Part shown: positions 1 through 64,000 of the stretch, piece after piece
Position numbering within the stretch: the first letter of the stretch is position 1
Layout: the number at the start of each line of letters is the position of its first letter
Assembly (NCBI GenBank): GCA_001642005.1
Contig: LWCA01000012.1
Span: 27,159-91,158, forward strand
DNA from: Intoshia linei
Taxonomy: Eukaryota; Animalia; Orthonectida
DNA: 64,000 bases
Reading direction: 5' to 3'
Program-made: the position numbers and the translations under genes
Notes under the pieces: model-generated
The model's input: only the letters and a program-made list of their open reading frames with translations
What the model was told of the DNA's origin: nothing
Databases searched by the model: none

Positions 1-3000
1 TTGATGGCAATTTAATCATATTTTCAAATGTCCAATTCAACTGTCTAACTTCATGTTCGTGGCGCTTTTTTGTTTGATTCAATTCATTCAACAATTTGTC
101 GTTGGTATTCATTAGTGCCCTAAAATTTATATTTTTACAAACAAAATTAAAATTTAATACGAATGACTTTCTTTTATAATTTTTGTCATTTCTTTAAATT
201 TGTCCATATTTTCAACTTTTTTTAGTTCAGCCTGACAACTTTTTTCAGATTGAGCTAGATTAAATTTAATAATATTTAGGCCTTAAATTTTAAGGTTTTA
301 CCTCTTGGGATGCATTCAGTACATTCAATAATTTCGTTTATTTTTTCTATTTTTTTATTTTCAATGTTTATAATATATTTTGTTACCTTTTAAAATGTTT
401 TCAATTTTGTATGGAACATTTACATACAATTTTATTGTACTCAATATGTTGATCACTTTTTTATCTTCAAATTTATCAGTATGTGAAGTTTCTTTCGTAT
501 GAACATTTTTTTCTATTTTTGTGTGACCATTTGTCTAAATTTTATAATTTATAATGCATTGCAATGTTTTAAAATTCGGTTTTAATTTTTTTAATTATAC
601 CACTTTTTTTGAGTTTAATACCCAATTTTGAACGGGGTCTAAATTTTTTTTATTATGGTTTCTTTTATATAATTTATATACTTGAATGTCTAGTAATATA
701 AGCTTTTGCTTTGTAGTTTCGTGAATTTTCCACTTCTTTCATGTAACTAGGTTTCTGGTTTTGTGTTATTTTTTTTTCTCTAAATTATTTTTACTACTTT
801 TATATTTTAGTCATCTTACTCCAAATTATGTTGACAGTTTAGTTTTTCTTTGTATGTTTTGTAAACATATTTGTAGTTTTCTTTCAATGTTTCTAATTTT
901 TATATTTTTATCATCCCTTACTTCTATAAAAATGAATGTCTGTGTATCTGTCTGTTACCGTTTATTTAAAAAATTGACAGTCGTATGATTTTCAAAATCC
1001 AAATTACTAATACAGTTTTACTCACTACGTGTTTATATCTATTTCAAGTTCATTTCTTGAGTCCTTCAAAGTCAAAACCCAATTTCTCTTTTTTAAAAAA
1101 AAATCAACCCAAAAATTTAATAAAACATGCCTTCTGAGACGCGTTTTAAAATCATTAACATTTTCGTTAATTTTAGCCTCAAAAACGCATACCTTCATGG
1201 TTAAATCTCAAATTACCCTTTGTTTTAAAAATAAAACATGCCCTAAAATATTATAAAACATAAATTCTGCCATAGTTTTTAAAATTATCAGCATTATCAT
1301 AAATGGTAACCTCAAAAAAGATAATTTTCACGATCAAAACCACAGATTACCATTTATATTAAAAAAGTATAATATATTTTTATATATAAAAGACTAAGAG
1401 TTCTACAGCACAACCAGAACATAAATTTCAAATCGTTCCTATTACTGCTCTGTAAGCGTTATAGGTAAACCTTATAGGTTGTCATCACAATTTATTTTTA
1501 TAAACTTAAAGTTCTTTAATTTATCATATTTAAAATTTGATATTTTTAAAATACAAAAAGTTGGTGGTCATTTTAAGAATTAAAACATTTCAATCACACC
1601 ATCTTGTTCGCAATAAAAAGTTTCATGTTTACCATAGGGCTACTTTTATTAGTTTGAATAAGGACACAGGTTATTAACTAAACATTTCAATTTTTAAATT
1701 TGATTCTAGCTCGATTTTTGTGATTTTTATCGACGTTCAAATTTCGGTTATTTATACAATAATGTGTATAGACGTTTTCAAAATACAGTCGATTCTGTAC
1801 TATATGAACATCCTAGAATATGAACTCAGTTTAATATGAACACGACAATTTTGTTTGAACAAACATTGATTGAACATTTCGAAACTCTTAATTATTAGCG
1901 CCATTCATATATGTTCATATTACAGTATAGTATAAACACGATTAAAACCTGGTCTCTTCATGTTCATATATAACAGAATCGACTGTACCATTTCAAATTT
2001 ACCACAATGTTTTTTTGGAAAAAATAAAGTTAAATTTAAAATTATCGATATGATTTTCAAAAGGCTATTTAAAATAATGATCGCAACTCGAATCGGTATC
2101 TTTGCAACACCCCATTCTAGATTATTTTATATATCATGATAATACACAATTTCCGCAATAATCGCTCTTAATTCTTTTATGGGTGTGACACCCTAATGGT
2201 CATATTAAATATGTATAGTATATTACTGAAATTAGTATTTATAATTACCGTTTGTTTTATCTGTTGTGGATAGAGAACTAGCACAGTAAGTTTTTTCTAG
2301 TTCAGCTAAAATGTATGCATAATATTAAGGTTCTACATTCAAAATTTTGTTAAGTATTAGTTTGTACATTGTAAAATAAGGGTGGAATAATTTTTGTCAT
2401 GCAAACTTGGATCAAAATTATACATGTCCAAAAATTGAAAATCTTGGCTTGACTTGGATGAAAGGTTTGGAGTGGTTTCCAAACATTAATGTAATTTTAA
2501 ACTATAAAATTACGTTTATCTGTGAATATGCTGGCTGAAGGTACAACTGTTTCCTTCAAACTAATTGTATCGAAATTTTTATGATTATTTTTCCAAAAGG
2601 CCATAGTTTCGTATTTTGAATATGCTAAAATACGCGTATTTATTAATTAATGGATGAGTTTTTCTAGAAAAACCTTAGATTGATGAAAAAATTAAATGTT
2701 TGATAACTGGTTAATAAATAAAATTTAAATTACCAGTCCTAGGTTTAGACAATTCGTTGACTTGGTTTATACGTGATTGATATGTAGGCTTTTTGGGTAT
2801 TTCTAGCTTTATCTCATTTTCAATTTTCAAGTTTAATTTATCCTTTTCTTGTAAAGCCAAATTCTTTTCTCTTTGACTTATTAATCGATCATCTATAATT
2901 TTGCATTAGATTTAGGTTGTGGATATTTTTGACTAATTTTCTTGATTTATAATCGATTAATTATAAAGATTAGTCTTTTCTTACAAATTATAACTAAATT

Positions 3001-3635
3001 TTTTTTTGGTTATTTTTTAATGTCATGTTCATTGAAAATTCATGAAATGATAAGTATGGATCAATTCAATTTGTCAATGTTATTCATGGATCATAGAATA
3101 TTATACTGTATTATTTTTTTAAATTTATGATAAAATTTACCCAACTTTTGTAAATTTGGCAAAATATTAATTAAAACAAATCGATATTGAATAGTTTGAT
3201 TTCTTGAAATTGGATTTAGTCGAATATCCACATCTTCTAGTAGAGTATTATACCTCAAACGTTTAATTTCGTCAACAGAATCGATGCAATTGTAATATCT
3301 TTTTTTTAAAATATAATAAAATCTTTAAAAAAATTAAATAAATGATGTAACAAATACATGTTCAATTTCATCAAATTTTGCAAATGATTCAAGCCCTATA
3401 ATTTATTTATTTTGATTTTACATTAAAATATATAACTTACAGTCAATTCTTGAATAGCATTTCTAGAAATATCGAGTGACTTTAAATTGCAAAAATTTAT
3501 GAGTGAAAACCCTAAACATTTAATTTTTGTTCCAATAATGTACGATCCAGGCAAATTTAAAGATTTCACTTTAATTAAATTGTTTTTGTCTATATTGACA
3601 TGTGATAGAATCCATTCTTGGGTAATGGTCGTCAT
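1..3635 (-). CDS. CEP72: CEP72/LRRC36-like leucine-rich-repeat centrosomal protein, multi-exon, 3' end beyond window start
   Basis: Spliced translation from ATG 3635: MTTITQEWILSHVNIDKNNLIKVKSLNLPGSY..LKSLDISRNAIQELT|GLESFANLMKLNI|YYNCIDSVDEIKRLRYNTLLEDVDIRLNPISRNQTIQYRFVLINILPNLQKL|DDRLISQREK. This follows the CEP72 N-terminal LRR/LRRcap pattern (SLSIPGTY..LKSLDLSRN..YYNCI..VDFRLNPV..LQQLDDR). Downstream exons (about 2514-2624, 2249-2306, <950) are less certain. Confidence 0.8.
1786..1985. mobile_element. Tc1/mariner (pogo/Tigger-type) MITE in CEP72-like intron
   Basis: Terminal inverted repeats CAGTCGATTCTGT..TATATGAACAT / ATGTTCATATA..ACAGAATCGACTG, TA on both sides (1784-85, 1986-87), internal ATATGAAC repeats, no ORF. 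Confidence 0.8.
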
Positions 3636-5139
3636 TTTGTAATTGAATTATTTGATTTATAATTTAATTAAAAATGTGAATCAAATTGTAAATTTAAGGT
3701 AAAAAATACTGAATTTTGATGCTCTGTAATATTTACGTTAACTACTCATATAATAGTTCATAATTTGGATCTAAATTTGTTTTAGTGTTTCTATTGATTG
3801 AGTAAGTGCATAATTGTAAATCAACAATTTAATGTCTAGGAAAAATTAAAATTTTATTGGTATTCAGTTATGATTCATTGATTAATCAATTTTTTAATGG
3901 TAATTTCAATCTATCAACACGAAGAGTTTTACAAATGTAAAATTCTTTTGAAAAATATTTAGTTTTTTAAGTTTATTTCAAATTATTACAATTTTATTTA
4001 TCAAATATATATTGACCTGTAAAGGGTACCATTTTTATCATTTTATGATTGACGTGATTGATATATATTAACACTCCTTCTACGGTGTCGTTTTGATTGA
4101 TATCTTGGTCTATATAGGTGTTTTATATGTAAATATAAAATAAAATTAATAAATATAATGCCTGGTAATCAGTATTCAACTTTTTTATGTATAAAACAGA
4201 GTTCGTTACTAGGCTACCCAAGGATTTTAATTTACGTACATTTCCACTATTGTACAGCTTCATTAAAGCTAGTTTAGAGTACCTAGTTTAGTGGTGTATA
4301 GGTTTACTCGAGATTAATCTACTCTGTAACTGGAGGCAAACTATGAAAACATTTTGAAATTATCTAAATGATTTTAATTTGGCGGGAAATACGCAAATAA
4401 TATACGAAACAGGCCTAATTTTTCAATTTTAAGTGACCTCAAAACGTACCACAATGCATCAAATGTGAAAATGTTATGCAATTGATTAAATTTTTATTGT
4501 ATGAAAAAAAACTTGGTGAACTGTCTATTTTTTAATTTATTTCCATTTCAATGTGTATGCATTTGTTCCGAGTCATAATTGTTATGGAATGTCTTTTTAG
4601 TTTTCATTATTCAATTATAAATAATGTACTACTGCATGAATATACTTTATACGTATTAATAAGCATAACAAGGTTTATAAAAACTTGCTTAAATTTTATT
4701 ACGGAACATTGAACATTCATTAATGAATTTAATGTACTTTGTTCAGTAAAATAAATGGTAAATTGCATGCAAGAAATTCAAGATTTATAAAATGTTTAAT
4801 TTTTACTAATTTGTTTCGAATAGCATTTGTGAGTTACGGTCCTACTCTAGTTTTTGTAATAACCTGTCTTTAATAATAAATAACAACATTTTAATATAAA
4901 TACAATATAATATAATAATTAATACAAAAATGTTAGGATAAATATGAAAGATAACTTCATTTTATGTATAATCAGCTTTTATTTTGTTTCTATGGATAAT
5001 TATGTTGGAAATTCCTTTGATGTGTTTATCATGATTTGTGAACAATTTTGTTTTTTTAAATTAATTTCTAGCTAATTTATTTTGTTTTTTTAAAGATGTT
5101 TGAATACCTCATAATTAACCCCAAAAACTATACGTAAAA

Positions 5140-5760
5140 TCCTTACTTATATAATATGCTTTTTTTTCTGTATGTGTGTGTGTTATGGTTTATTCCAATA
5201 ATTACCAGTCTTAGAATTTTATAAAGTCCAATTTCAATTACAGTTCTTTCCGGGGTGTTAGCAATATAAATTTCAACATCCAAAAATCACATCTTACGAG
5301 TCAAAAAGTATAATATTAGTAATAATAGTATTAAGTAGTAGTAATAAATAGTATAATAACACAATTATAATTAAATTGATTCTAATTTTGAAAAAATTTG
5401 AAAACAAGAAATTTTGTAGCAATGATAAAAAATTAAAGTAGTCAATTTATGAGATTGAAACCCATATTTCTGTATTTTAAATATGCATAAGTTATTATAC
5501 CATATTTTTTGAAATTTTAGGATCAATATTTTTAATTTTAATTTGAAAAATATTGATTGATAATTATCAACTATTATAATATATATTAATAATTATTTTT
5601 GACTGAGATTCCCGGTCTGGGAATGGGTAGATTTTTGAAGTTGAAGTTGAAAAAAATGTTTTTTTTACACAAGTACATTTTTATATATAAAATTGGTACG
5701 AATTTAAGTTGAATTTACCAAGCAAATATAAATTACAATTGTTTATAATTTTTGAACATA
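5140..5760 (+). mobile_element. Helitron-like non-autonomous repeat, 5' part (partial copy)
   Basis: Begins A|TCCTTACTTATATAATATGCT, then a TG microsatellite and TTAGAATTTTATAAAGTCCA..TTTCAATTACAG shared with the copy at 13801-14654. Right boundary approximate. Confidence 0.55.
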
Positions 5761-7789
5761 TATTTTCAACTTTAATAGTTAATTTACTAACATTAATGAA
5801 TGTCGAAAATGATCTTTCACTAAGTTAAAGGTCAATATTATACCGTTTCATAAAAAAAAATTTGAAAATATTTTGGACATTTCTTGCAAACTTTCAAATG
5901 ATGAAATCATTTGAATATTCGACATTTTTAAAAATTTTATAAATTCAGATAAAATTTATTTATCAATTGAAAATCGGTATTATTTAAATTTACTAACACA
6001 AAAACGGATTATTAAAATTTTCAATAAACTAACTGAAATCATAAAATGAAAACTTTAAACTTCTAGATGTGGGGTTTTTTTAGAAAAAAATTAAAAATAT
6101 TAATATCATTTTGCAGCAAATTAAGCAACGCTCATTTTCTATATATGTCATTTTTATATTAGAAAAATGGAATAGCCCTATTGTACATTGTACTTTAGGC
6201 TGTTTCGAAAAGGAATGAATTTTGGAAAATATAAAGATTTATCAATAGAAAACATGAAAAATTATCTAAAAATCACATTCTGATAAAAATTTTTTATTGG
6301 TTAACAAAAAAACCTCTCTGGTCAGACGCTTGAATTCCCTAAATCGGTTAAAACTATGCAATTTTGTATATACATTGATTTGACAGGCTAAATTTTGTAT
6401 ATATGAGGCTAGTATATATGAAATTGGGAGGTTGAAATTTATCTTATACGTCCCGAAAAAAATTGTAATTGAAATGTGGACTTTATAAAATTCTAAGAAG
6501 GATAGTTATTGAAATAAAGCGTAAGACAGACCAACAGACATACACACACACAAACAAAAATCACGTAGCATATTATATAAGTTATATACAAGAAAAAATA
6601 TTTCACTAAAATTGAAACTCTAAGAGGTTTTTTTTTAAATTCAAGCAAAAGGGTTTCGTAATAATTTAATTTTATCTGAAAAATCATGTTTTCTATTGAT
6701 AAATTTTTGTTTTTGTGATTTTGGAAACATCCTATTGTACATAGTATGTAGTTTTGTATTGACATGGATACATTATTGAGAAAAAACTGATTGACCTTCA
6801 AATAAGCGCATTTTTAAGTTAATTGGTGCATTTACAATCAAATTAAATTAAATATTGTTATTTTGATTTAATTTTGTTGAAATTTCTTCTTTTTTACGAT
6901 ATATTAAATTTAGTGTTTTAACCTGAGCTCAGATCGAAAACCTGATATGTTAATATTTTTTAAATTGATTTGATTAAAAATTTAGTAAAATCTAACCCTG
7001 AAATAGATGTCTTTCTGTAATGAGAAAGTTTTTGCATATACAATACAATTGTATAATATATATATTATACAATTTTTTTTGTATTCTGGGAGAACCACGT
7101 AGATTTTAGTATATTTCTGTATATACTATTTTGTAGTTTGTCTGTAAAGTCTAAAAGTTAGTTTTTTTAGAGTTTGTTGGAATTATGCTTTTGAATTTCA
7201 AATTTTGAATTTTGATTCTGAATTTTGCTTAAATGACATTAACCAACTTTTTATATCAGTATATCAGAAATTTAAATGTGTAGTAGATTGAAAAAATAAA
7301 TAACCATATTCTTCTTTGTAATCCGAACCGTCATTAGTGGCCCATACAGTATATATCGTGATATTTTTCATCTTATAATTAACAAATTATAATTTTTAAA
7401 TATTTAATGAATATCTAGTTTTTCGTTATTTACTGTGGATATTGTACATATCTTTAAACTTGAACAATTCAAATTTTCATACAAGTTTAAATAGTTACTG
7501 TAAACTACGCAAACATAAAAAAGTGATAGGTTATACAAGTATTGACCAGTTTGAGCAATATCGCTGTTAGTGGGGATGAGAATATAATAAAGATATGCGA
7601 TGACATAAAAGGGGTTTATTACAATGTATAATAATTTTATTAGGTTGATTAATTAATTGGGTTGATTGGACCAAGTAATAATCTTTTAGGTTTCCACAAT
7701 TTGTTAAAACAAAAAAAATGGAGAATACAGATTTTTAAAAGGTTACAGGAAACTTACTAAAATAACCTGTAATACAATATATAATATTT

Positions 7790-8746
7790 TTGAAGGATGC
7801 ATAATATGCATTGGATATCCGCCTGTTAACCAAAGATCTATTGTAATAATAAACATGGAAAAAATATTTACAAAGTTAGATTTTAAATCGGGTTATTGGC
7901 AAATTCCTATCCAACAAAATCATCATAAAAAACAGCTTTTTCTTATGGATATCGAAGTATTCTAATTCAGTGAATTGGCTGACAAATGCATCGGCTACCT
8001 CTCAACGTATTATGGACAAAATATTATAAGATAATGCTGCTGATTATATGGATATTATAATTTTTCCATGTGATGTTAGGGAACATAAGAAGAACCTTGA
8101 AAAGGTGTTCAAGGCTATACAAAAAGCTAGATTGAGATTACATTAATCAAAGTGTATCATGGGAGAGACAGAAATGAGATTCAAAGGATAAATTAATGAA
8201 AAAAATTATTGGCGTTAAACCAGAACCAGAAAAATTTTAATCAGTAGAAGCACCAATAAAAATTAGACTAGCTCGATCTTTTATGGGAATAACCAATGAA
8301 CACCGTCAGTTTAACCAACATTTTACAGATATTACTTGGCCAATATAAGAAGCCATCATAAGGATATGTAAATATACACAGTAATGTACCATTTCTTTTG
8401 AATCATTTAAAGAGGAATTCTCAAAAATATCAACATTCTTGATGGAAAAACAGGATGAGCCATTTACTTTAGAAGCAGACACTTCTAATAATGATTTTCG
8501 AACGGTACTAAAACAAGATGATCATCACGTGTACTATGCAAGTCGCATTCTTTTAGAAACTACATCAATATAGAAAAACAATTATCAACGATAAATTGGA
8601 AGGAAAAAAATCAGACATTATGTGTACGGATCACATTCAATCTAAAACCCTCACTAAGCGACAATTCAGTCAAATTAACAAATCGCAAGATTATTATTTC
8701 AAAATATTATAGATAACTTAGCATCATAGCGGACTCTTTGTCCAGG
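7790..8746 (+). pseudogene. Decayed Ty3/Gypsy retrotransposon pol (reverse transcriptase + RNase H)
   Basis: Motifs in canonical order, broken by stops and frameshifts: KLDFKSGYWQIPI (about 7873), GLTNASATSQRIMDKIL, YMDI-IIF (YxDD region), FMGITN, PFTLEADTS (about 8460), YYASR, IIADSLSR (about 8740). Confidence 0.88.
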
Positions 8747-9238
8747 TATGCAACAATTTCGAGTAGAGCAATTATCAGAAAAAATGGTGCGGGTGTTAAA
8801 GTTGAACAGAATAACCATTATATCATGGTCGATGAGGCGAAGTTTCGTGTTACCAATAAACCCATAATAAAAAAAACGATCTGAGTAAACTAGAAAAAAG
8901 ATTTTCATTTCTAAACAATATTTAGCAAAGAAGAGATTACATTGTCAATTACAATTCCTGAAGCTCCAATTTAACTTATTAAGAAAGACATCTACATCAT
9001 TTCAACCTAGGCATACTGAAAATTTAAAAAATTATAATGTGCAATTAACAAAGTAAGTAATACTTGTTCTCTTTCACACGTCTTGATTTATTTAAGATTA
9101 CAAATAATTAGTAAAATGTATATTTTATTGTACATTGTACAATAATATCCGCATTGTGCAAAAGTAAATAATTTGAAACAATTATGGTCTACAACCAATA
9201 AACACAATATATCGATTACCATTAATAAAATTATTATT

Positions 9239-12200
9239 ATGGTAAAATCAATTGTAAAATTTCAAAAGAATTTAGCAAATGATGATATGTGGAAATCTAT
9301 GTTGATCAATGAAGGCGTAAATGGTATTTTTAAAGAATATCCAATATTTTTAATATAACATTACAAATTAGAAATTGGAAATTTTTCAAAATAAATCAAT
9401 TTTTTTCATATTTTTAATAGGAAAATTATATAAAAGTGTATAACTTGAAAAAATAACCTTGCATTAAGGTGTTCCACGGTATCAAACTAATTAAGTTCAT
9501 ATAGGAATTCAATGATGAAAAAATTTTTCATTTTATCTTTGTTTTGATGTCGGCATATACTTTTCAATATCTTGAAATTATTATTATAGTAAAATAAACA
9601 ACAATAAAAATTAAAACTCAAATGTATTTTTAAAAATTAAATTTGCGCCTTATCTATGGTACATAAAGTTTTTGATTTGATATAATCAAGTTTGAAATGC
9701 GGCCCTAACCTGTATAATATACAGTTTATAAGATACAATAAAGCCAAAATTGTATATCACTACTAATATTAGTATTAATAATATATAACGTAGTCATTGA
9801 TGTATATCAAAAATGGTGTGGAGCATGCAGTGCCTTAAATAATCAATTAATGACAACTATGTTTGATAAAGATATTGAACTCAATTTTTATTCGGTATAT
9901 TAACCAATTGAGGAATATTCTTTATTTTTAAATGAGATTTGTTGTAAAATTTAAAATATATATGTGGAATTGCATTGTATTTATTACACCACATGTCATT
10001 TTTGCACTAATGAATTACAAAAGAAATTAAAAGCCAATAAATTTTAGATTTTTAACTTAAATAATTAACTATAGCACAGGTTTTTGTGATATTCAAATTA
10101 TTTAATATTATCTATCGCACAGGCTTTTGCGATTTTATAATTTATTCATATTATCCATCGCACGTACTCGTGCGTAATAGTTTTGTTTATATTTGGCCCG
10201 CTAATTAATTAAACAAATTAAGTTTGACACTCCGGCTCTAGAAACAACTTCTTATCTTAAAATTAACTTTAGTCAATATTTTTAAACATAATATTAATAT
10301 ACATATGTATCCTATGATTTACTATGTGATTCTATATAAGGAAATTCATAGAGAGGAATGTTTAAGGTCTATTTTTCAGTGCGGTTAATCCGTCTATTGC
10401 AGCGGTTCGCAACATAATTCGCAGTTGGTACCCCTAAACAAAAAAAAATATAATTTGGTACCCCATAATAATTTCTATTTATTGTAACTATGATACCATG
10501 TGAATTAAAAAAAATCAAATAAAATAAATAGTTAGTTAAACTCTACTTTATTAAAAATAGATACATAAATGTATTATGAAATTTTAAAAATATTTATAAT
10601 TTATTAATCATAAGGTGTGAATCATAGGATGAGACGAACTGGCATGCCAAAATAATTTATGGTTCCCCTAGGGGGTACCAGCACCCCAATTTTAGAACCG
10701 CTGCTTTATTGTGTCATTATATGACTAAATCTACTCTTAGTACAATTATTATATGACCCATTAGCAAAATCAGATTTTGAGAAAATAAAATTATTATTTA
10801 AAATTATGTACTATAGGCATGTGTAGAAGATATTGAAGACTTGACAAAATTCAAAGGACACTGCATTCCAACAACATTACTATTTTCGGTTAATTAATAT
10901 ATACTTTTATTATGAACTCTTTTCCGCTTTGGCATTGCATAATATGAAGTGCATATGCAGACCAATAATATAGTATAGCGGTTTCACATCCAATGATTTA
11001 TATACGCATCATTCAAAATTTTCAAAATAATTAAATAGTTTATATCGCCCATTGGGTGTCTTCCAAAATAAAAATACTTAAATCAAACAATTTTTAATAA
11101 TAATTACAATTTAACAACTCTTTAGCTATAAATTTAGTCTTACCAACCCTACTCGAAAAAATCTAGTTTACTAACCCTTTAGGGAAAAATTTGGTTTTAC
11201 TAATCCTCACAGGAAAAATCCAATTTTACCAACTGACATGCGATTCTAAAACACGCTCTGTTTTCATGTTGTGTATTGAATTAGATTGCTTTATACAACT
11301 ATTAAATTCCATTTAGTTTACAAAATATCAGTCGGTATGCTTATCAAGCCTTACTTCCTTGTTAATGTATTCCTGTAACTATATTTAAACTACTTTAACT
11401 AAATAATCCAACCCTTAAGGAAGAAATCCCTTTGTACCAATATTTTTTTAAAAATCCATTTTTACCAAAGTTTTAGAATAAAAACTACTCTATCTGATTC
11501 CAAAATAAAAAATCCAATTTTACCAAACCTTAACGAAAAAAATCGCTTTTATCAAAATTTTTATGAAAAATTCTATTTTACCAAACTTTTAGATCAATAA
11601 TTCCTCTAACTGATTTCATAAGAAAAAACATGATTTTAAAAAAAATTGAAAAATCACCTTTTACTAATATTTTTTTGAAAAAATATTAATCATTAATTTT
11701 TCGGTAAATAATTAATAATAATTGGACAACAGAAAAAAGTTCTATTAAAAACTAGTGGAAGACATAAAAAAAATAAAAATAAATATGTAAATATTAATAA
11801 TTACATAAAAAAAGATATCAGTGACTGCCTTGATTTTGTGAGCCTTCGCTAACATTTGAGAAACTGGGGCAAAGTCAAGAATGTAACTTTTTAATTAAAA
11901 TATTTTAAATAGACCTTGAATAAAATCTCATTTTATCTTTTCAATTTGAAGTAAAATGATATATTTCATTATGATCAGAAGTATTGCCCACGGCCGCACG
12001 TTGTTCACCCCTGGTCTAGACGAAGTAATACAAACTGTATTAGTAAAATTTATTAAAAACATCAAAGTAAGTGTATATTAAATAATTGGAATAAATTAAA
12101 GTTTTTGAATTAAAGAATTAAAAACAACTCGTTTATCGTTATTGGATTCATATACCACGTATGCATAAAATGTAGAGTCAATTCTAATTTCAGTTGGAGT

Positions 12201-15200
12201 AGATTGTGTGCCGTGAATTGATTCAATATCAACATTAAATTCATTAATTGAAGAAGGTGCAGTTTCATCAACTTCAAGTGTTGCCATATGAAATCCTTGA
12301 CATACAAACACATGCTCATTTGATAATAATCCCAAATTGGCATTGATACCAAAAACCTTTTTAATTCCAACATTAATGAGTAAATTTTTAAGGTTCATCT
12401 TGGACGTGACATTAAACTTTGGTAAAAACAAACTGACTGGTCCAACTTTGGCTCCTGTCTCAAAAACCCCAATCCAATCATTATCGCGTAAACATTCAAG
12501 TGGTTGAACTATTAGTAAACTGAGTCCATTTAAAGAATAAGGAATTTCTACAATATTAAACTTTTCATTTTGAAAATGTTTGAATGTTGCGTTGATGTAC
12601 ATTGTGTCAACTTGGGTGACTTCATCCAGCCCCATCGAAGTAAATTTCCGTTTACTAGTAAGATTTTTATCAAATGGTTGTTTAAATGCTGCTTTCATGG
12701 AGATTGCATTAATAATAACCGATCTTACACCTGGTAAAATCGCCCCTTCTGGTACAAGATCATTTATTTCATTGTGAGTAATTTTACTAACAACCTCATT
12801 AATTTTATCTACTTCTTCTTTCTTTGTAAAATCCATTGTCTCGACATTGTCATAATCAATTCCAATATCAAAAAGTGATTTTAAATAGCATGGTTTTATG
12901 TAATACCCAAATGAAATGTAAAATTTGTTGATCATTTCAAATTTGATATCGTTAGATAGCATAATTTCATTTTTCAAGTTTGATAACCATTCAAAAGATT
13001 TACCTATATTGTTAAATTGGAGAAATTCACTGCGAGCCATAGATGGCACACCGTAATATATCATTGATAGAACCATATCCATTGACAATTGTGAAAAACA
13101 TAGATTATCATCGTGACTATTTTCAACCAGTGTTTGCATTATAACACTGTGCACATCTTTTTTTGTCGATCCTGTTTTAAATAATATTGAATTTATACAA
13201 ACCAAAGTTGCAACAAGTATGGATAAAATTTTAAACATTTCTAGTTCTTTTTAGATTAAGATTCAAATAAATGAAATTATCAAATTATTTATTGGTTTAT
13301 ATACACTCGCATTATCACAGTTTGATGATTTTGGGTTTCAAATTCAGAAATGCAATATGCGGATAAATACATTATCTTGATTTTTCCTCATGCTAGATTT
13401 CATATGTAGCATTATAAGATTATATGTTATTGAAATTAAACAATTTTGTAGCCAATTATTAAAAATGTTTAACTTTGACTGAAATGTAGATGGATCAATT
13501 ACGAAAAATGCAGTATAGTGTACCGATTACCAGAATGCATATTTCACAGAGTGTGAACTGATGATATTAGATATATTATTATAATTATGATCTTGTTAAA
13601 TTAATGTACAGTAAACGTTTTGTACAATTTCGTGTCAACCTGTGCAAAGGGTAATTGTACATTTGCCACTGATTTTCAATTCTGCCAATTCACAACCAAT
13701 GTAAAACTACCAATACAAGTTTTTAACCTTTAAAAATTTCATTAAAAGATTATTTTAATAATTGCAAAAAATCCTTTCTGAGTTATGAATACTAAGTTAA
13801 TTCTAACGTATATAATATGCTACGCGATTTTTGTTTGTGTGTGTGTCCTGCTTTATTTAAATAACTACCCGTCTTAGAATTTTATAAAGTCCACATTTCA
13901 ATTACAGTTTCATTACAAATTTTTTCGGGGGTGTTTGCAAACATAATTTTAACATCCCAAACTCCCATCTTACAGGTCAAAAACCCCAATTGTCCAAATT
14001 ACCCTTCTTTTTTAAATGAAAACAGCCCTAGAATTTAAAAAAATTGACAGGTTGTACAGTTGTATCCTGTTAACACACACAGAAAATTTCAATCCGAATA
14101 CTGACGACTTCACGGCCAAAAAAGCATTTTAGTATGCATATTGTTTTTTTCGAAATATTTTATTAAAACAAAAAATGTGAAATAATTATAGGTCCAAAAA
14201 TTAAAAAAAATACTTAACAAAAAATAGCAGTGAACGTCTACACATTTCCAATAAAGAAATATGGGTGAAAATCTATATAATTCATTCTTTCGGAATTTTT
14301 TTTATTGCTACTCAATTTTTAAATTTCAAATTCTTATTTTCAAAACATTTTGAATAAAATTTAAATAGAAACTAAAAAAACTGTTAATATCATTTTTATA
14401 TTTATTACAATCCTTTGTTAAGTCAAATGTTAACAAACAAAAAATTAAGATGAAATAATTGACTGTAAGGTAATGTTATATGATGGTTCCACATGACACA
14501 AATTTGGGAACCACTCTTTTGAAGGATTGATAATAGTGAATAGTAGGATTTTTAAATTATATTTTCAACGTCAATTTATTTTTTAAGTATAATACAAATG
14601 TGCCCTCGGCAGAGCTAGGTCCTGTTTGTACGTAGTACATAACAATTAACCTAGTGTTATATAAGTCTAGCTTGCTTGATTTGTACCCATCTGCGTTAGA
14701 GCATAATTTCTTATTATTTTTTTAACCGATTTGCTATTTACCTATTTGCTTAATGTATTAAAAATTTCGTACACACCAGAATAATAAATTCCATTTTAAT
14801 TTTAAACTTAGGCAGGTTACTTATTTAACACAATATTAGGATGCAATCTACCAAAAATATTATGCTCAATAAATGAATTACTCGGAATTGAAAAAGAGGT
14901 TATTATGGGATTGAAATCAAAAATCGTATATTTAAAAAAAATGTTAATATAAGGTATCTAGAATATCGATATGGATACTGAAACTCTTATGTTTAACAAA
15001 GGTAAATTAATGCGATGAAACGACCATAGTTAAACAGTTTTATCGTCTCTATACATATATATCTTAATACCACTATTTACTGAACAAAATATATATTGTA
15101 ACTTTACTATGATAAATTTAATTTATGACTGTCATAAATTATGACTTACAATGCATTTTCGATATAAATATATTACAGTAATTAAATATATTGATAAATC

Positions 15201-18200
15201 ATTTAAAATTTAAAATTTGTATAAATTGTGTTAATTTATACTCAAAAACTCAACATTACTATAGTTATATTTAATTGTATAATATGACGACATTATATAC
15301 ATCTAATAATCTTGGATAGTCGTACACCAAACATATATATGTTTTAATTGATTTTATATGTTGTATTTATCCCTTGAATACATTTACCTACACAACATAA
15401 TAGATGATGATATGAAATGGGACAATGAAATTATCAAGTTGAATCCAATAAATAAAGGTATAATGTAAAATTAATATACTAATGTTACATTTCATTTATT
15501 AAAAGTAGACTAAAATTTTAATTTAACTGATTAATGATAATAATAAATTAATTTAATATTTCAGAATTCAGTATGGACAGAAGAGGTATACTAATCGACT
15601 ACATTAATATAACTACATTGATTTTCAATATTTATTGCGTATTTTAGTATAGTTAAAGTTAGAATATATTAAATATAATTAATAAATTAATGCATATAAT
15701 GAAGTACATTTGTATAATAATAATGTATCATTTGTAAATAAGTATCCCTTCATTACTCAGTTTAATTAATCCTATATAGATTTTTAGATACCTCACCATC
15801 CATTCCATTATTATAGTATTTTATTTATTTAAACTTATGATCTGTTCATTTTCATAAAATTTTAATCTTGAATGTACTATTTACTTTATTTTAGATAAAA
15901 TTAAGAATCGAGAATTGCGGTATAGTTTAATAAAGCGTTACAGTTTACCATTGGAAGTCATACAAAATATTTCATCAAATAGTTTAAATTATTACAAAAA
16001 TAGTGTCGACATGACTAGCACACCTTCATATAAATCAAATGTATGGGTAGAGACACCTTATGGAGATAAAGCCAATGCAGCAGATGTAAATAATTCAGAA
16101 AATGACGTTGACTCGGCATCTATCCCGATTAAACAACTTTCCTTGTCAAATTCACCAGAGCCAGATTTTATCGGCTGTATTGGAGATAGTTTAAATATTA
16201 ATACTAAAAATTATAGGAGATATGAATCTTCAATTTTAGATAATATTGGTATTTACATTAATTTACTATAAGGGTCAGTTAATATGCTAGGGAAAATTTA
16301 TCTTTTATTGTTACAATTGAATTCAACCTTTCCATCAGAATATTATTAACGTTTATATCTATATCATATACTAGTATTATAGTAGTATTATAGTATTATG
16401 TACGTCGTACAAACAATAATGTTTGATTTAACTGGATATAAATGTATCATCTGTAATTTTTTTAAATTATAGGGGTGTTTATATTTTTAAAAAAAAATAA
16501 TATGTGGTTTTGATTCTGAAATGAAATTTTGTGCGGTTGCTATTTATGATAATGCTTATGATTTTAAAATACATCCCAGAATTTATGTTTAATAAAATTT
16601 TAGGACATGTTTCATTTTTAAAATAAATTGTAATTTGGGGTTTTGACCATGAACGTGTGCGTTTATGAGACTAAGGTTTACGAAAATAGTAATTATTTTA
16701 AAACGGAATTTTAAAAAAATTGCGAAGTCATGAATTATATAGATTTTAACCCATTTCTTTATTGGAAATGTGTAGACGTTCAATGCACATTTTTTTTGAA
16801 ATTGTAAGATCAATATTTACATTTTCAATTTTTATTATAATGGAAATATTTGAAAAATATTGGTTGATAATATATTAAAAATTATTTTTCACTGGGAATG
16901 CGTTGATTTTTTGCAATTGACATTTTGTATTTATGTCAACTGGAATAAGCTCTATCAGAATAATTTTTTTTTTTAATTTCGGACAGTGTATTATTTCACA
17001 TTTTTTGTTTTCATAAAATATTTAGAAAAAAAATATATAAATACTAAAATGCTTTTTTGACCGTGAAGTCGTCACTTATTCAGATTGAAATTTTTTGTGT
17101 GTATTAACAGGATACAACTGTACCACCTGTAAATTTTTTAAATTCTAGGGCTGTTTTCATTAAAAAAAAGGGTAATTTGCGGTTTTGGCCCTGAAGATAT
17201 ATTTTTTAAATTTAAATTTATGATAATCTTTATGATTTTAAAATCCGTATCAGAGTGTTTATTTTTTTAAATTCTCGAACTTTTTTGATTTTTAAAAAAA
17301 AAGGACAATTGGGTTTTGACCCGTATTGTACCGTATTTTTTATCGTACATCGTACCCATATTTCTTTTTTTACATATTTTTCATGATTTATTTATTCTTG
17401 ATTACAATTCTAGCATTAGTTATGCACTTATTCCAGTATTGTTTCTTATTTCATTTTATTAATAAATTAAAACTGTTAGTTTAATAATGATTTGAGTAAA
17501 GATATTTTTTTGTGCGGCCGCGTTATATTTTTTTGTCACATTCGGCTTGCCATGCAAATTAAGTCTAACACCCCCAAATATAATATTTGATAGATTCACT
17601 ACTTTTTTAAAAAAATCTTGCCTTTTAAAATATAAAGAGTGCTCTTTCTGCAGGATCATTTACAGATACATGTAGAGCTCGTCTAACCGCATTAACATTT
17701 TATTTAAGATAATCTTGGTGTAGAATAAACTATTTCATTGGAAATTCTACTACATGTATGAGATGCATTTTTAAATTCATTTTTTTCTATATAATCCTAC
17801 TTTTTAATTATTTTGGGTCATACACAATGTGTATTGCATGGAATTATGTTTTCATTAATTATCATAATTTGAAGCATTTACGAGATATATAACAACCATT
17901 ATTTGTAAATACCGAAAATTAACGAAATGTTGAAAAGAACTTCATTATACCGAAAAAATTAATGTATCAGTATATTTGAAAAAATTTTGTGTTCATTGAA
18001 CACTTAGCATGTTTACTTATCTTGAGAGTAATGTGTAATACACATTTTGTATGTTAATTAATAAATATTTAATTTATCTGTACTACTTAGGAGAAGAATC
18101 AGAAGGTAAATCAAAATCAGGTATTCATTAATACTCATTTTAAGTGTTATTATTATTAAAAAAGGACAATTTTTATTCATTATTTTGCACTTTATTACAA

Positions 18201-19337
18201 AATTTTCATTTTCCAAATAAATCATTATCTACATTTCAGAATTTAATATCTTTTGAATGGTTTAAACTTTAAAGCCAACGAACTTTTAATTGATAAAAAA
18301 TGACTAATTCCGTGTAGAAACAATTGAAAACCGTGTAGATTTGGATTAATTTCAAATTAGGCATATGAGCGATTTCTACTGTAATGTATAGATTGTACTC
18401 AAATTTAGATACCAACAGATTTAGTCAAGACGGTATATACATTTCATCTGAAAATGGTGATTTAATTTCATGATCCTTACTAATATAAATAGAATATTTG
18501 TTTGTCTGTGTTCCAATTTATTTGAAAATCTGACAATCCCACAAATTTAAAAATCACAAATTACGTGTCAGTTTTCAAAATATTTTCTTCTATTTTAATA
18601 AAAGTGCACAAACTAATGTATATTTAGAACTATCCGGTGAATTTGACCTGACCAAAAATGAGAATGAAAAAAGCATTCAAAAAGATTTAACTATTTTGAA
18701 TGCACCACGAAATATCCCTGAATCTGAGTCAGAAAAGTCGTCTTTTAATCAATCCAAAATATTAATTGAAGTAACTAATGAATTGGAAAAGGATCACAAA
18801 TCAGGAAACTCAAATAATTCAGATAACGATAAAAAAAAATCTGACATTGAAAAATCCGATTTATCTGTCACTATTAATCAGTCCAACTCTTCAAATCCAT
18901 ATACTATTCAAGATGAAATTCATTTAAGTGTAGCGGAAGAAAGTGACATTATTGTAGAAACACGACATGGAGATGGTGACAAAACTGATAGACTATCAAA
19001 TGAAAATACGAATCCTACAGACGATTATACCACATCAATTAAAATATCTGAAAATATTATTGTAACGGATGTATCTTCGCAAGATCAACAGATTTCTGAA
19101 TCTACAAAAAGTTTGTCAATACCAATCGAATCTGGTGACTCGAGAGAAAACAGTATCATAGAAAGTTTTAAAAAAGATACTACAAATAATGATTCAACTA
19201 AACTTTCCATCTCGTCTGACAAAGTAACGAACACAGTTACAAAAGCAGTGGAAAGCAATAATGACCAAGAGAATGCTTCAAAAATTTCAAATCCTTCTGA
19301 TGTTAATTACAATAGTCGAACAAGTAGTAATGTGTAG
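9239..19337 (+). CDS. Thioredoxin-domain protein of NME8/NME9 type (WCGAC) with a low-complexity Ser/Asn/acidic tail and no NDK domain; 11 predicted exons
   Basis: Phase-consistent GT-AG exons 9239-9323, 9794-9894, 10817-10888, 14812-14925, 14962-15001, 15404-15457, 15565-15585, 15895-16248, 18091-18120, 18409-18432, 18628-19337. Translation: MVKSIVKFQKNLANDDMWKSMLINEGVN|VIDVYQKWCGACSALNNQL..FYS|ACVEDIEDLTKFKGHCIPTTLLFS|AGYLFNTILGCNLPKILCSINELLGIEKEVIMG.. It aligns exon by exon with the Trx domain of the gene at 21139. The tail micro-exons are less certain. Confidence 0.8.
10400..10703. mobile_element. hAT-type MITE (copy 1 of 2)
   Basis: TIR CAGCGGTTC../..GAACCGCTG, GGTACCCC subterminal repeats, degenerate 8-bp flanks GTCTATTG/CTTTATTG. 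A near-identical copy lies at 26036-26334. Confidence 0.8.
11135..11680. repeat. Degenerate tandem array of about 30-bp units (AAAAATCCAATTTTACCAA core)
   Basis: The core motif recurs more than 10 times here and again at about 35960-36260. Confidence 0.6.
12096..13238 (-). CDS. Serpin, 380 aa, single exon, signal peptide, probably non-inhibitory; nested in intron 3 of the Trx gene
   Basis: Hydrophobic N-terminus MFKILSILVATLVCINS. Serpin motifs NLCFSQLS(M..LSMIYYG), INEVVSKITHNEINDL, VIINAISMKAAFKQPF..T..RKF, VDTM, IVEIPY..LSLLIVQP, LFLPKF, FGINANLGLLS, H.ATLEVDE. Confidence 0.93.
   Translation of the reverse strand: MFKILSILVATLVCINSILFKTGSTKKDVHSVIMQTLVENSHDDNLCFSQLSMDMVLSMIYYGVPSMARSEFLQFNNIGKSFEWLSNLKNEIMLSNDIKFEMINKFYISFGYYIKPCYLKSLFDIGIDYDNVETMDFTKKEEVDKINEVVSKITHNEINDLVPEGAILPGVRSVIINAISMKAAFKQPFDKNLTSKRKFTSMGLDEVTQVDTMYINATFKHFQNEKFNIVEIPYSLNGLSLLIVQPLECLRDNDWIGVFETGAKVGPVSLFLPKFNVTSKMNLKNLLINVGIKKVFGINANLGLLSNEHVFVCQGFHMATLEVDETAPSSINEFNVDIESIHGTQSTPTEIRIDSTFYAYVVYESNNDKRVVFNSLIQKL
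13296..13303 (-). promoter_or_regulatory. Candidate TATA box of the serpin
   Basis: TATATAAA on the minus strand about 58 nt upstream of the serpin ATG; a minus-strand AATAAA lies at 12049-12054 after the stop. Weak evidence in an AT-rich background. Confidence 0.3.
13801..14654 (+). mobile_element. Helitron-like non-autonomous element (most complete copy)
   Basis: The 5' end matches the family consensus A|TCCTTACTTATATAATATGC (degenerate here) plus a TG microsatellite. The 3' end GCCCTCGGCAGAGCTAGGTCCTGTTTGTACGTAGTACATAACAATTAACCTAG|T has a hairpin and CTAG terminus. Inserted between A and T with no TSD. Confidence 0.7.
16460..17330 (-). mobile_element. Helitron-like repeat, internal fragments
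   Basis: Reverse-complement similarity to 13801-14654 and 27160-27910 (e.g. TTTTTGACCGTGAAGTCGTCACTTATTCAGATTGAAATTTT). Confidence 0.6.
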
Positions 19338-19554
19338 GAATATATTGTCTTCATTTTGAACATTTTTCATGTGTAAAATCTTTACAATTTAGTATGCATG
19401 TAAATTTTTGTTTTTAGTATGTCTAATACATTTTGTTCGTTAATTGTTAATTTTATAAATAGTGAACAAGCATGTTTTAAGTATGTTTCAACTAAGATAA
19501 TATCTTTAGTTTATTTGACATTATTATTGTCGAATGAATTCTACATTTAAAATT

Positions 19555-20019
19555 GGCAGTCGATTTATTAGCAATCAAATAAAATGCGTTAACATTAAAT
19601 AAAGTGACTTAACATCAAATTGTAAATTCTATTATCAAATAAATACAATAGTAGTCAATAGAAAGTAATTAGACAATACTTTTATTTAATTTGAAGGCAA
19701 TTTATCACGTCTAGCAACAATGCATATATTTGTGCTCAAATTAAATTTTATAGTATCAGTAATGTTAATTTTCCAAGTTAATTTATCAAATAATAACATT
19801 TAAAATCAAATTAATTTTATTTAACTTCAAATTTATGATTAACCGTCAAATTCAAATTTTTATAAATCAAATAAATAATTATATGTAATGCAAATGAATA
19901 TTAGTTTTAATATTTTTTAGCATATTGATTAAATAATTTTATTTTAATGATTATTTTAAATCATTGATTAAATGATTAATGTTAGCGCATTTTATGTGAT
20001 GGCTAATAAATCGACTGCC
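19555..20019. mobile_element. MITE with about 42-bp TIRs (possibly Mutator-like)
   Basis: GGCAGTCGATTTATTAGCAATCAAATAAAATGCGTTAACATT at 19555 and its reverse complement with 3 mismatches ending at 20019. No clean TSD. Confidence 0.75.
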
Positions 20020-20069
20020 GATTTAATTGAATTTTCTTATAATTAATATTTCCATTAATTATTAATTAA

Positions 20070-20380
20070 GTTTCCAGAAAAATTTTTCATTTTGAAGGAA
20101 ATATTGAAATATTGGAAACAAATGAAAATATATTTGATGGATGTATGGAAAAAATGTTCGAAGAATATGAAGTATGTTATAACAATCAGGAATGGAAGCT
20201 ATCAACGTGTACTTGTCGATTTTTTTTAAAAAATTTTAAATGTAAAAACTTAATATTGGTAGCAATGCATTTAAATTTATTGAAAAATGATGATTTATTG
20301 GTTAAATCAAAATCAATTTTCATCGGAGAAAAAAAAGAGGACGTCCCAAAGGAGCCACAAGGGCTTTAATTGTAGATTAA
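20070..20380 (+). pseudogene. MULE/Mutator-type transposase C-terminal relic (SWIM zinc finger + AT-hook)
   Basis: WKLSTCTCRFFLKNFKCKNLI (CxC..CxH with H changed to N), then after a frameshift in an A-run KRGRPKGATRALIVD*. Confidence 0.7.
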
Positions 20381-21138
20381 ATAAACATTAATTAGTAGTA
20401 AATTTACTTTTTTCCTCATCTTATATATAATTTGATACTACACATGCGATTTAATTTAATGTTTATTGTAATTATTTGACTGTTCAATCATCTATTTTAT
20501 TTTTTTAAAAATATCTTTATTTTGACCTATCTGAATTTTATCGTCTATAAAATTACCTGTGATATACAATAAAGTTCAATTTAATGTTTTATTTATAAAT
20601 AAGTTTTTTGAGTGACATAGTTAAAAACGATGAAAATAATCAATTTCAAGGATTGAATTGTAGATTTATGAAATTAATATAAAAAAGCATTCCAAAATAT
20701 GAAATTTATAGAATTGTAGGATCCTTAGTTTTGATTTATTTTTTAATTTTATATGTGCAAAATCAAAAAATTATTAATATTTCATGCTAAAATGCTATTA
20801 ATAAGTGTATTAATTTTGAATGTCAAGATGCTAGTTTTAAGATTGAAATTTTGTTCAGAATATAACCAGGAAAAATTGCTAAAGAATTCAATTTTTTTTA
20901 TTATCGGCATGCTAATAAGAGTCACACAGACTTTTAATTTTGTACAAGTTAGGATATACATTTTTTTGCGTTATATTCTATATATTTTTTGTTTACTTTT
21001 ATTGTATCCCTACATTCTTACTAAAAATTAAATTAATATAATGAATCTTTACAATAGATAACAACAGTATCTCTGTAAAGTAAACATTAAGGTAACTAAA
21101 ATATTTGAAATTAAGAATACCTGTATTATTAAAATTTA

Positions 21139-24100
21139 ATGTCTAAACGTAAAGATGCCGTCGTATTTCAGACAACTATAGAAAACACTGAGCAGTGGAA
21201 AAAAACTATTCACAGTCCGGGTCTTCACGGTATATTTAATGATTTAAATTATAAAATAGATTAGTATAGAATTAAAGTTGTATTATAGCTTTTATTTCGT
21301 ACCATTACTTATACGTTCATAAAATTAATGTAGTAATTGATGTGTATCAAAAATGGTGTGGGCCAGTATCAGCTCTGGTTCAAATATTTCGAAAATTATG
21401 CAATGAAATTGGAAACGAATTACTAAAATTCCATGTGGTAGGTTTCTATTAATATTTAGCGGTTACACAATACGGTGATGTAGGGTAGTTTCGTCTTACA
21501 TTTGAAATGATACGAAAGAGAATATTAAAAAATGACGAGTAACAATTTAGATTCTATATTATATAACAGTTACCACCAAACTACGGCACGCTGACCAAAT
21601 CCGGTCCGCGAATTACAAATCTATTACAAAATACACCAGTGTTATCTTACAAATTATCATATATCATCGACTTAGATTTTAAATATATACTACCGACTTG
21701 TCATTTCTATACCATGAGAAACTTGTTGATTTATTAAATTTTAAATCATAATTTAAAATACCGTGATGTATTTTTCTATCTAACCGCGGATTTTTTTTTA
21801 GTTGTTCCGGCTCCATGTTATACAACATTCAATAAAAATTTAAATAAAGCTTTGGATACAAGATCCGATGACTTGTTGAATAAAACAGATTAATTTTATA
21901 GCACATGAATTTTAATTAAAATTAAAAATATATATTAACACTAATTTAAAGCATATCTTTATTAATTTTGCTTTAAAATAATGAATAAGCCTTAACCCTA
22001 GAATACCCTAAAACTAGATTTTAAAAACCTAAATTTGACCATTTGACCTAAATTTGGTGGTTAAAATCACCACTGATAATAGTTCTCGTTATATTTTGAT
22101 AGTTCAAAGGGTTAAACCTCTTGTGTAGTTATTAATGACATTTGAAACTAAAGCAGAACATACGGTGTGATATCTCGTCACGTATATCCTCCGAATAATT
22201 CAATCGTATGATAAATTTAACTATGCACCAAAGAACAAAAACTCAATAATATTATCTTAGATGGGAACATATTTTTAACACAAATGTAATCGTAGTAAGT
22301 AACTACGGTCTCATTACTGATATTTGATAGATAAATGTGAAAACAGCTGATAGTTATGATGATACTATTTTCAAGTTGACGGATATCATGGAATTTTTTA
22401 TGAAATCTATTTGTTTCATACGTTACTTATTTCTTTTAGGCCTGTGCTGATACCATAGAAGTTCTTGAACCCTACAGAGGAAAAAGCAAACCAGTCACAA
22501 TGTTTTTTGCGGTAAAATCATTTATTATCACGTAAATAGCTAAAAATGGATTAATTGTATGTCTGTTTGATTGTAACCATTTATTTAGAAAATAAACAGT
22601 TTCAAAACTTTAAATAACACAATTTCTAGTACAGTTTTTCAAATCCAATACATTTTCATTGTCTGATATAGCCATCTTCATCCCCAAACCCACAAATTAC
22701 CGATTATTTCAAATATAAAACTAGTCCATTAAATTAGATCCAATAAAAAATATTGATAATTAAGATGCTATCATTAAAAAAAAATATATAGTCTGATATA
22801 CTTAATTCGAGTTGATATAAACTAAAAATATTCACATCAGAAATCTCATACTTCTGGTCAAAACGCTTTTTAATATATTATCAATCTATATATTTTAAAT
22901 TTTTGAACAATAAAAATTTAAATATTTATGATAAAGTAAAAAAAATGAGTTTCAATCTCAAAGATTGATTTTTCAATTAAAATCACCTATAACTTTGTCA
23001 TTATCAATTTGAAATTGATGAGATTTTGGAATATTTAGTTAATTTGCATTTTCAGTTAATAAAATTATAAAATGTCTGCTAATTAAATTCATTTCGCAAA
23101 TTATGGAAGAAATTTTAAATTTAAATTGATACTAAAAATGAAACACCCAGGTTACAATATCTACAATGAATATTTTGAAAATTTTTGAAATTGCATTTAT
23201 TGAATTTTATTATTTGTTTTAAATTCAAATTTTAATTTAATTGTTTAACTTTTTGGCTCTTTAAGAAAAATGATTAAAACATTGTAGCTTTGTTACCTAG
23301 TAACAATACTATTCCTAGTGTACTTTGGTAGTGCTGTGTATTCCAATACCATATAAGATATTTACTTCACAATATTGACTGCTTAATAGTAGCAATGTTT
23401 AGTGTACACTGTACAGTACACTTTAGGTGTTAACTTTTCACAAAAAAAAAATACAGGGTCATACATAATGAAAAATGTAAGTATATTTATGATTGCTGTT
23501 TTTAAAGTATAATTTCCAAAAAGTCAGGCCCACGTCGACAAAATAGTTTTCTAAAATATATATAATATATTTTACGTAACCTTGTCATTTAGTTTATTTT
23601 CATTATACAGGCTAATTCCTCGTTAACGGAAAAAAATTCCTGATTAACGGATGGTGAATTTTTCTCAAGTACAAGAATTCCGTTAAATTATAATTTAAAA
23701 TTATATCATCATAATTTTTAAAAACATCAGAGTACTCGACGGAAACAGTTTTCATAAATCTCCAGTTATTATTAATTCAACTTATATATTGTTAACGGTA
23801 TTATGTGCTTATAAAATATAATATATACATAAAATGTGGATTATTAATAATTAAACCGAAAAATGAATACTTTGATTCTGATTAATATTAATTACATTAA
23901 ACTATGTAATCCTATTTACCTTAATCCTGTTAGTTAGACATCAATCAGACACCGATTATTCTTGTTTCATTATTATTAATTCAACATAAACAATTCATTT
24001 AATTTGATTTTGTATAATGATATTTTGCGCATTGTGACTATTGATTATACGGATATTTTAATGTTTAATGTTTCTAATACTATAACTAAAAGCCAGAAAA

Positions 24101-27100
24101 AGCGTTCCGGTAATATAAAGATAAAGGCTAAGAGATGTTCTGATTTTTCTCGATTGGAGAAAAGCCTTGAAAAACTAATACGAGTTCCAAACATTAAATC
24201 CATTATTGGAAGATACCTTGCGGTGATATGACCTCGTTGTTATAGAATGCTCCATATCAAGAATGGTATGGGACATTGTACATCTCACATTGAAAACTTA
24301 CAAGCTCCTCATCCTTCAAAAAATGTGCTGGTACCTAAAAATTTCGATTTTCGGACGGTCACTGACAGTTATTTTGAAAGTGACGTCTTCGTGGATGAGT
24401 CATATGATGAGCCAATTATTAAAAAGGTGACAGGAGTTTCATCTTGTATTTTGCCACAAAGGTGTAATTGTTGCTTATGCTTTTTGAAAAGACACGCTTA
24501 TACTTTAATTCCTTCTTTAAATGTAGCCATGACAAATGAGATCGCCGATTCATCGAGTCCAAGTGTTACGAAATAAAGCGTCACTTGAGTACATTGACGA
24601 TGAGTTAGTTACAAATACCATAGATATAATTAATAAACATTAGCTCAAATTGCAAAAGGGTATTATTTAAATGTAAAAGTGGGCCTGTGTTTTTGTCATT
24701 ATATGTGAAACAAAAATTATGGTGTTAATTTAGAAGGCATTTCTCATGTCATACGGGGGTGTATTTTATTAATTTTTAAAATTCGATAAAAAAGTTAACA
24801 CTCTACGTGTACACTGTACAGTTCTTATCATTATATGTATATTATGGGATTCACAGCCAGTCCTTTTGGCCAAAAATCTTCCTAACATTACAAACATACA
24901 CAAAATATGTCATATCTGTCTGCATAACAACCTTAATGTTGTGTAATATAAAATTGAGATCATTGATTGGTTCCGACTTTATTTGCTCTATATTTGATTT
25001 ACACCGCATATACAGTGCAAGAGGGCCAAAGAGTTAATTGTATTTGTGGCTAGTAAAATGTAAAAAGTATATACCTTGAAGCGTATGCCATCGGCAAAGC
25101 TATCTACTAGTTATACAAAGTACATAACAGACAAGCTAGTTAAATTTAACATAAAACGATGAATATATTCAAAAGCTAAATTTTAGATAAGTATAATTGT
25201 TATAATTATAATTTAATGATATAGAGTGGCGTATTAGTAGGAATAATACGTGGCTGTGACTGTCCAATTTTAATTAAGACTGTAAAAGAAAAACTAAGCG
25301 ACGAAATGCGAGTTATGGACGGAGTATTTGATAGAATCGCAGTAATAATAAAAAAATTTAAACTATTTAAAAAAATACTCATTTGAATTTAATGGTCAGT
25401 AACTTACAAATAATGTGAATATATATTTTCGGTTTTATGGTTCAAAAAATCCTCATAAATAATATAAATCGGGTGAAAATAATATGACCTTCCCTATTAA
25501 TCACTAATTTTTAATGTATAATCCATAACATAAGATATTTTTTCAAAATTAAAATTTTAACCTCCCTAACTTTTAATAACTTGTAAAACAGGCTGCGCCA
25601 ATCAACTACTAATATAAATCTAATGTTTGCATTGCTGATATAATATTATATATATTTAGGTTAAAGACCCTGAAGTTGATATATCATTCAGTGATATGGG
25701 TATATTCAATTCACTTTTAATTAAATTGTCAACTTTAGATAACACAATATGCACTGACGGAGAAATTATCATCTTAGATCCGATTTCTAATCTATTATTG
25801 ACAGGTTTAATTAAAATTTAATTAATATAACAGTATATGGCGTTATGTACCTTGTAATGTGTTATGAATGAATGTGCCCACGCTACAATTGTGATCAGGG
25901 ATTGGAACCGATTATTTTAATCATCACAGCAATTTCTGTTGCATTTAAGTTTTCTGGGTATAAGTAATAAATACAAGTACAGTATTCTTTTTCTAATATG
26001 CTTTTTGTTTGGCGTCTCAACTTGGGACTTATGAACAGCGGTTCTCAACATACTTCACAGTTGGTACCCTTAAACTAAAAAAAATATAATTTGGTACCCC
26101 ATATTAATTTCTATTTATATTAACTATGATACTATGTGAATTAAAAAAAATCAAATAAAATAAATAGTTAAATTCTACTTCATCAAAAAGAAATACATAA
26201 ATGTATTATGAAATTTTAAAAATATTTATAATTTATGAATCATAAAGTGTGAGTCATAGGATGAGACGAACTGGTACCCCAAAATAATTTATGGTACCCT
26301 TAGGGAGTACCAGTACCCCATTTGAGAACCGCTGCTTTAGAAATATTAGAGAATATTAGAATATGAACAGTGTGCATATGCGAATTGATTAAAATGTAAA
26401 AATTTTTTTACATGGTACATAGAAGTGTCATATTGTAAAATGATGGGCAAGGCAAATTAATGGGAGAATACTGTATTACAATGATTACGTTTATTCCATT
26501 TACTCATTTCATGTTAGTCACATGTCTAAACTATTATATTTTAAACATTCTACAGAGTGTAGTCGTAACGTATTTATGCTATATTAATTAAAATTTAAGA
26601 TATATCGGATGATCCATCATCAAATGTACCTACAATAGCAATTTTGAAACCTGATGTTGTAAAGCAAGGAAAAGTTGATGAAATTTTGAATAAAGTAATT
26701 TTCTATCAATAATATAATATTTATTTTTAAATTATATTAATGGATTTAGATAATTGAAAAAAATTTTGAAATAGCTGATAGAGTAGATAAAACGTTAACC
26801 GAGGAAGAGGCACGTGAATTATATAAGAATAAATCTGAAATGGTAAATATTTAATTCAACAGTGTTTCCCAATCAGTAACTATAATCAGTATTTTCTTCA
26901 GCACGTTTAGCAATATTTAGTACACTGTAAATGTATTCATAATTAAAGTATCATATAGTGTAGCAGCTCTCTGTAGCTCACATATTATTGTATTTTAACA
27001 ATTCAAAATTTATTAGTAAATTTATTAACAACGTATTAAGAACCTACTAAATATGTTGTACCTGTGAATAGTGGTTGCTCTGGCCCGAATTGGGTATAAA

Positions 27101-30100
27101 ATAAAATATCTAATTAAACGGCATTGACTAACACAATTAATACTAACCTAACTTTTATACAATCCTACGCAATTTTTGTTTGTGTATGTGTGTCACGCTT
27201 TATTTAAATAACTACCAGTCTTTGAATTTTTTTAAAGACAGCATTTCAATTACAGTTTTTTTCGGGACGTATAATAAGATAAATTTCAACCTCCCAATTT
27301 CACATCTTAGGGTCAAAAACCCCAGTTGTTCCTCTTTTTGAAAATCAAACGAGTTGGAGAATTTAAAAAAATATATAAGTTGATGCGCATTTTAAAATCA
27401 TAAACATTATCATAAATTTAAATATAAAAAAAATTATATCTTCATGGCCAAAACCCCAAATTACCCTTCTTTTTTTAATGAAAACAGTTAGAATTTAAAA
27501 AATACAGGTGGTACAGTTGTATCCTATCAAGACAAACAAAAAATTTCAATCTGAATAAGTTACGCCTTCACGGTCAAAAAAACATTTTAGTATGCATATT
27601 TTTTTTTCTGAAATATTTTATTAAAATAAAAAATCTGAAATAATTAACGGTCCGAAAATTAAAAAAAAAAATTATTCTGATAGAGCTTATTCCAGTTGAC
27701 ATAAATACAAAATATCAATTGCAAAAAATCAACGCATTCCCAGTGAAAAATAATTTTTAATATATTATCAACCAATATTTTTCAAATATTTCGAATAAAT
27801 TGAAAATGTAAATATTGATCCTACAATTTCAAAAAAAATGTGCATTTTACGTCTATACATTTCCAATAAAGAAATATGGGTGAAAATCTATATAATTTAT
27901 TCCTTCGGAATTATTTGGATGATTTTCTCACGAATGCAGTTTTTCACGTTAAACTGAAAGTTAGCGTTGTTTATTTAAGTTTCGATGATGCCAATAAAAA
28001 CGATTGAGAGAGTTGAGAGTTAAGAGAAATGGTTGTTTGATTTTGAAACGGAAAACACTGATTATCATATTCACCGAAACGCTTTATTTCATAATTATCT
28101 ATTCAATCAATTATAAAATAATTTTCAATTTCTCAAATATTATTTATAGCCAGAGTTTGAAAAATTAATAGAATTTATGACCAGTGGACCCATTGTAGCA
28201 CTATTAATATGTCGCAAAGACAATGAAAACGCTATAGAAGAATGGAGAAAGATTTTAGGTCCTACTATAATAGAGGACGCTAAAATAGAACAACCTGATT
28301 CGTATATTTTTTTTTAATTTTTCATATCTTTCTAGACTACGCGCTCAGTACGGAACTGAAAACATTATGAATGCATTGCATGGAAGTTCCAGTATTAACG
28401 ATGCTAGATCGTAATAAATATATAACTAAAAATATCACATTTATGCATTAGTTATTAAGTGTGTCCATACGTCTAACGCACCGGTTCCCAACGTACTTCC
28501 ATTTGGCACCTACAGTGTAGGTAGTGATAGGTCCTAACTCCAACAAAAGTTTCTTACGCTGTCATATTTTATATTTAATGTAACTATGTCATCATATTTA
28601 TTAAAAAATTAAAATAAATATATGATTTTTAACCTTTACTTCACCAAAAAATAATGTATAAGACCTCTCGGCATCTCAGTACCCTCATGTGTAAAGCATT
28701 GGTATGAGGGTCCATGAAAACCCTGGCAAGAATCATTACATTAATTTTACATTTATTTCTTAAAATAATGATATTATCATATCAATACGATAATGTATAC
28801 TTTAATAGAGAGCTCGGTTTCTTTTTTCCTAAATATATTGAGAAGGCTAAAGAATTACAGAAAATGCCAGATCGAACAATTGCAATTATTCGACCTACAG
28901 CATTTAAAACATTTAAAGATGAAATATTAAAATCGATTGAAGAATCAGGGTTTACTATAGCTATTCAGAAAACAATGCTACTAACACAAGATCAACTAGA
29001 TATGCTTTATGGTCATGTAAAGGAAAAACCAGAGATTTATGACGAACTCCAAAAGGAAATGCTTAGGTAAATTGATATATTTATAGATTCTACTGTAGAC
29101 TGTGTAGAGCAGGGTCGGCAACCTTTTGCATCTCGTGGACCACGTTTTTAATAATTTACATATGATACATTTCAATTTTAATTAAAGTGAAACGGTTTCA
29201 GTATATTCAATAAAATAAAATTCGGCGATATTTGAAAATTCAGTATTAAAATGATTATAATGAGCCAATTGTAGTAGAAAATGGGTCACCAAAATTATTA
29301 AATAAATTATTCTGTGGGCAACTGTTTGCCGACTCCTAGTGTAGAGTAACTATTAGGGGTGTTTCATAATTTTATATGTTACGTTCAATGTAAGGAAAAT
29401 AAGGACTTATTCATAAATGGTCATATAAAAAAAATATATATCTTCACTTCCAAAACCACAAATGACTCTTCTTTTTTTTTTTAAAAAATGAAAAAGTGTT
29501 AGAATTTAATAAAAACACAACTACATCCAGTCAAAATCAATAAATTAAATATTTCTTAATTTCTGGGACTGCCATTTTTTAAATAAATGGTTACCACATT
29601 TTTAACAATTCTTACTTTATACATCATGTATATGCAAGGATTTTGCCAAATCGGGTATAAATTTAGTTTAGTTCATATTAGTTAATATTATTAAAATTAA
29701 TAAAATAATATAATTAGTGGAGAATCATTAGTGTTGGGACTAGCAAAAAAGGACGCAATACAAAATTGGCGTAATTTGATTGGGCCAATGGATTCCGAAT
29801 TTTGCCAAGAAAACACTGAGACAACAGATAAAAAATTACGAGAAACATTTGCAATAGAGAACAGTAAAATTAATCCCCTCCATGGAGCAGATTCTTGTGA
29901 AACGGCAGAAAAAGAATACAACATGTTTTTCAAAGAAGAAAAAACTATAGCTTTAATTAAACCTGGTCACAAAGAAGATGATGGTATACTATAATTTATA
30001 ATCATTATCAGTCGGGTCAAAGGGCTATTTCTCGATTTTTGTATATTTTTTTTTACTCACTTGAGCAATCCTAGATCACTATGTATTACTTATATCACGG

Positions 30101-33100
30101 TGGGAATGTGCAGCCTTAGTGACGATTAGGTGCAGCTTTCATTTGAAAATATGCCATATTCTCTATTTTTTAAATTAATTTACATTTTCAATTTGGCAGT
30201 TTAAAATATCAATTTAATTATTTTATATTTCAATTTTAGCCTATCATACTTTTCATATTTAAGTAAAAATATAAGTGAAAGCATCAATTTAATTTTATAT
30301 TCTAAGACGCTTATTGCATGTGGCCTTATGTTTGAAATTGGTTCCCAACCACAAATTACATAATAAAATTTCGGATCTCATTTGATAATTCACTATTTTG
30401 GAAGAAAGATTGAAAGATTTAGATTTCAAAAAAAAAAGTTAAAATCAATTTATATTACATTTTGATTGATTTTATAATTATGTATGTCAAGCACGAGTCA
30501 TAAATATTTATTTTACCAATTTATATTTTTATATCATTTTTACAAATAGGCGTACAGTGGTAATTCGATCGTAAATACAGCTAATTGCATAATAAATTTC
30601 TACAATAATTCTAATAACCAAGGCCTAATTTAATTAGCATCAATATGTTCTTTACTTGAATTAACCGTTATATATATATATATTATTAATAACAATCAAA
30701 ATTCGTTTAAAAATCGTTTTTCAATTCAATTGTTATTGTTATAATACAAAAATAATTACCTAATATGGCAGCATTTTAAATTGTCTAGAAAATCTTCAAT
30801 TTTTGGTGGCCCTAGTCTCTACCCATTTATATCTCTAAACCTATCAGCCTGTACTTTACGGTGGTGGCGGCATGAAGCGTCAAAAAAGATGAATAATATG
30901 ATCATTGATAATTTTTTTAATATTTTATTTTTTTTGTGAACGATAGTTGGAACGCCGAAATAAACTAGAAGGGAGTATAATATAATGCATTATAATGTTT
31001 GATTTAGAAATTATAAATGAAATTAAAAATTCTGGTTTCTCTATTTTGTCTTCCGAAAAGAAAGAAATTTCATTGTCGATTGCAGAAACAATATATGAAA
31101 ATTGTAAGGACAGGGATTATTATGAAGATTTGCTTTCTTATATGACCAAGTAAATTATTTTTGACATAAAGTTAACTGTAAAAATATAAATCGGTCACAT
31201 TGAGATTAAAAAATACTTTTTGTTTACGGTGTTGTTGATTAAAATGAATTTTTTTGATATGATAGGATGAAATATATAAAAATTATTACACTGTGCAATA
31301 GGGTGTTAACTTTTACAATTTCTAAAAAAAGCATATTTCAATTTTTTAGTCTAGGTTTTTTACTGTAATTTTATGCTAAACAAAATGATAAAAAAATTTA
31401 TTACTATATATTTATAAATATTAATATTGATTATTAGATTTTTTTTTAAATTATTTCCAACTACACGTAATTTAAAATGCAATTAATAAAATTAAAATGA
31501 CTAGATTTTATTATATGCTTTAGCGGTAAAACATTGGTCATGTTATTATCTAAAAATAATGCTGTAAACGATTGGAGGGAAAAGATGGGTAATGTCGATC
31601 CTAAAATTGCAAAAACTGAAAATGTTGATAGTATCCGAGCAAAATATGGCGATGATGTTTTAAAAAATGGTATTTTATGAAGCAAAATATTTAAAATATA
31701 CATCATAACTTGTGATCTACTAGTGTTGATGATTATCTACAACAGGGATGCCCAATCTGTCGATCTCAAATGATTTTCTAGTAGATCGCCAAAATTAGAA
31801 AATTAGAATTATTTTTTTATTTTAATAATATTCGTTATTAAAATGATATCTATTTTCATATTCATATATATAATTTATTTTTAATATTGTTAAAATTTGT
31901 ACACATTTCAATAAATGCGATGTAACTTGTTTAAATCGTTGTTATATATAAATTAGTCCACTATTTCTTAAATTATGTTTTGACGATAATTTTTAAATAT
32001 ACAGCGAAAGTGCTTGGAATTATTTCGAATTTTAATTTTTATGCTTTCTACAATCACACTAAAAATATTTAGTTGAACGTTTTATATTGGATTACGCTAG
32101 GCGATTTTTTTGAAATAGGTTCCGATCAGAAACATTTTTCAAGTCAATGTATTAGTCGATCGCCACTAATTGAAAAATTTTAATTTTTGCATCAAAAAAA
32201 GGTTGGGCACCCCTCATCTATAATGAGTAAATGACGTTTCCTAAACATTTTTTTGAAATGTGTAATTATTAACAGCAGTAAATAAATTTTTTTACAGTCC
32301 TTTAATGGGTTTTTCAGTCGACATAGTTTTGACCCATGTAAAAATATTTTGTTATGACTCATGACATTGCATAGAAAAAAGTAACAACCAAAATCCACCG
32401 TTACTTAGTTACTACGGTGTATATGTTTTAAAATACAGTTAGCGTGTAAAATTCAAACCGTATCGTTGAGGCCCGATAATTAGATAATTTAAATACTAAT
32501 ACACAATTATAATGATGTCAAATATAGTGGTTCACGGAAGCAGTAACCTCGACAGAGCAAAAAAAGAATTGAAATTACTACTGGGAAACACGAGTGAATT
32601 TTTAGAAAAATTTGAAAAAGACTCGTGTAATAAAATTTAATTTTATAAATCAATTAATTACTCAATATAGCCGCTCAAACTGAGGAAAAAGTAAACAACG
32701 AAGAAAACCGGGATATGGAAGATGAAAAAGTTCAAGGTGATAAAAAATCGACTGATGGTGTTGAACCTGAAGAAACCATCGAAAATTTTGAAAATGAATT
32801 AAAAACAGAAACCGATCCAGAAAAAGTAGATGATACCGATGTTGAAAACCCGGATCAAACCAATATAGACAAGGATACACAGGAAAATACAGCAGATCAA
32901 GAAGTTTTAACCAAAGACGAACAAATCGATGATACTACAGTAGAAAATACAGACGTCAAAACTGTAAACGATACGGATATTATTCAAGAAACTAAAAAAG
33001 AGCAAGACAAAAAAAATGAAGCTGATATGATTGAAGAAACAACTCCAGAAAAACAAGATGATAATGAACCTGCTATTGTTGAAAATGAAATGTCTGAAAA

Positions 33101-33554
33101 AAAGCAAGAAACTGATATCGATAAAGAAAATGAAATTACCGAGCCTGTTGAAAATAAGGACGGTACGAATTTAGAATTGGAAACAAAATCTAGTTTAAAC
33201 CAAGAAAATGTTGAAAAGGTGGAATCGAAATCACAAGACGCAAATTCTGGTACCAAAGACGTTAAAGAAGAATCAATAAAAGATCAAACTAATAATGATA
33301 ACGAATCTTTGAAAAGTGAAAAACGTTCAGTCAAATCAATAAAATCCAATAAATCTTTGAAATCAAATAAATCTGTGAAATCTACAAAGTCGAATAAAAG
33401 CAAGACATCGATGAAATCGAATAGCTCAATTAAAGAAAGAATCAAACCTGATAAATCGAGCCAAGGTAGTGTTAAAAATGTTCAAGATGAAAAGTCTGAA
33501 TCGATAAAATCCAAAAAATCAAATGTCAGCAAGAAAAAATCAAAAAAGACGTAA
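21139..33554 (+). CDS. NME8: NME8/TXNDC3-like protein: thioredoxin domain + three NDP-kinase domains + charged tail (outer-arm dynein IC1 type); 16 predicted exons
   Basis: Exons 21139-21229, 21334-21437, 22440-22511, 25225-25341, 25660-25699, 25739-25804, 26600-26694, 26750-26842, 28150-28301, 28336-28410, 28809-29066, 29718-29983, 31008-31149, 31524-31669, 32528-32626, 32671-33554. Trx: MSKRKDAVVFQTTIENTEQW..VIDVYQKWCGPV. NDK1: TIAILKPD..FMTSGP..LRAQYG..NALHGSS. NDK2: RTIAIIRP..WRNLIGP..NPLHGADS. NDK3: KTIALIKP..IRAKYG..NVVHGSS. Confidence 0.92.
25980..26473. mobile_element. Old Tigger-type MITE containing a nested hAT MITE
   Basis: Degenerate TIRs TA|CAGTATTCT..TAATATGC and GCAAATTAATGGGAGAATACTG|TA. 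Confidence 0.5.
26036..26334. mobile_element. hAT-type MITE (copy 2 of 2)
   Basis: TIR CAGCGGTTCTCAA / TTGAGAACCGCTG, flanks CTTATGAA/CTTTAGAA; collinear with 10400-10703. Confidence 0.82.
27160..27910 (+). mobile_element. Helitron-like repeat copy
   Basis: Collinear with 13820-14300 (CTACGCAATTTTTGTTTGTGTATGTG..AATAACTACCAGTC..ATTTCCAATAAAGAAATATGGGTGAAAATCTATATAATT). Confidence 0.65.
29110..29338. mobile_element. hAT-type MITE with perfect 8-bp TSD
   Basis: CAGGGTCGGCAA / TTGCCGACTCCTA termini flanked by GTGTAGAG at 29102-29109 and 29339-29346. Confidence 0.8.
31743..32215. mobile_element. hAT-type MITE
   Basis: CAGGGATGCCCAA / TTGGGCACCCCTC termini, TSD ATCTACAA/ATCTATAA, GTCGATC subterminal motifs. 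Confidence 0.75.
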
Positions 33555-33557
33555 AAC

Positions 33558-33569
33558 AATAAATTTATT
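33558..33569. terminator. Palindromic bidirectional poly(A) signal AATAAATTTATT
   Basis: AATAAA on + (33558-63) abuts AATAAA on - (33564-69) in the 53-nt gap between the NME8 and eIF3e stop codons. Confidence 0.55.
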
Positions 33570-33607
33570 ATGACTACAAAAAGTAGAGTGTATTTACATA
33601 ATACAAG

Positions 33608-36600
33608 TTAATTATATTCTCCACTTAATGACGTAACTCTATTTTTAAGTTCCAAGTACATAACTTGCGATTTAAATGCTAATAATTTTGTTTTCGAAAT
33701 TAAATTGGAATAGAATGAAGTGTCTTTGTTTCCGATAATTATAATTCCCTAAAATTTAAAAATTTTTGTTTAAGTAATTTTTTACATAATTGACAGTTCA
33801 ATACTGCAACGGGTACGGTGGGCCGAGTTAATATTTTCATATAATACTTTACTTACATAAATGTTAAATGGTATTTTTTATCAGTAGTACCGATTCGGTA
33901 CTAAAACAATAATATTTAAACGGTACGAAAAACTGATGGTCATATATGATTCGCAACCACCAAAAAATTACGGTGGGTACATTTGTTAATTAACAATATT
34001 GAACCAGCAATTTTAAACAGTAGAATACCTTTTTAGAATCAATTTTAACATTTTCTCTTTTTAATAAACTGACAACCCATCGTTCAGCATCATCCAAATC
34101 CAAATTTAACCATTCACTCAACATTCTAAGTAAAACATTAAAAATGATATTTAAGCAAAAAGTACTGCAGACTAATAATTTTATGAATTCTACTAAACAC
34201 TTCAAATAGTAATCTTCTAGCTCCATTTACAAAGTCATCATAAGCGCTCGGGAATGAATCTTCACATAAAAAGTAGTCGATTTCGAAAATCTAAAAATGT
34301 ACATACTACAATGAAACCCTAGATTTCACATAAAGGGATTTAAACCCAGCTTATAGAATATGGCTTGAATTCCCGTGCATCGGGATTCACGCCCAACGCG
34401 ATGTGTCTTAATTTACACAGTAAATAAATTGATGCTACAATAGCATAAATATGTGCTTAAAAAAAACGAACATAAATTTTACTTTAGTTTAGTTTCATAA
34501 ATTACATCCTAATAAACACTGAAATACTAGACTTAGGGGTCAGAAACAATAAATGTACAATAGTTCATAGAAAACATCAAAATCAAAATACCTTTTTACA
34601 TTCATCCAAATTTTTTCGAGCAGAATCAAAGTCAAAATCCGAAAACAAAGCCAACACAAATTCGGTAATAGGGTCTGAATAAATCTCTCTTTCCTAAATA
34701 AAAATAATCAATTAAATCTAAAAATACATCAATTATATTATAATTAAATATCTTTCAAATTACCGCTTCCAAAATTTTAACAAGATCTTTAATTGCATTG
34801 CGTTTATTGCTTGAAACAACAGTAAATGCATAATATCTAAACATATAAGGACAACAATTTTGCATAGCATTCATGTACCTAAAAATATATAAAAAATTAT
34901 CAATATTCATGAAAATAGTTAAATTTAATGATACACACTAATACTCGGCTCGGTGCGGTTACTACACTTCTCATATAACAAAACAATTCAAACTATTCAT
35001 CTTATAATATAACTAGTATACTTATACAAATAATGTAAACATTTTTCATTAATTTTATAATCTACTACTTGAATGTTATGTACTTCCCACAAATAGAAAC
35101 TAGTTGAGCTAGCTAGCTCTGCCCAAGGTATTAACAATAATAGTATATAATAATAATAAGGTATAATCAATAACCCTGGGCGATATCGTCTACTTGAAAA
35201 CCCCTGGTGTACATTATCCTAATGTATTAAAGTGTTTAGAAAAAATTTTTCTCTAAAGGGTTGGTAAAATTAGATTTTTTTCAAAATTAATTGAGACAAT
35301 GTATATTTAAAAAAATTAATCGATAAATGTATTGAAATATTGGCGAAGATACAAACCAAACAAAATTTCGAAAGATAAATTGTCTTATTATTAAAAAATT
35401 GATGGAAGAGGTATCCAAAATGGCAGCCATGGATAATTTCTCATTTAATAGAATAGCAAAAAGCGATTTTATTCACTTGGCATTATATAACTAAGAAAAG
35501 ATCCTAAATATCACCCGATGTTGTTAATGCTTTGGTGTTTTTGAAATTCTACTTTATAAACAAAAATAAATAATATAACAGTAATAATTGTAATTAATTT
35601 TTCAATTAAATTAGTTTATTATTTTTCATCGATAAAAATATTTTGATAAATTGCCAACACTAGTCATGATACTGTAAAAATCTGAGATTGGATTTAAGAT
35701 AATGTTCATGATTTTAAAAACTGTCTCCGAATGAGTTTTTGAGGTTGACAGTTATGATATCTCAATGATTTTAAAACTATATGCCTTGGTGTCGGAGATT
35801 CAAATACAATATACAAACATTTTTATCAACTTTTATTTATTTTTATAAAATTTCTCCTATTTATTATAAAGTAGCTAGAAGTTGGGATATTATCCCATAG
35901 CCTAGCCGACCGCAACATTATTATTTCAAAAATCCTACTTTTATCTCACCATTAATATAAAATACCAATTTCAACCTTCAGGAAAAAATAGATTTTTACT
36001 AATATTTTTTTGAAATCCAATTTTATCAAATAGATAAAAAATCTAATGTAAGGGCAAAATCCCCTTTTTCAAATATTTATTTTAAATAACCGATTTTACC
36101 AAATTTTATGAGCAACAACTTCTTAATCCATAACCCATTAAAAAAAATTCCAATTTTACCAAATCCTATGAGTAGCAACTTCTTAATATAAAACCCAAAA
36201 TAGAAAATCCAATTTGACCAACCTAATTTAAGTGGAAAATCAGTTTTTCCAATATTTTTTATATTTCATGCTTCTTTTGGGGTCAAAAAAAAATAAATAT
36301 TTTGAAATGAAGTCTGTATTAGTGTGTTCAACTTAGTTTTTTTAGAAACTCAGTGGTACTTTTTTCAAATTTTAATAAAAGTAATTTAAAAAATTTGATT
36401 AATTTTAAGTTTTCGTTCACACAACGTAAAAAAGCAAAAATAAAATTATTGTTACTGATTTTCGATAGAAATGAGAAATAAATGATATTTAGAGGAAGAT
36501 AATATCCGAATTTTATAAGAAAGTAATAGATAATTAAATTTGTGATTAACAAAAGATTGGTTATAAATTACTTTTTGTTGTATTTTAAAATTCAGTTTTA

Positions 36601-38253
36601 ATTAATTAAAAACCCAATCTGATTTTCAATATCAATAATTTTTAAAAATATACTTTAAAGTAAAAAGTAATGTGATATCATGGTTTCACCTGAAACAAAT
36701 TTGGGAACCACTCCTTTAAAAGGATTGATAATACGTAATAGTAGGATTTTTAAGTTAGATTTTCAACGTGAATTTATTTTTTTGGTATAATAAAAATTGC
36801 CTTCAGCAGAGCTAGGTGCTGTTTGTACGTAGTACATTAGTCAACATAGTATCTGTATAATACTTGTATTTAACTAACGACATTGGACTGTCATAAGCTT
36901 TAACAGGTATTACAATAATAACATAAATTACAAGGGTTTATCTAAAATTTTATCCGTAAATTGCTCTCGACCATTCGACAAACGGAAATATACAAACACA
37001 CTCGCATGAATAATCCATAAATCATTTACCAAAATATCCATATTCTTTTTCTGAAATTAAAAAGATAAACAAAAAGTCTTTTGAATATTTTATATTGACC
37101 CAAATTGGGCCGCCCAATAGTCGATATAGGCCACTTTGGCGATCATGAATCATGATTCATAAATGAAATTGAATGATTATTCAAATATAAATAAATTACA
37201 TTTTGATTATAACTTTCACTATTTTCCATAACAAACTGAAGATGATTTGCAGCTTCAGACCATTCTTCAATTAAAATTGAGGATATCGCTAAGCCCCAAG
37301 ACACTGAGAAATAAAGGGGATCAGCATAATGCAACTAAAAATGAAAATATATAAATATAACATAACAAAAATAATTAATAAGTATATATACAAATTTAAA
37401 GTACAATTGTAATTAATAAAATTACAATTTTCATCATATAAAGTAGACACACTCTAACGTGATCATATCGTCCCATATCAAATAAAATCCGAATATAATT
37501 AAACAAATTAGGCAACGTATCTTCTTCATTTAGTTCCTAAAGAGGAACAATTATATTTAAATTAACTGTAAAGTTAAAATACAGAAATAAACACAAAACA
37601 TACTGGAAAACGACTGAATAGTTTAAGAGAGAAATTGTCCCCATTGCTAAATCACATTAAAAAATATATTTGTTATTCTAAAACTTAAGAGACTTTAATT
37701 CTTCTATCAACGTATCATCTCCCAAAACTTCCAATGTGTTAACATTACATTGTACCAATTCATCGTGTTCTTCTTCATATTTCAATTCATATTCGTCAAC
37801 TTCTAATTATTAGATCAAATAAATTCCTACTTGTGTAAAGTAAGTTTCCAAAAATGTGTCAATGTGCAATCGTTTATTTCGAAAATTTTTAAAACAAATA
37901 GTAACACCATAAATTGAACATTACAAACTTGCATCTTGACGATTAAAACAATCACCCATTATTTGAAAAATAAAATGATTATATTATAACCTTCAGGGAT
38001 GGGTGTATCAAGATTTTCGTAAATTTCTCTTATGGGTGAAATCATTTTAGTTTGATAATATGCTTTAATTTTGGCTTTAGAAATGCTTTCAGTGCTATAA
38101 ATCTAAAAAAAACCAATATAATATGAATTAATCGAGTAAATGTACATTTGTTGTTGATAAATGGTCCAATATTTTGACCAAGAGGTGTACATCAATATAT
38201 TTAGATATTTTTTTAGATAAATCGTATTTTTTATAGTTTGAATCTGTTTCCAT
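33608..38253 (-). CDS. EIF3E: Eukaryotic translation initiation factor 3 subunit E (INT6), multi-exon, divergent
   Basis: METDSNYKKYDLSKKISKYIDVHLLVKILDHL; SWGLAISSILIEEWSEA; YMNAMQNCCPYMFRYY..IKDLVKIL..YSDPITEFVLALFSDFDFDSARKNLDEC; LFEVFSRIHKIISLQ|MLSEWLNLDLDDAERWVVSLLK..KIDSKK|GIIIIGN..KTKLLAFKSQ..EYN*. This follows the eIF3e N-terminal and PCI domains. Confidence 0.93.
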
Positions 38254-39118
38254 TTTATCACGTGAAATTAGAAATATAAATTTTGTTTAGAAAATAATTT
38301 TATTAATATATATTAAAATATTTCCATTGTTACAGTTTAACAATTTTTTTATTTTAAATAAACTTAAATTTAGTTTTTTTTATGTAAACGAGAAATTCAG
38401 TATATTGTACAAGAATTAGATTTGTGTGGCACTATTCAAGCACGAATTAACACATTCTTTCAAAATATCATCAAGACGATCCAAACTCTTAATTTGGACC
38501 ATGCCCAATAGTCTAATAGAAATTATGTTAGTTAAATTTTAGTTAAAAAATTTCTTTTAAATTACATAAAACTATAAAAATACTACTATAAATAAAATAT
38601 TTTAAGATTAATAAATAGAACCTCTTACATATAAATTGTAATTTAATTGACTATACATTTTTTGTAATTATTAGTAATGATTTTAAAGTTTATCAACAAA
38701 AAACTGCCAAAACTAAAAGACTTATACTAAAGATAAAAGCCAAAAAGTGAATTTTCGTAAATTTAAAATTTTTCACGCATCAATTCAATAATATCTTTTA
38801 ATACAAGAAAAAGAATTATACTTTCTTCAATTTGTACGTCATTATACATTCAATTGTAAATTACACATGTTATGTCAAAATCAGTAATATTAAAAAAAAT
38901 TAATCAAATTCTTTATAATAATCCAATAAATCCATATGTCAAAGAACAAGTAATAATTTAATCAATTTAGTAAGTTTGTAGTAATTAGCTTAAATATTGA
39001 ATATTGTGAATATAAATTTTCATACAAATTTACAATTTGTAAAAAAATTGTAAATAAAGTAAAACTTGATTGATAATACATTTGAATTGAAATATATTAT
39101 ACTGAAATTATTTACGGT

Positions 39119-42100
39119 ATGTCAGAAAACGGTGAAAATAAAAAGTATAATGTGTTAAAAATAGTTTAAATGTATTGTTATGTTTTTAGAGTCATTGATA
39201 AAAAAAAGCAACATTTGGTTTCATTTTTATTAATATTCCATTTTTTTTTAATTTATTTATTTTTTTGTTAGGAAAAATTGGAGGCTGCTTTAAAATTACT
39301 AGACATTAAAACTGAAAAGCCTCATAAATTTTGGAAAACTCAACCTGTTAGACAAACTCAGTCTGATGAATTTATAAATGAATGTATAGAAATTAAAAAT
39401 ATTGACAATATTAAAACTGAACCATATCAAATTCCAGATGGATTTGAATGGTATGTTATGGATATTAATGACCCTGAAGAAGTAATTTTTTTCCATTTTT
39501 GTTTTATTTTGAGATGATTGGAGAACCGATTTTTTTTAACAAAAAATTATATATACATGTATTACAAATAGAGCACAGTTTGTATGTAATATAGAAGGCT
39601 GTAATTTTTATCTGACTAAGATAGATTGCGATAAGATTGTTGGTATCCGTGGTTATTTATAATGGGTTGTTTATAAGATGTTGAGTTACACCTATACCTT
39701 TTATTGAGGTAACTATCAAATGTGTAGAGTAATTTGAAAATTTTTACATTGTATTTTTTTAGATGAAAAAATTATATGAATTATTAAAGTTAAACTACGT
39801 TGAAGACGAAGATTGTCTATTCAGATTCAATTATTCTATAAATTTTCTCAAATGGTAAGGATTTATTAGTATTAATCGAAATTCTAAAATATATAATTTT
39901 CTGTTTATTAAATTACCAAATAAATAGATTTGATGGGTTAAAATTTTGTATTTATATCAACTGGAATATGTTGTATCAGAATAATTTAATTTTAATCTTT
40001 TTTTTAATTGTTGGATCGTTAATTATTTAAAATTTTTTCATTTTGTTAAAATAGTTTTGAAATAATAAAAAAAACTAAATTTATGTTTTATTATATTTTT
40101 GGGTTGATTTTATATAAAAAAAGGGGGAAAGAGGTTTTTGACCCTGAGGGACTCAAATTAATATAGACATACAAAAGAAAAATGAATATAAACTTTAGAA
40201 TAAACTGTATTAAAAATTAAGTTTTGTTAAATTCTACAACTGTTAATTTTTATCAACATGCGGTAAACCTACAGACATTCAATTTTATATAAGTAAAGGA
40301 TTATGTTTAGGGCTCTTTCTCCGCCTAATTGGAAAAGAGATTGGCATTTGTGCGTTCGAGGAATAAAAAAAAAGAATTTGCTGGGTTTTATCAGTGCTAT
40401 ACCTCAAAATGTTTGCATTCATAAACAGTAATTTTAAAATTTCTAATCATATCAATAAACAAAATAAATTCTTAATTTTAAATTAAAAAAAAATCTTTCT
40501 TTGATATTTATGTTGATATTTTTTGATTTAGAAAAATTGAATCCGTTGAAGTAAATTTTCTCTGTGTACATAGAAAGCTACGATCGAAGGTATGTAATTA
40601 TGGTGTTTATATAATGAGTTGTTAGATTGTGATATATTATAATATAGTGTAGTTATTAAGATTGTAAAATCTAGACATCTACCACGGGTCTAGATTTGAC
40701 ATTTTAAATTTAAAATAAAATAGTTGTTATATTCAAGAATATTATTTTTTAATGCTAAAATTGGACAAATGAAGACCTTTATAATAATTGTAATTGTAAT
40801 AATAATGTAGCGGTCGTCTAGGCTTTAGGATGAATTCACAACATCGAGTAACTGTAATAAGTATATTAAAATTTTTTTTATATTTTATTTGAATTTTACG
40901 GACACCAATCGGTAACCACTGTATTAAGGGTTTGTATAATTAGATTTTTTTTGTGTTTTGAATTAAGAAGTTTTTACTAATAAAGATTTACTAAAAGCAG
41001 ATTTTTTATTTTGTGGTTTGATTAAGTGGATTTTTCGATCTGATGGTTTGAAATATTTTTTATTTAATTTTTAAATTTTATTAATGTTGAGATAAAAGTT
41101 GCATTTTTGAAATAATAATTTAGCCAATTAAATTATGCCAACTATGTTATAAATGTTAAAAATAAACAAAAATTGATAAAAAATTTTCTATATATTATTT
41201 GAATCTCACGGACCCTCAGGTATATAGTTTTGGACTCCAATCGGGAACCACTGATCTAACTCCGATTTTAAAGGTTTTGATGACACTTTTACCAAAAATT
41301 CATAACATGATCTAAAATAATGTCTTTTGAAAAATAGCAATATAAATTGAAATTTTCTTATAATAACAATTAGCACATGGCACCAATTTTAATTAAAGAA
41401 ATTACAAGAAGAGTTAACCTGTCTGGAATTTTTCAAGCTTTTTATACAGCTGGAATTAGACTACCTACACCAATCGCCAAATGCACGTAATTTTAGTTAT
41501 CTTGTTGTTATTATTAGTCCATCATACGTTCATGTTTATGGATAAACAATGGTTAATATTCGTTATATTCAATTTTGTGATTATACCTCCAAAAAAATCG
41601 GAACACAATTATGGGAAAAATATTTTGCGGTTCTATTTGTATGATACTAATAATTATATATATCCAGGTACTAACCTTAAAGATGAATCTATAAATAATT
41701 TATATTTTAAGGTCAAAAATATTTTTTCATTTACGATTTTTGTGTGTTTATTTTTTATACTTATTCCAACCTTATTAAATTATATTAAAATGTAAATTTT
41801 AGATATTATCATCGTTCTCTCAATTGCGCAAAATTGTCCGATGTTAAATTTTATTGTATTACTAAAAATATGAATCTTCGAAGACTTATTAAACTTAACA
41901 GATTGCCGGAGGTTATTTATTTATAGATTATTTGAGTTTTTGAAAAATTTTGTTTAAATTTAAAGATAAAATTTCATTATACAGCCCAACTTGTGAAATC
42001 AGAATCGTCTATGTATTTACACATTTTTTATTGATTGCAGATTTTGTATGTGGTAATTTACTGAACCATTTTCTCATCTCATACGTTGTAGCTCCATTTT

Positions 42101-42857
42101 TTCAACTACTAAACTTTCCAAAAAAAAAACTTTCAAAAACAAGAACTGATATGTTTACTAAATTATCTATTTAGCAAAACGACTCTAGATTTGTTCCAAT
42201 GGGTACTGATCATACACCTCAAGCTCACGAATTACTTATGAATGTATATTCTAAATTTTAATTTTTACGAACGTGTAAATTAATTTAATTTATGAATTTA
42301 GTATTTAAAAAATAAAAATTTGTATCCAAATTATAATCTCGACGAATTTAATTACTGGTTTTTACCTCAAGAATCAATTGTTTATAGTTATATAGTAAAG
42401 GTAAATTGTATTAATATTTATTTTTTCACTTAAAGTTGTATAATGTACACAAAATTTAGAAAGATGATAAAATAACAGACTTTATAAGTTACTACTTGGT
42501 TCAAAGCAGTGTTTTAAACAATGAAAGATATGACACCTTGACAGCGGCTTATTTATTTTTTGTGATCAATGATACGCTTAGCTTAAACGATTTGGTCAAG
42601 GAGGCTCTCATCTCAGCAAAAAAGGTTTTTGAATTTTTAATTGTGAATCTAAATGTAATTTTAGAATGGAGCAGATGCTTTCAATGCTTTGGATTGTATG
42701 GAAAATGATCAATTTTTCAAAGAACTGAAATTTGGAAAAGGCGACGGAAATTTGCATTATTATGCATTCAACTGGAATTGCTCATATATTGATAAACAAA
42801 ACGTAACAAAATTTAATATTTTGATACATTTTTTAGGTTGGAATGATTCTACTTTAA
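39119..42857 (+). CDS. NMT: Glycylpeptide N-tetradecanoyltransferase (N-myristoyltransferase), multi-exon
   Basis: [110 protein letters not shown], ending ..DKQN|VGMILL* (TAA 42855-57). Confidence 0.97.
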
Positions 42858-42861
42858 CTCA

Positions 42862-45072
42862 CTACCAATCTCCAAACGCATCTGTTTTTGAATTTGTACT
42901 TGTAGAACTTGTTTCATTTCTATATTTATATATTAATTTGAAACAAAAATAAAAATTACGTTTCTTCTTTGATATCAATTTTTACATCACGTTTTGATGT
43001 TTCTATATTTTTTTGAATGAAAATTTTATCTACTTTTGTTTCGACTGCATTAATCATTGGAGTTTCTTTGATAATGGAAATTTTTTCTGATCTTTGAATG
43101 GATGGATTTGGGGTTTTTAATTTCATGATACTATGAAATGAACCGTCATTGGATTCGTCGGTTTTAACCAAATTGATGTTTTCATTGTCAAAGTGATTTT
43201 TTTTCTCGAGTTCATGATCATTATTTTTATTATCTTTACGGTATGTATGAGTGTCAATTTCATTCTCTACACTTGTTTCTTTATGATCCAATACGATGGT
43301 CGTTTCATCTGGAATATTTGTGATTTCAGACGTGTAAATTGAAGAAATATCACTGTTCTGGGTAGCATTCGAGTCTACAGATGCATTAGATATTTGATTG
43401 TATAATTTGAAATTATTTTGTCTTGTATAATTGGCGGTATTTTCATTTTTCGTACGATTTAGACTTTTTTCCATTGCAGACAGTTGCGACATTTTTTTTT
43501 CAATTTCCATCAAATCCTTTTCACCGGAAACGTATTTATTTAGACTAGAATTTCTAAAAAGCGGTTATTGATAATTCCAAATAAATCTTACAAGGAGGAA
43601 CAAGCCGAAGTTTTCATGTACATTTTGTCGCATCTACAAATTATAAAAATGAATAATAAATATGATATTTCAATTATAATTGATACTTACAAATTTTTAA
43701 AAAATTGTTTCTCTCTGTCCAATTCTTTGAATTTGTGAAATTCATCCCTTTCCAATTGCTTATAAGATTTTTCTTTGGCACTAGAAATCATTTCCTGGAG
43801 CATATTCTTATCGTCAAGTAAATGCTTTTCACTTAAAATGACTTTTTGTTCTCTATTGTAAATATCTCTTTCTCTCTCATCTAATTCGTATTCCATTTTA
43901 TTCAATTTCGTGATTCGTGACCGATGCATGTCATGTTCATTTTTTAATCTCTTGTCGCATTCTTTGTTTATTTCATCATTTAATCGATTTTCCAGTGCTA
44001 CCAGCCTACTTTTTTTCAATTCAAATTGATCAATTTCACTTTTAAATAATTTAGTGTCATAATTATGGGTATTTATTTTATCTTCGAGTTTATCTTCTTG
44101 TTTTCTAACCCAATCGAGTTGTATTTCAATCTGCCGTTTGTCAGATAATATTTGGTTTTCCTTATTTTTCAATTCATTTCTGTACATTTCCATTTTTGAT
44201 TTATAAACATACTCCATATGGCTCAATCTTTGTTCATAGTCTTGGCATATAGTCAATATTTTATTGTCATATTGGTTAGATACGACTTCACGTGTTTCTC
44301 TGGATATGCGTTTCGATTCCACTAATTTAAATTGCTCGATAGACATTTCCAATTTATTTTTATATGATTCGTCCAAGTTTAATTCATATTTACGTATTTT
44401 GTAATTGAGTAAATCTGAATTTTTTTGGATCGGAAAATATTCAAAATTCGTTGCATTTTTTGGATAATTGAAAGGATTTAATGAAGTAAAATCTGGTTGA
44501 TTATCCGTGTCATTTTTGAGATTTGGTTTATATTTATTAGAATAAAACAAATTGTGACAATTTGCACATAGTTTACTCCAACTTGTTGAACAATTTATAA
44601 CTTTTTTAATTATTTCATCTAAATAACTAGCATCGTTTAATCTATTTGAATTTGAAAAATAATCATCACGGTCAATGTTCATTATTTTGTTGATGGAGTT
44701 GTTTGGAAAAATCTAAAATTTTATCAATCAAAATCAATGTAATTTTAACAATTTTTTATGTTACTTTTTCGACAGCAGTGTTAGATTCCGCCAAAAATAC
44801 ACTTGACGCAAAGAATAATTTATGGTGGGACAAGTAGTCGTAAATTATACTGTTGATTGCTTGTCTCTCAACGCTGTTTCCATCTTTAAATTTTTTTTTA
44901 CATAGTCCATCGTTTGTCAAGTTCTTTTGTATTTCAGTAAAAATTTTGTAGCGTAGTTCCGTCTAGGTTTAGGTCATTTATTTTAAATTTTTATTTTTAC
45001 TTTAATTTCATTTATTGAACCCTTATTATCCAATATTGTGTATAAATCTAGTGTGTCAGACGATTTGGACAT
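42862..45072 (-). CDS. OFD1: OFD1-like centriole protein (LisH + coiled coil), about 660 aa, multi-exon
   Basis: MSKSSDTLDLYTILDNKGSINEIK|TELRYKIFTEI..AINSIIYDYLSHHKLFFASSVFLAES (TOF/LisH pattern), a long coiled coil (ORF 43687-44682), and after a 40-nt GT-AG intron (42920-42959) a last exon NETSSTSTNSKTDAFGDW*, resembling the terminal acidic-Trp motif of OFD1. Confidence 0.75.
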
Positions 45073-46984
45073 TTTTTAGTATTTATTTGCAACTATGGAT
45101 CTTTTTTATGCATTTTATCTGAGTTTACTAATTTGTTTATCTCATTGTTACGATGAAGTTATAAAATAATATCCAGTCGCAGTGTTTATTGTAATTTTAA
45201 CGACAGTTTAATTCTGGCATAAAATAACTAGCAATACCTATCTCACTATTTAATTGCTTATTACGAACATTAAAGTTTAATAATTAAACTATGGTCTCCA
45301 GTAGTAGTTGGTAATCGATAAAAAATTATTTATCGATAATTTTTCGAAATTTTGGTGGACAGTGTAATTGAAGTCTAATTAAAAGCAACCGTTACACTTA
45401 AATATGAAAAATGGTATACTATATGTGGCAACTGACTCAATTGTAAAAAAGAGACCAGTTTCTAAAAAATTTCCATCTACAATGTATCTATTAATTAAAG
45501 CTGCCAGAAGTACGTTTTAGGCAGCACTGATAAAAACGTACTAAAAATTAAAGTTTATTATAATAAACTTTAATAATTTTTAAAATGTAATACGCTATGG
45601 TATAAGATTAATTCAAATAATGTGAAATTATTTACAATTCAAATAATAAAATATTTAAATTAAATTTTAATTTATAATTGTATTTTATATAGTTTAAAAC
45701 TAAAAACTTGTAAAATTCCAATTCAACATTATAATTTTGTAACTAAGTAATACAAGTACGTTTTTAATCAATTAATACATCATGTAGTAATATTTTGTTT
45801 TCTATACATATTTTTTGTGTAACTAGACAAATAAAATAATCAGAAGTTTATTTTTTGTTATAAAAAGGGGACATTACATCAAGAATTACCATATTATTTT
45901 TAAAATTTAATAAAAATTTATAAGAAAATTTTCATTTCCTAATTTAGTCTTATATATATTTTTTTTATTTTTCTTCAAAAAATGTTCATGCGATTTCGGC
46001 GTACCAAATGTGAACAAGTGGTATTTCCATATCAGATGCAATAATATAGGGACATTCTGGCGTCGAAAATAAAAATTTCCAAAATGGCATGCCCCACAAA
46101 GATTCTTGTTGTATATAATTTTATTCACACTTATATACATTCTTTTCAATACGTTTTCTAAAATTAACATAATTTATTCATTACAAATTTTGATATTACA
46201 CTCATTGTGGTTAAAATTTTTGACTTTTTGTATATAATCTTTAATTGATTAGATCTAACAAACTGTATAAAATTTTCATTGTATATGAATTATTATTAAT
46301 GAATATTATAAGTGTTTAATTATTTTATAAACCATTTTCAAGGTCAGGAAAAGACGGGTGTTATACTTAAATATTTAAATTTTTATACAAAACAACGTAT
46401 TTTTAGATTAAAATTTGTTAAGACGATTTAAATTTCAGTAATCCTATACGAAAATTTTATATACAACTAAAACGTAACTTTATTTAATGGATTGTTGTTT
46501 TTGAAGGGTTTATATTTCGTATTCTTGTGTTTTTATTGATCATATGTTCAAGTGTACATGTTTCTTGTTAAAATTAAATTATTATTGATTTATTATTTAT
46601 GAAAACATTTATATACAATAGACGCTCAAAAAGTGACCACTAAATATCAAATAGAAACAAACGTATCCGAAAAAATCTCATGTTCCAGTTTTTTTTATTC
46701 ACATTATTGTTTAAAATAATATATTTGTCCATGTCATTCCACTGTTTTGTGTTTCAAATATAAACTGTAAAGTCCAACTCTTTGGAGAGAATTTCGCCTA
46801 AGAACTAAGGGCTATTTTTGATTTACAAAATGTATCGAGGAATAGTAGGTGTGGCTTTGGTGGCAATAGTTACATTAGAATAAGTTTACATTCTTATAAA
46901 AATTAAAGAATACTTAACTTGATTAACTTATTACTTTATTAAATGGCTACCTGGTTAAATTATACGTTATTTTGTTATAAATTT

Positions 46985-47473
46985 GGATAATTTAATAAGA
47001 GTTAAAAGTTAATTTACGTTATTTTAATAGCAAATACTTTATTTTAGTAATATGTACTTTATTATAAAAGTGAAAAAATTTTTAAATTTAAATGTAATCT
47101 CATAAAAAAAATATTCTCTGGTGTGAACATAGAATATTTCTAATTTTTTTGTAATATGGTTTGTAAGTATAATATGGTATCTTAATATTTCAGTTTTGAC
47201 TTGGGTCTGTAGTGGATGATATAATATTGTAGTAACTAGATTTTTAATTTTGAAAAAAGAATGCAACAAACAAAGTTTTTTTTGACGACTTTGTACCGAA
47301 CAAAGAAGTTAAAAAAATATTTTAAATAAATATTTAGTTTCTAATTTTTAAAATTCTTTTTTCACTTTTATTTCATTCCATTTTTCACTTTTATAATGAA
47401 GTACATATTACTAAAATAAAGTATTTATAACCAAAATAACGTAAATTAACTTTTAACTCTTATTAAATTATCT
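46985..47473. mobile_element. Long inverted repeat (about 90-bp arms), foldback/MITE-like
   Basis: GATAATTTAATAAGAGTTAAAAGTTAATTTACGTTATTTT..TATAAAAGTGAAAAA (about 46985-47076) pairs with about 47381-47473. Confidence 0.7.
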
Positions 47474-48744
47474 ATTTAATCGACTTAATTTCATAGATTT
47501 GAACCGACTGTACTGAATTTTGATCATTATAATCGGTTTCTAACTGTATATTTTATATTGAACTTAAATGTAAATTTAATTTTAATTGAATTGTGGTAAT
47601 TCTGTTAAACTGAAAATCCGCAACTCTAAATATTACAAAAAATACTACAGAATATGACATTTCGTTAAAAAATGCCTCTGAGTTAAGTTAACACCTCGTT
47701 GACGCATAAATATACGTATATCATATACGTGACAATGTTATTATTTAAATTCGTAAATACAAACAAAATGCAAATAGGTCCCTGTAACCTGACTTATCAG
47801 CATCCTGGACTATCCGTCCGATTATTTTTTATATATAGAAACATACATTAATATGCATAAATAATTCTAATCAAATATACGTAGTCACATTTCTAAATCT
47901 TAAATGAAAACGTTCATACCCACCAAAAATTAAACCGTAGACTTGGCTGCTAAATTATACGATATTCTACTCAATATAGTCTATTGATTAATCACCTGTC
48001 TAACGATCTAATCATAATGACAAATACAAAGATATATATATATATATTGTATAATGAAACATTTTTTAATCATGTCATTTACATGAATATACAATGTATA
48101 TTATACATTTAGTCCATATAATATGTATGACATTTAATGTGGTGAAATGTAACAATATTTAAAATAATTTATTCAATTATTATGAAATGTAAAATTTATA
48201 TAAATACTAAACGAATCAATTACTAAACAAATTAGCATTGTCACTGAAATAAAAACAGCTAATAATAATTGTGATACATTAATGTAAATACATATTAACA
48301 CATTCAATTTAACAACAGACCATGGACATAACTGTAACATGAGAAGATGTAGGCTTATATTAATTGTTTAACATTAATTAATTTCAATACTTAATTAATG
48401 CATAATATGTCATTATATGTATTAGAACTATTAATTTCAAATTATGAATAAAAAGGATTAAATATCAAGTGTTGCTATTTGAAATTAATAATAAATGTAA
48501 ATTTGTCATATTAATCATTGTTTACAATAGATGGATAGCAATGTGCTACAAAGTACAACGAGATTAAGATAATCATGACCCATGCAAACCTTACTCGGAT
48601 TTATAAAATTGTTAATCTTTAATACAAGTAGCGTTTATTAATTTCACTTGTTCATGTTCACTAATTTTATGTACAAGATATAACATGTCAATTTAATGTG
48701 AATATAATTAAATTGATCAAATCATTCATTTTTATACATCAATA

Positions 48745-49543
48745 ATGGAAGATGTTTTTAAAATTAAAACTTTTTCAAATTTTTCTATTGATAGAATATT
48801 GTCAGATAATTTTAATTCAAAATCAATCATGTCAAGTATTTTTGTCAAATGATACATTAATAGCCATTTTTAGATAATGTAAATAGTCAAGATTTAAATA
48901 TTAGCGCCTTAAAGAATCTCAATTTTGAACAATATTTCAATCTAATCAATTCTCTGTACTCTCATGTCCCAAATTACTCACAATTGCACAATATACAAAA
49001 TTTGCAATTACAAAACATTCAAAGAGGTATTGTTTGTAATCAAACTTTGTTAAATTTAAATGATTTCATGATTCAATTACTATTATCCATATTATTCACT
49101 AATTAATTAATGCATTTATATTTTTATTCATTTGATTTCATAAGTTATAATATTATATTTTTACCTGAACTTTATCTAGGAATGAAAGTTAATCCTTATA
49201 TTACGGCCCAGTACATTTTGAATGAGTACAAGACTAAACCCAAACGAATCTACTTTAGGAGAGCAGTGTTTTCAGAATCTCAAAGAAATGGCCTAGAAGA
49301 AATTTTTAAAAAACAACGATACATAACTAGATGTGAACGAAAATTATTGGCCCAAAAACTTGATTTAAATGATTCACAGGTACATTATTATATATTTATT
49401 TACTATATCATTGTTTAGATTAAAATTTGGTTTCAGGTACATGAATATTTTTCTGTTTGATTAATTTGTTAATATAGAATAGGAGAATGAAATGGAGATC
49501 AAAAAAAGAATACAAATGTGAAAACCAATCTGTAAATGTGTAG
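48745..49543 (+). CDS. Dbx: Dbx-family (NK-like) homeobox transcription factor with eh1 motif; 5 exons
   Basis: N-terminal eh1 FSIDRIL; homeodomain RRAVFSESQRNGLEEIFKKQRYITRCERKLLAQKLDLNDSQ|IKIWFQ|NRRMKWRSKKE. RRAVFS..QR..LE and L.DSQ are characteristic of Dbx. Confidence 0.88.
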
Positions 49544-49627
49544 AATAAATAATCTCTATTGTTTATATATTTATGGATACTTGTTTCCATTATTCTAGTT
49601 TTAATTCATTTTTGTAAAATTTCAATT

Positions 49628-52600
49628 ATGGCTACCGTTTTTTCATGTAAAATAACTGATGTACACAAAAAAGGCATCACTGCAATTGGTTACCATTCTA
49701 TTCGTCGAGAAATCATTGTGGGATTCGAAGGTAAATATAGTATTAACATAACTACTGATATATAAATGTATACTGTATATTATAGCCTGTAACTGGTACG
49801 GGTAGGTTGGTGCTACTGTTTTCGAATCTCTGGTCGGGTAAGGGATAAAATATTTTGTAAATATGAAGGTGAGTGTGGGCAAGTGGAATAAAAATTAATA
49901 ATAATTATTGAAATAATTTACTTTTATCTGATTTTTTTGTATCCTTATGATAGTAAATTTAAATAACAGCATAGATAACTTAGATACATAAAAGTATAAC
50001 GCATCATCAAAGCATCCTTACATATAAAGTTAAAAACAGCCAAAACGGATTCTTTGAACAGCCTTGGACTCAAAAAAAATTCAGACTTTTTGATGCGACA
50101 AGAAGTTAAGAAAGTGAAATAAAATTTTTTTAGAGTAAGATGAGTTTTTAGAAGGTCTAGTTCCGTTTAACTTATCTGACTTCCCTCTGCCAATCGTTAA
50201 TACTGGCGGCTATTATTACTGTCATTATGTGACAATTAAATTATAACAGTGGTTCTCGATTGTGGTTCCTGGACCTATTGGATGTCCAAAACTCTATGGG
50301 GTCTGTAGTCCGTGAGATTCAAATATAATATGAAAAACATTTTATCAACTTTTCTTTACTTTTATAAAATAATTTTTAATGTTTATTACAGAATCGCACA
50401 ATGTTAGGAATTTATCCCATTGCCTAGACGATCATTATATTATTTAAAAAATCCCAATTTTATCCACCATTACTACAATTCTCAGAATCTCAGAGTACAG
50501 TAGGTTCGGAACTGCATAAGGATTTATTTTAACATGATATATTCATTATTTGATTAATATAATAAAATCTAATCAGTATCCTCATTTGATAAGACGTATC
50601 ATAATTTATGAAACATAATAAGAAATATCAAATATAATAGATAACAAAGTTATAATTAATTTGATTCTAAATTTCAAAATTTTTAAAAATGAAAAATTGC
50701 GTAGCAATGATAAAAAAATAGAGTAATCAATTTATGAGATTGAACCCCATATTTCTGTATTTCAAATATGTATACGTTCAGTTAGCATTTTTTTGAAATT
50801 GTAGGATTAATATTTTCAATTTTAACCTGAAAATATTGGTTGATAATATATTCAAAATTATTTTTGACTATGAATGCGCAGATTTCTAAGAATGAAATTT
50901 TGTATATAAATCAACTAATATAAGCTATACCAGAAAATTTTTTATTTTACAAATAATGTAATGAAATAATTTGGAAAAAAAAGAAAAGAGTCAATGGTAA
51001 ATAGTAAATTGCTTTTTTGTCCGTGAAGGTCTAACTTTGAAAATTGAAATTTGTAACAATCTCTATAATTTTAACATCGGTATCAGAATTACATCGAAAT
51101 GTAACGTGGACTTCGATAATATATACAAGTGATTCTCAAAACGGGCGCCAGTGCGATGAGACATCTAAAATAAATTTTAAACCAAGTATTTTAAACCCTT
51201 ATTAATATTCACGTCATATTAACATAAAAAAGTCAAATAATTAAATATACGTTGAAGAAAAAATGAGAATTTAGAAAAAAAAATTTTTGAGAAACTGTAG
51301 CCAGTTTTGCCAAGACAGAAGTTTTGATTTAATTTATAAGCTTAGTTTTTTTTAATAAATAAGCACAGTGCAGTCAATGAGTGCACACTAACATTTATTT
51401 TAAGATTTTGGATAAAATAGATAGAACGCTGGTATCAACTCTGACATATTTATATTTGAATACATTATAAAGCAAAATTCATTCATCAGGTAGAGCCGAA
51501 ACTACAGTACTCAGACTTCTCCTCTGAACCTCAAACATTTTAGTAAAATGGTGGGTACTAATCATATATTATATCAGATGGATATCTAAAATTTATGGAC
51601 GATGAAAAAGGAGCTATTTTAAATACATATAAAGAACATAATGGATGGATAAACCACATTTATCATTGGTAATCAAGTCGCAATATTTTTTATAGTTCTA
51701 ATTTTAACTGTCTAGGAAAAAACAAAACTTGGTATTTGCTAGTGGTAATGATGGTTTACTTGTCATAATAAAAAACACTGGTGCTGTACTAAAGAGTATA
51801 CAATTTAAAAGACCCATATATACATTTTCTATCGATGTTAATATGAATTATTTTATTTTGAATCAAATGAATGTGATCGAATATCATCAAATTATAATTA
51901 GTAATATATTTATTATTATTTTATGATTTATCATTTATAAGATCAAATCAATCAGAGGTGATTCACCGTAATATAATTGAGTCGGTAAGTAAATGTTTGC
52001 ATATTAAAACATTTACGTATACCTTGAAACACATATTGTGGCCATACCTTTTAAAATGAGCTCTCTTGATCCACATTTTGATGAATTCAAAATTAAGTAA
52101 CCTCAATTTTACCAATTCAACTCAAAACCAAAAATATCAATATTCCATCATAAATCAAATTCATTACTATATATGTCGTATAGAATGTGTAAAACTGTAA
52201 AATGTACACATTCTATGGGTTAGTCGTAGAATGTGTAAAATTTTCATTTATATTTTAATTTTAGTTTAATTTTGGGTTTTACAATTTTTTTTGAACAAAA
52301 CTTTATCGTGGCTTTTTTAAAAATTTTTTTGAACCAAACTTTCAATGGGGTTTTTAAGATTTTTTTTGAATGAAACTTTCAAGGGCGTTTTTAAATTTTT
52401 TTTTGACCAAACTTTCAAGGGGGATTTTTTATTATTTTTTTTAACCAAACTGTAAGGTTGTCTTTAAGTTTGATTCAAAAAAAATTTCCCAAAAACCTCC
52501 CTTCAAATTTGGTTCAACAAAATTTATAAATAAACCAAATAAATAAATTAAAGTTCTGTTCAATAAAATTTCCTAAATACCCCTCATAAATTTTGCTTCA

Positions 52601-54871
52601 AAAAAAAATTAAAAACCACCTTGAAAGTATGGTTCAAAAAAAATCTTAAAAACCCCCTTGAAAGTTTCGTTGAAAAAAAAAATCTTAAAAATCCCTTTAA
52701 AAGTTTGGTTGAAAAAGAAAATTTATATAATTCATTCCTTCGAAATTTTCAAAACATTCTGAATAAAATTTATAATAAAAACTACAACAACGACACTAAA
52801 ACAACTTTGTTAATATCATTTTTATATTTATTATAATTTTTTGCAATATTGGTAAAATTCGACTGAAATATGTTTATATAGTGAAGATTCGGTTAATTAT
52901 GGATACATAGTTGGTATTTTTAAGTATTTATTAAATTGGTACTGAATATGTATCGTCACATTTAAAATGACAAAATAGGTTTTCATAATTTTATTTTTTC
53001 AGGGATTTATGCAATTTATGACAATTTTTAAGATTGGACTGTTTTTACTTTATTTTTAATATTATACACATTATAAACATTCTGTGTAATAAATTAAAAA
53101 AATGGGATAACAATTTTTTTTAAAATTCTTTACGCAAATGTTAACAAAAAAAATTAAGATGGAATAATTTACTTTAAAGTAAAAAGTAATGTGATATGAT
53201 GGTTCCACCTGAAAAAAATTTGGGATCCACTCCTTTAAAGGATTGATAATAGTGAATAGTAAGATTTTTAACGTGACTTTATTTTTTAAGTATAATAAAA
53301 ATGTGCACTCGGTAGAGCTAGGTTCTGTTTGGACGTTTTACATAACATCAACCTAGTACATTATATAAGTTTACCAAATAAAAGTATTTTAGTATTATGA
53401 TTTTATATTTATCGTTTTTAATTTTTGCACATTTTTGAATATCGATGTGTTTTTTTATCAAAATTTTTATTTATTTATTAGATGCTCCCTGAAGTAAAAA
53501 TGGTTAAGAAACACCGGTTTAGATAGTGCACAAACCAAAACATTTATTTATTAATCAAAAAATGGAACATAAATTAAATATATATAAAATTAGCTGGAGC
53601 AAACAGTTTGCATTTAAATAAAATATCACGGTTAAACATTCACACAGATATTGTCAAGTGTTTAACGTATTACAATTTGCGATTTATATCTGGAGGGTAT
53701 GATGGAACATTAATTATATTTGAACAAACATTGTTAGGGAAGAATGGGTTGATCGTTAATATAAAGTAAGATATTATATATTGTTATTATTGTACATATT
53801 GCTATAATTATTCAAAATAGTTTCAAATATAAATATAAAAAAATTATTTATAGAATACAGAGAGCCCATACAGCGGGAATTTCAGCATTACTAGGATTTA
53901 TAGACGAAGATAAAAATAACTGGTAATTTTATAAATATAGTATTTCAAAAACAATGTACCATAATTGGGTATTAAAAAAGTAGATGGCGAGTTTCATCGA
54001 AATAAATTTATTAAAATACTAGGTTAAGTGTTATTTACTTATTACCAACAATACCTAGCTCTGCCGATGGCGGATTTTTTCAATTCTACTAAAAAAAACA
54101 AATCCATAATAAAATCTTAAATAAAAATGATAATATTCACTATTACCATTCTTAAAGGAATGGTTCCCAAATTCATTTCACCATGGACCGGCCATTTCAC
54201 ATTAAATTAAATATGAATTATTTCCACTTAATTTTATTTTGTTAACATTTGTGTAAAGTATTTTAAAATTCATGAACTCGTTTGATTTTTAAAAAAAAGA
54301 TAATGGGTTTTTGGCACTGAAGTACTCAATTTATGAAAATGAAATTTGCGATAAAACCTCACCTCTAAAAATTGTAGTATAAATTGGTGTTTTTTAAACC
54401 ATGTTACTTTCTATGCATCTTACTTTTTTAAATAAATGGTTCCAGAAAAACAAACGGATTATGTCAATTATACCTTGTGTAAAAGCTTTCAATAAATTTA
54501 TTTTAGGTTAGTAACTGGATCATTTGATAAATATGTAAAATTATGGAGTTTTGAAGGAAATTTGATACATAAATTCGACGGATTTCCTACGCCTATAACG
54601 GGAATTTGTTATTCAATTGCAACTAGAATCATTTGGGTTACATTCTCTAATAATTCTGTTCATTTATTCGATCCAATTTCTGGACAAAATGTATATTATT
54701 ATTACATACATTATATATATTATGTACATATTGTATTGTATATCATAATAATAATTACATTTAAATATTAATAGATATCACATTGTGTAGAAAAATATAT
54801 GCCTGAAAATCAAAAACATGCATACCCCATTTTGTTACTCCATTATTGTAACGAAAAAGGATTAATCATTG
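49628..54871 (+). CDS. WD40-repeat protein (resembles WDR97/WDR87-type N-terminus); 3' end unresolved
   Basis: Approximate exons 49628-49730, 51578-51668, 51716-51901, 51941-51984, 53593-53765, 53853-53922, 54507-54690, 54776-54871: VHKKGITAIGY..IIVGFE|DGYLKF..EHNGWIN..FASGNDG; IHTDIVKCL..ISGGYDGTLIIF; AHTAGIS..W|LVTGSFDKYVKLWS. Confidence 0.85.
52284..52716. repeat. Foldback array: about 37-bp tandem units in two opposed blocks
   Basis: About 5 units of TTTTTTGAACCAAACTTTCAAGGGGTTTTTAAGA, then about 7 reverse-complement units; centre near 52460. Confidence 0.8.
53130..53356 (+). mobile_element. Helitron-like repeat, 3' end
   Basis: Ends ..GCACTCGGTAGAGCTAGGTTCTGTTTGGACGTTTTACATAACATCAACCTAG|T. 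Similar 3' ends lie at about 36650-36850 (+), 54020-54250 (-) and 58586-58670 (-). Confidence 0.65.
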
Positions 54872-55132
54872 GTATACTCTAAATACAGTATACTCTCCAC
54901 AGCTCGCCATTTACTTAAAATATATACTAAAAGTTTTAAAATCATTTTTCAAAATAAGTTAAGTTAATTTGTTTTAAATTTTAATTTTTGTATTACAATT
55001 TACATTTTATTGGAATTTAACCTTTCATTTAAAGGTTGTATCTGCTGTTTCTATATTTTCAAATTCTCTATCTCGCCAACTTTTTCTAAATCCCAAAAGT
55101 GGCAAGTTATAAAGAAAATACTGTATAATCTA

Positions 55133-55485
55133 CAGTCAAAATCTCATTTAACGAATGTTTTGTTTAACGAATATTTCATTTAACGAATTTCTGATTAACA
55201 AACGCGTAAATTCAATATTATTTTATTTTTGTAATAGTTTTTAGAAGTTTTTTTAAATATTAGATTGACTCTTTTATGAAGTCATGGAATTTTTTTTATA
55301 TATAATATATAATCAAAAGTTAATATATATAATATAAATATAAATAAATATAATTTTGATAAATTTAAGACATTTGTGCAGCAGCACATTTCTAATGCAG
55401 TTACATTTTTAATATTTGCGTTAAATTCATTTAACGAATATGCTATTTTAACGTTTGCCATTTTCGTTAAATGAGATTTTGACTG
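55133..55485. mobile_element. pogo/Tigger-type MITE with perfect 23-bp TIRs
   Basis: TA|CAGTCAAAATCTCATTTAACGAA .. TTCGTTAAATGAGATTTTGACTG|TA with TTTAACGAA subterminal repeats. An older related element lies just left (about 54886-55123). Confidence 0.88.
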
Positions 55486-56480
55486 TATTATAGTCATTGT
55501 TTGTTTTATTACATATCCTAACTTATATAAACCACTTTTTAGTGTCTCTCTGTCTGTGTTTTATCTTTTATTTTAATAACAAAGAGTTTTAGATTTTTAA
55601 CAAACACAATTTACTATTCAGTTTTTTTATGGGGAGAAAGTAAGATAAATTTTAATCCCACACCCTATTTCTCCAATTTCCACATACAATTTCAACTTCA
55701 TACACAATCCCAAAAACTTGCATCTTACCTTTCAAAAACTCTAAGTATCCTAATTTTTGAAAATCAAACGAGTCATAGAATTTAAAAAAATTACATTTTA
55801 TTCGGAGACAAAATAAAAACTCCAAATTACTTTTTTTAAAAAATGAAAATAATCCTAGAATTGTCCAGTTAATACACACATAAATTTTTGATTCCACTAA
55901 TAAATTACATTAAATTGATATTAAAATACTCTTTTAAAAAATAATATGAATAAAATATGTTAAAAAAAAATACCGGTAATTTACCGGTAAATATTTATTC
56001 GGTTAATTGCCAACCCTAATTTACCGACAAAACTTGAAAATAAAATAAAATTTAATAATTACACTATTTTATAATACTGTTTACTAAAACAATTTTAAAA
56101 TTGAAATTCATTTAAACTCATTAATCGGTAATTGTTTCGCTGTTTTCTCATTAATTTTGATCCAATACAATATCAATAATAATACTTATAGTCTTCAATT
56201 TTAAAAAGTTAACAGTATCATAATATTAAGCGTTCATAATAATAATAATAATAATATCACAGTCGCATAATCGTTATATTAAACACAAAATTGCTTAATT
56301 TCTAAAAATTCTAAAAAATTATTGATTATTTAGCATTAACTTAGTGTTGACTCAAAAGTGACTAATGGATATATTGAATTTCCACATGGTAAATTATATG
56401 AAAGTTTGCTTTTGTTTCAATTTACAAAACAACAATAATGCAAAATTCAATCCTTAAAAAAATTTAGGAAACATAATACA

Positions 56481-59400
56481 ATGTTACTGAATAGAATTAA
56501 AAAAAAGGACCGATTAAAATCAATAATTAATAATAATGAAGGTATCGAGATAAATGTTGACATATAATTGTATTTAAATTAGATAATAACGAAAAAAAAG
56601 TGGATTTATTGGCTGAACTAACTCCCCACTTTGAAAATGTTAGTAAACAAAAATTACGACATCTACAAATGTGCTTACGAAAATTTGCTAATGTAGATGC
56701 TGTTATTTCTGTCAAAGATCTTCAAGTATTATTTAAGGTTAGTTTATACAATTTTATTTATACAATATTAAATAAAATGCATTAATAATGTTTTAAGGAA
56801 AACGAAATTGATATTCCCAAGCGATTATTTGATGCTTTGGTTGCAAAGTATAATTCCCCCATTGGAATTAAATATGAATGCATTTACAGTCTTATTGAAA
56901 ATGCACAGAAATCGTCGGGAAGGGACAGCGTTTTAGGCTTACGGGAAATTAAAGGCATTCAATCTAATCATAATGTAAATATTTATTTATCTAAATGACT
57001 ATTCTATACCAGTGATTCTTTACCGGTGTGCCGCAAATAATTTTGACTTTATTTTATAAATTTTTAAAAATTAATCTCAAACTTTTACTTTGACGATTAT
57101 TTGATGAAACTTTTGGAATTTATTATTTAACGTATTAAATTATTAGTATTTATATTAAATAATATGTCGAACATTAACAATGTCAACATTTTATTATACA
57201 TAAAATGTTCTTTACTAAATTCACTAAATAGAAATATTTATATATTATTTCTATGATTTTATATTTTTAATTTTTGCACATTTTAGAATATTGATTTTTT
57301 TTTATTTTCAAAATATAAGGTGCGCCACTTTTTATTTTTTTCGCAGATGCGCTTTGAAGTAAAAACGGTTAAAAAACACTGTTATGTACATTATTTCCTA
57401 ATTATTAAAAGTTGTATGCGCGACAATGGTGACATTATATAAATTTTTTTAAAAAATTAATACCTTAAAATACAAAAATATACAAATTGTAATTAAAAAA
57501 AAAAATAAAGTTGACTGTAAATTAATTTTTTTTAAAAAGGTAAAAATATATGCTTTTTAACGTTTAACACTTTTGGGTATGCGCATTGTAACGATAAGGT
57601 ATTGTACGAAGGAATCTGGAAGATTGTACAAGTTAGAGTTCGAAGAATTTATTATTTAAATTATGATTTATATATAAAGTTCACTTGTCATAGTGATTAT
57701 ATCACTACACGCATATAAATCAAAATAATATGGTAATATATAATAATAATATATAATAAGTAATAATTAAAAATCAAAATCAAGTAATCGTATTCAATTA
57801 AGACTCTTTAGGGTGAAAAATGATTTTCGGTTTGCCTTAAATTATGAAATTATAAACATTTGATAAAATTATATATATAGACACACAAAATGTATATTTT
57901 AAAAAGTTTTTTCAATATTCAGTAATATATTGGAAAATTGAGTTTTTTTGAAATTAGGCTTCTCTACCGTACTTAAAACAATACGACAGTTATATGAGAA
58001 TTAAATTAAATTGTTATAATACATTTTAGTTTTTGGACGAAGAAAAAAAAGAAGAGGAAATAATCCAGCGACTTATTTTGCATTATGATATCAATATTGT
58101 AAAATCAATTAACAAAGTGTCGACATATTTTAAGAAATATGACAAGGATAAAAGTGGCATTTTGTCAAGATCAAAAGTACAAATTACTTTAATTTTACCT
58201 GTTAAATTAACTTAAACGTAACCTACCGTTGGGAGGTGCCTCTTCTGGAAATTTAACGAAATTATTCTAATATTAAATCTCATTTTTAATATCATAATAA
58301 TTGTGTATCAAATTTAAACTCTAAGTTCCGAGTCGCTCCAAATCGACTAAGTCAAAAATTAATTAATTTGGACGATAATTAACTAGAAAATCAAATAATA
58401 AACTTATGAATATTAATGAAATATTAATAAATAATGGTAAGAAGCAATCGCCTAAAAAATTAAAGGAGGAACTAGAAAATAAAATAGAAACTTTAAAAAA
58501 GTTAAAAAAGATTAAAATGACAGAAATTAAGTATCTTAAAATTAATTACATTACATAAATGTATAAATTCATATATTATAATGTACTAGGTTGACTGTTA
58601 TGTACTACGTATAAACAGCACCTAGCTCTGCCGAGGGCACATTTTTATTATACCAAAAAAATAAATTCACAAGTAGAGTAGTAGGGTAGAGTCAAATCCT
58701 GGCGAAAATATCAAAATCGATTTTTCAAGTTGGATTCAATTCCTATATTAAATGTCTTATCGTCAAAAATGTATCGATTTGATCAAAATTTATAATAAAT
58801 ACTTTAGATATTGGATATTTGCAAAAAAAGTGAACTTCCAATATATGGAGCACTTTTAAAAATGTTAATCAAAAGATGTGACAAGGAGGATAATGGCCAA
58901 GTAAGGTAGAGTTTTAGTTGTGCGTTGTATCTATTCATGTTAGCGATTAATTCTATTTAAGCGCAAATTACACTGTCCAACATTGTAGAAACAAACAACA
59001 AAAAGAAACTTAATGTAACATATATTAAAATAATCAGCTAATTTTTGTGATTCTAACGATATACATATTTTTATAATTGAAGATCAAAAAATGGTGATAT
59101 TTTAATTAGTAATTTTATTATTCTGTTAAATTATGACCCACAAAAAACATAGTGACATGTTTTACATATCAAATACAGTTTTTATTATATCTTTCAATTA
59201 ATTAAAGCGATGAGTTAATTTTATAATTACATTCTTACAAAACATTTAAACAAGATTTAAACCAAGAATTACAATGTCGAACACGTATACTACCAACTTA
59301 CTGCGACCATCATAAATTTTTCCTAATCTCAGTGCACTAAATTAATGGCTGGTATATTAAATGGCCCACAAATTAGAAAACTATTAAAAGATGTACATTT

Positions 59401-62400
59401 TCGATTTACCCTTATACCTGAACAAAAAGATGCGTTTAATGCTTTGGAAAATGTAATCTCCTTTTTTATTTGAAACAATCGATCTGAAAATTACAAGGAT
59501 TTAATCGATCGGTTATTGATAAAATACCAAGAAATGAACTGCCTTTATAGCATAAAAATGCATTACCTAGAATATCATTTAGATTTCTTTGCGTTAAACT
59601 GCGGTATTTGGTCAGACGAAAAGGGTGAACAATTTCATCAAACTATGATGTTATATGAAAAATGTTTTGGAAGATGTAGATCATTAAATATGATTTGTGA
59701 TTTTTTTAGTGGTGTTCAATAAAAAATAAATTTTAAATTTATCTAATTATTATTTTTTTTATTAAATATTTTTAATTGATATTTTCTTATATCTTAATTT
59801 TTGAAATTTATGTCTATCACTTACATCCTTGATATTGAACAAGATTCGTCTAAGGTTAACCCGAAAAAGTTGATTTTACGTGTAATGTAAGTAGTACGAG
59901 AAAATTTTTATTTTATATTGTTTGTCGATGTTGCCTTAAAATTAGAGTTAATTAATTAAGGTAATTAAATAATTAATGACAATTTTTTTTATACATATGT
60001 AGACGTGTATGTCTATCTGTCAATTTTACCATTTGTAATATACAATATTAATTGTAAATAGACCTCACGGTGAAGTGTACCTCTTTAAAAAAAATACTTT
60101 GATCCCTAATTAAATCCAAAATCGATCTTGAAATTAATAAATTTTTTTTAAAAATTGATGTATACTGGTTCACTTATATATAACAGAAGTTTCGGTCAGT
60201 TTGTCGAAATTTTGTTGGACAGTGTTATTAACTCGCTTTAAATACATCCATACCCCTTTTTGCCTACAATTATCTGTATTGAAAATTATCATAATATATT
60301 TCATTGATATCGATATTGATATTCATCCTTATTCATTTCATGAAACATTTTTTAAATAAAAAAGCTTTTAGTTGGCCAGATTTCTTGGATTATCTGAATA
60401 GAGCTTTAAAAAAATCAAAATTTAGCAAGAAATTAAGTTTACGAGAATTTACAAAATTTGTGACAAAAAATGACGTTATCACTCACGTCGAAAAGAATGT
60501 ACAAAACATGGAAAACCAAGATAAAAAAAATAGCAAAACCAAAGAAGAACCAAAAAAATCGAACAAAGTATTAAATATGTTTAAGAATGTTAAGGAAAAA
60601 TCAAAAAATTCTATTATGAGCAATAAAAATAATCCTGATAAAAGTATAAATCCAATTAATGGAACTGATAAACAATTTACTAAAACGGTATTAATTTGCT
60701 ACTTTTATTTATTTTGTTATTTATTTTTGTATAAAATTGAAAAAAAGTTGAAACAATTGCAGTACAAATGTAAATGTATATTTAAGTTTAAAATTACTTT
60801 ATAGGCTACAAGGAATAAGAAAATTTTGAATACAAGTAATCTTACATTATTAAAACTATCATGTGGTTTCCATCATGGTCAGGGTCGCAATTTCTTAAAT
60901 CAAAAAATTTATATGATATTAATTAATGTTGAGAGCAGTATTTTTTATAGAAATAGTTTTCTAAATTAATTTAAAATATCTATCTACTTTACATATGTAT
61001 GTATTATATTAGTTATATATATTTAAATTATTCTTAAGTAGGCATAAAATCATGGCAAATTTTAGTTGTAAAATTAAATTTTTGTTATTGACCGGATCCG
61101 ACCCACTGATACATCAAATTTTTTGTTTATTTCTATATACTAACTATACAATATTTTAGTTAACCTAGGTGCAAAAATGAAGAAAAACACTATTAAGTCT
61201 ATTTCAATAAAAGCCAATAATAAACCGGCAATTTTGTATAAATCAGATGCAATCGATACAAATAATGTCAATACTAATCCACCTGAAAATAAATTGAAAA
61301 TTGAATGGATGTAAGTCATATCATAATTTTTAGGAATATATTAATAATATAACTAATTTCACTGTTGTATACTTGGTACAAAAAGCATCTTAGCTCTTCC
61401 AAGGGGGCACTTATTTAAATTTTCAAAAAAATAAATTCAATAATAAAATCATACTTAAAAATAATATTATTCACTGTGTCTTATTTACCAATACTTTATT
61501 TTGTATTTATTTTATAAAATTTTGCATATGTATCAACCTGAATAATCTGTATAAGAATAATTTTTTTTTAATTATAGGACCTTTAATTATTCCAAATGTT
61601 TGTATTAATAAAATAGTTTCGAAATAAAAAAAATGAATACTAAAAGCTTATTTGACTGAAAAGGCGTTACTTATAATAATTATAAGATTTAGATTTTTTT
61701 CGATACTTGTTAATATTTTATTACTTTTTTAATATAAACGATTGCTGCTTTATAAATTGGTTATAATGAATCATATTTTATGTACAGCATATTTTAGATA
61801 TGGATACTCTGGAAAACAAAGCAGAGATAATATTTTGTTTGTAAAAAATGATATAATTGTTTACAATGTGGCATCAACAGTAGTAATATTCACCATTTCA
61901 CAAAATCGACAGCGCCATTTCAGACAGCATACAAGTATTGTGACATGGTAATCATTTTTTTTTAATATTCGCAGTTAATTAAAATACTTTTGTATTGTCT
62001 GAATGATACCTTTTATTTCACATTTATTCTTTTTGGAGATAAAAAATAACACATATTAATAATCATTATTATAATAATAATAATTTATTATATATATTAT
62101 TTAACATTTAAATTAGCTTGGCCCTTCATTCCAATCAAAATACACTTGCTTCTGCACAACACAAATTTTTGAACACAGTTGAGGTATTAATTTTTGATAT
62201 AAACAATAATAAACAAAAATTAATAATGTTATGATAAATGTTTTCATGTAATTATTAGTAATTATTAATCCCTATCTAATTATATAATAACTTAATTTAT
62301 TATTTTAGCCTAGAATTTTGGTTTGGCAAATTTCAAATTTGGAAATAATAGCAAAAATAGATTCCACGTTATTGCCTTTATCCATTAACTGCATGCAATT

Positions 62401-64000
62401 TCAATATGATTCAGTAATTTTATAAGTTAATTTGTTTGACTGTTATGTACTACGTACAAACAGCACCTAGCTCTGCCAAGGCACATTTTTATTTTAATCG
62501 AAATATTTGAAAAATAATGGTTGAAAATATATTAAAAATTATTTTACACCGAGAATGCGTAGATTTCTGCGGTTGAAATTTTGTAATATTTAAATAATAT
62601 AGATAAATATATAAAAACAATATTTATAATTTTAAAATCCGTATCAAAGTATATATTTTTTTAATTTCTTGAATTCGTTTGATTTTCAAAAAAAAGGACA
62701 ATTGGGCTTTTTCACCCGTAATATGTGAGTTTATGAGGTTAAAATTTTTTTTGTTAACACTCCAGAAGAAACTGTAATTGAAATGTGGACTTATAACATT
62801 CTAAAACTAGTAATTATTGAAATAAACGGTAACACACACAGACAAACAAATATTGCATAGCATATTATATAAGTAAGGATACTTACTAAGGATTCACGTC
62901 AGTAATGTATGTTTTACTATTCAATTTTAATATTTTATAAATTCTGACAAGAAAAAGGATCATTAATCATACTTTTTTATTTTTCAAATTCACTTGTTTC
63001 CAAACTTTTCAAAAAATATAACCAATTTATTTTAAAAAATTTAATTTAAAATTTAATGTTGAAAAATAGTCTGGTGGGATCTAATAAAACTATTTTCATT
63101 TCATATTTTCGCAAAAATTGTGTTAGTTTTTATTAATTATCAAATTATATTATGAACAATGTTGAGTGAATATTGATATAAATGTTTTCAATTTAGTGAA
63201 TCTTAATTTTCATATCAATATATAACAAATTTTCTGTAATTTAAATGAATAGGTATTATAAAACTGGTAAATATATCAAATTTTAATAATTAACGAGAAC
63301 TTTACATTTTGTATAAGTAATAAAATTAATGAAATTAAGTAAAAATCAGAGTAGAATATTACAAACTTGCAATTTCAAAATTGTTTTGCGGTAGATTTGA
63401 AAATTCTTTGCGGAACCCTTATCTTCCTCGGAATCCACTTTGGGAACCACTACTAAAATTATTAATCTTGTTAAATGTATTAAATTTGCTTTTTTTACGT
63501 TTTTTATAATTTTAATTTTTAACTCATACATGTATGTGATATCTTTCTATAGGATATAATATTCTCTGTGGACAAACAAAATGTGACAGTTTGGAAATTA
63601 CCAATTGTGAAAATGTTATGTCAAGTTAATGTAATTCTTAAATTAAAATTAACTGCATTATATACAATATATATATATGTATTTAATGTAAATAATTATT
63701 ATTATTTTATATAATAATCAAATTAACTTGTAGAATAATTATGAACAAGTATTTTCATTAAAATTTATTCCTCCGTCATATGATAAAAGATTAATAATAA
63801 TTGGTAAAGAATTGGTAGAATGGTGGGAATTTAATGAGGATTCAAGTTGTTTAAAACCACTGAAAACTCCAATATATGGGGTATTTTGATTTATTATACA
63901 TTTTAGTAAAATTAATGTAATAATAAAAATATAAATATGTTTAATGTAATGTAATAATATAAGTAAAACGGTAAAATATATTTATGTTAATGGAAACCCA
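56481..64000 (+). CDS. EML/EMAP-like protein with N-terminal EF-hands, HELP motif and WD40 repeats; start uncertain, 3' end beyond window
   Basis: EF-hands FKKYDKDKSGILSRSK|I and CDKEDNGQVS|WPDFLDYL; HELP motif PPENKLKIEWI|YGYSGKQSRDNILFV..IVYNVASTVVIF..QRHFRQHTSIVT; then LALHSNQNTLASAQ..PRILVWQ. Confidence 0.82.
57010..57381. mobile_element. hAT-type MITE (degenerate)
   Basis: CAGTGATTCTTTACCGGTGTGCCGC .. CGGTTAAAAAACACTG termini; flanks TTCTATAC/TTATGTAC. Confidence 0.6.
58971..60224 (+). mobile_element. Chapaev3-type (CMC superfamily) DNA transposon, internally deleted, with transposase C-terminal pseudogene
   Basis: Perfect 12-bp TIRs CACTGTCCAACA / TGTTGGACAGTG with TTA on both sides. 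About 59320-59720 translates to KLMAGILNGPQIRKLLKD..FFI*NNRSENYKDLID..YSIKMHYLEYHLDFF..SDEKGEQFHQ. Confidence 0.85.
62437..62879 (-). mobile_element. Helitron-like repeat, internally deleted copy with both ends
   Basis: Minus-strand start A|TCCTTACTTATATAATATGCT at 62879 and the 3' hairpin region GGCAGAGCTAGGTGCTGTTTGTACGTAGTACATAACAGTC at about 62437-62480. Confidence 0.7.

What the first reader, a model, noticed from the sequence alone, without database searches (positions are those of the whole stretch)
9239..33554. Tandem NME8-type paralogues that appear to have split redox and NDK functions
Seen: two same-strand neighbouring genes, neither visible as a unit in the ORF track, share the same first six exons. 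Phases match, exon 3 is 72 nt and exon 5 is 40 nt in both, and both contain VIDVYQKWCG. The first keeps a dithiol (WCGAC) but has no recognisable NDK domain, only a disordered Ser/Asn/acidic tail. The second has three NDK domains but its Trx motif is WCGPV. Known: NME8/NME9 and sea-urchin dynein IC1 normally combine WCGPC and NDK domains in one chain. Inference: a local duplication partitioned an axonemal Trx-NDK protein into a redox-active subunit and an NDK scaffold, a possibly undescribed two-gene ciliary module.
Basis: partly seen in the sequence, partly recalled or inferred. Interest (0 to 1): 0.8.

Follow-up and report, generated by a model that had tools for sequence, protein, structure and literature searches.

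The report
Tandem NME8-type thioredoxin gene pair
Two neighbouring genes in a tiny AT-rich invertebrate genome are old copies of the ciliary thioredoxin/nucleoside-diphosphate-kinase gene NME8: one keeps all three kinase domains, the other only the thioredoxin head plus a featureless tail. This is a lineage-specific twist on patterns already known in this family, not a new kind of module.

Summary
Two same-strand genes (9239-19337 and 21139-33554) share paralogous exons 1-6 with identical phases. Exon 3 is 72 nt and exon 5 is 40 nt in both, and both contain VIDVYQKWCG. Gene 2 is the NME8/TXNDC3 orthologue, with a Trx domain, three NDK domains and an acidic tail, and its motif is WCGPV. Gene 1 has a full-length NME8-type Trx domain with WCGAC (94.9 bits against a family HMM). 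A sensitive family HMM found no NDK in it. It continues into single-copy long ORFs that give a Ser/Asn/acidic tail of about 390 aa.

The two Trx domains are sister in a tree (85/81). They share a derived Phe-to-Thr change and a derived exon 5/6 layout. Gene 1 is therefore a lineage-specific derivative, not an ancient separate Trx family.

The claim of a functional split into an undescribed module is not supported:
- 21 of 37 sampled NME8-type proteins lack the canonical CxxC.
- NDK-less NME8 derivatives are published for insects and Trichoplax.
- Eutherian NME9 is a published partial NME8 duplicate.
- Chlamydomonas outer-arm dynein carries two Trx-only light chains.

Transcription and splicing remain untested. 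An in-frame splice from gene 1 into gene 2 cannot be excluded. My verdict is a new variant of a known kind, of modest interest.

The parts
9239..9323 (+). Gene 1 exon 1 (ATG, 85 nt, ends in phase 1); N-terminal helix of the NME8-type Trx domain
   Evidence: tblastn hits from NME8 homologues
9794..9894 (+). Gene 1 exon 2 (101 nt) with VIDVYQKWCGAC
   Evidence: best PDB match is Chlamydomonas outer-arm LC3 (E 0.0012)
10817..10888 (+). Gene 1 exon 3 (72 nt); keeps the cis-Pro (IPT)
12096..13238 (-). Intronless serpin gene nested antisense in gene 1 intron 3; not part of the pair
   Evidence: PF00079, E 1.6e-46
14812..14925 (+). Gene 1 exon 4 (114 nt), the last part of the Trx fold; followed by a 36-nt intron that holds in-frame stops
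14962..15001 (+). Gene 1 exon 5 (40 nt, ends in phase 1), linker
   Evidence: matched to gene 2 by length, phase and position only
15404..15457 (+). Gene 1 exon 6 (54 nt, phase 1-1), homologous to gene 2 exon 6
   Evidence: best of 549 segments
15565..15585 (+). Candidate 21-nt symmetric micro-exon, optional for the frame. In another frame it overlaps a weak NDK-like relic at 15560-15604.
   Evidence: E = 1, not significant
15895..16248 (+). Gene 1 exon 8 (354 nt, phase 1-1); single copy in the genome, no Pfam family
18628..19337 (+). Gene 1 terminal exon. It lies in a 267-codon open frame with no Met, so it needs upstream exons. Ser/Asn/Asp/Glu-rich, single copy.
21139..22511 (+). Gene 2 exons 1-3 (21139-21229, 21334-21437, 22440-22511): Trx domain with WCGPV. 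These exons are absent from the database model P0001.
24061..24564 (+). Dispersed-repeat ORFs inside gene 2 intron 3, used by the database model P0001 as its first 155 residues
   Evidence: at least 58 copies in the genome
25225..25804 (+). Gene 2 exons 4-6 (25225-25341, 25660-25699, 25739-25804): end of the Trx domain plus linker
26600..32626 (+). Gene 2 exons 7-15 encoding three NDK domains
32671..33554 (+). Gene 2 terminal exon, Lys/Glu/Ser-rich tail and stop

Best explanation
Gene 2 is this genome's orthologue of NME8/TXNDC3, the Trx-NDK subunit family linked to outer dynein arms. It has an N-terminal thioredoxin domain, three NDK domains and an acidic tail. Gene 1 arose from it by a local duplication that took in at least exons 1-6 (the Trx domain plus linker). 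That duplication happened in the lineage leading to this animal. Gene 1 then lost or never received the NDK exons, evolved fast, and now encodes an intact NME8-type Trx domain with a CGAC dithiol. This domain is joined to about 390 residues of low-complexity, probably disordered sequence.

Shown here: the paralogy, the domain content, and the intactness of frames and splice sites.

Inferred: both products bind outer-arm dynein heavy-chain tails through the Trx domain, as LC3, LC5 and TXNDC6 do. Gene 1 would then act as an LC3-like, possibly redox-sensitive light chain. Gene 2 would keep the kinase-bearing role.
For: - Exon chains, phases and splice sites.
- P0001 is 100% identical to gene 2 from exon 4 onward.
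- NDK domains occur only in gene 2, by Pfam and by a family HMM built from 304 domain sequences run with filters off. Every gene 2 NDK exon from 26623 on scored E 1e-4 to 1e-20. The best match in gene 1 had E = 1.
- tblastn with 18 homologues finds only Trx exons 1-4 in gene 1.
- Against the NME8-type Trx HMM, gene 1 scores 94.9 bits over positions 6-121 and gene 2 scores 143.7 bits.
- Gene 1 keeps 17 of 21 family-conserved positions and gene 2 keeps 18.
- The two Trx domains are sister at 85/81 support.
- Both have Thr at a position that is Phe in 97% of the family.
- The 40-nt exon 5 plus an extra exon 6 is shared by the pair. It is absent from Octopus, Schistosoma japonicum and Symsagittifera.
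- These are the only two copies of this Trx type in the genome.
- Exon 8 and the tail of gene 1 are single copy. The 267-codon frame exceeds every one of 300 simulated maxima.
- Introns of 34-55 nt are real in gene 2, so the 36-nt intron in gene 1 is plausible.
- Exon 2 of both genes best matches the axonemal Trx proteins LC3 and TXNDC6 in the PDB.
Against: - No transcript evidence was available. The window's own genome is withheld from the contig look-up.
- No database protein containing the gene 1 tail or its Trx domain was recovered.
- Gene 1 has a very long branch, 1.78 against 0.69, so the sister grouping could partly be long-branch attraction. It is no more similar to gene 2 (35%) than to other animals' NME8 (up to 36%).
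- Exon 5 has no sequence similarity between the copies.
- The tails are not homologous beyond composition (z = 0.7). Whether the whole gene or only its 5' part was duplicated is therefore open.
- Association with dynein is inferred from family membership alone.
Confidence: 0.7

Rival explanations
1. The locus is one transcription unit with two alternative 5' Trx modules. Transcripts that start at gene 1 skip its tail exons and gene 2 exons 1-6, and join gene 2 exon 7. This yields either a WCGAC-Trx or a WCGPV-Trx in front of the same three NDK domains.
For: The gene 1 donors after exons 1, 5, 6, 7 and 8 all end in phase 1. The acceptors of gene 2 exons 2, 6 and 7 are all phase 1. Such joins would therefore be in frame.
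Against: Gene 1 has its own long, single-copy ORF exons without start codons, ending in a stop. These make sense only as its own 3' end. The join would need an intron of about 11 kb, whereas the introns modelled here are 34-3923 nt. Gene 2 has its own ATG exon.
Confidence: 0.1
2. Gene 1 is a decaying or silent duplicate, that is, a pseudogene in the making. Its apparent exon chain is residual.
For: Its branch is 2.6 times longer than that of gene 2. The NDK exons are gone. No database protein matches it. A weak NDK-like relic at 15560-15604 suggests degeneration.
Against: All nine exons keep open frames and AG/GT sites. Gene 1 keeps 17 of 21 family-conserved residues, including CxxC and the cis-Pro, and scores 94.9 bits full length. 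Exon GC exceeds intron GC, 0.304 against 0.253. At 35% identity the duplication is old, so an unconstrained copy would have accumulated stops in 25% GC DNA.
Confidence: 0.1
3. Gene 1 is a short Trx-only gene of about 132 aa that ends at the stop inside the 36-nt 'intron 4'. Exons 8-9 belong to a different transcript.
For: Retaining the 36-nt intron gives an in-frame stop right after the Trx fold. Trx-only axonemal light chains of this size exist, such as LC3 and LC5 (PMC10886578). Exon 8 contains an internal Met.
Against: Exon 6 is homologous to gene 2 exon 6 and in the correct phase. The terminal exon has no Met and needs a phase-1 donor, which exons 5-8 provide. Introns of 34-44 nt are genuine in gene 2.
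Confidence: 0.08
4. Gene 1 belongs to an ancient separate thioredoxin family and merely sits next to NME8.
For: Its identity to gene 2 is no higher than to other animals' NME8. The intron positions in the Trx domain are ancestral to the family (PMC2978717).
Against: It matches the NME8-type Trx HMM full length, including the family-specific N-terminal extension. It is sister to gene 2. The two share a Phe-to-Thr change. They also share a linker exon structure beyond the Trx domain.
Confidence: 0.02

Closest known systems
NME8 / TXNDC3 (sea-urchin outer-arm IC1 type; named 'thioredoxin domain-containing protein 3 homolog / 6-like' in Lineus, Octopus, Babylonia and Schistosoma)
   Same: Gene 2 has the same architecture: an N-terminal Trx domain, three NDK domains and an acidic tail. 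Its Trx domain is up to 47% identical to homologues. The intron positions in the Trx region and the 72-nt and 117-nt exons match Octopus.
   Different: The motif is WCGPV, so the otherwise 95%-conserved second cysteine is lost. There is an extra 66-nt linker exon and a shortened 40-nt exon 5.
NME9 / TXNDC6 (human outer-arm light chain, LC3 homologue)
   Same: It is a truncated paralogue made by incomplete duplication of NME8, and it shares the 5' exon structure (PMC2777172). It binds an outer-arm heavy-chain tail (PMC10886578). It is the best PDB match for gene 2 exon 2.
   Different: NME9 keeps one NDK domain and lies on another chromosome. Gene 1 keeps none, is in tandem, and carries a long low-complexity tail.
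'TRX-Nme8' of insects and Trichoplax (Desvignes et al. 2010, PMC2978717)
   Same: These are highly divergent NME8-related proteins that have lost all three NDK domains.
   Different: The paper lists them as the only NME8-related gene of those species. Here the NDK-less copy sits beside a full-length one.
Chlamydomonas outer-arm light chains LC3 and LC5; Tetrahymena LC3BL
   Same: They are Trx-only dynein subunits with a vicinal dithiol, and two different Trx subunits occur in one dynein. LC3 is the best PDB match for gene 1 exon 2.
   Different: They are about 110-160 aa with no long tail. Binding of gene 1 to dynein is untested.

Membership tests
NME8/TXNDC3 (gene 2) | N-terminal TRX_NDPK-type thioredoxin domain | tested here: met
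   143.7 bits, full length, against an HMM of 37 NME8-type Trx domains (joined model scored in a local script). Pfam PF00085 is weak on single exons.
NME8/TXNDC3 (gene 2) | Three tandem NDK domains | tested here: met
   PF00334 hits on exons from 26599 to 31677. The family HMM covers three domains.
NME8/TXNDC3 (gene 2) | CxxC (WCGPC) active site | tested here: not met
   The motif is WCGPV. Only 16 of 37 homologues sampled have WCGPC, so this feature does not define the family in practice.
NME8/TXNDC3 (gene 1) | N-terminal TRX_NDPK-type thioredoxin domain | tested here: met
   94.9 bits over HMM positions 6-121. It keeps 17 of 21 conserved positions.
NME8/TXNDC3 (gene 1) | NDK domains | tested here: not met
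   No PF00334 match at E <= 10. The family HMM with filters off gave a best E of 1. tblastn with 18 homologues found none.
Outer-arm dynein thioredoxin light chains (LC3/LC5/TXNDC6) | Thioredoxin fold with vicinal dithiol | tested here: met
   Gene 1 has WCGAC and the cis-Pro is retained. The best PDB hit is 8glv_DC, LC3.
Outer-arm dynein thioredoxin light chains (LC3/LC5/TXNDC6) | Physical association with an outer-arm heavy-chain tail | not testable with these tools
   This needs axoneme proteomics or structure.
Outer-arm dynein thioredoxin light chains (LC3/LC5/TXNDC6) | Disulfide-reductase activity | not testable with these tools
   This needs an insulin-reduction assay. Published assays on mammalian NME8 and NME9 were negative (PMC2777172).

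The most novel reading that the evidence does not exclude
The pair is a true complementary-degeneration case inside one dynein subunit. After duplication, the dithiol was kept only in a new Trx-plus-disordered-tail subunit, and the kinase array only in the other. Both are needed in the same outer arm. That would make redox sensing and nucleotide handling separable by genetics.
Probability: 0.12. Interest if true: 0.5.

Novelty: new variant of a known kind. Interest (0 to 1): 0.3.

Why it matters
The locus adds a third independent route by which the NME8 family sheds its kinase domains, after insects/Trichoplax and eutherian NME9. Here both the full-length and the stripped copy sit side by side, which gives a natural comparison of what the Trx head does alone.

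It also corrects a database gene model. The 5' end of P0001 is built from a transposable-element ORF, and the real Trx exons are missing from it.

That identification rests on size alone.

Tried and rejected
- The word search with the gene 1 tail found no relatives among proteins of 147-467 aa. This says nothing about longer proteins.
- The word search with the Trx region of P0034 returned only Trx+NDK proteins from vertebrates, hemichordates and a sponge. It found no NDK-less relative and no model of gene 1.
- The contig look-up for the nested serpin was blank because the window's own genome is withheld there.
- Two look-ups gave no genome context. P0011 is carried only by transcriptome contigs, and P0016 is not on record.
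- Homology between the two tails was rejected. The apparent 24% identity is compositional (z = 0.7; nothing better than E 3 with composition correction).
- A hidden NDK in gene 1 was rejected apart from one non-significant relic.
- DNA-level similarity between the two loci is limited to exon 2 and shared interspersed repeats, so this is not a recent duplication or an assembly artefact.
- Joined spliced models were not sent to any database or structure tool. Exons were searched singly by reference. The joined models were used only inside local scripts built from window coordinates, and short exon peptides (13 to 35 residues) were typed into one local script.
- No structure prediction of the joined Trx domains was made.
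Full report
**What is there.** The window is about 25% GC throughout. It lies in a 41,603,068-base assembly of 3,520 contigs. That size equals the 41.6 Mbp quoted for the orthonectid Intoshia linei (PMC9218549). This is a lead from size alone.

The peptide VIDVYQKWCG is encoded twice on the + strand, at 9793 and 21333, with none expected by chance. Translated comparison of the two regions found paralogous pieces for exons 1, 2 and 3. It also found several interspersed-repeat fragments shared by the introns. At DNA level only exon 2 (71%) and those repeats align, so the copies are old and are not an assembly artefact.

**Gene models.** I rebuilt both exon chains by script, requiring AG/GT boundaries and an open frame.

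| Gene | Exons | Length | Exon coordinates |
|---|---|---|---|
| Gene 1 | 9 | 516 aa | 9239-9323, 9794-9894, 10817-10888, 14812-14925, 14962-15001, 15404-15457, 15565-15585, 15895-16248, 18628-19337 |
| Gene 2 | 16 | 899 aa | 21139-21229, 21334-21437, 22440-22511, 25225-25341, 25660-25699, 25739-25804, 26600-26694, 26750-26842, 28150-28301, 28336-28410, 28809-29066, 29718-29983, 31008-31149, 31524-31669, 32528-32626, 32671-33554 |

- Phases are the same for exons 1-6.
- The 965-aa database protein P0001, found with one NDK exon as query, is 100% identical to the window from gene 2 exon 4 to the stop.
- The first 155 residues of P0001 come from ORFs at 24061-24564 inside intron 3. That ORF belongs to a dispersed repeat with at least 58 copies in this genome, many of them broken.
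- The same model confirms introns of 34, 39, 44 and 55 nt, one of them inside an NDK domain. This makes the 36-nt intron 4 of gene 1 credible.

**Domains.**
- Pfam NDK matches fall only on gene 2 exons. A six-frame scan of the whole genome at E <= 10 gives no NDK match in gene 1.
- I built a family-specific HMM from 301 NDK domains of the retrieved homologues plus the three of gene 2, and ran it with filters off. Every gene 2 NDK exon from 26623 on scored E 1e-4 to 1e-20.
- In gene 1 the best match had E = 1. It is a QYG...N.LH stretch at 15560-15604 that overlaps the 21-nt exon in another frame. It may be a relic, but it is not significant.
- tblastn with 18 homologues finds only Trx exons 1-4 in gene 1.
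- An HMM of 37 NME8-type Trx domains, built without the two window genes, scores gene 2 at 143.7 bits. It scores gene 1 at 94.9 bits over nearly its full length.
- Gene 1 keeps 17 and gene 2 keeps 18 of the 21 positions conserved in at least 80% of the family. These include the cis-proline.
- Exon 2 of each gene best matches axonemal thioredoxins in the PDB: Chlamydomonas outer-arm LC3 and human TXNDC6.
- By my own reading against human NME1, NDK domain 1 of gene 2 keeps all nine catalytic-site residues. Domain 2 lacks three (Lys12, Thr94, Ser120) and domain 3 lacks one (Thr94). 'Scaffold' may therefore understate it.

**The rest of gene 1.**
- Exon 8 and the terminal exon have no Pfam family. 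Both are single copy in the genome.
- They lie in open frames of 137 and 267 codons. In 300 first-order simulations of this region the longest frame averaged 89 codons and never exceeded 141.
- The 267-codon frame has no methionine, so it must be spliced to upstream exons. Its acceptor at 18628 needs a phase-1 donor, which exons 5-8 all provide.
- Exons 6, 7 and 8 are each symmetric (phase 1-1), so any of them could be skipped.
- The tail is rich in Ser, Asn, Asp, Glu and Lys. It is not homologous to the gene 2 tail beyond composition.
- The word search found no relative of it among proteins of 147-467 aa.

**Relationship of the two genes.**
- The two Trx domains are 35% identical. Gene 2 is up to 47% identical to other animals' NME8, and gene 1 at most 36%.
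- In a maximum-likelihood tree of 39 Trx domains they are sister with 85/81 support. The gene 1 branch is 1.78 against 0.69 for gene 2, so long-branch attraction is a caveat.
- Both have Thr where 97% of the family has Phe.
- Both have a 40-nt exon 5 followed by an extra short exon 6. The gene 2 exon 6 peptide finds its best match in the whole 12-kb gene 1 region exactly at gene 1 exon 6.
- Octopus bimaculoides, Schistosoma japonicum and Symsagittifera roscoffensis lack that exon 5/6 layout. Octopus does share the 72-nt exon 3 and the 117-nt exon 4. Published work also reports that the Trx-region gene structure is conserved across metazoans (PMC2978717). Those features are therefore ancestral and say nothing about timing, whereas the exon 5/6 layout is derived and shared.
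- No other copy of this Trx type exists in the genome.
- The Schistosoma and Symsagittifera loci have no Trx neighbour within 10 kb.
- Gene 1 is thus a lineage-specific derivative of an NME8-type gene, not an ancient separate family.

**Comparison with what is known.** The retrieved homologues are named 'thioredoxin domain-containing protein 3 homolog' or '6-like' in Lineus, Octopus, Babylonia, Schistosoma and Symsagittifera.

- Among 37 of them only 16 have WCGPC. Seven have WAGPC, five have WSGPC, and others vary further. Loss of an active-site cysteine is routine here, although loss of the second cysteine, as in gene 2, is rare.
- Desvignes et al. report that insect and Trichoplax Nme8-related proteins have lost all three NDK domains (PMC2978717).
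- The same group reports that eutherian NME9 arose by incomplete duplication of NME8 with the same 5' exon structure. They also note that no thioredoxin activity was detected for NME8 or NME9 (PMC2777172).
- A review of dynein subunits describes LC3, LC3BL and TXNDC6 as homologous thioredoxin light chains on outer-arm heavy-chain tails. It adds that Chlamydomonas has a second one, LC5 (PMC10886578).
What is particular here is the tandem coexistence, the reciprocal pattern (dithiol only in the NDK-less copy), and the long tail.

**What remains open.**
- No transcript data could be reached.
- Several gene 1 donors and the gene 2 acceptors at exons 2, 6 and 7 all use phase 1. A read-through transcript joining gene 1 Trx exons to gene 2 NDK exons would therefore be in frame.
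- Retention of the 36-nt intron would give a 132-aa Trx-only product.
- The joined models were analysed only in local scripts built from window coordinates. They were not sent to database or structure tools, where exons were searched one by one by reference.

**Verdict.** The evolutionary reading (local duplication of an NME8-type gene, with one copy stripped of NDK) is well supported. The functional partition and the claim of novelty are not. It is a new variant of a known kind, with an interest score of 0.3.

Noticed in passing
window 24061-24564 (+): The database protein P0001 for gene 2 starts in ORFs of a dispersed repeat with at least 58 genomic copies, many with stops. It omits the three real Trx exons, so this is a probable annotation error.
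   Followed up: yes
window 12096-13238 (-): An intronless 380-aa serpin (PF00079, E 1.6e-46) is nested antisense in intron 3 of gene 1. Intron 3 of gene 2 also hosts foreign ORFs.
   Followed up: partly
window 10400-10708 ~ 26036-26339; 13994-14216 ~ 27456-27674; 16714-17322 ~ 27916-27310 (inverted): Interspersed repeat fragments 86-90% identical are shared by introns of both genes. They are unrelated to the gene duplication.
   Followed up: partly
window 20070-20366 (+): A 99-codon open frame lies in the spacer between the two genes, with a Cys-x-Cys ... Cys-Lys pattern reminiscent of SWIM-type transposase zinc fingers. It has no Pfam match.
   Followed up: partly
window 15560-15604 (+): A QYG-5 residues-N-x-LH stretch resembles the NDK active-site exon of gene 2 (28336-28410) and follows an acceptor at a similar relative position. 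At E = 1 it may be a relic of a lost NDK exon or chance.
   Followed up: partly
window 28302-28335, 25700-25738, 32627-32670, 14926-14961: Very short introns of 34-44 nt coexist with introns of 1-4 kb in the same genes.
   Followed up: no
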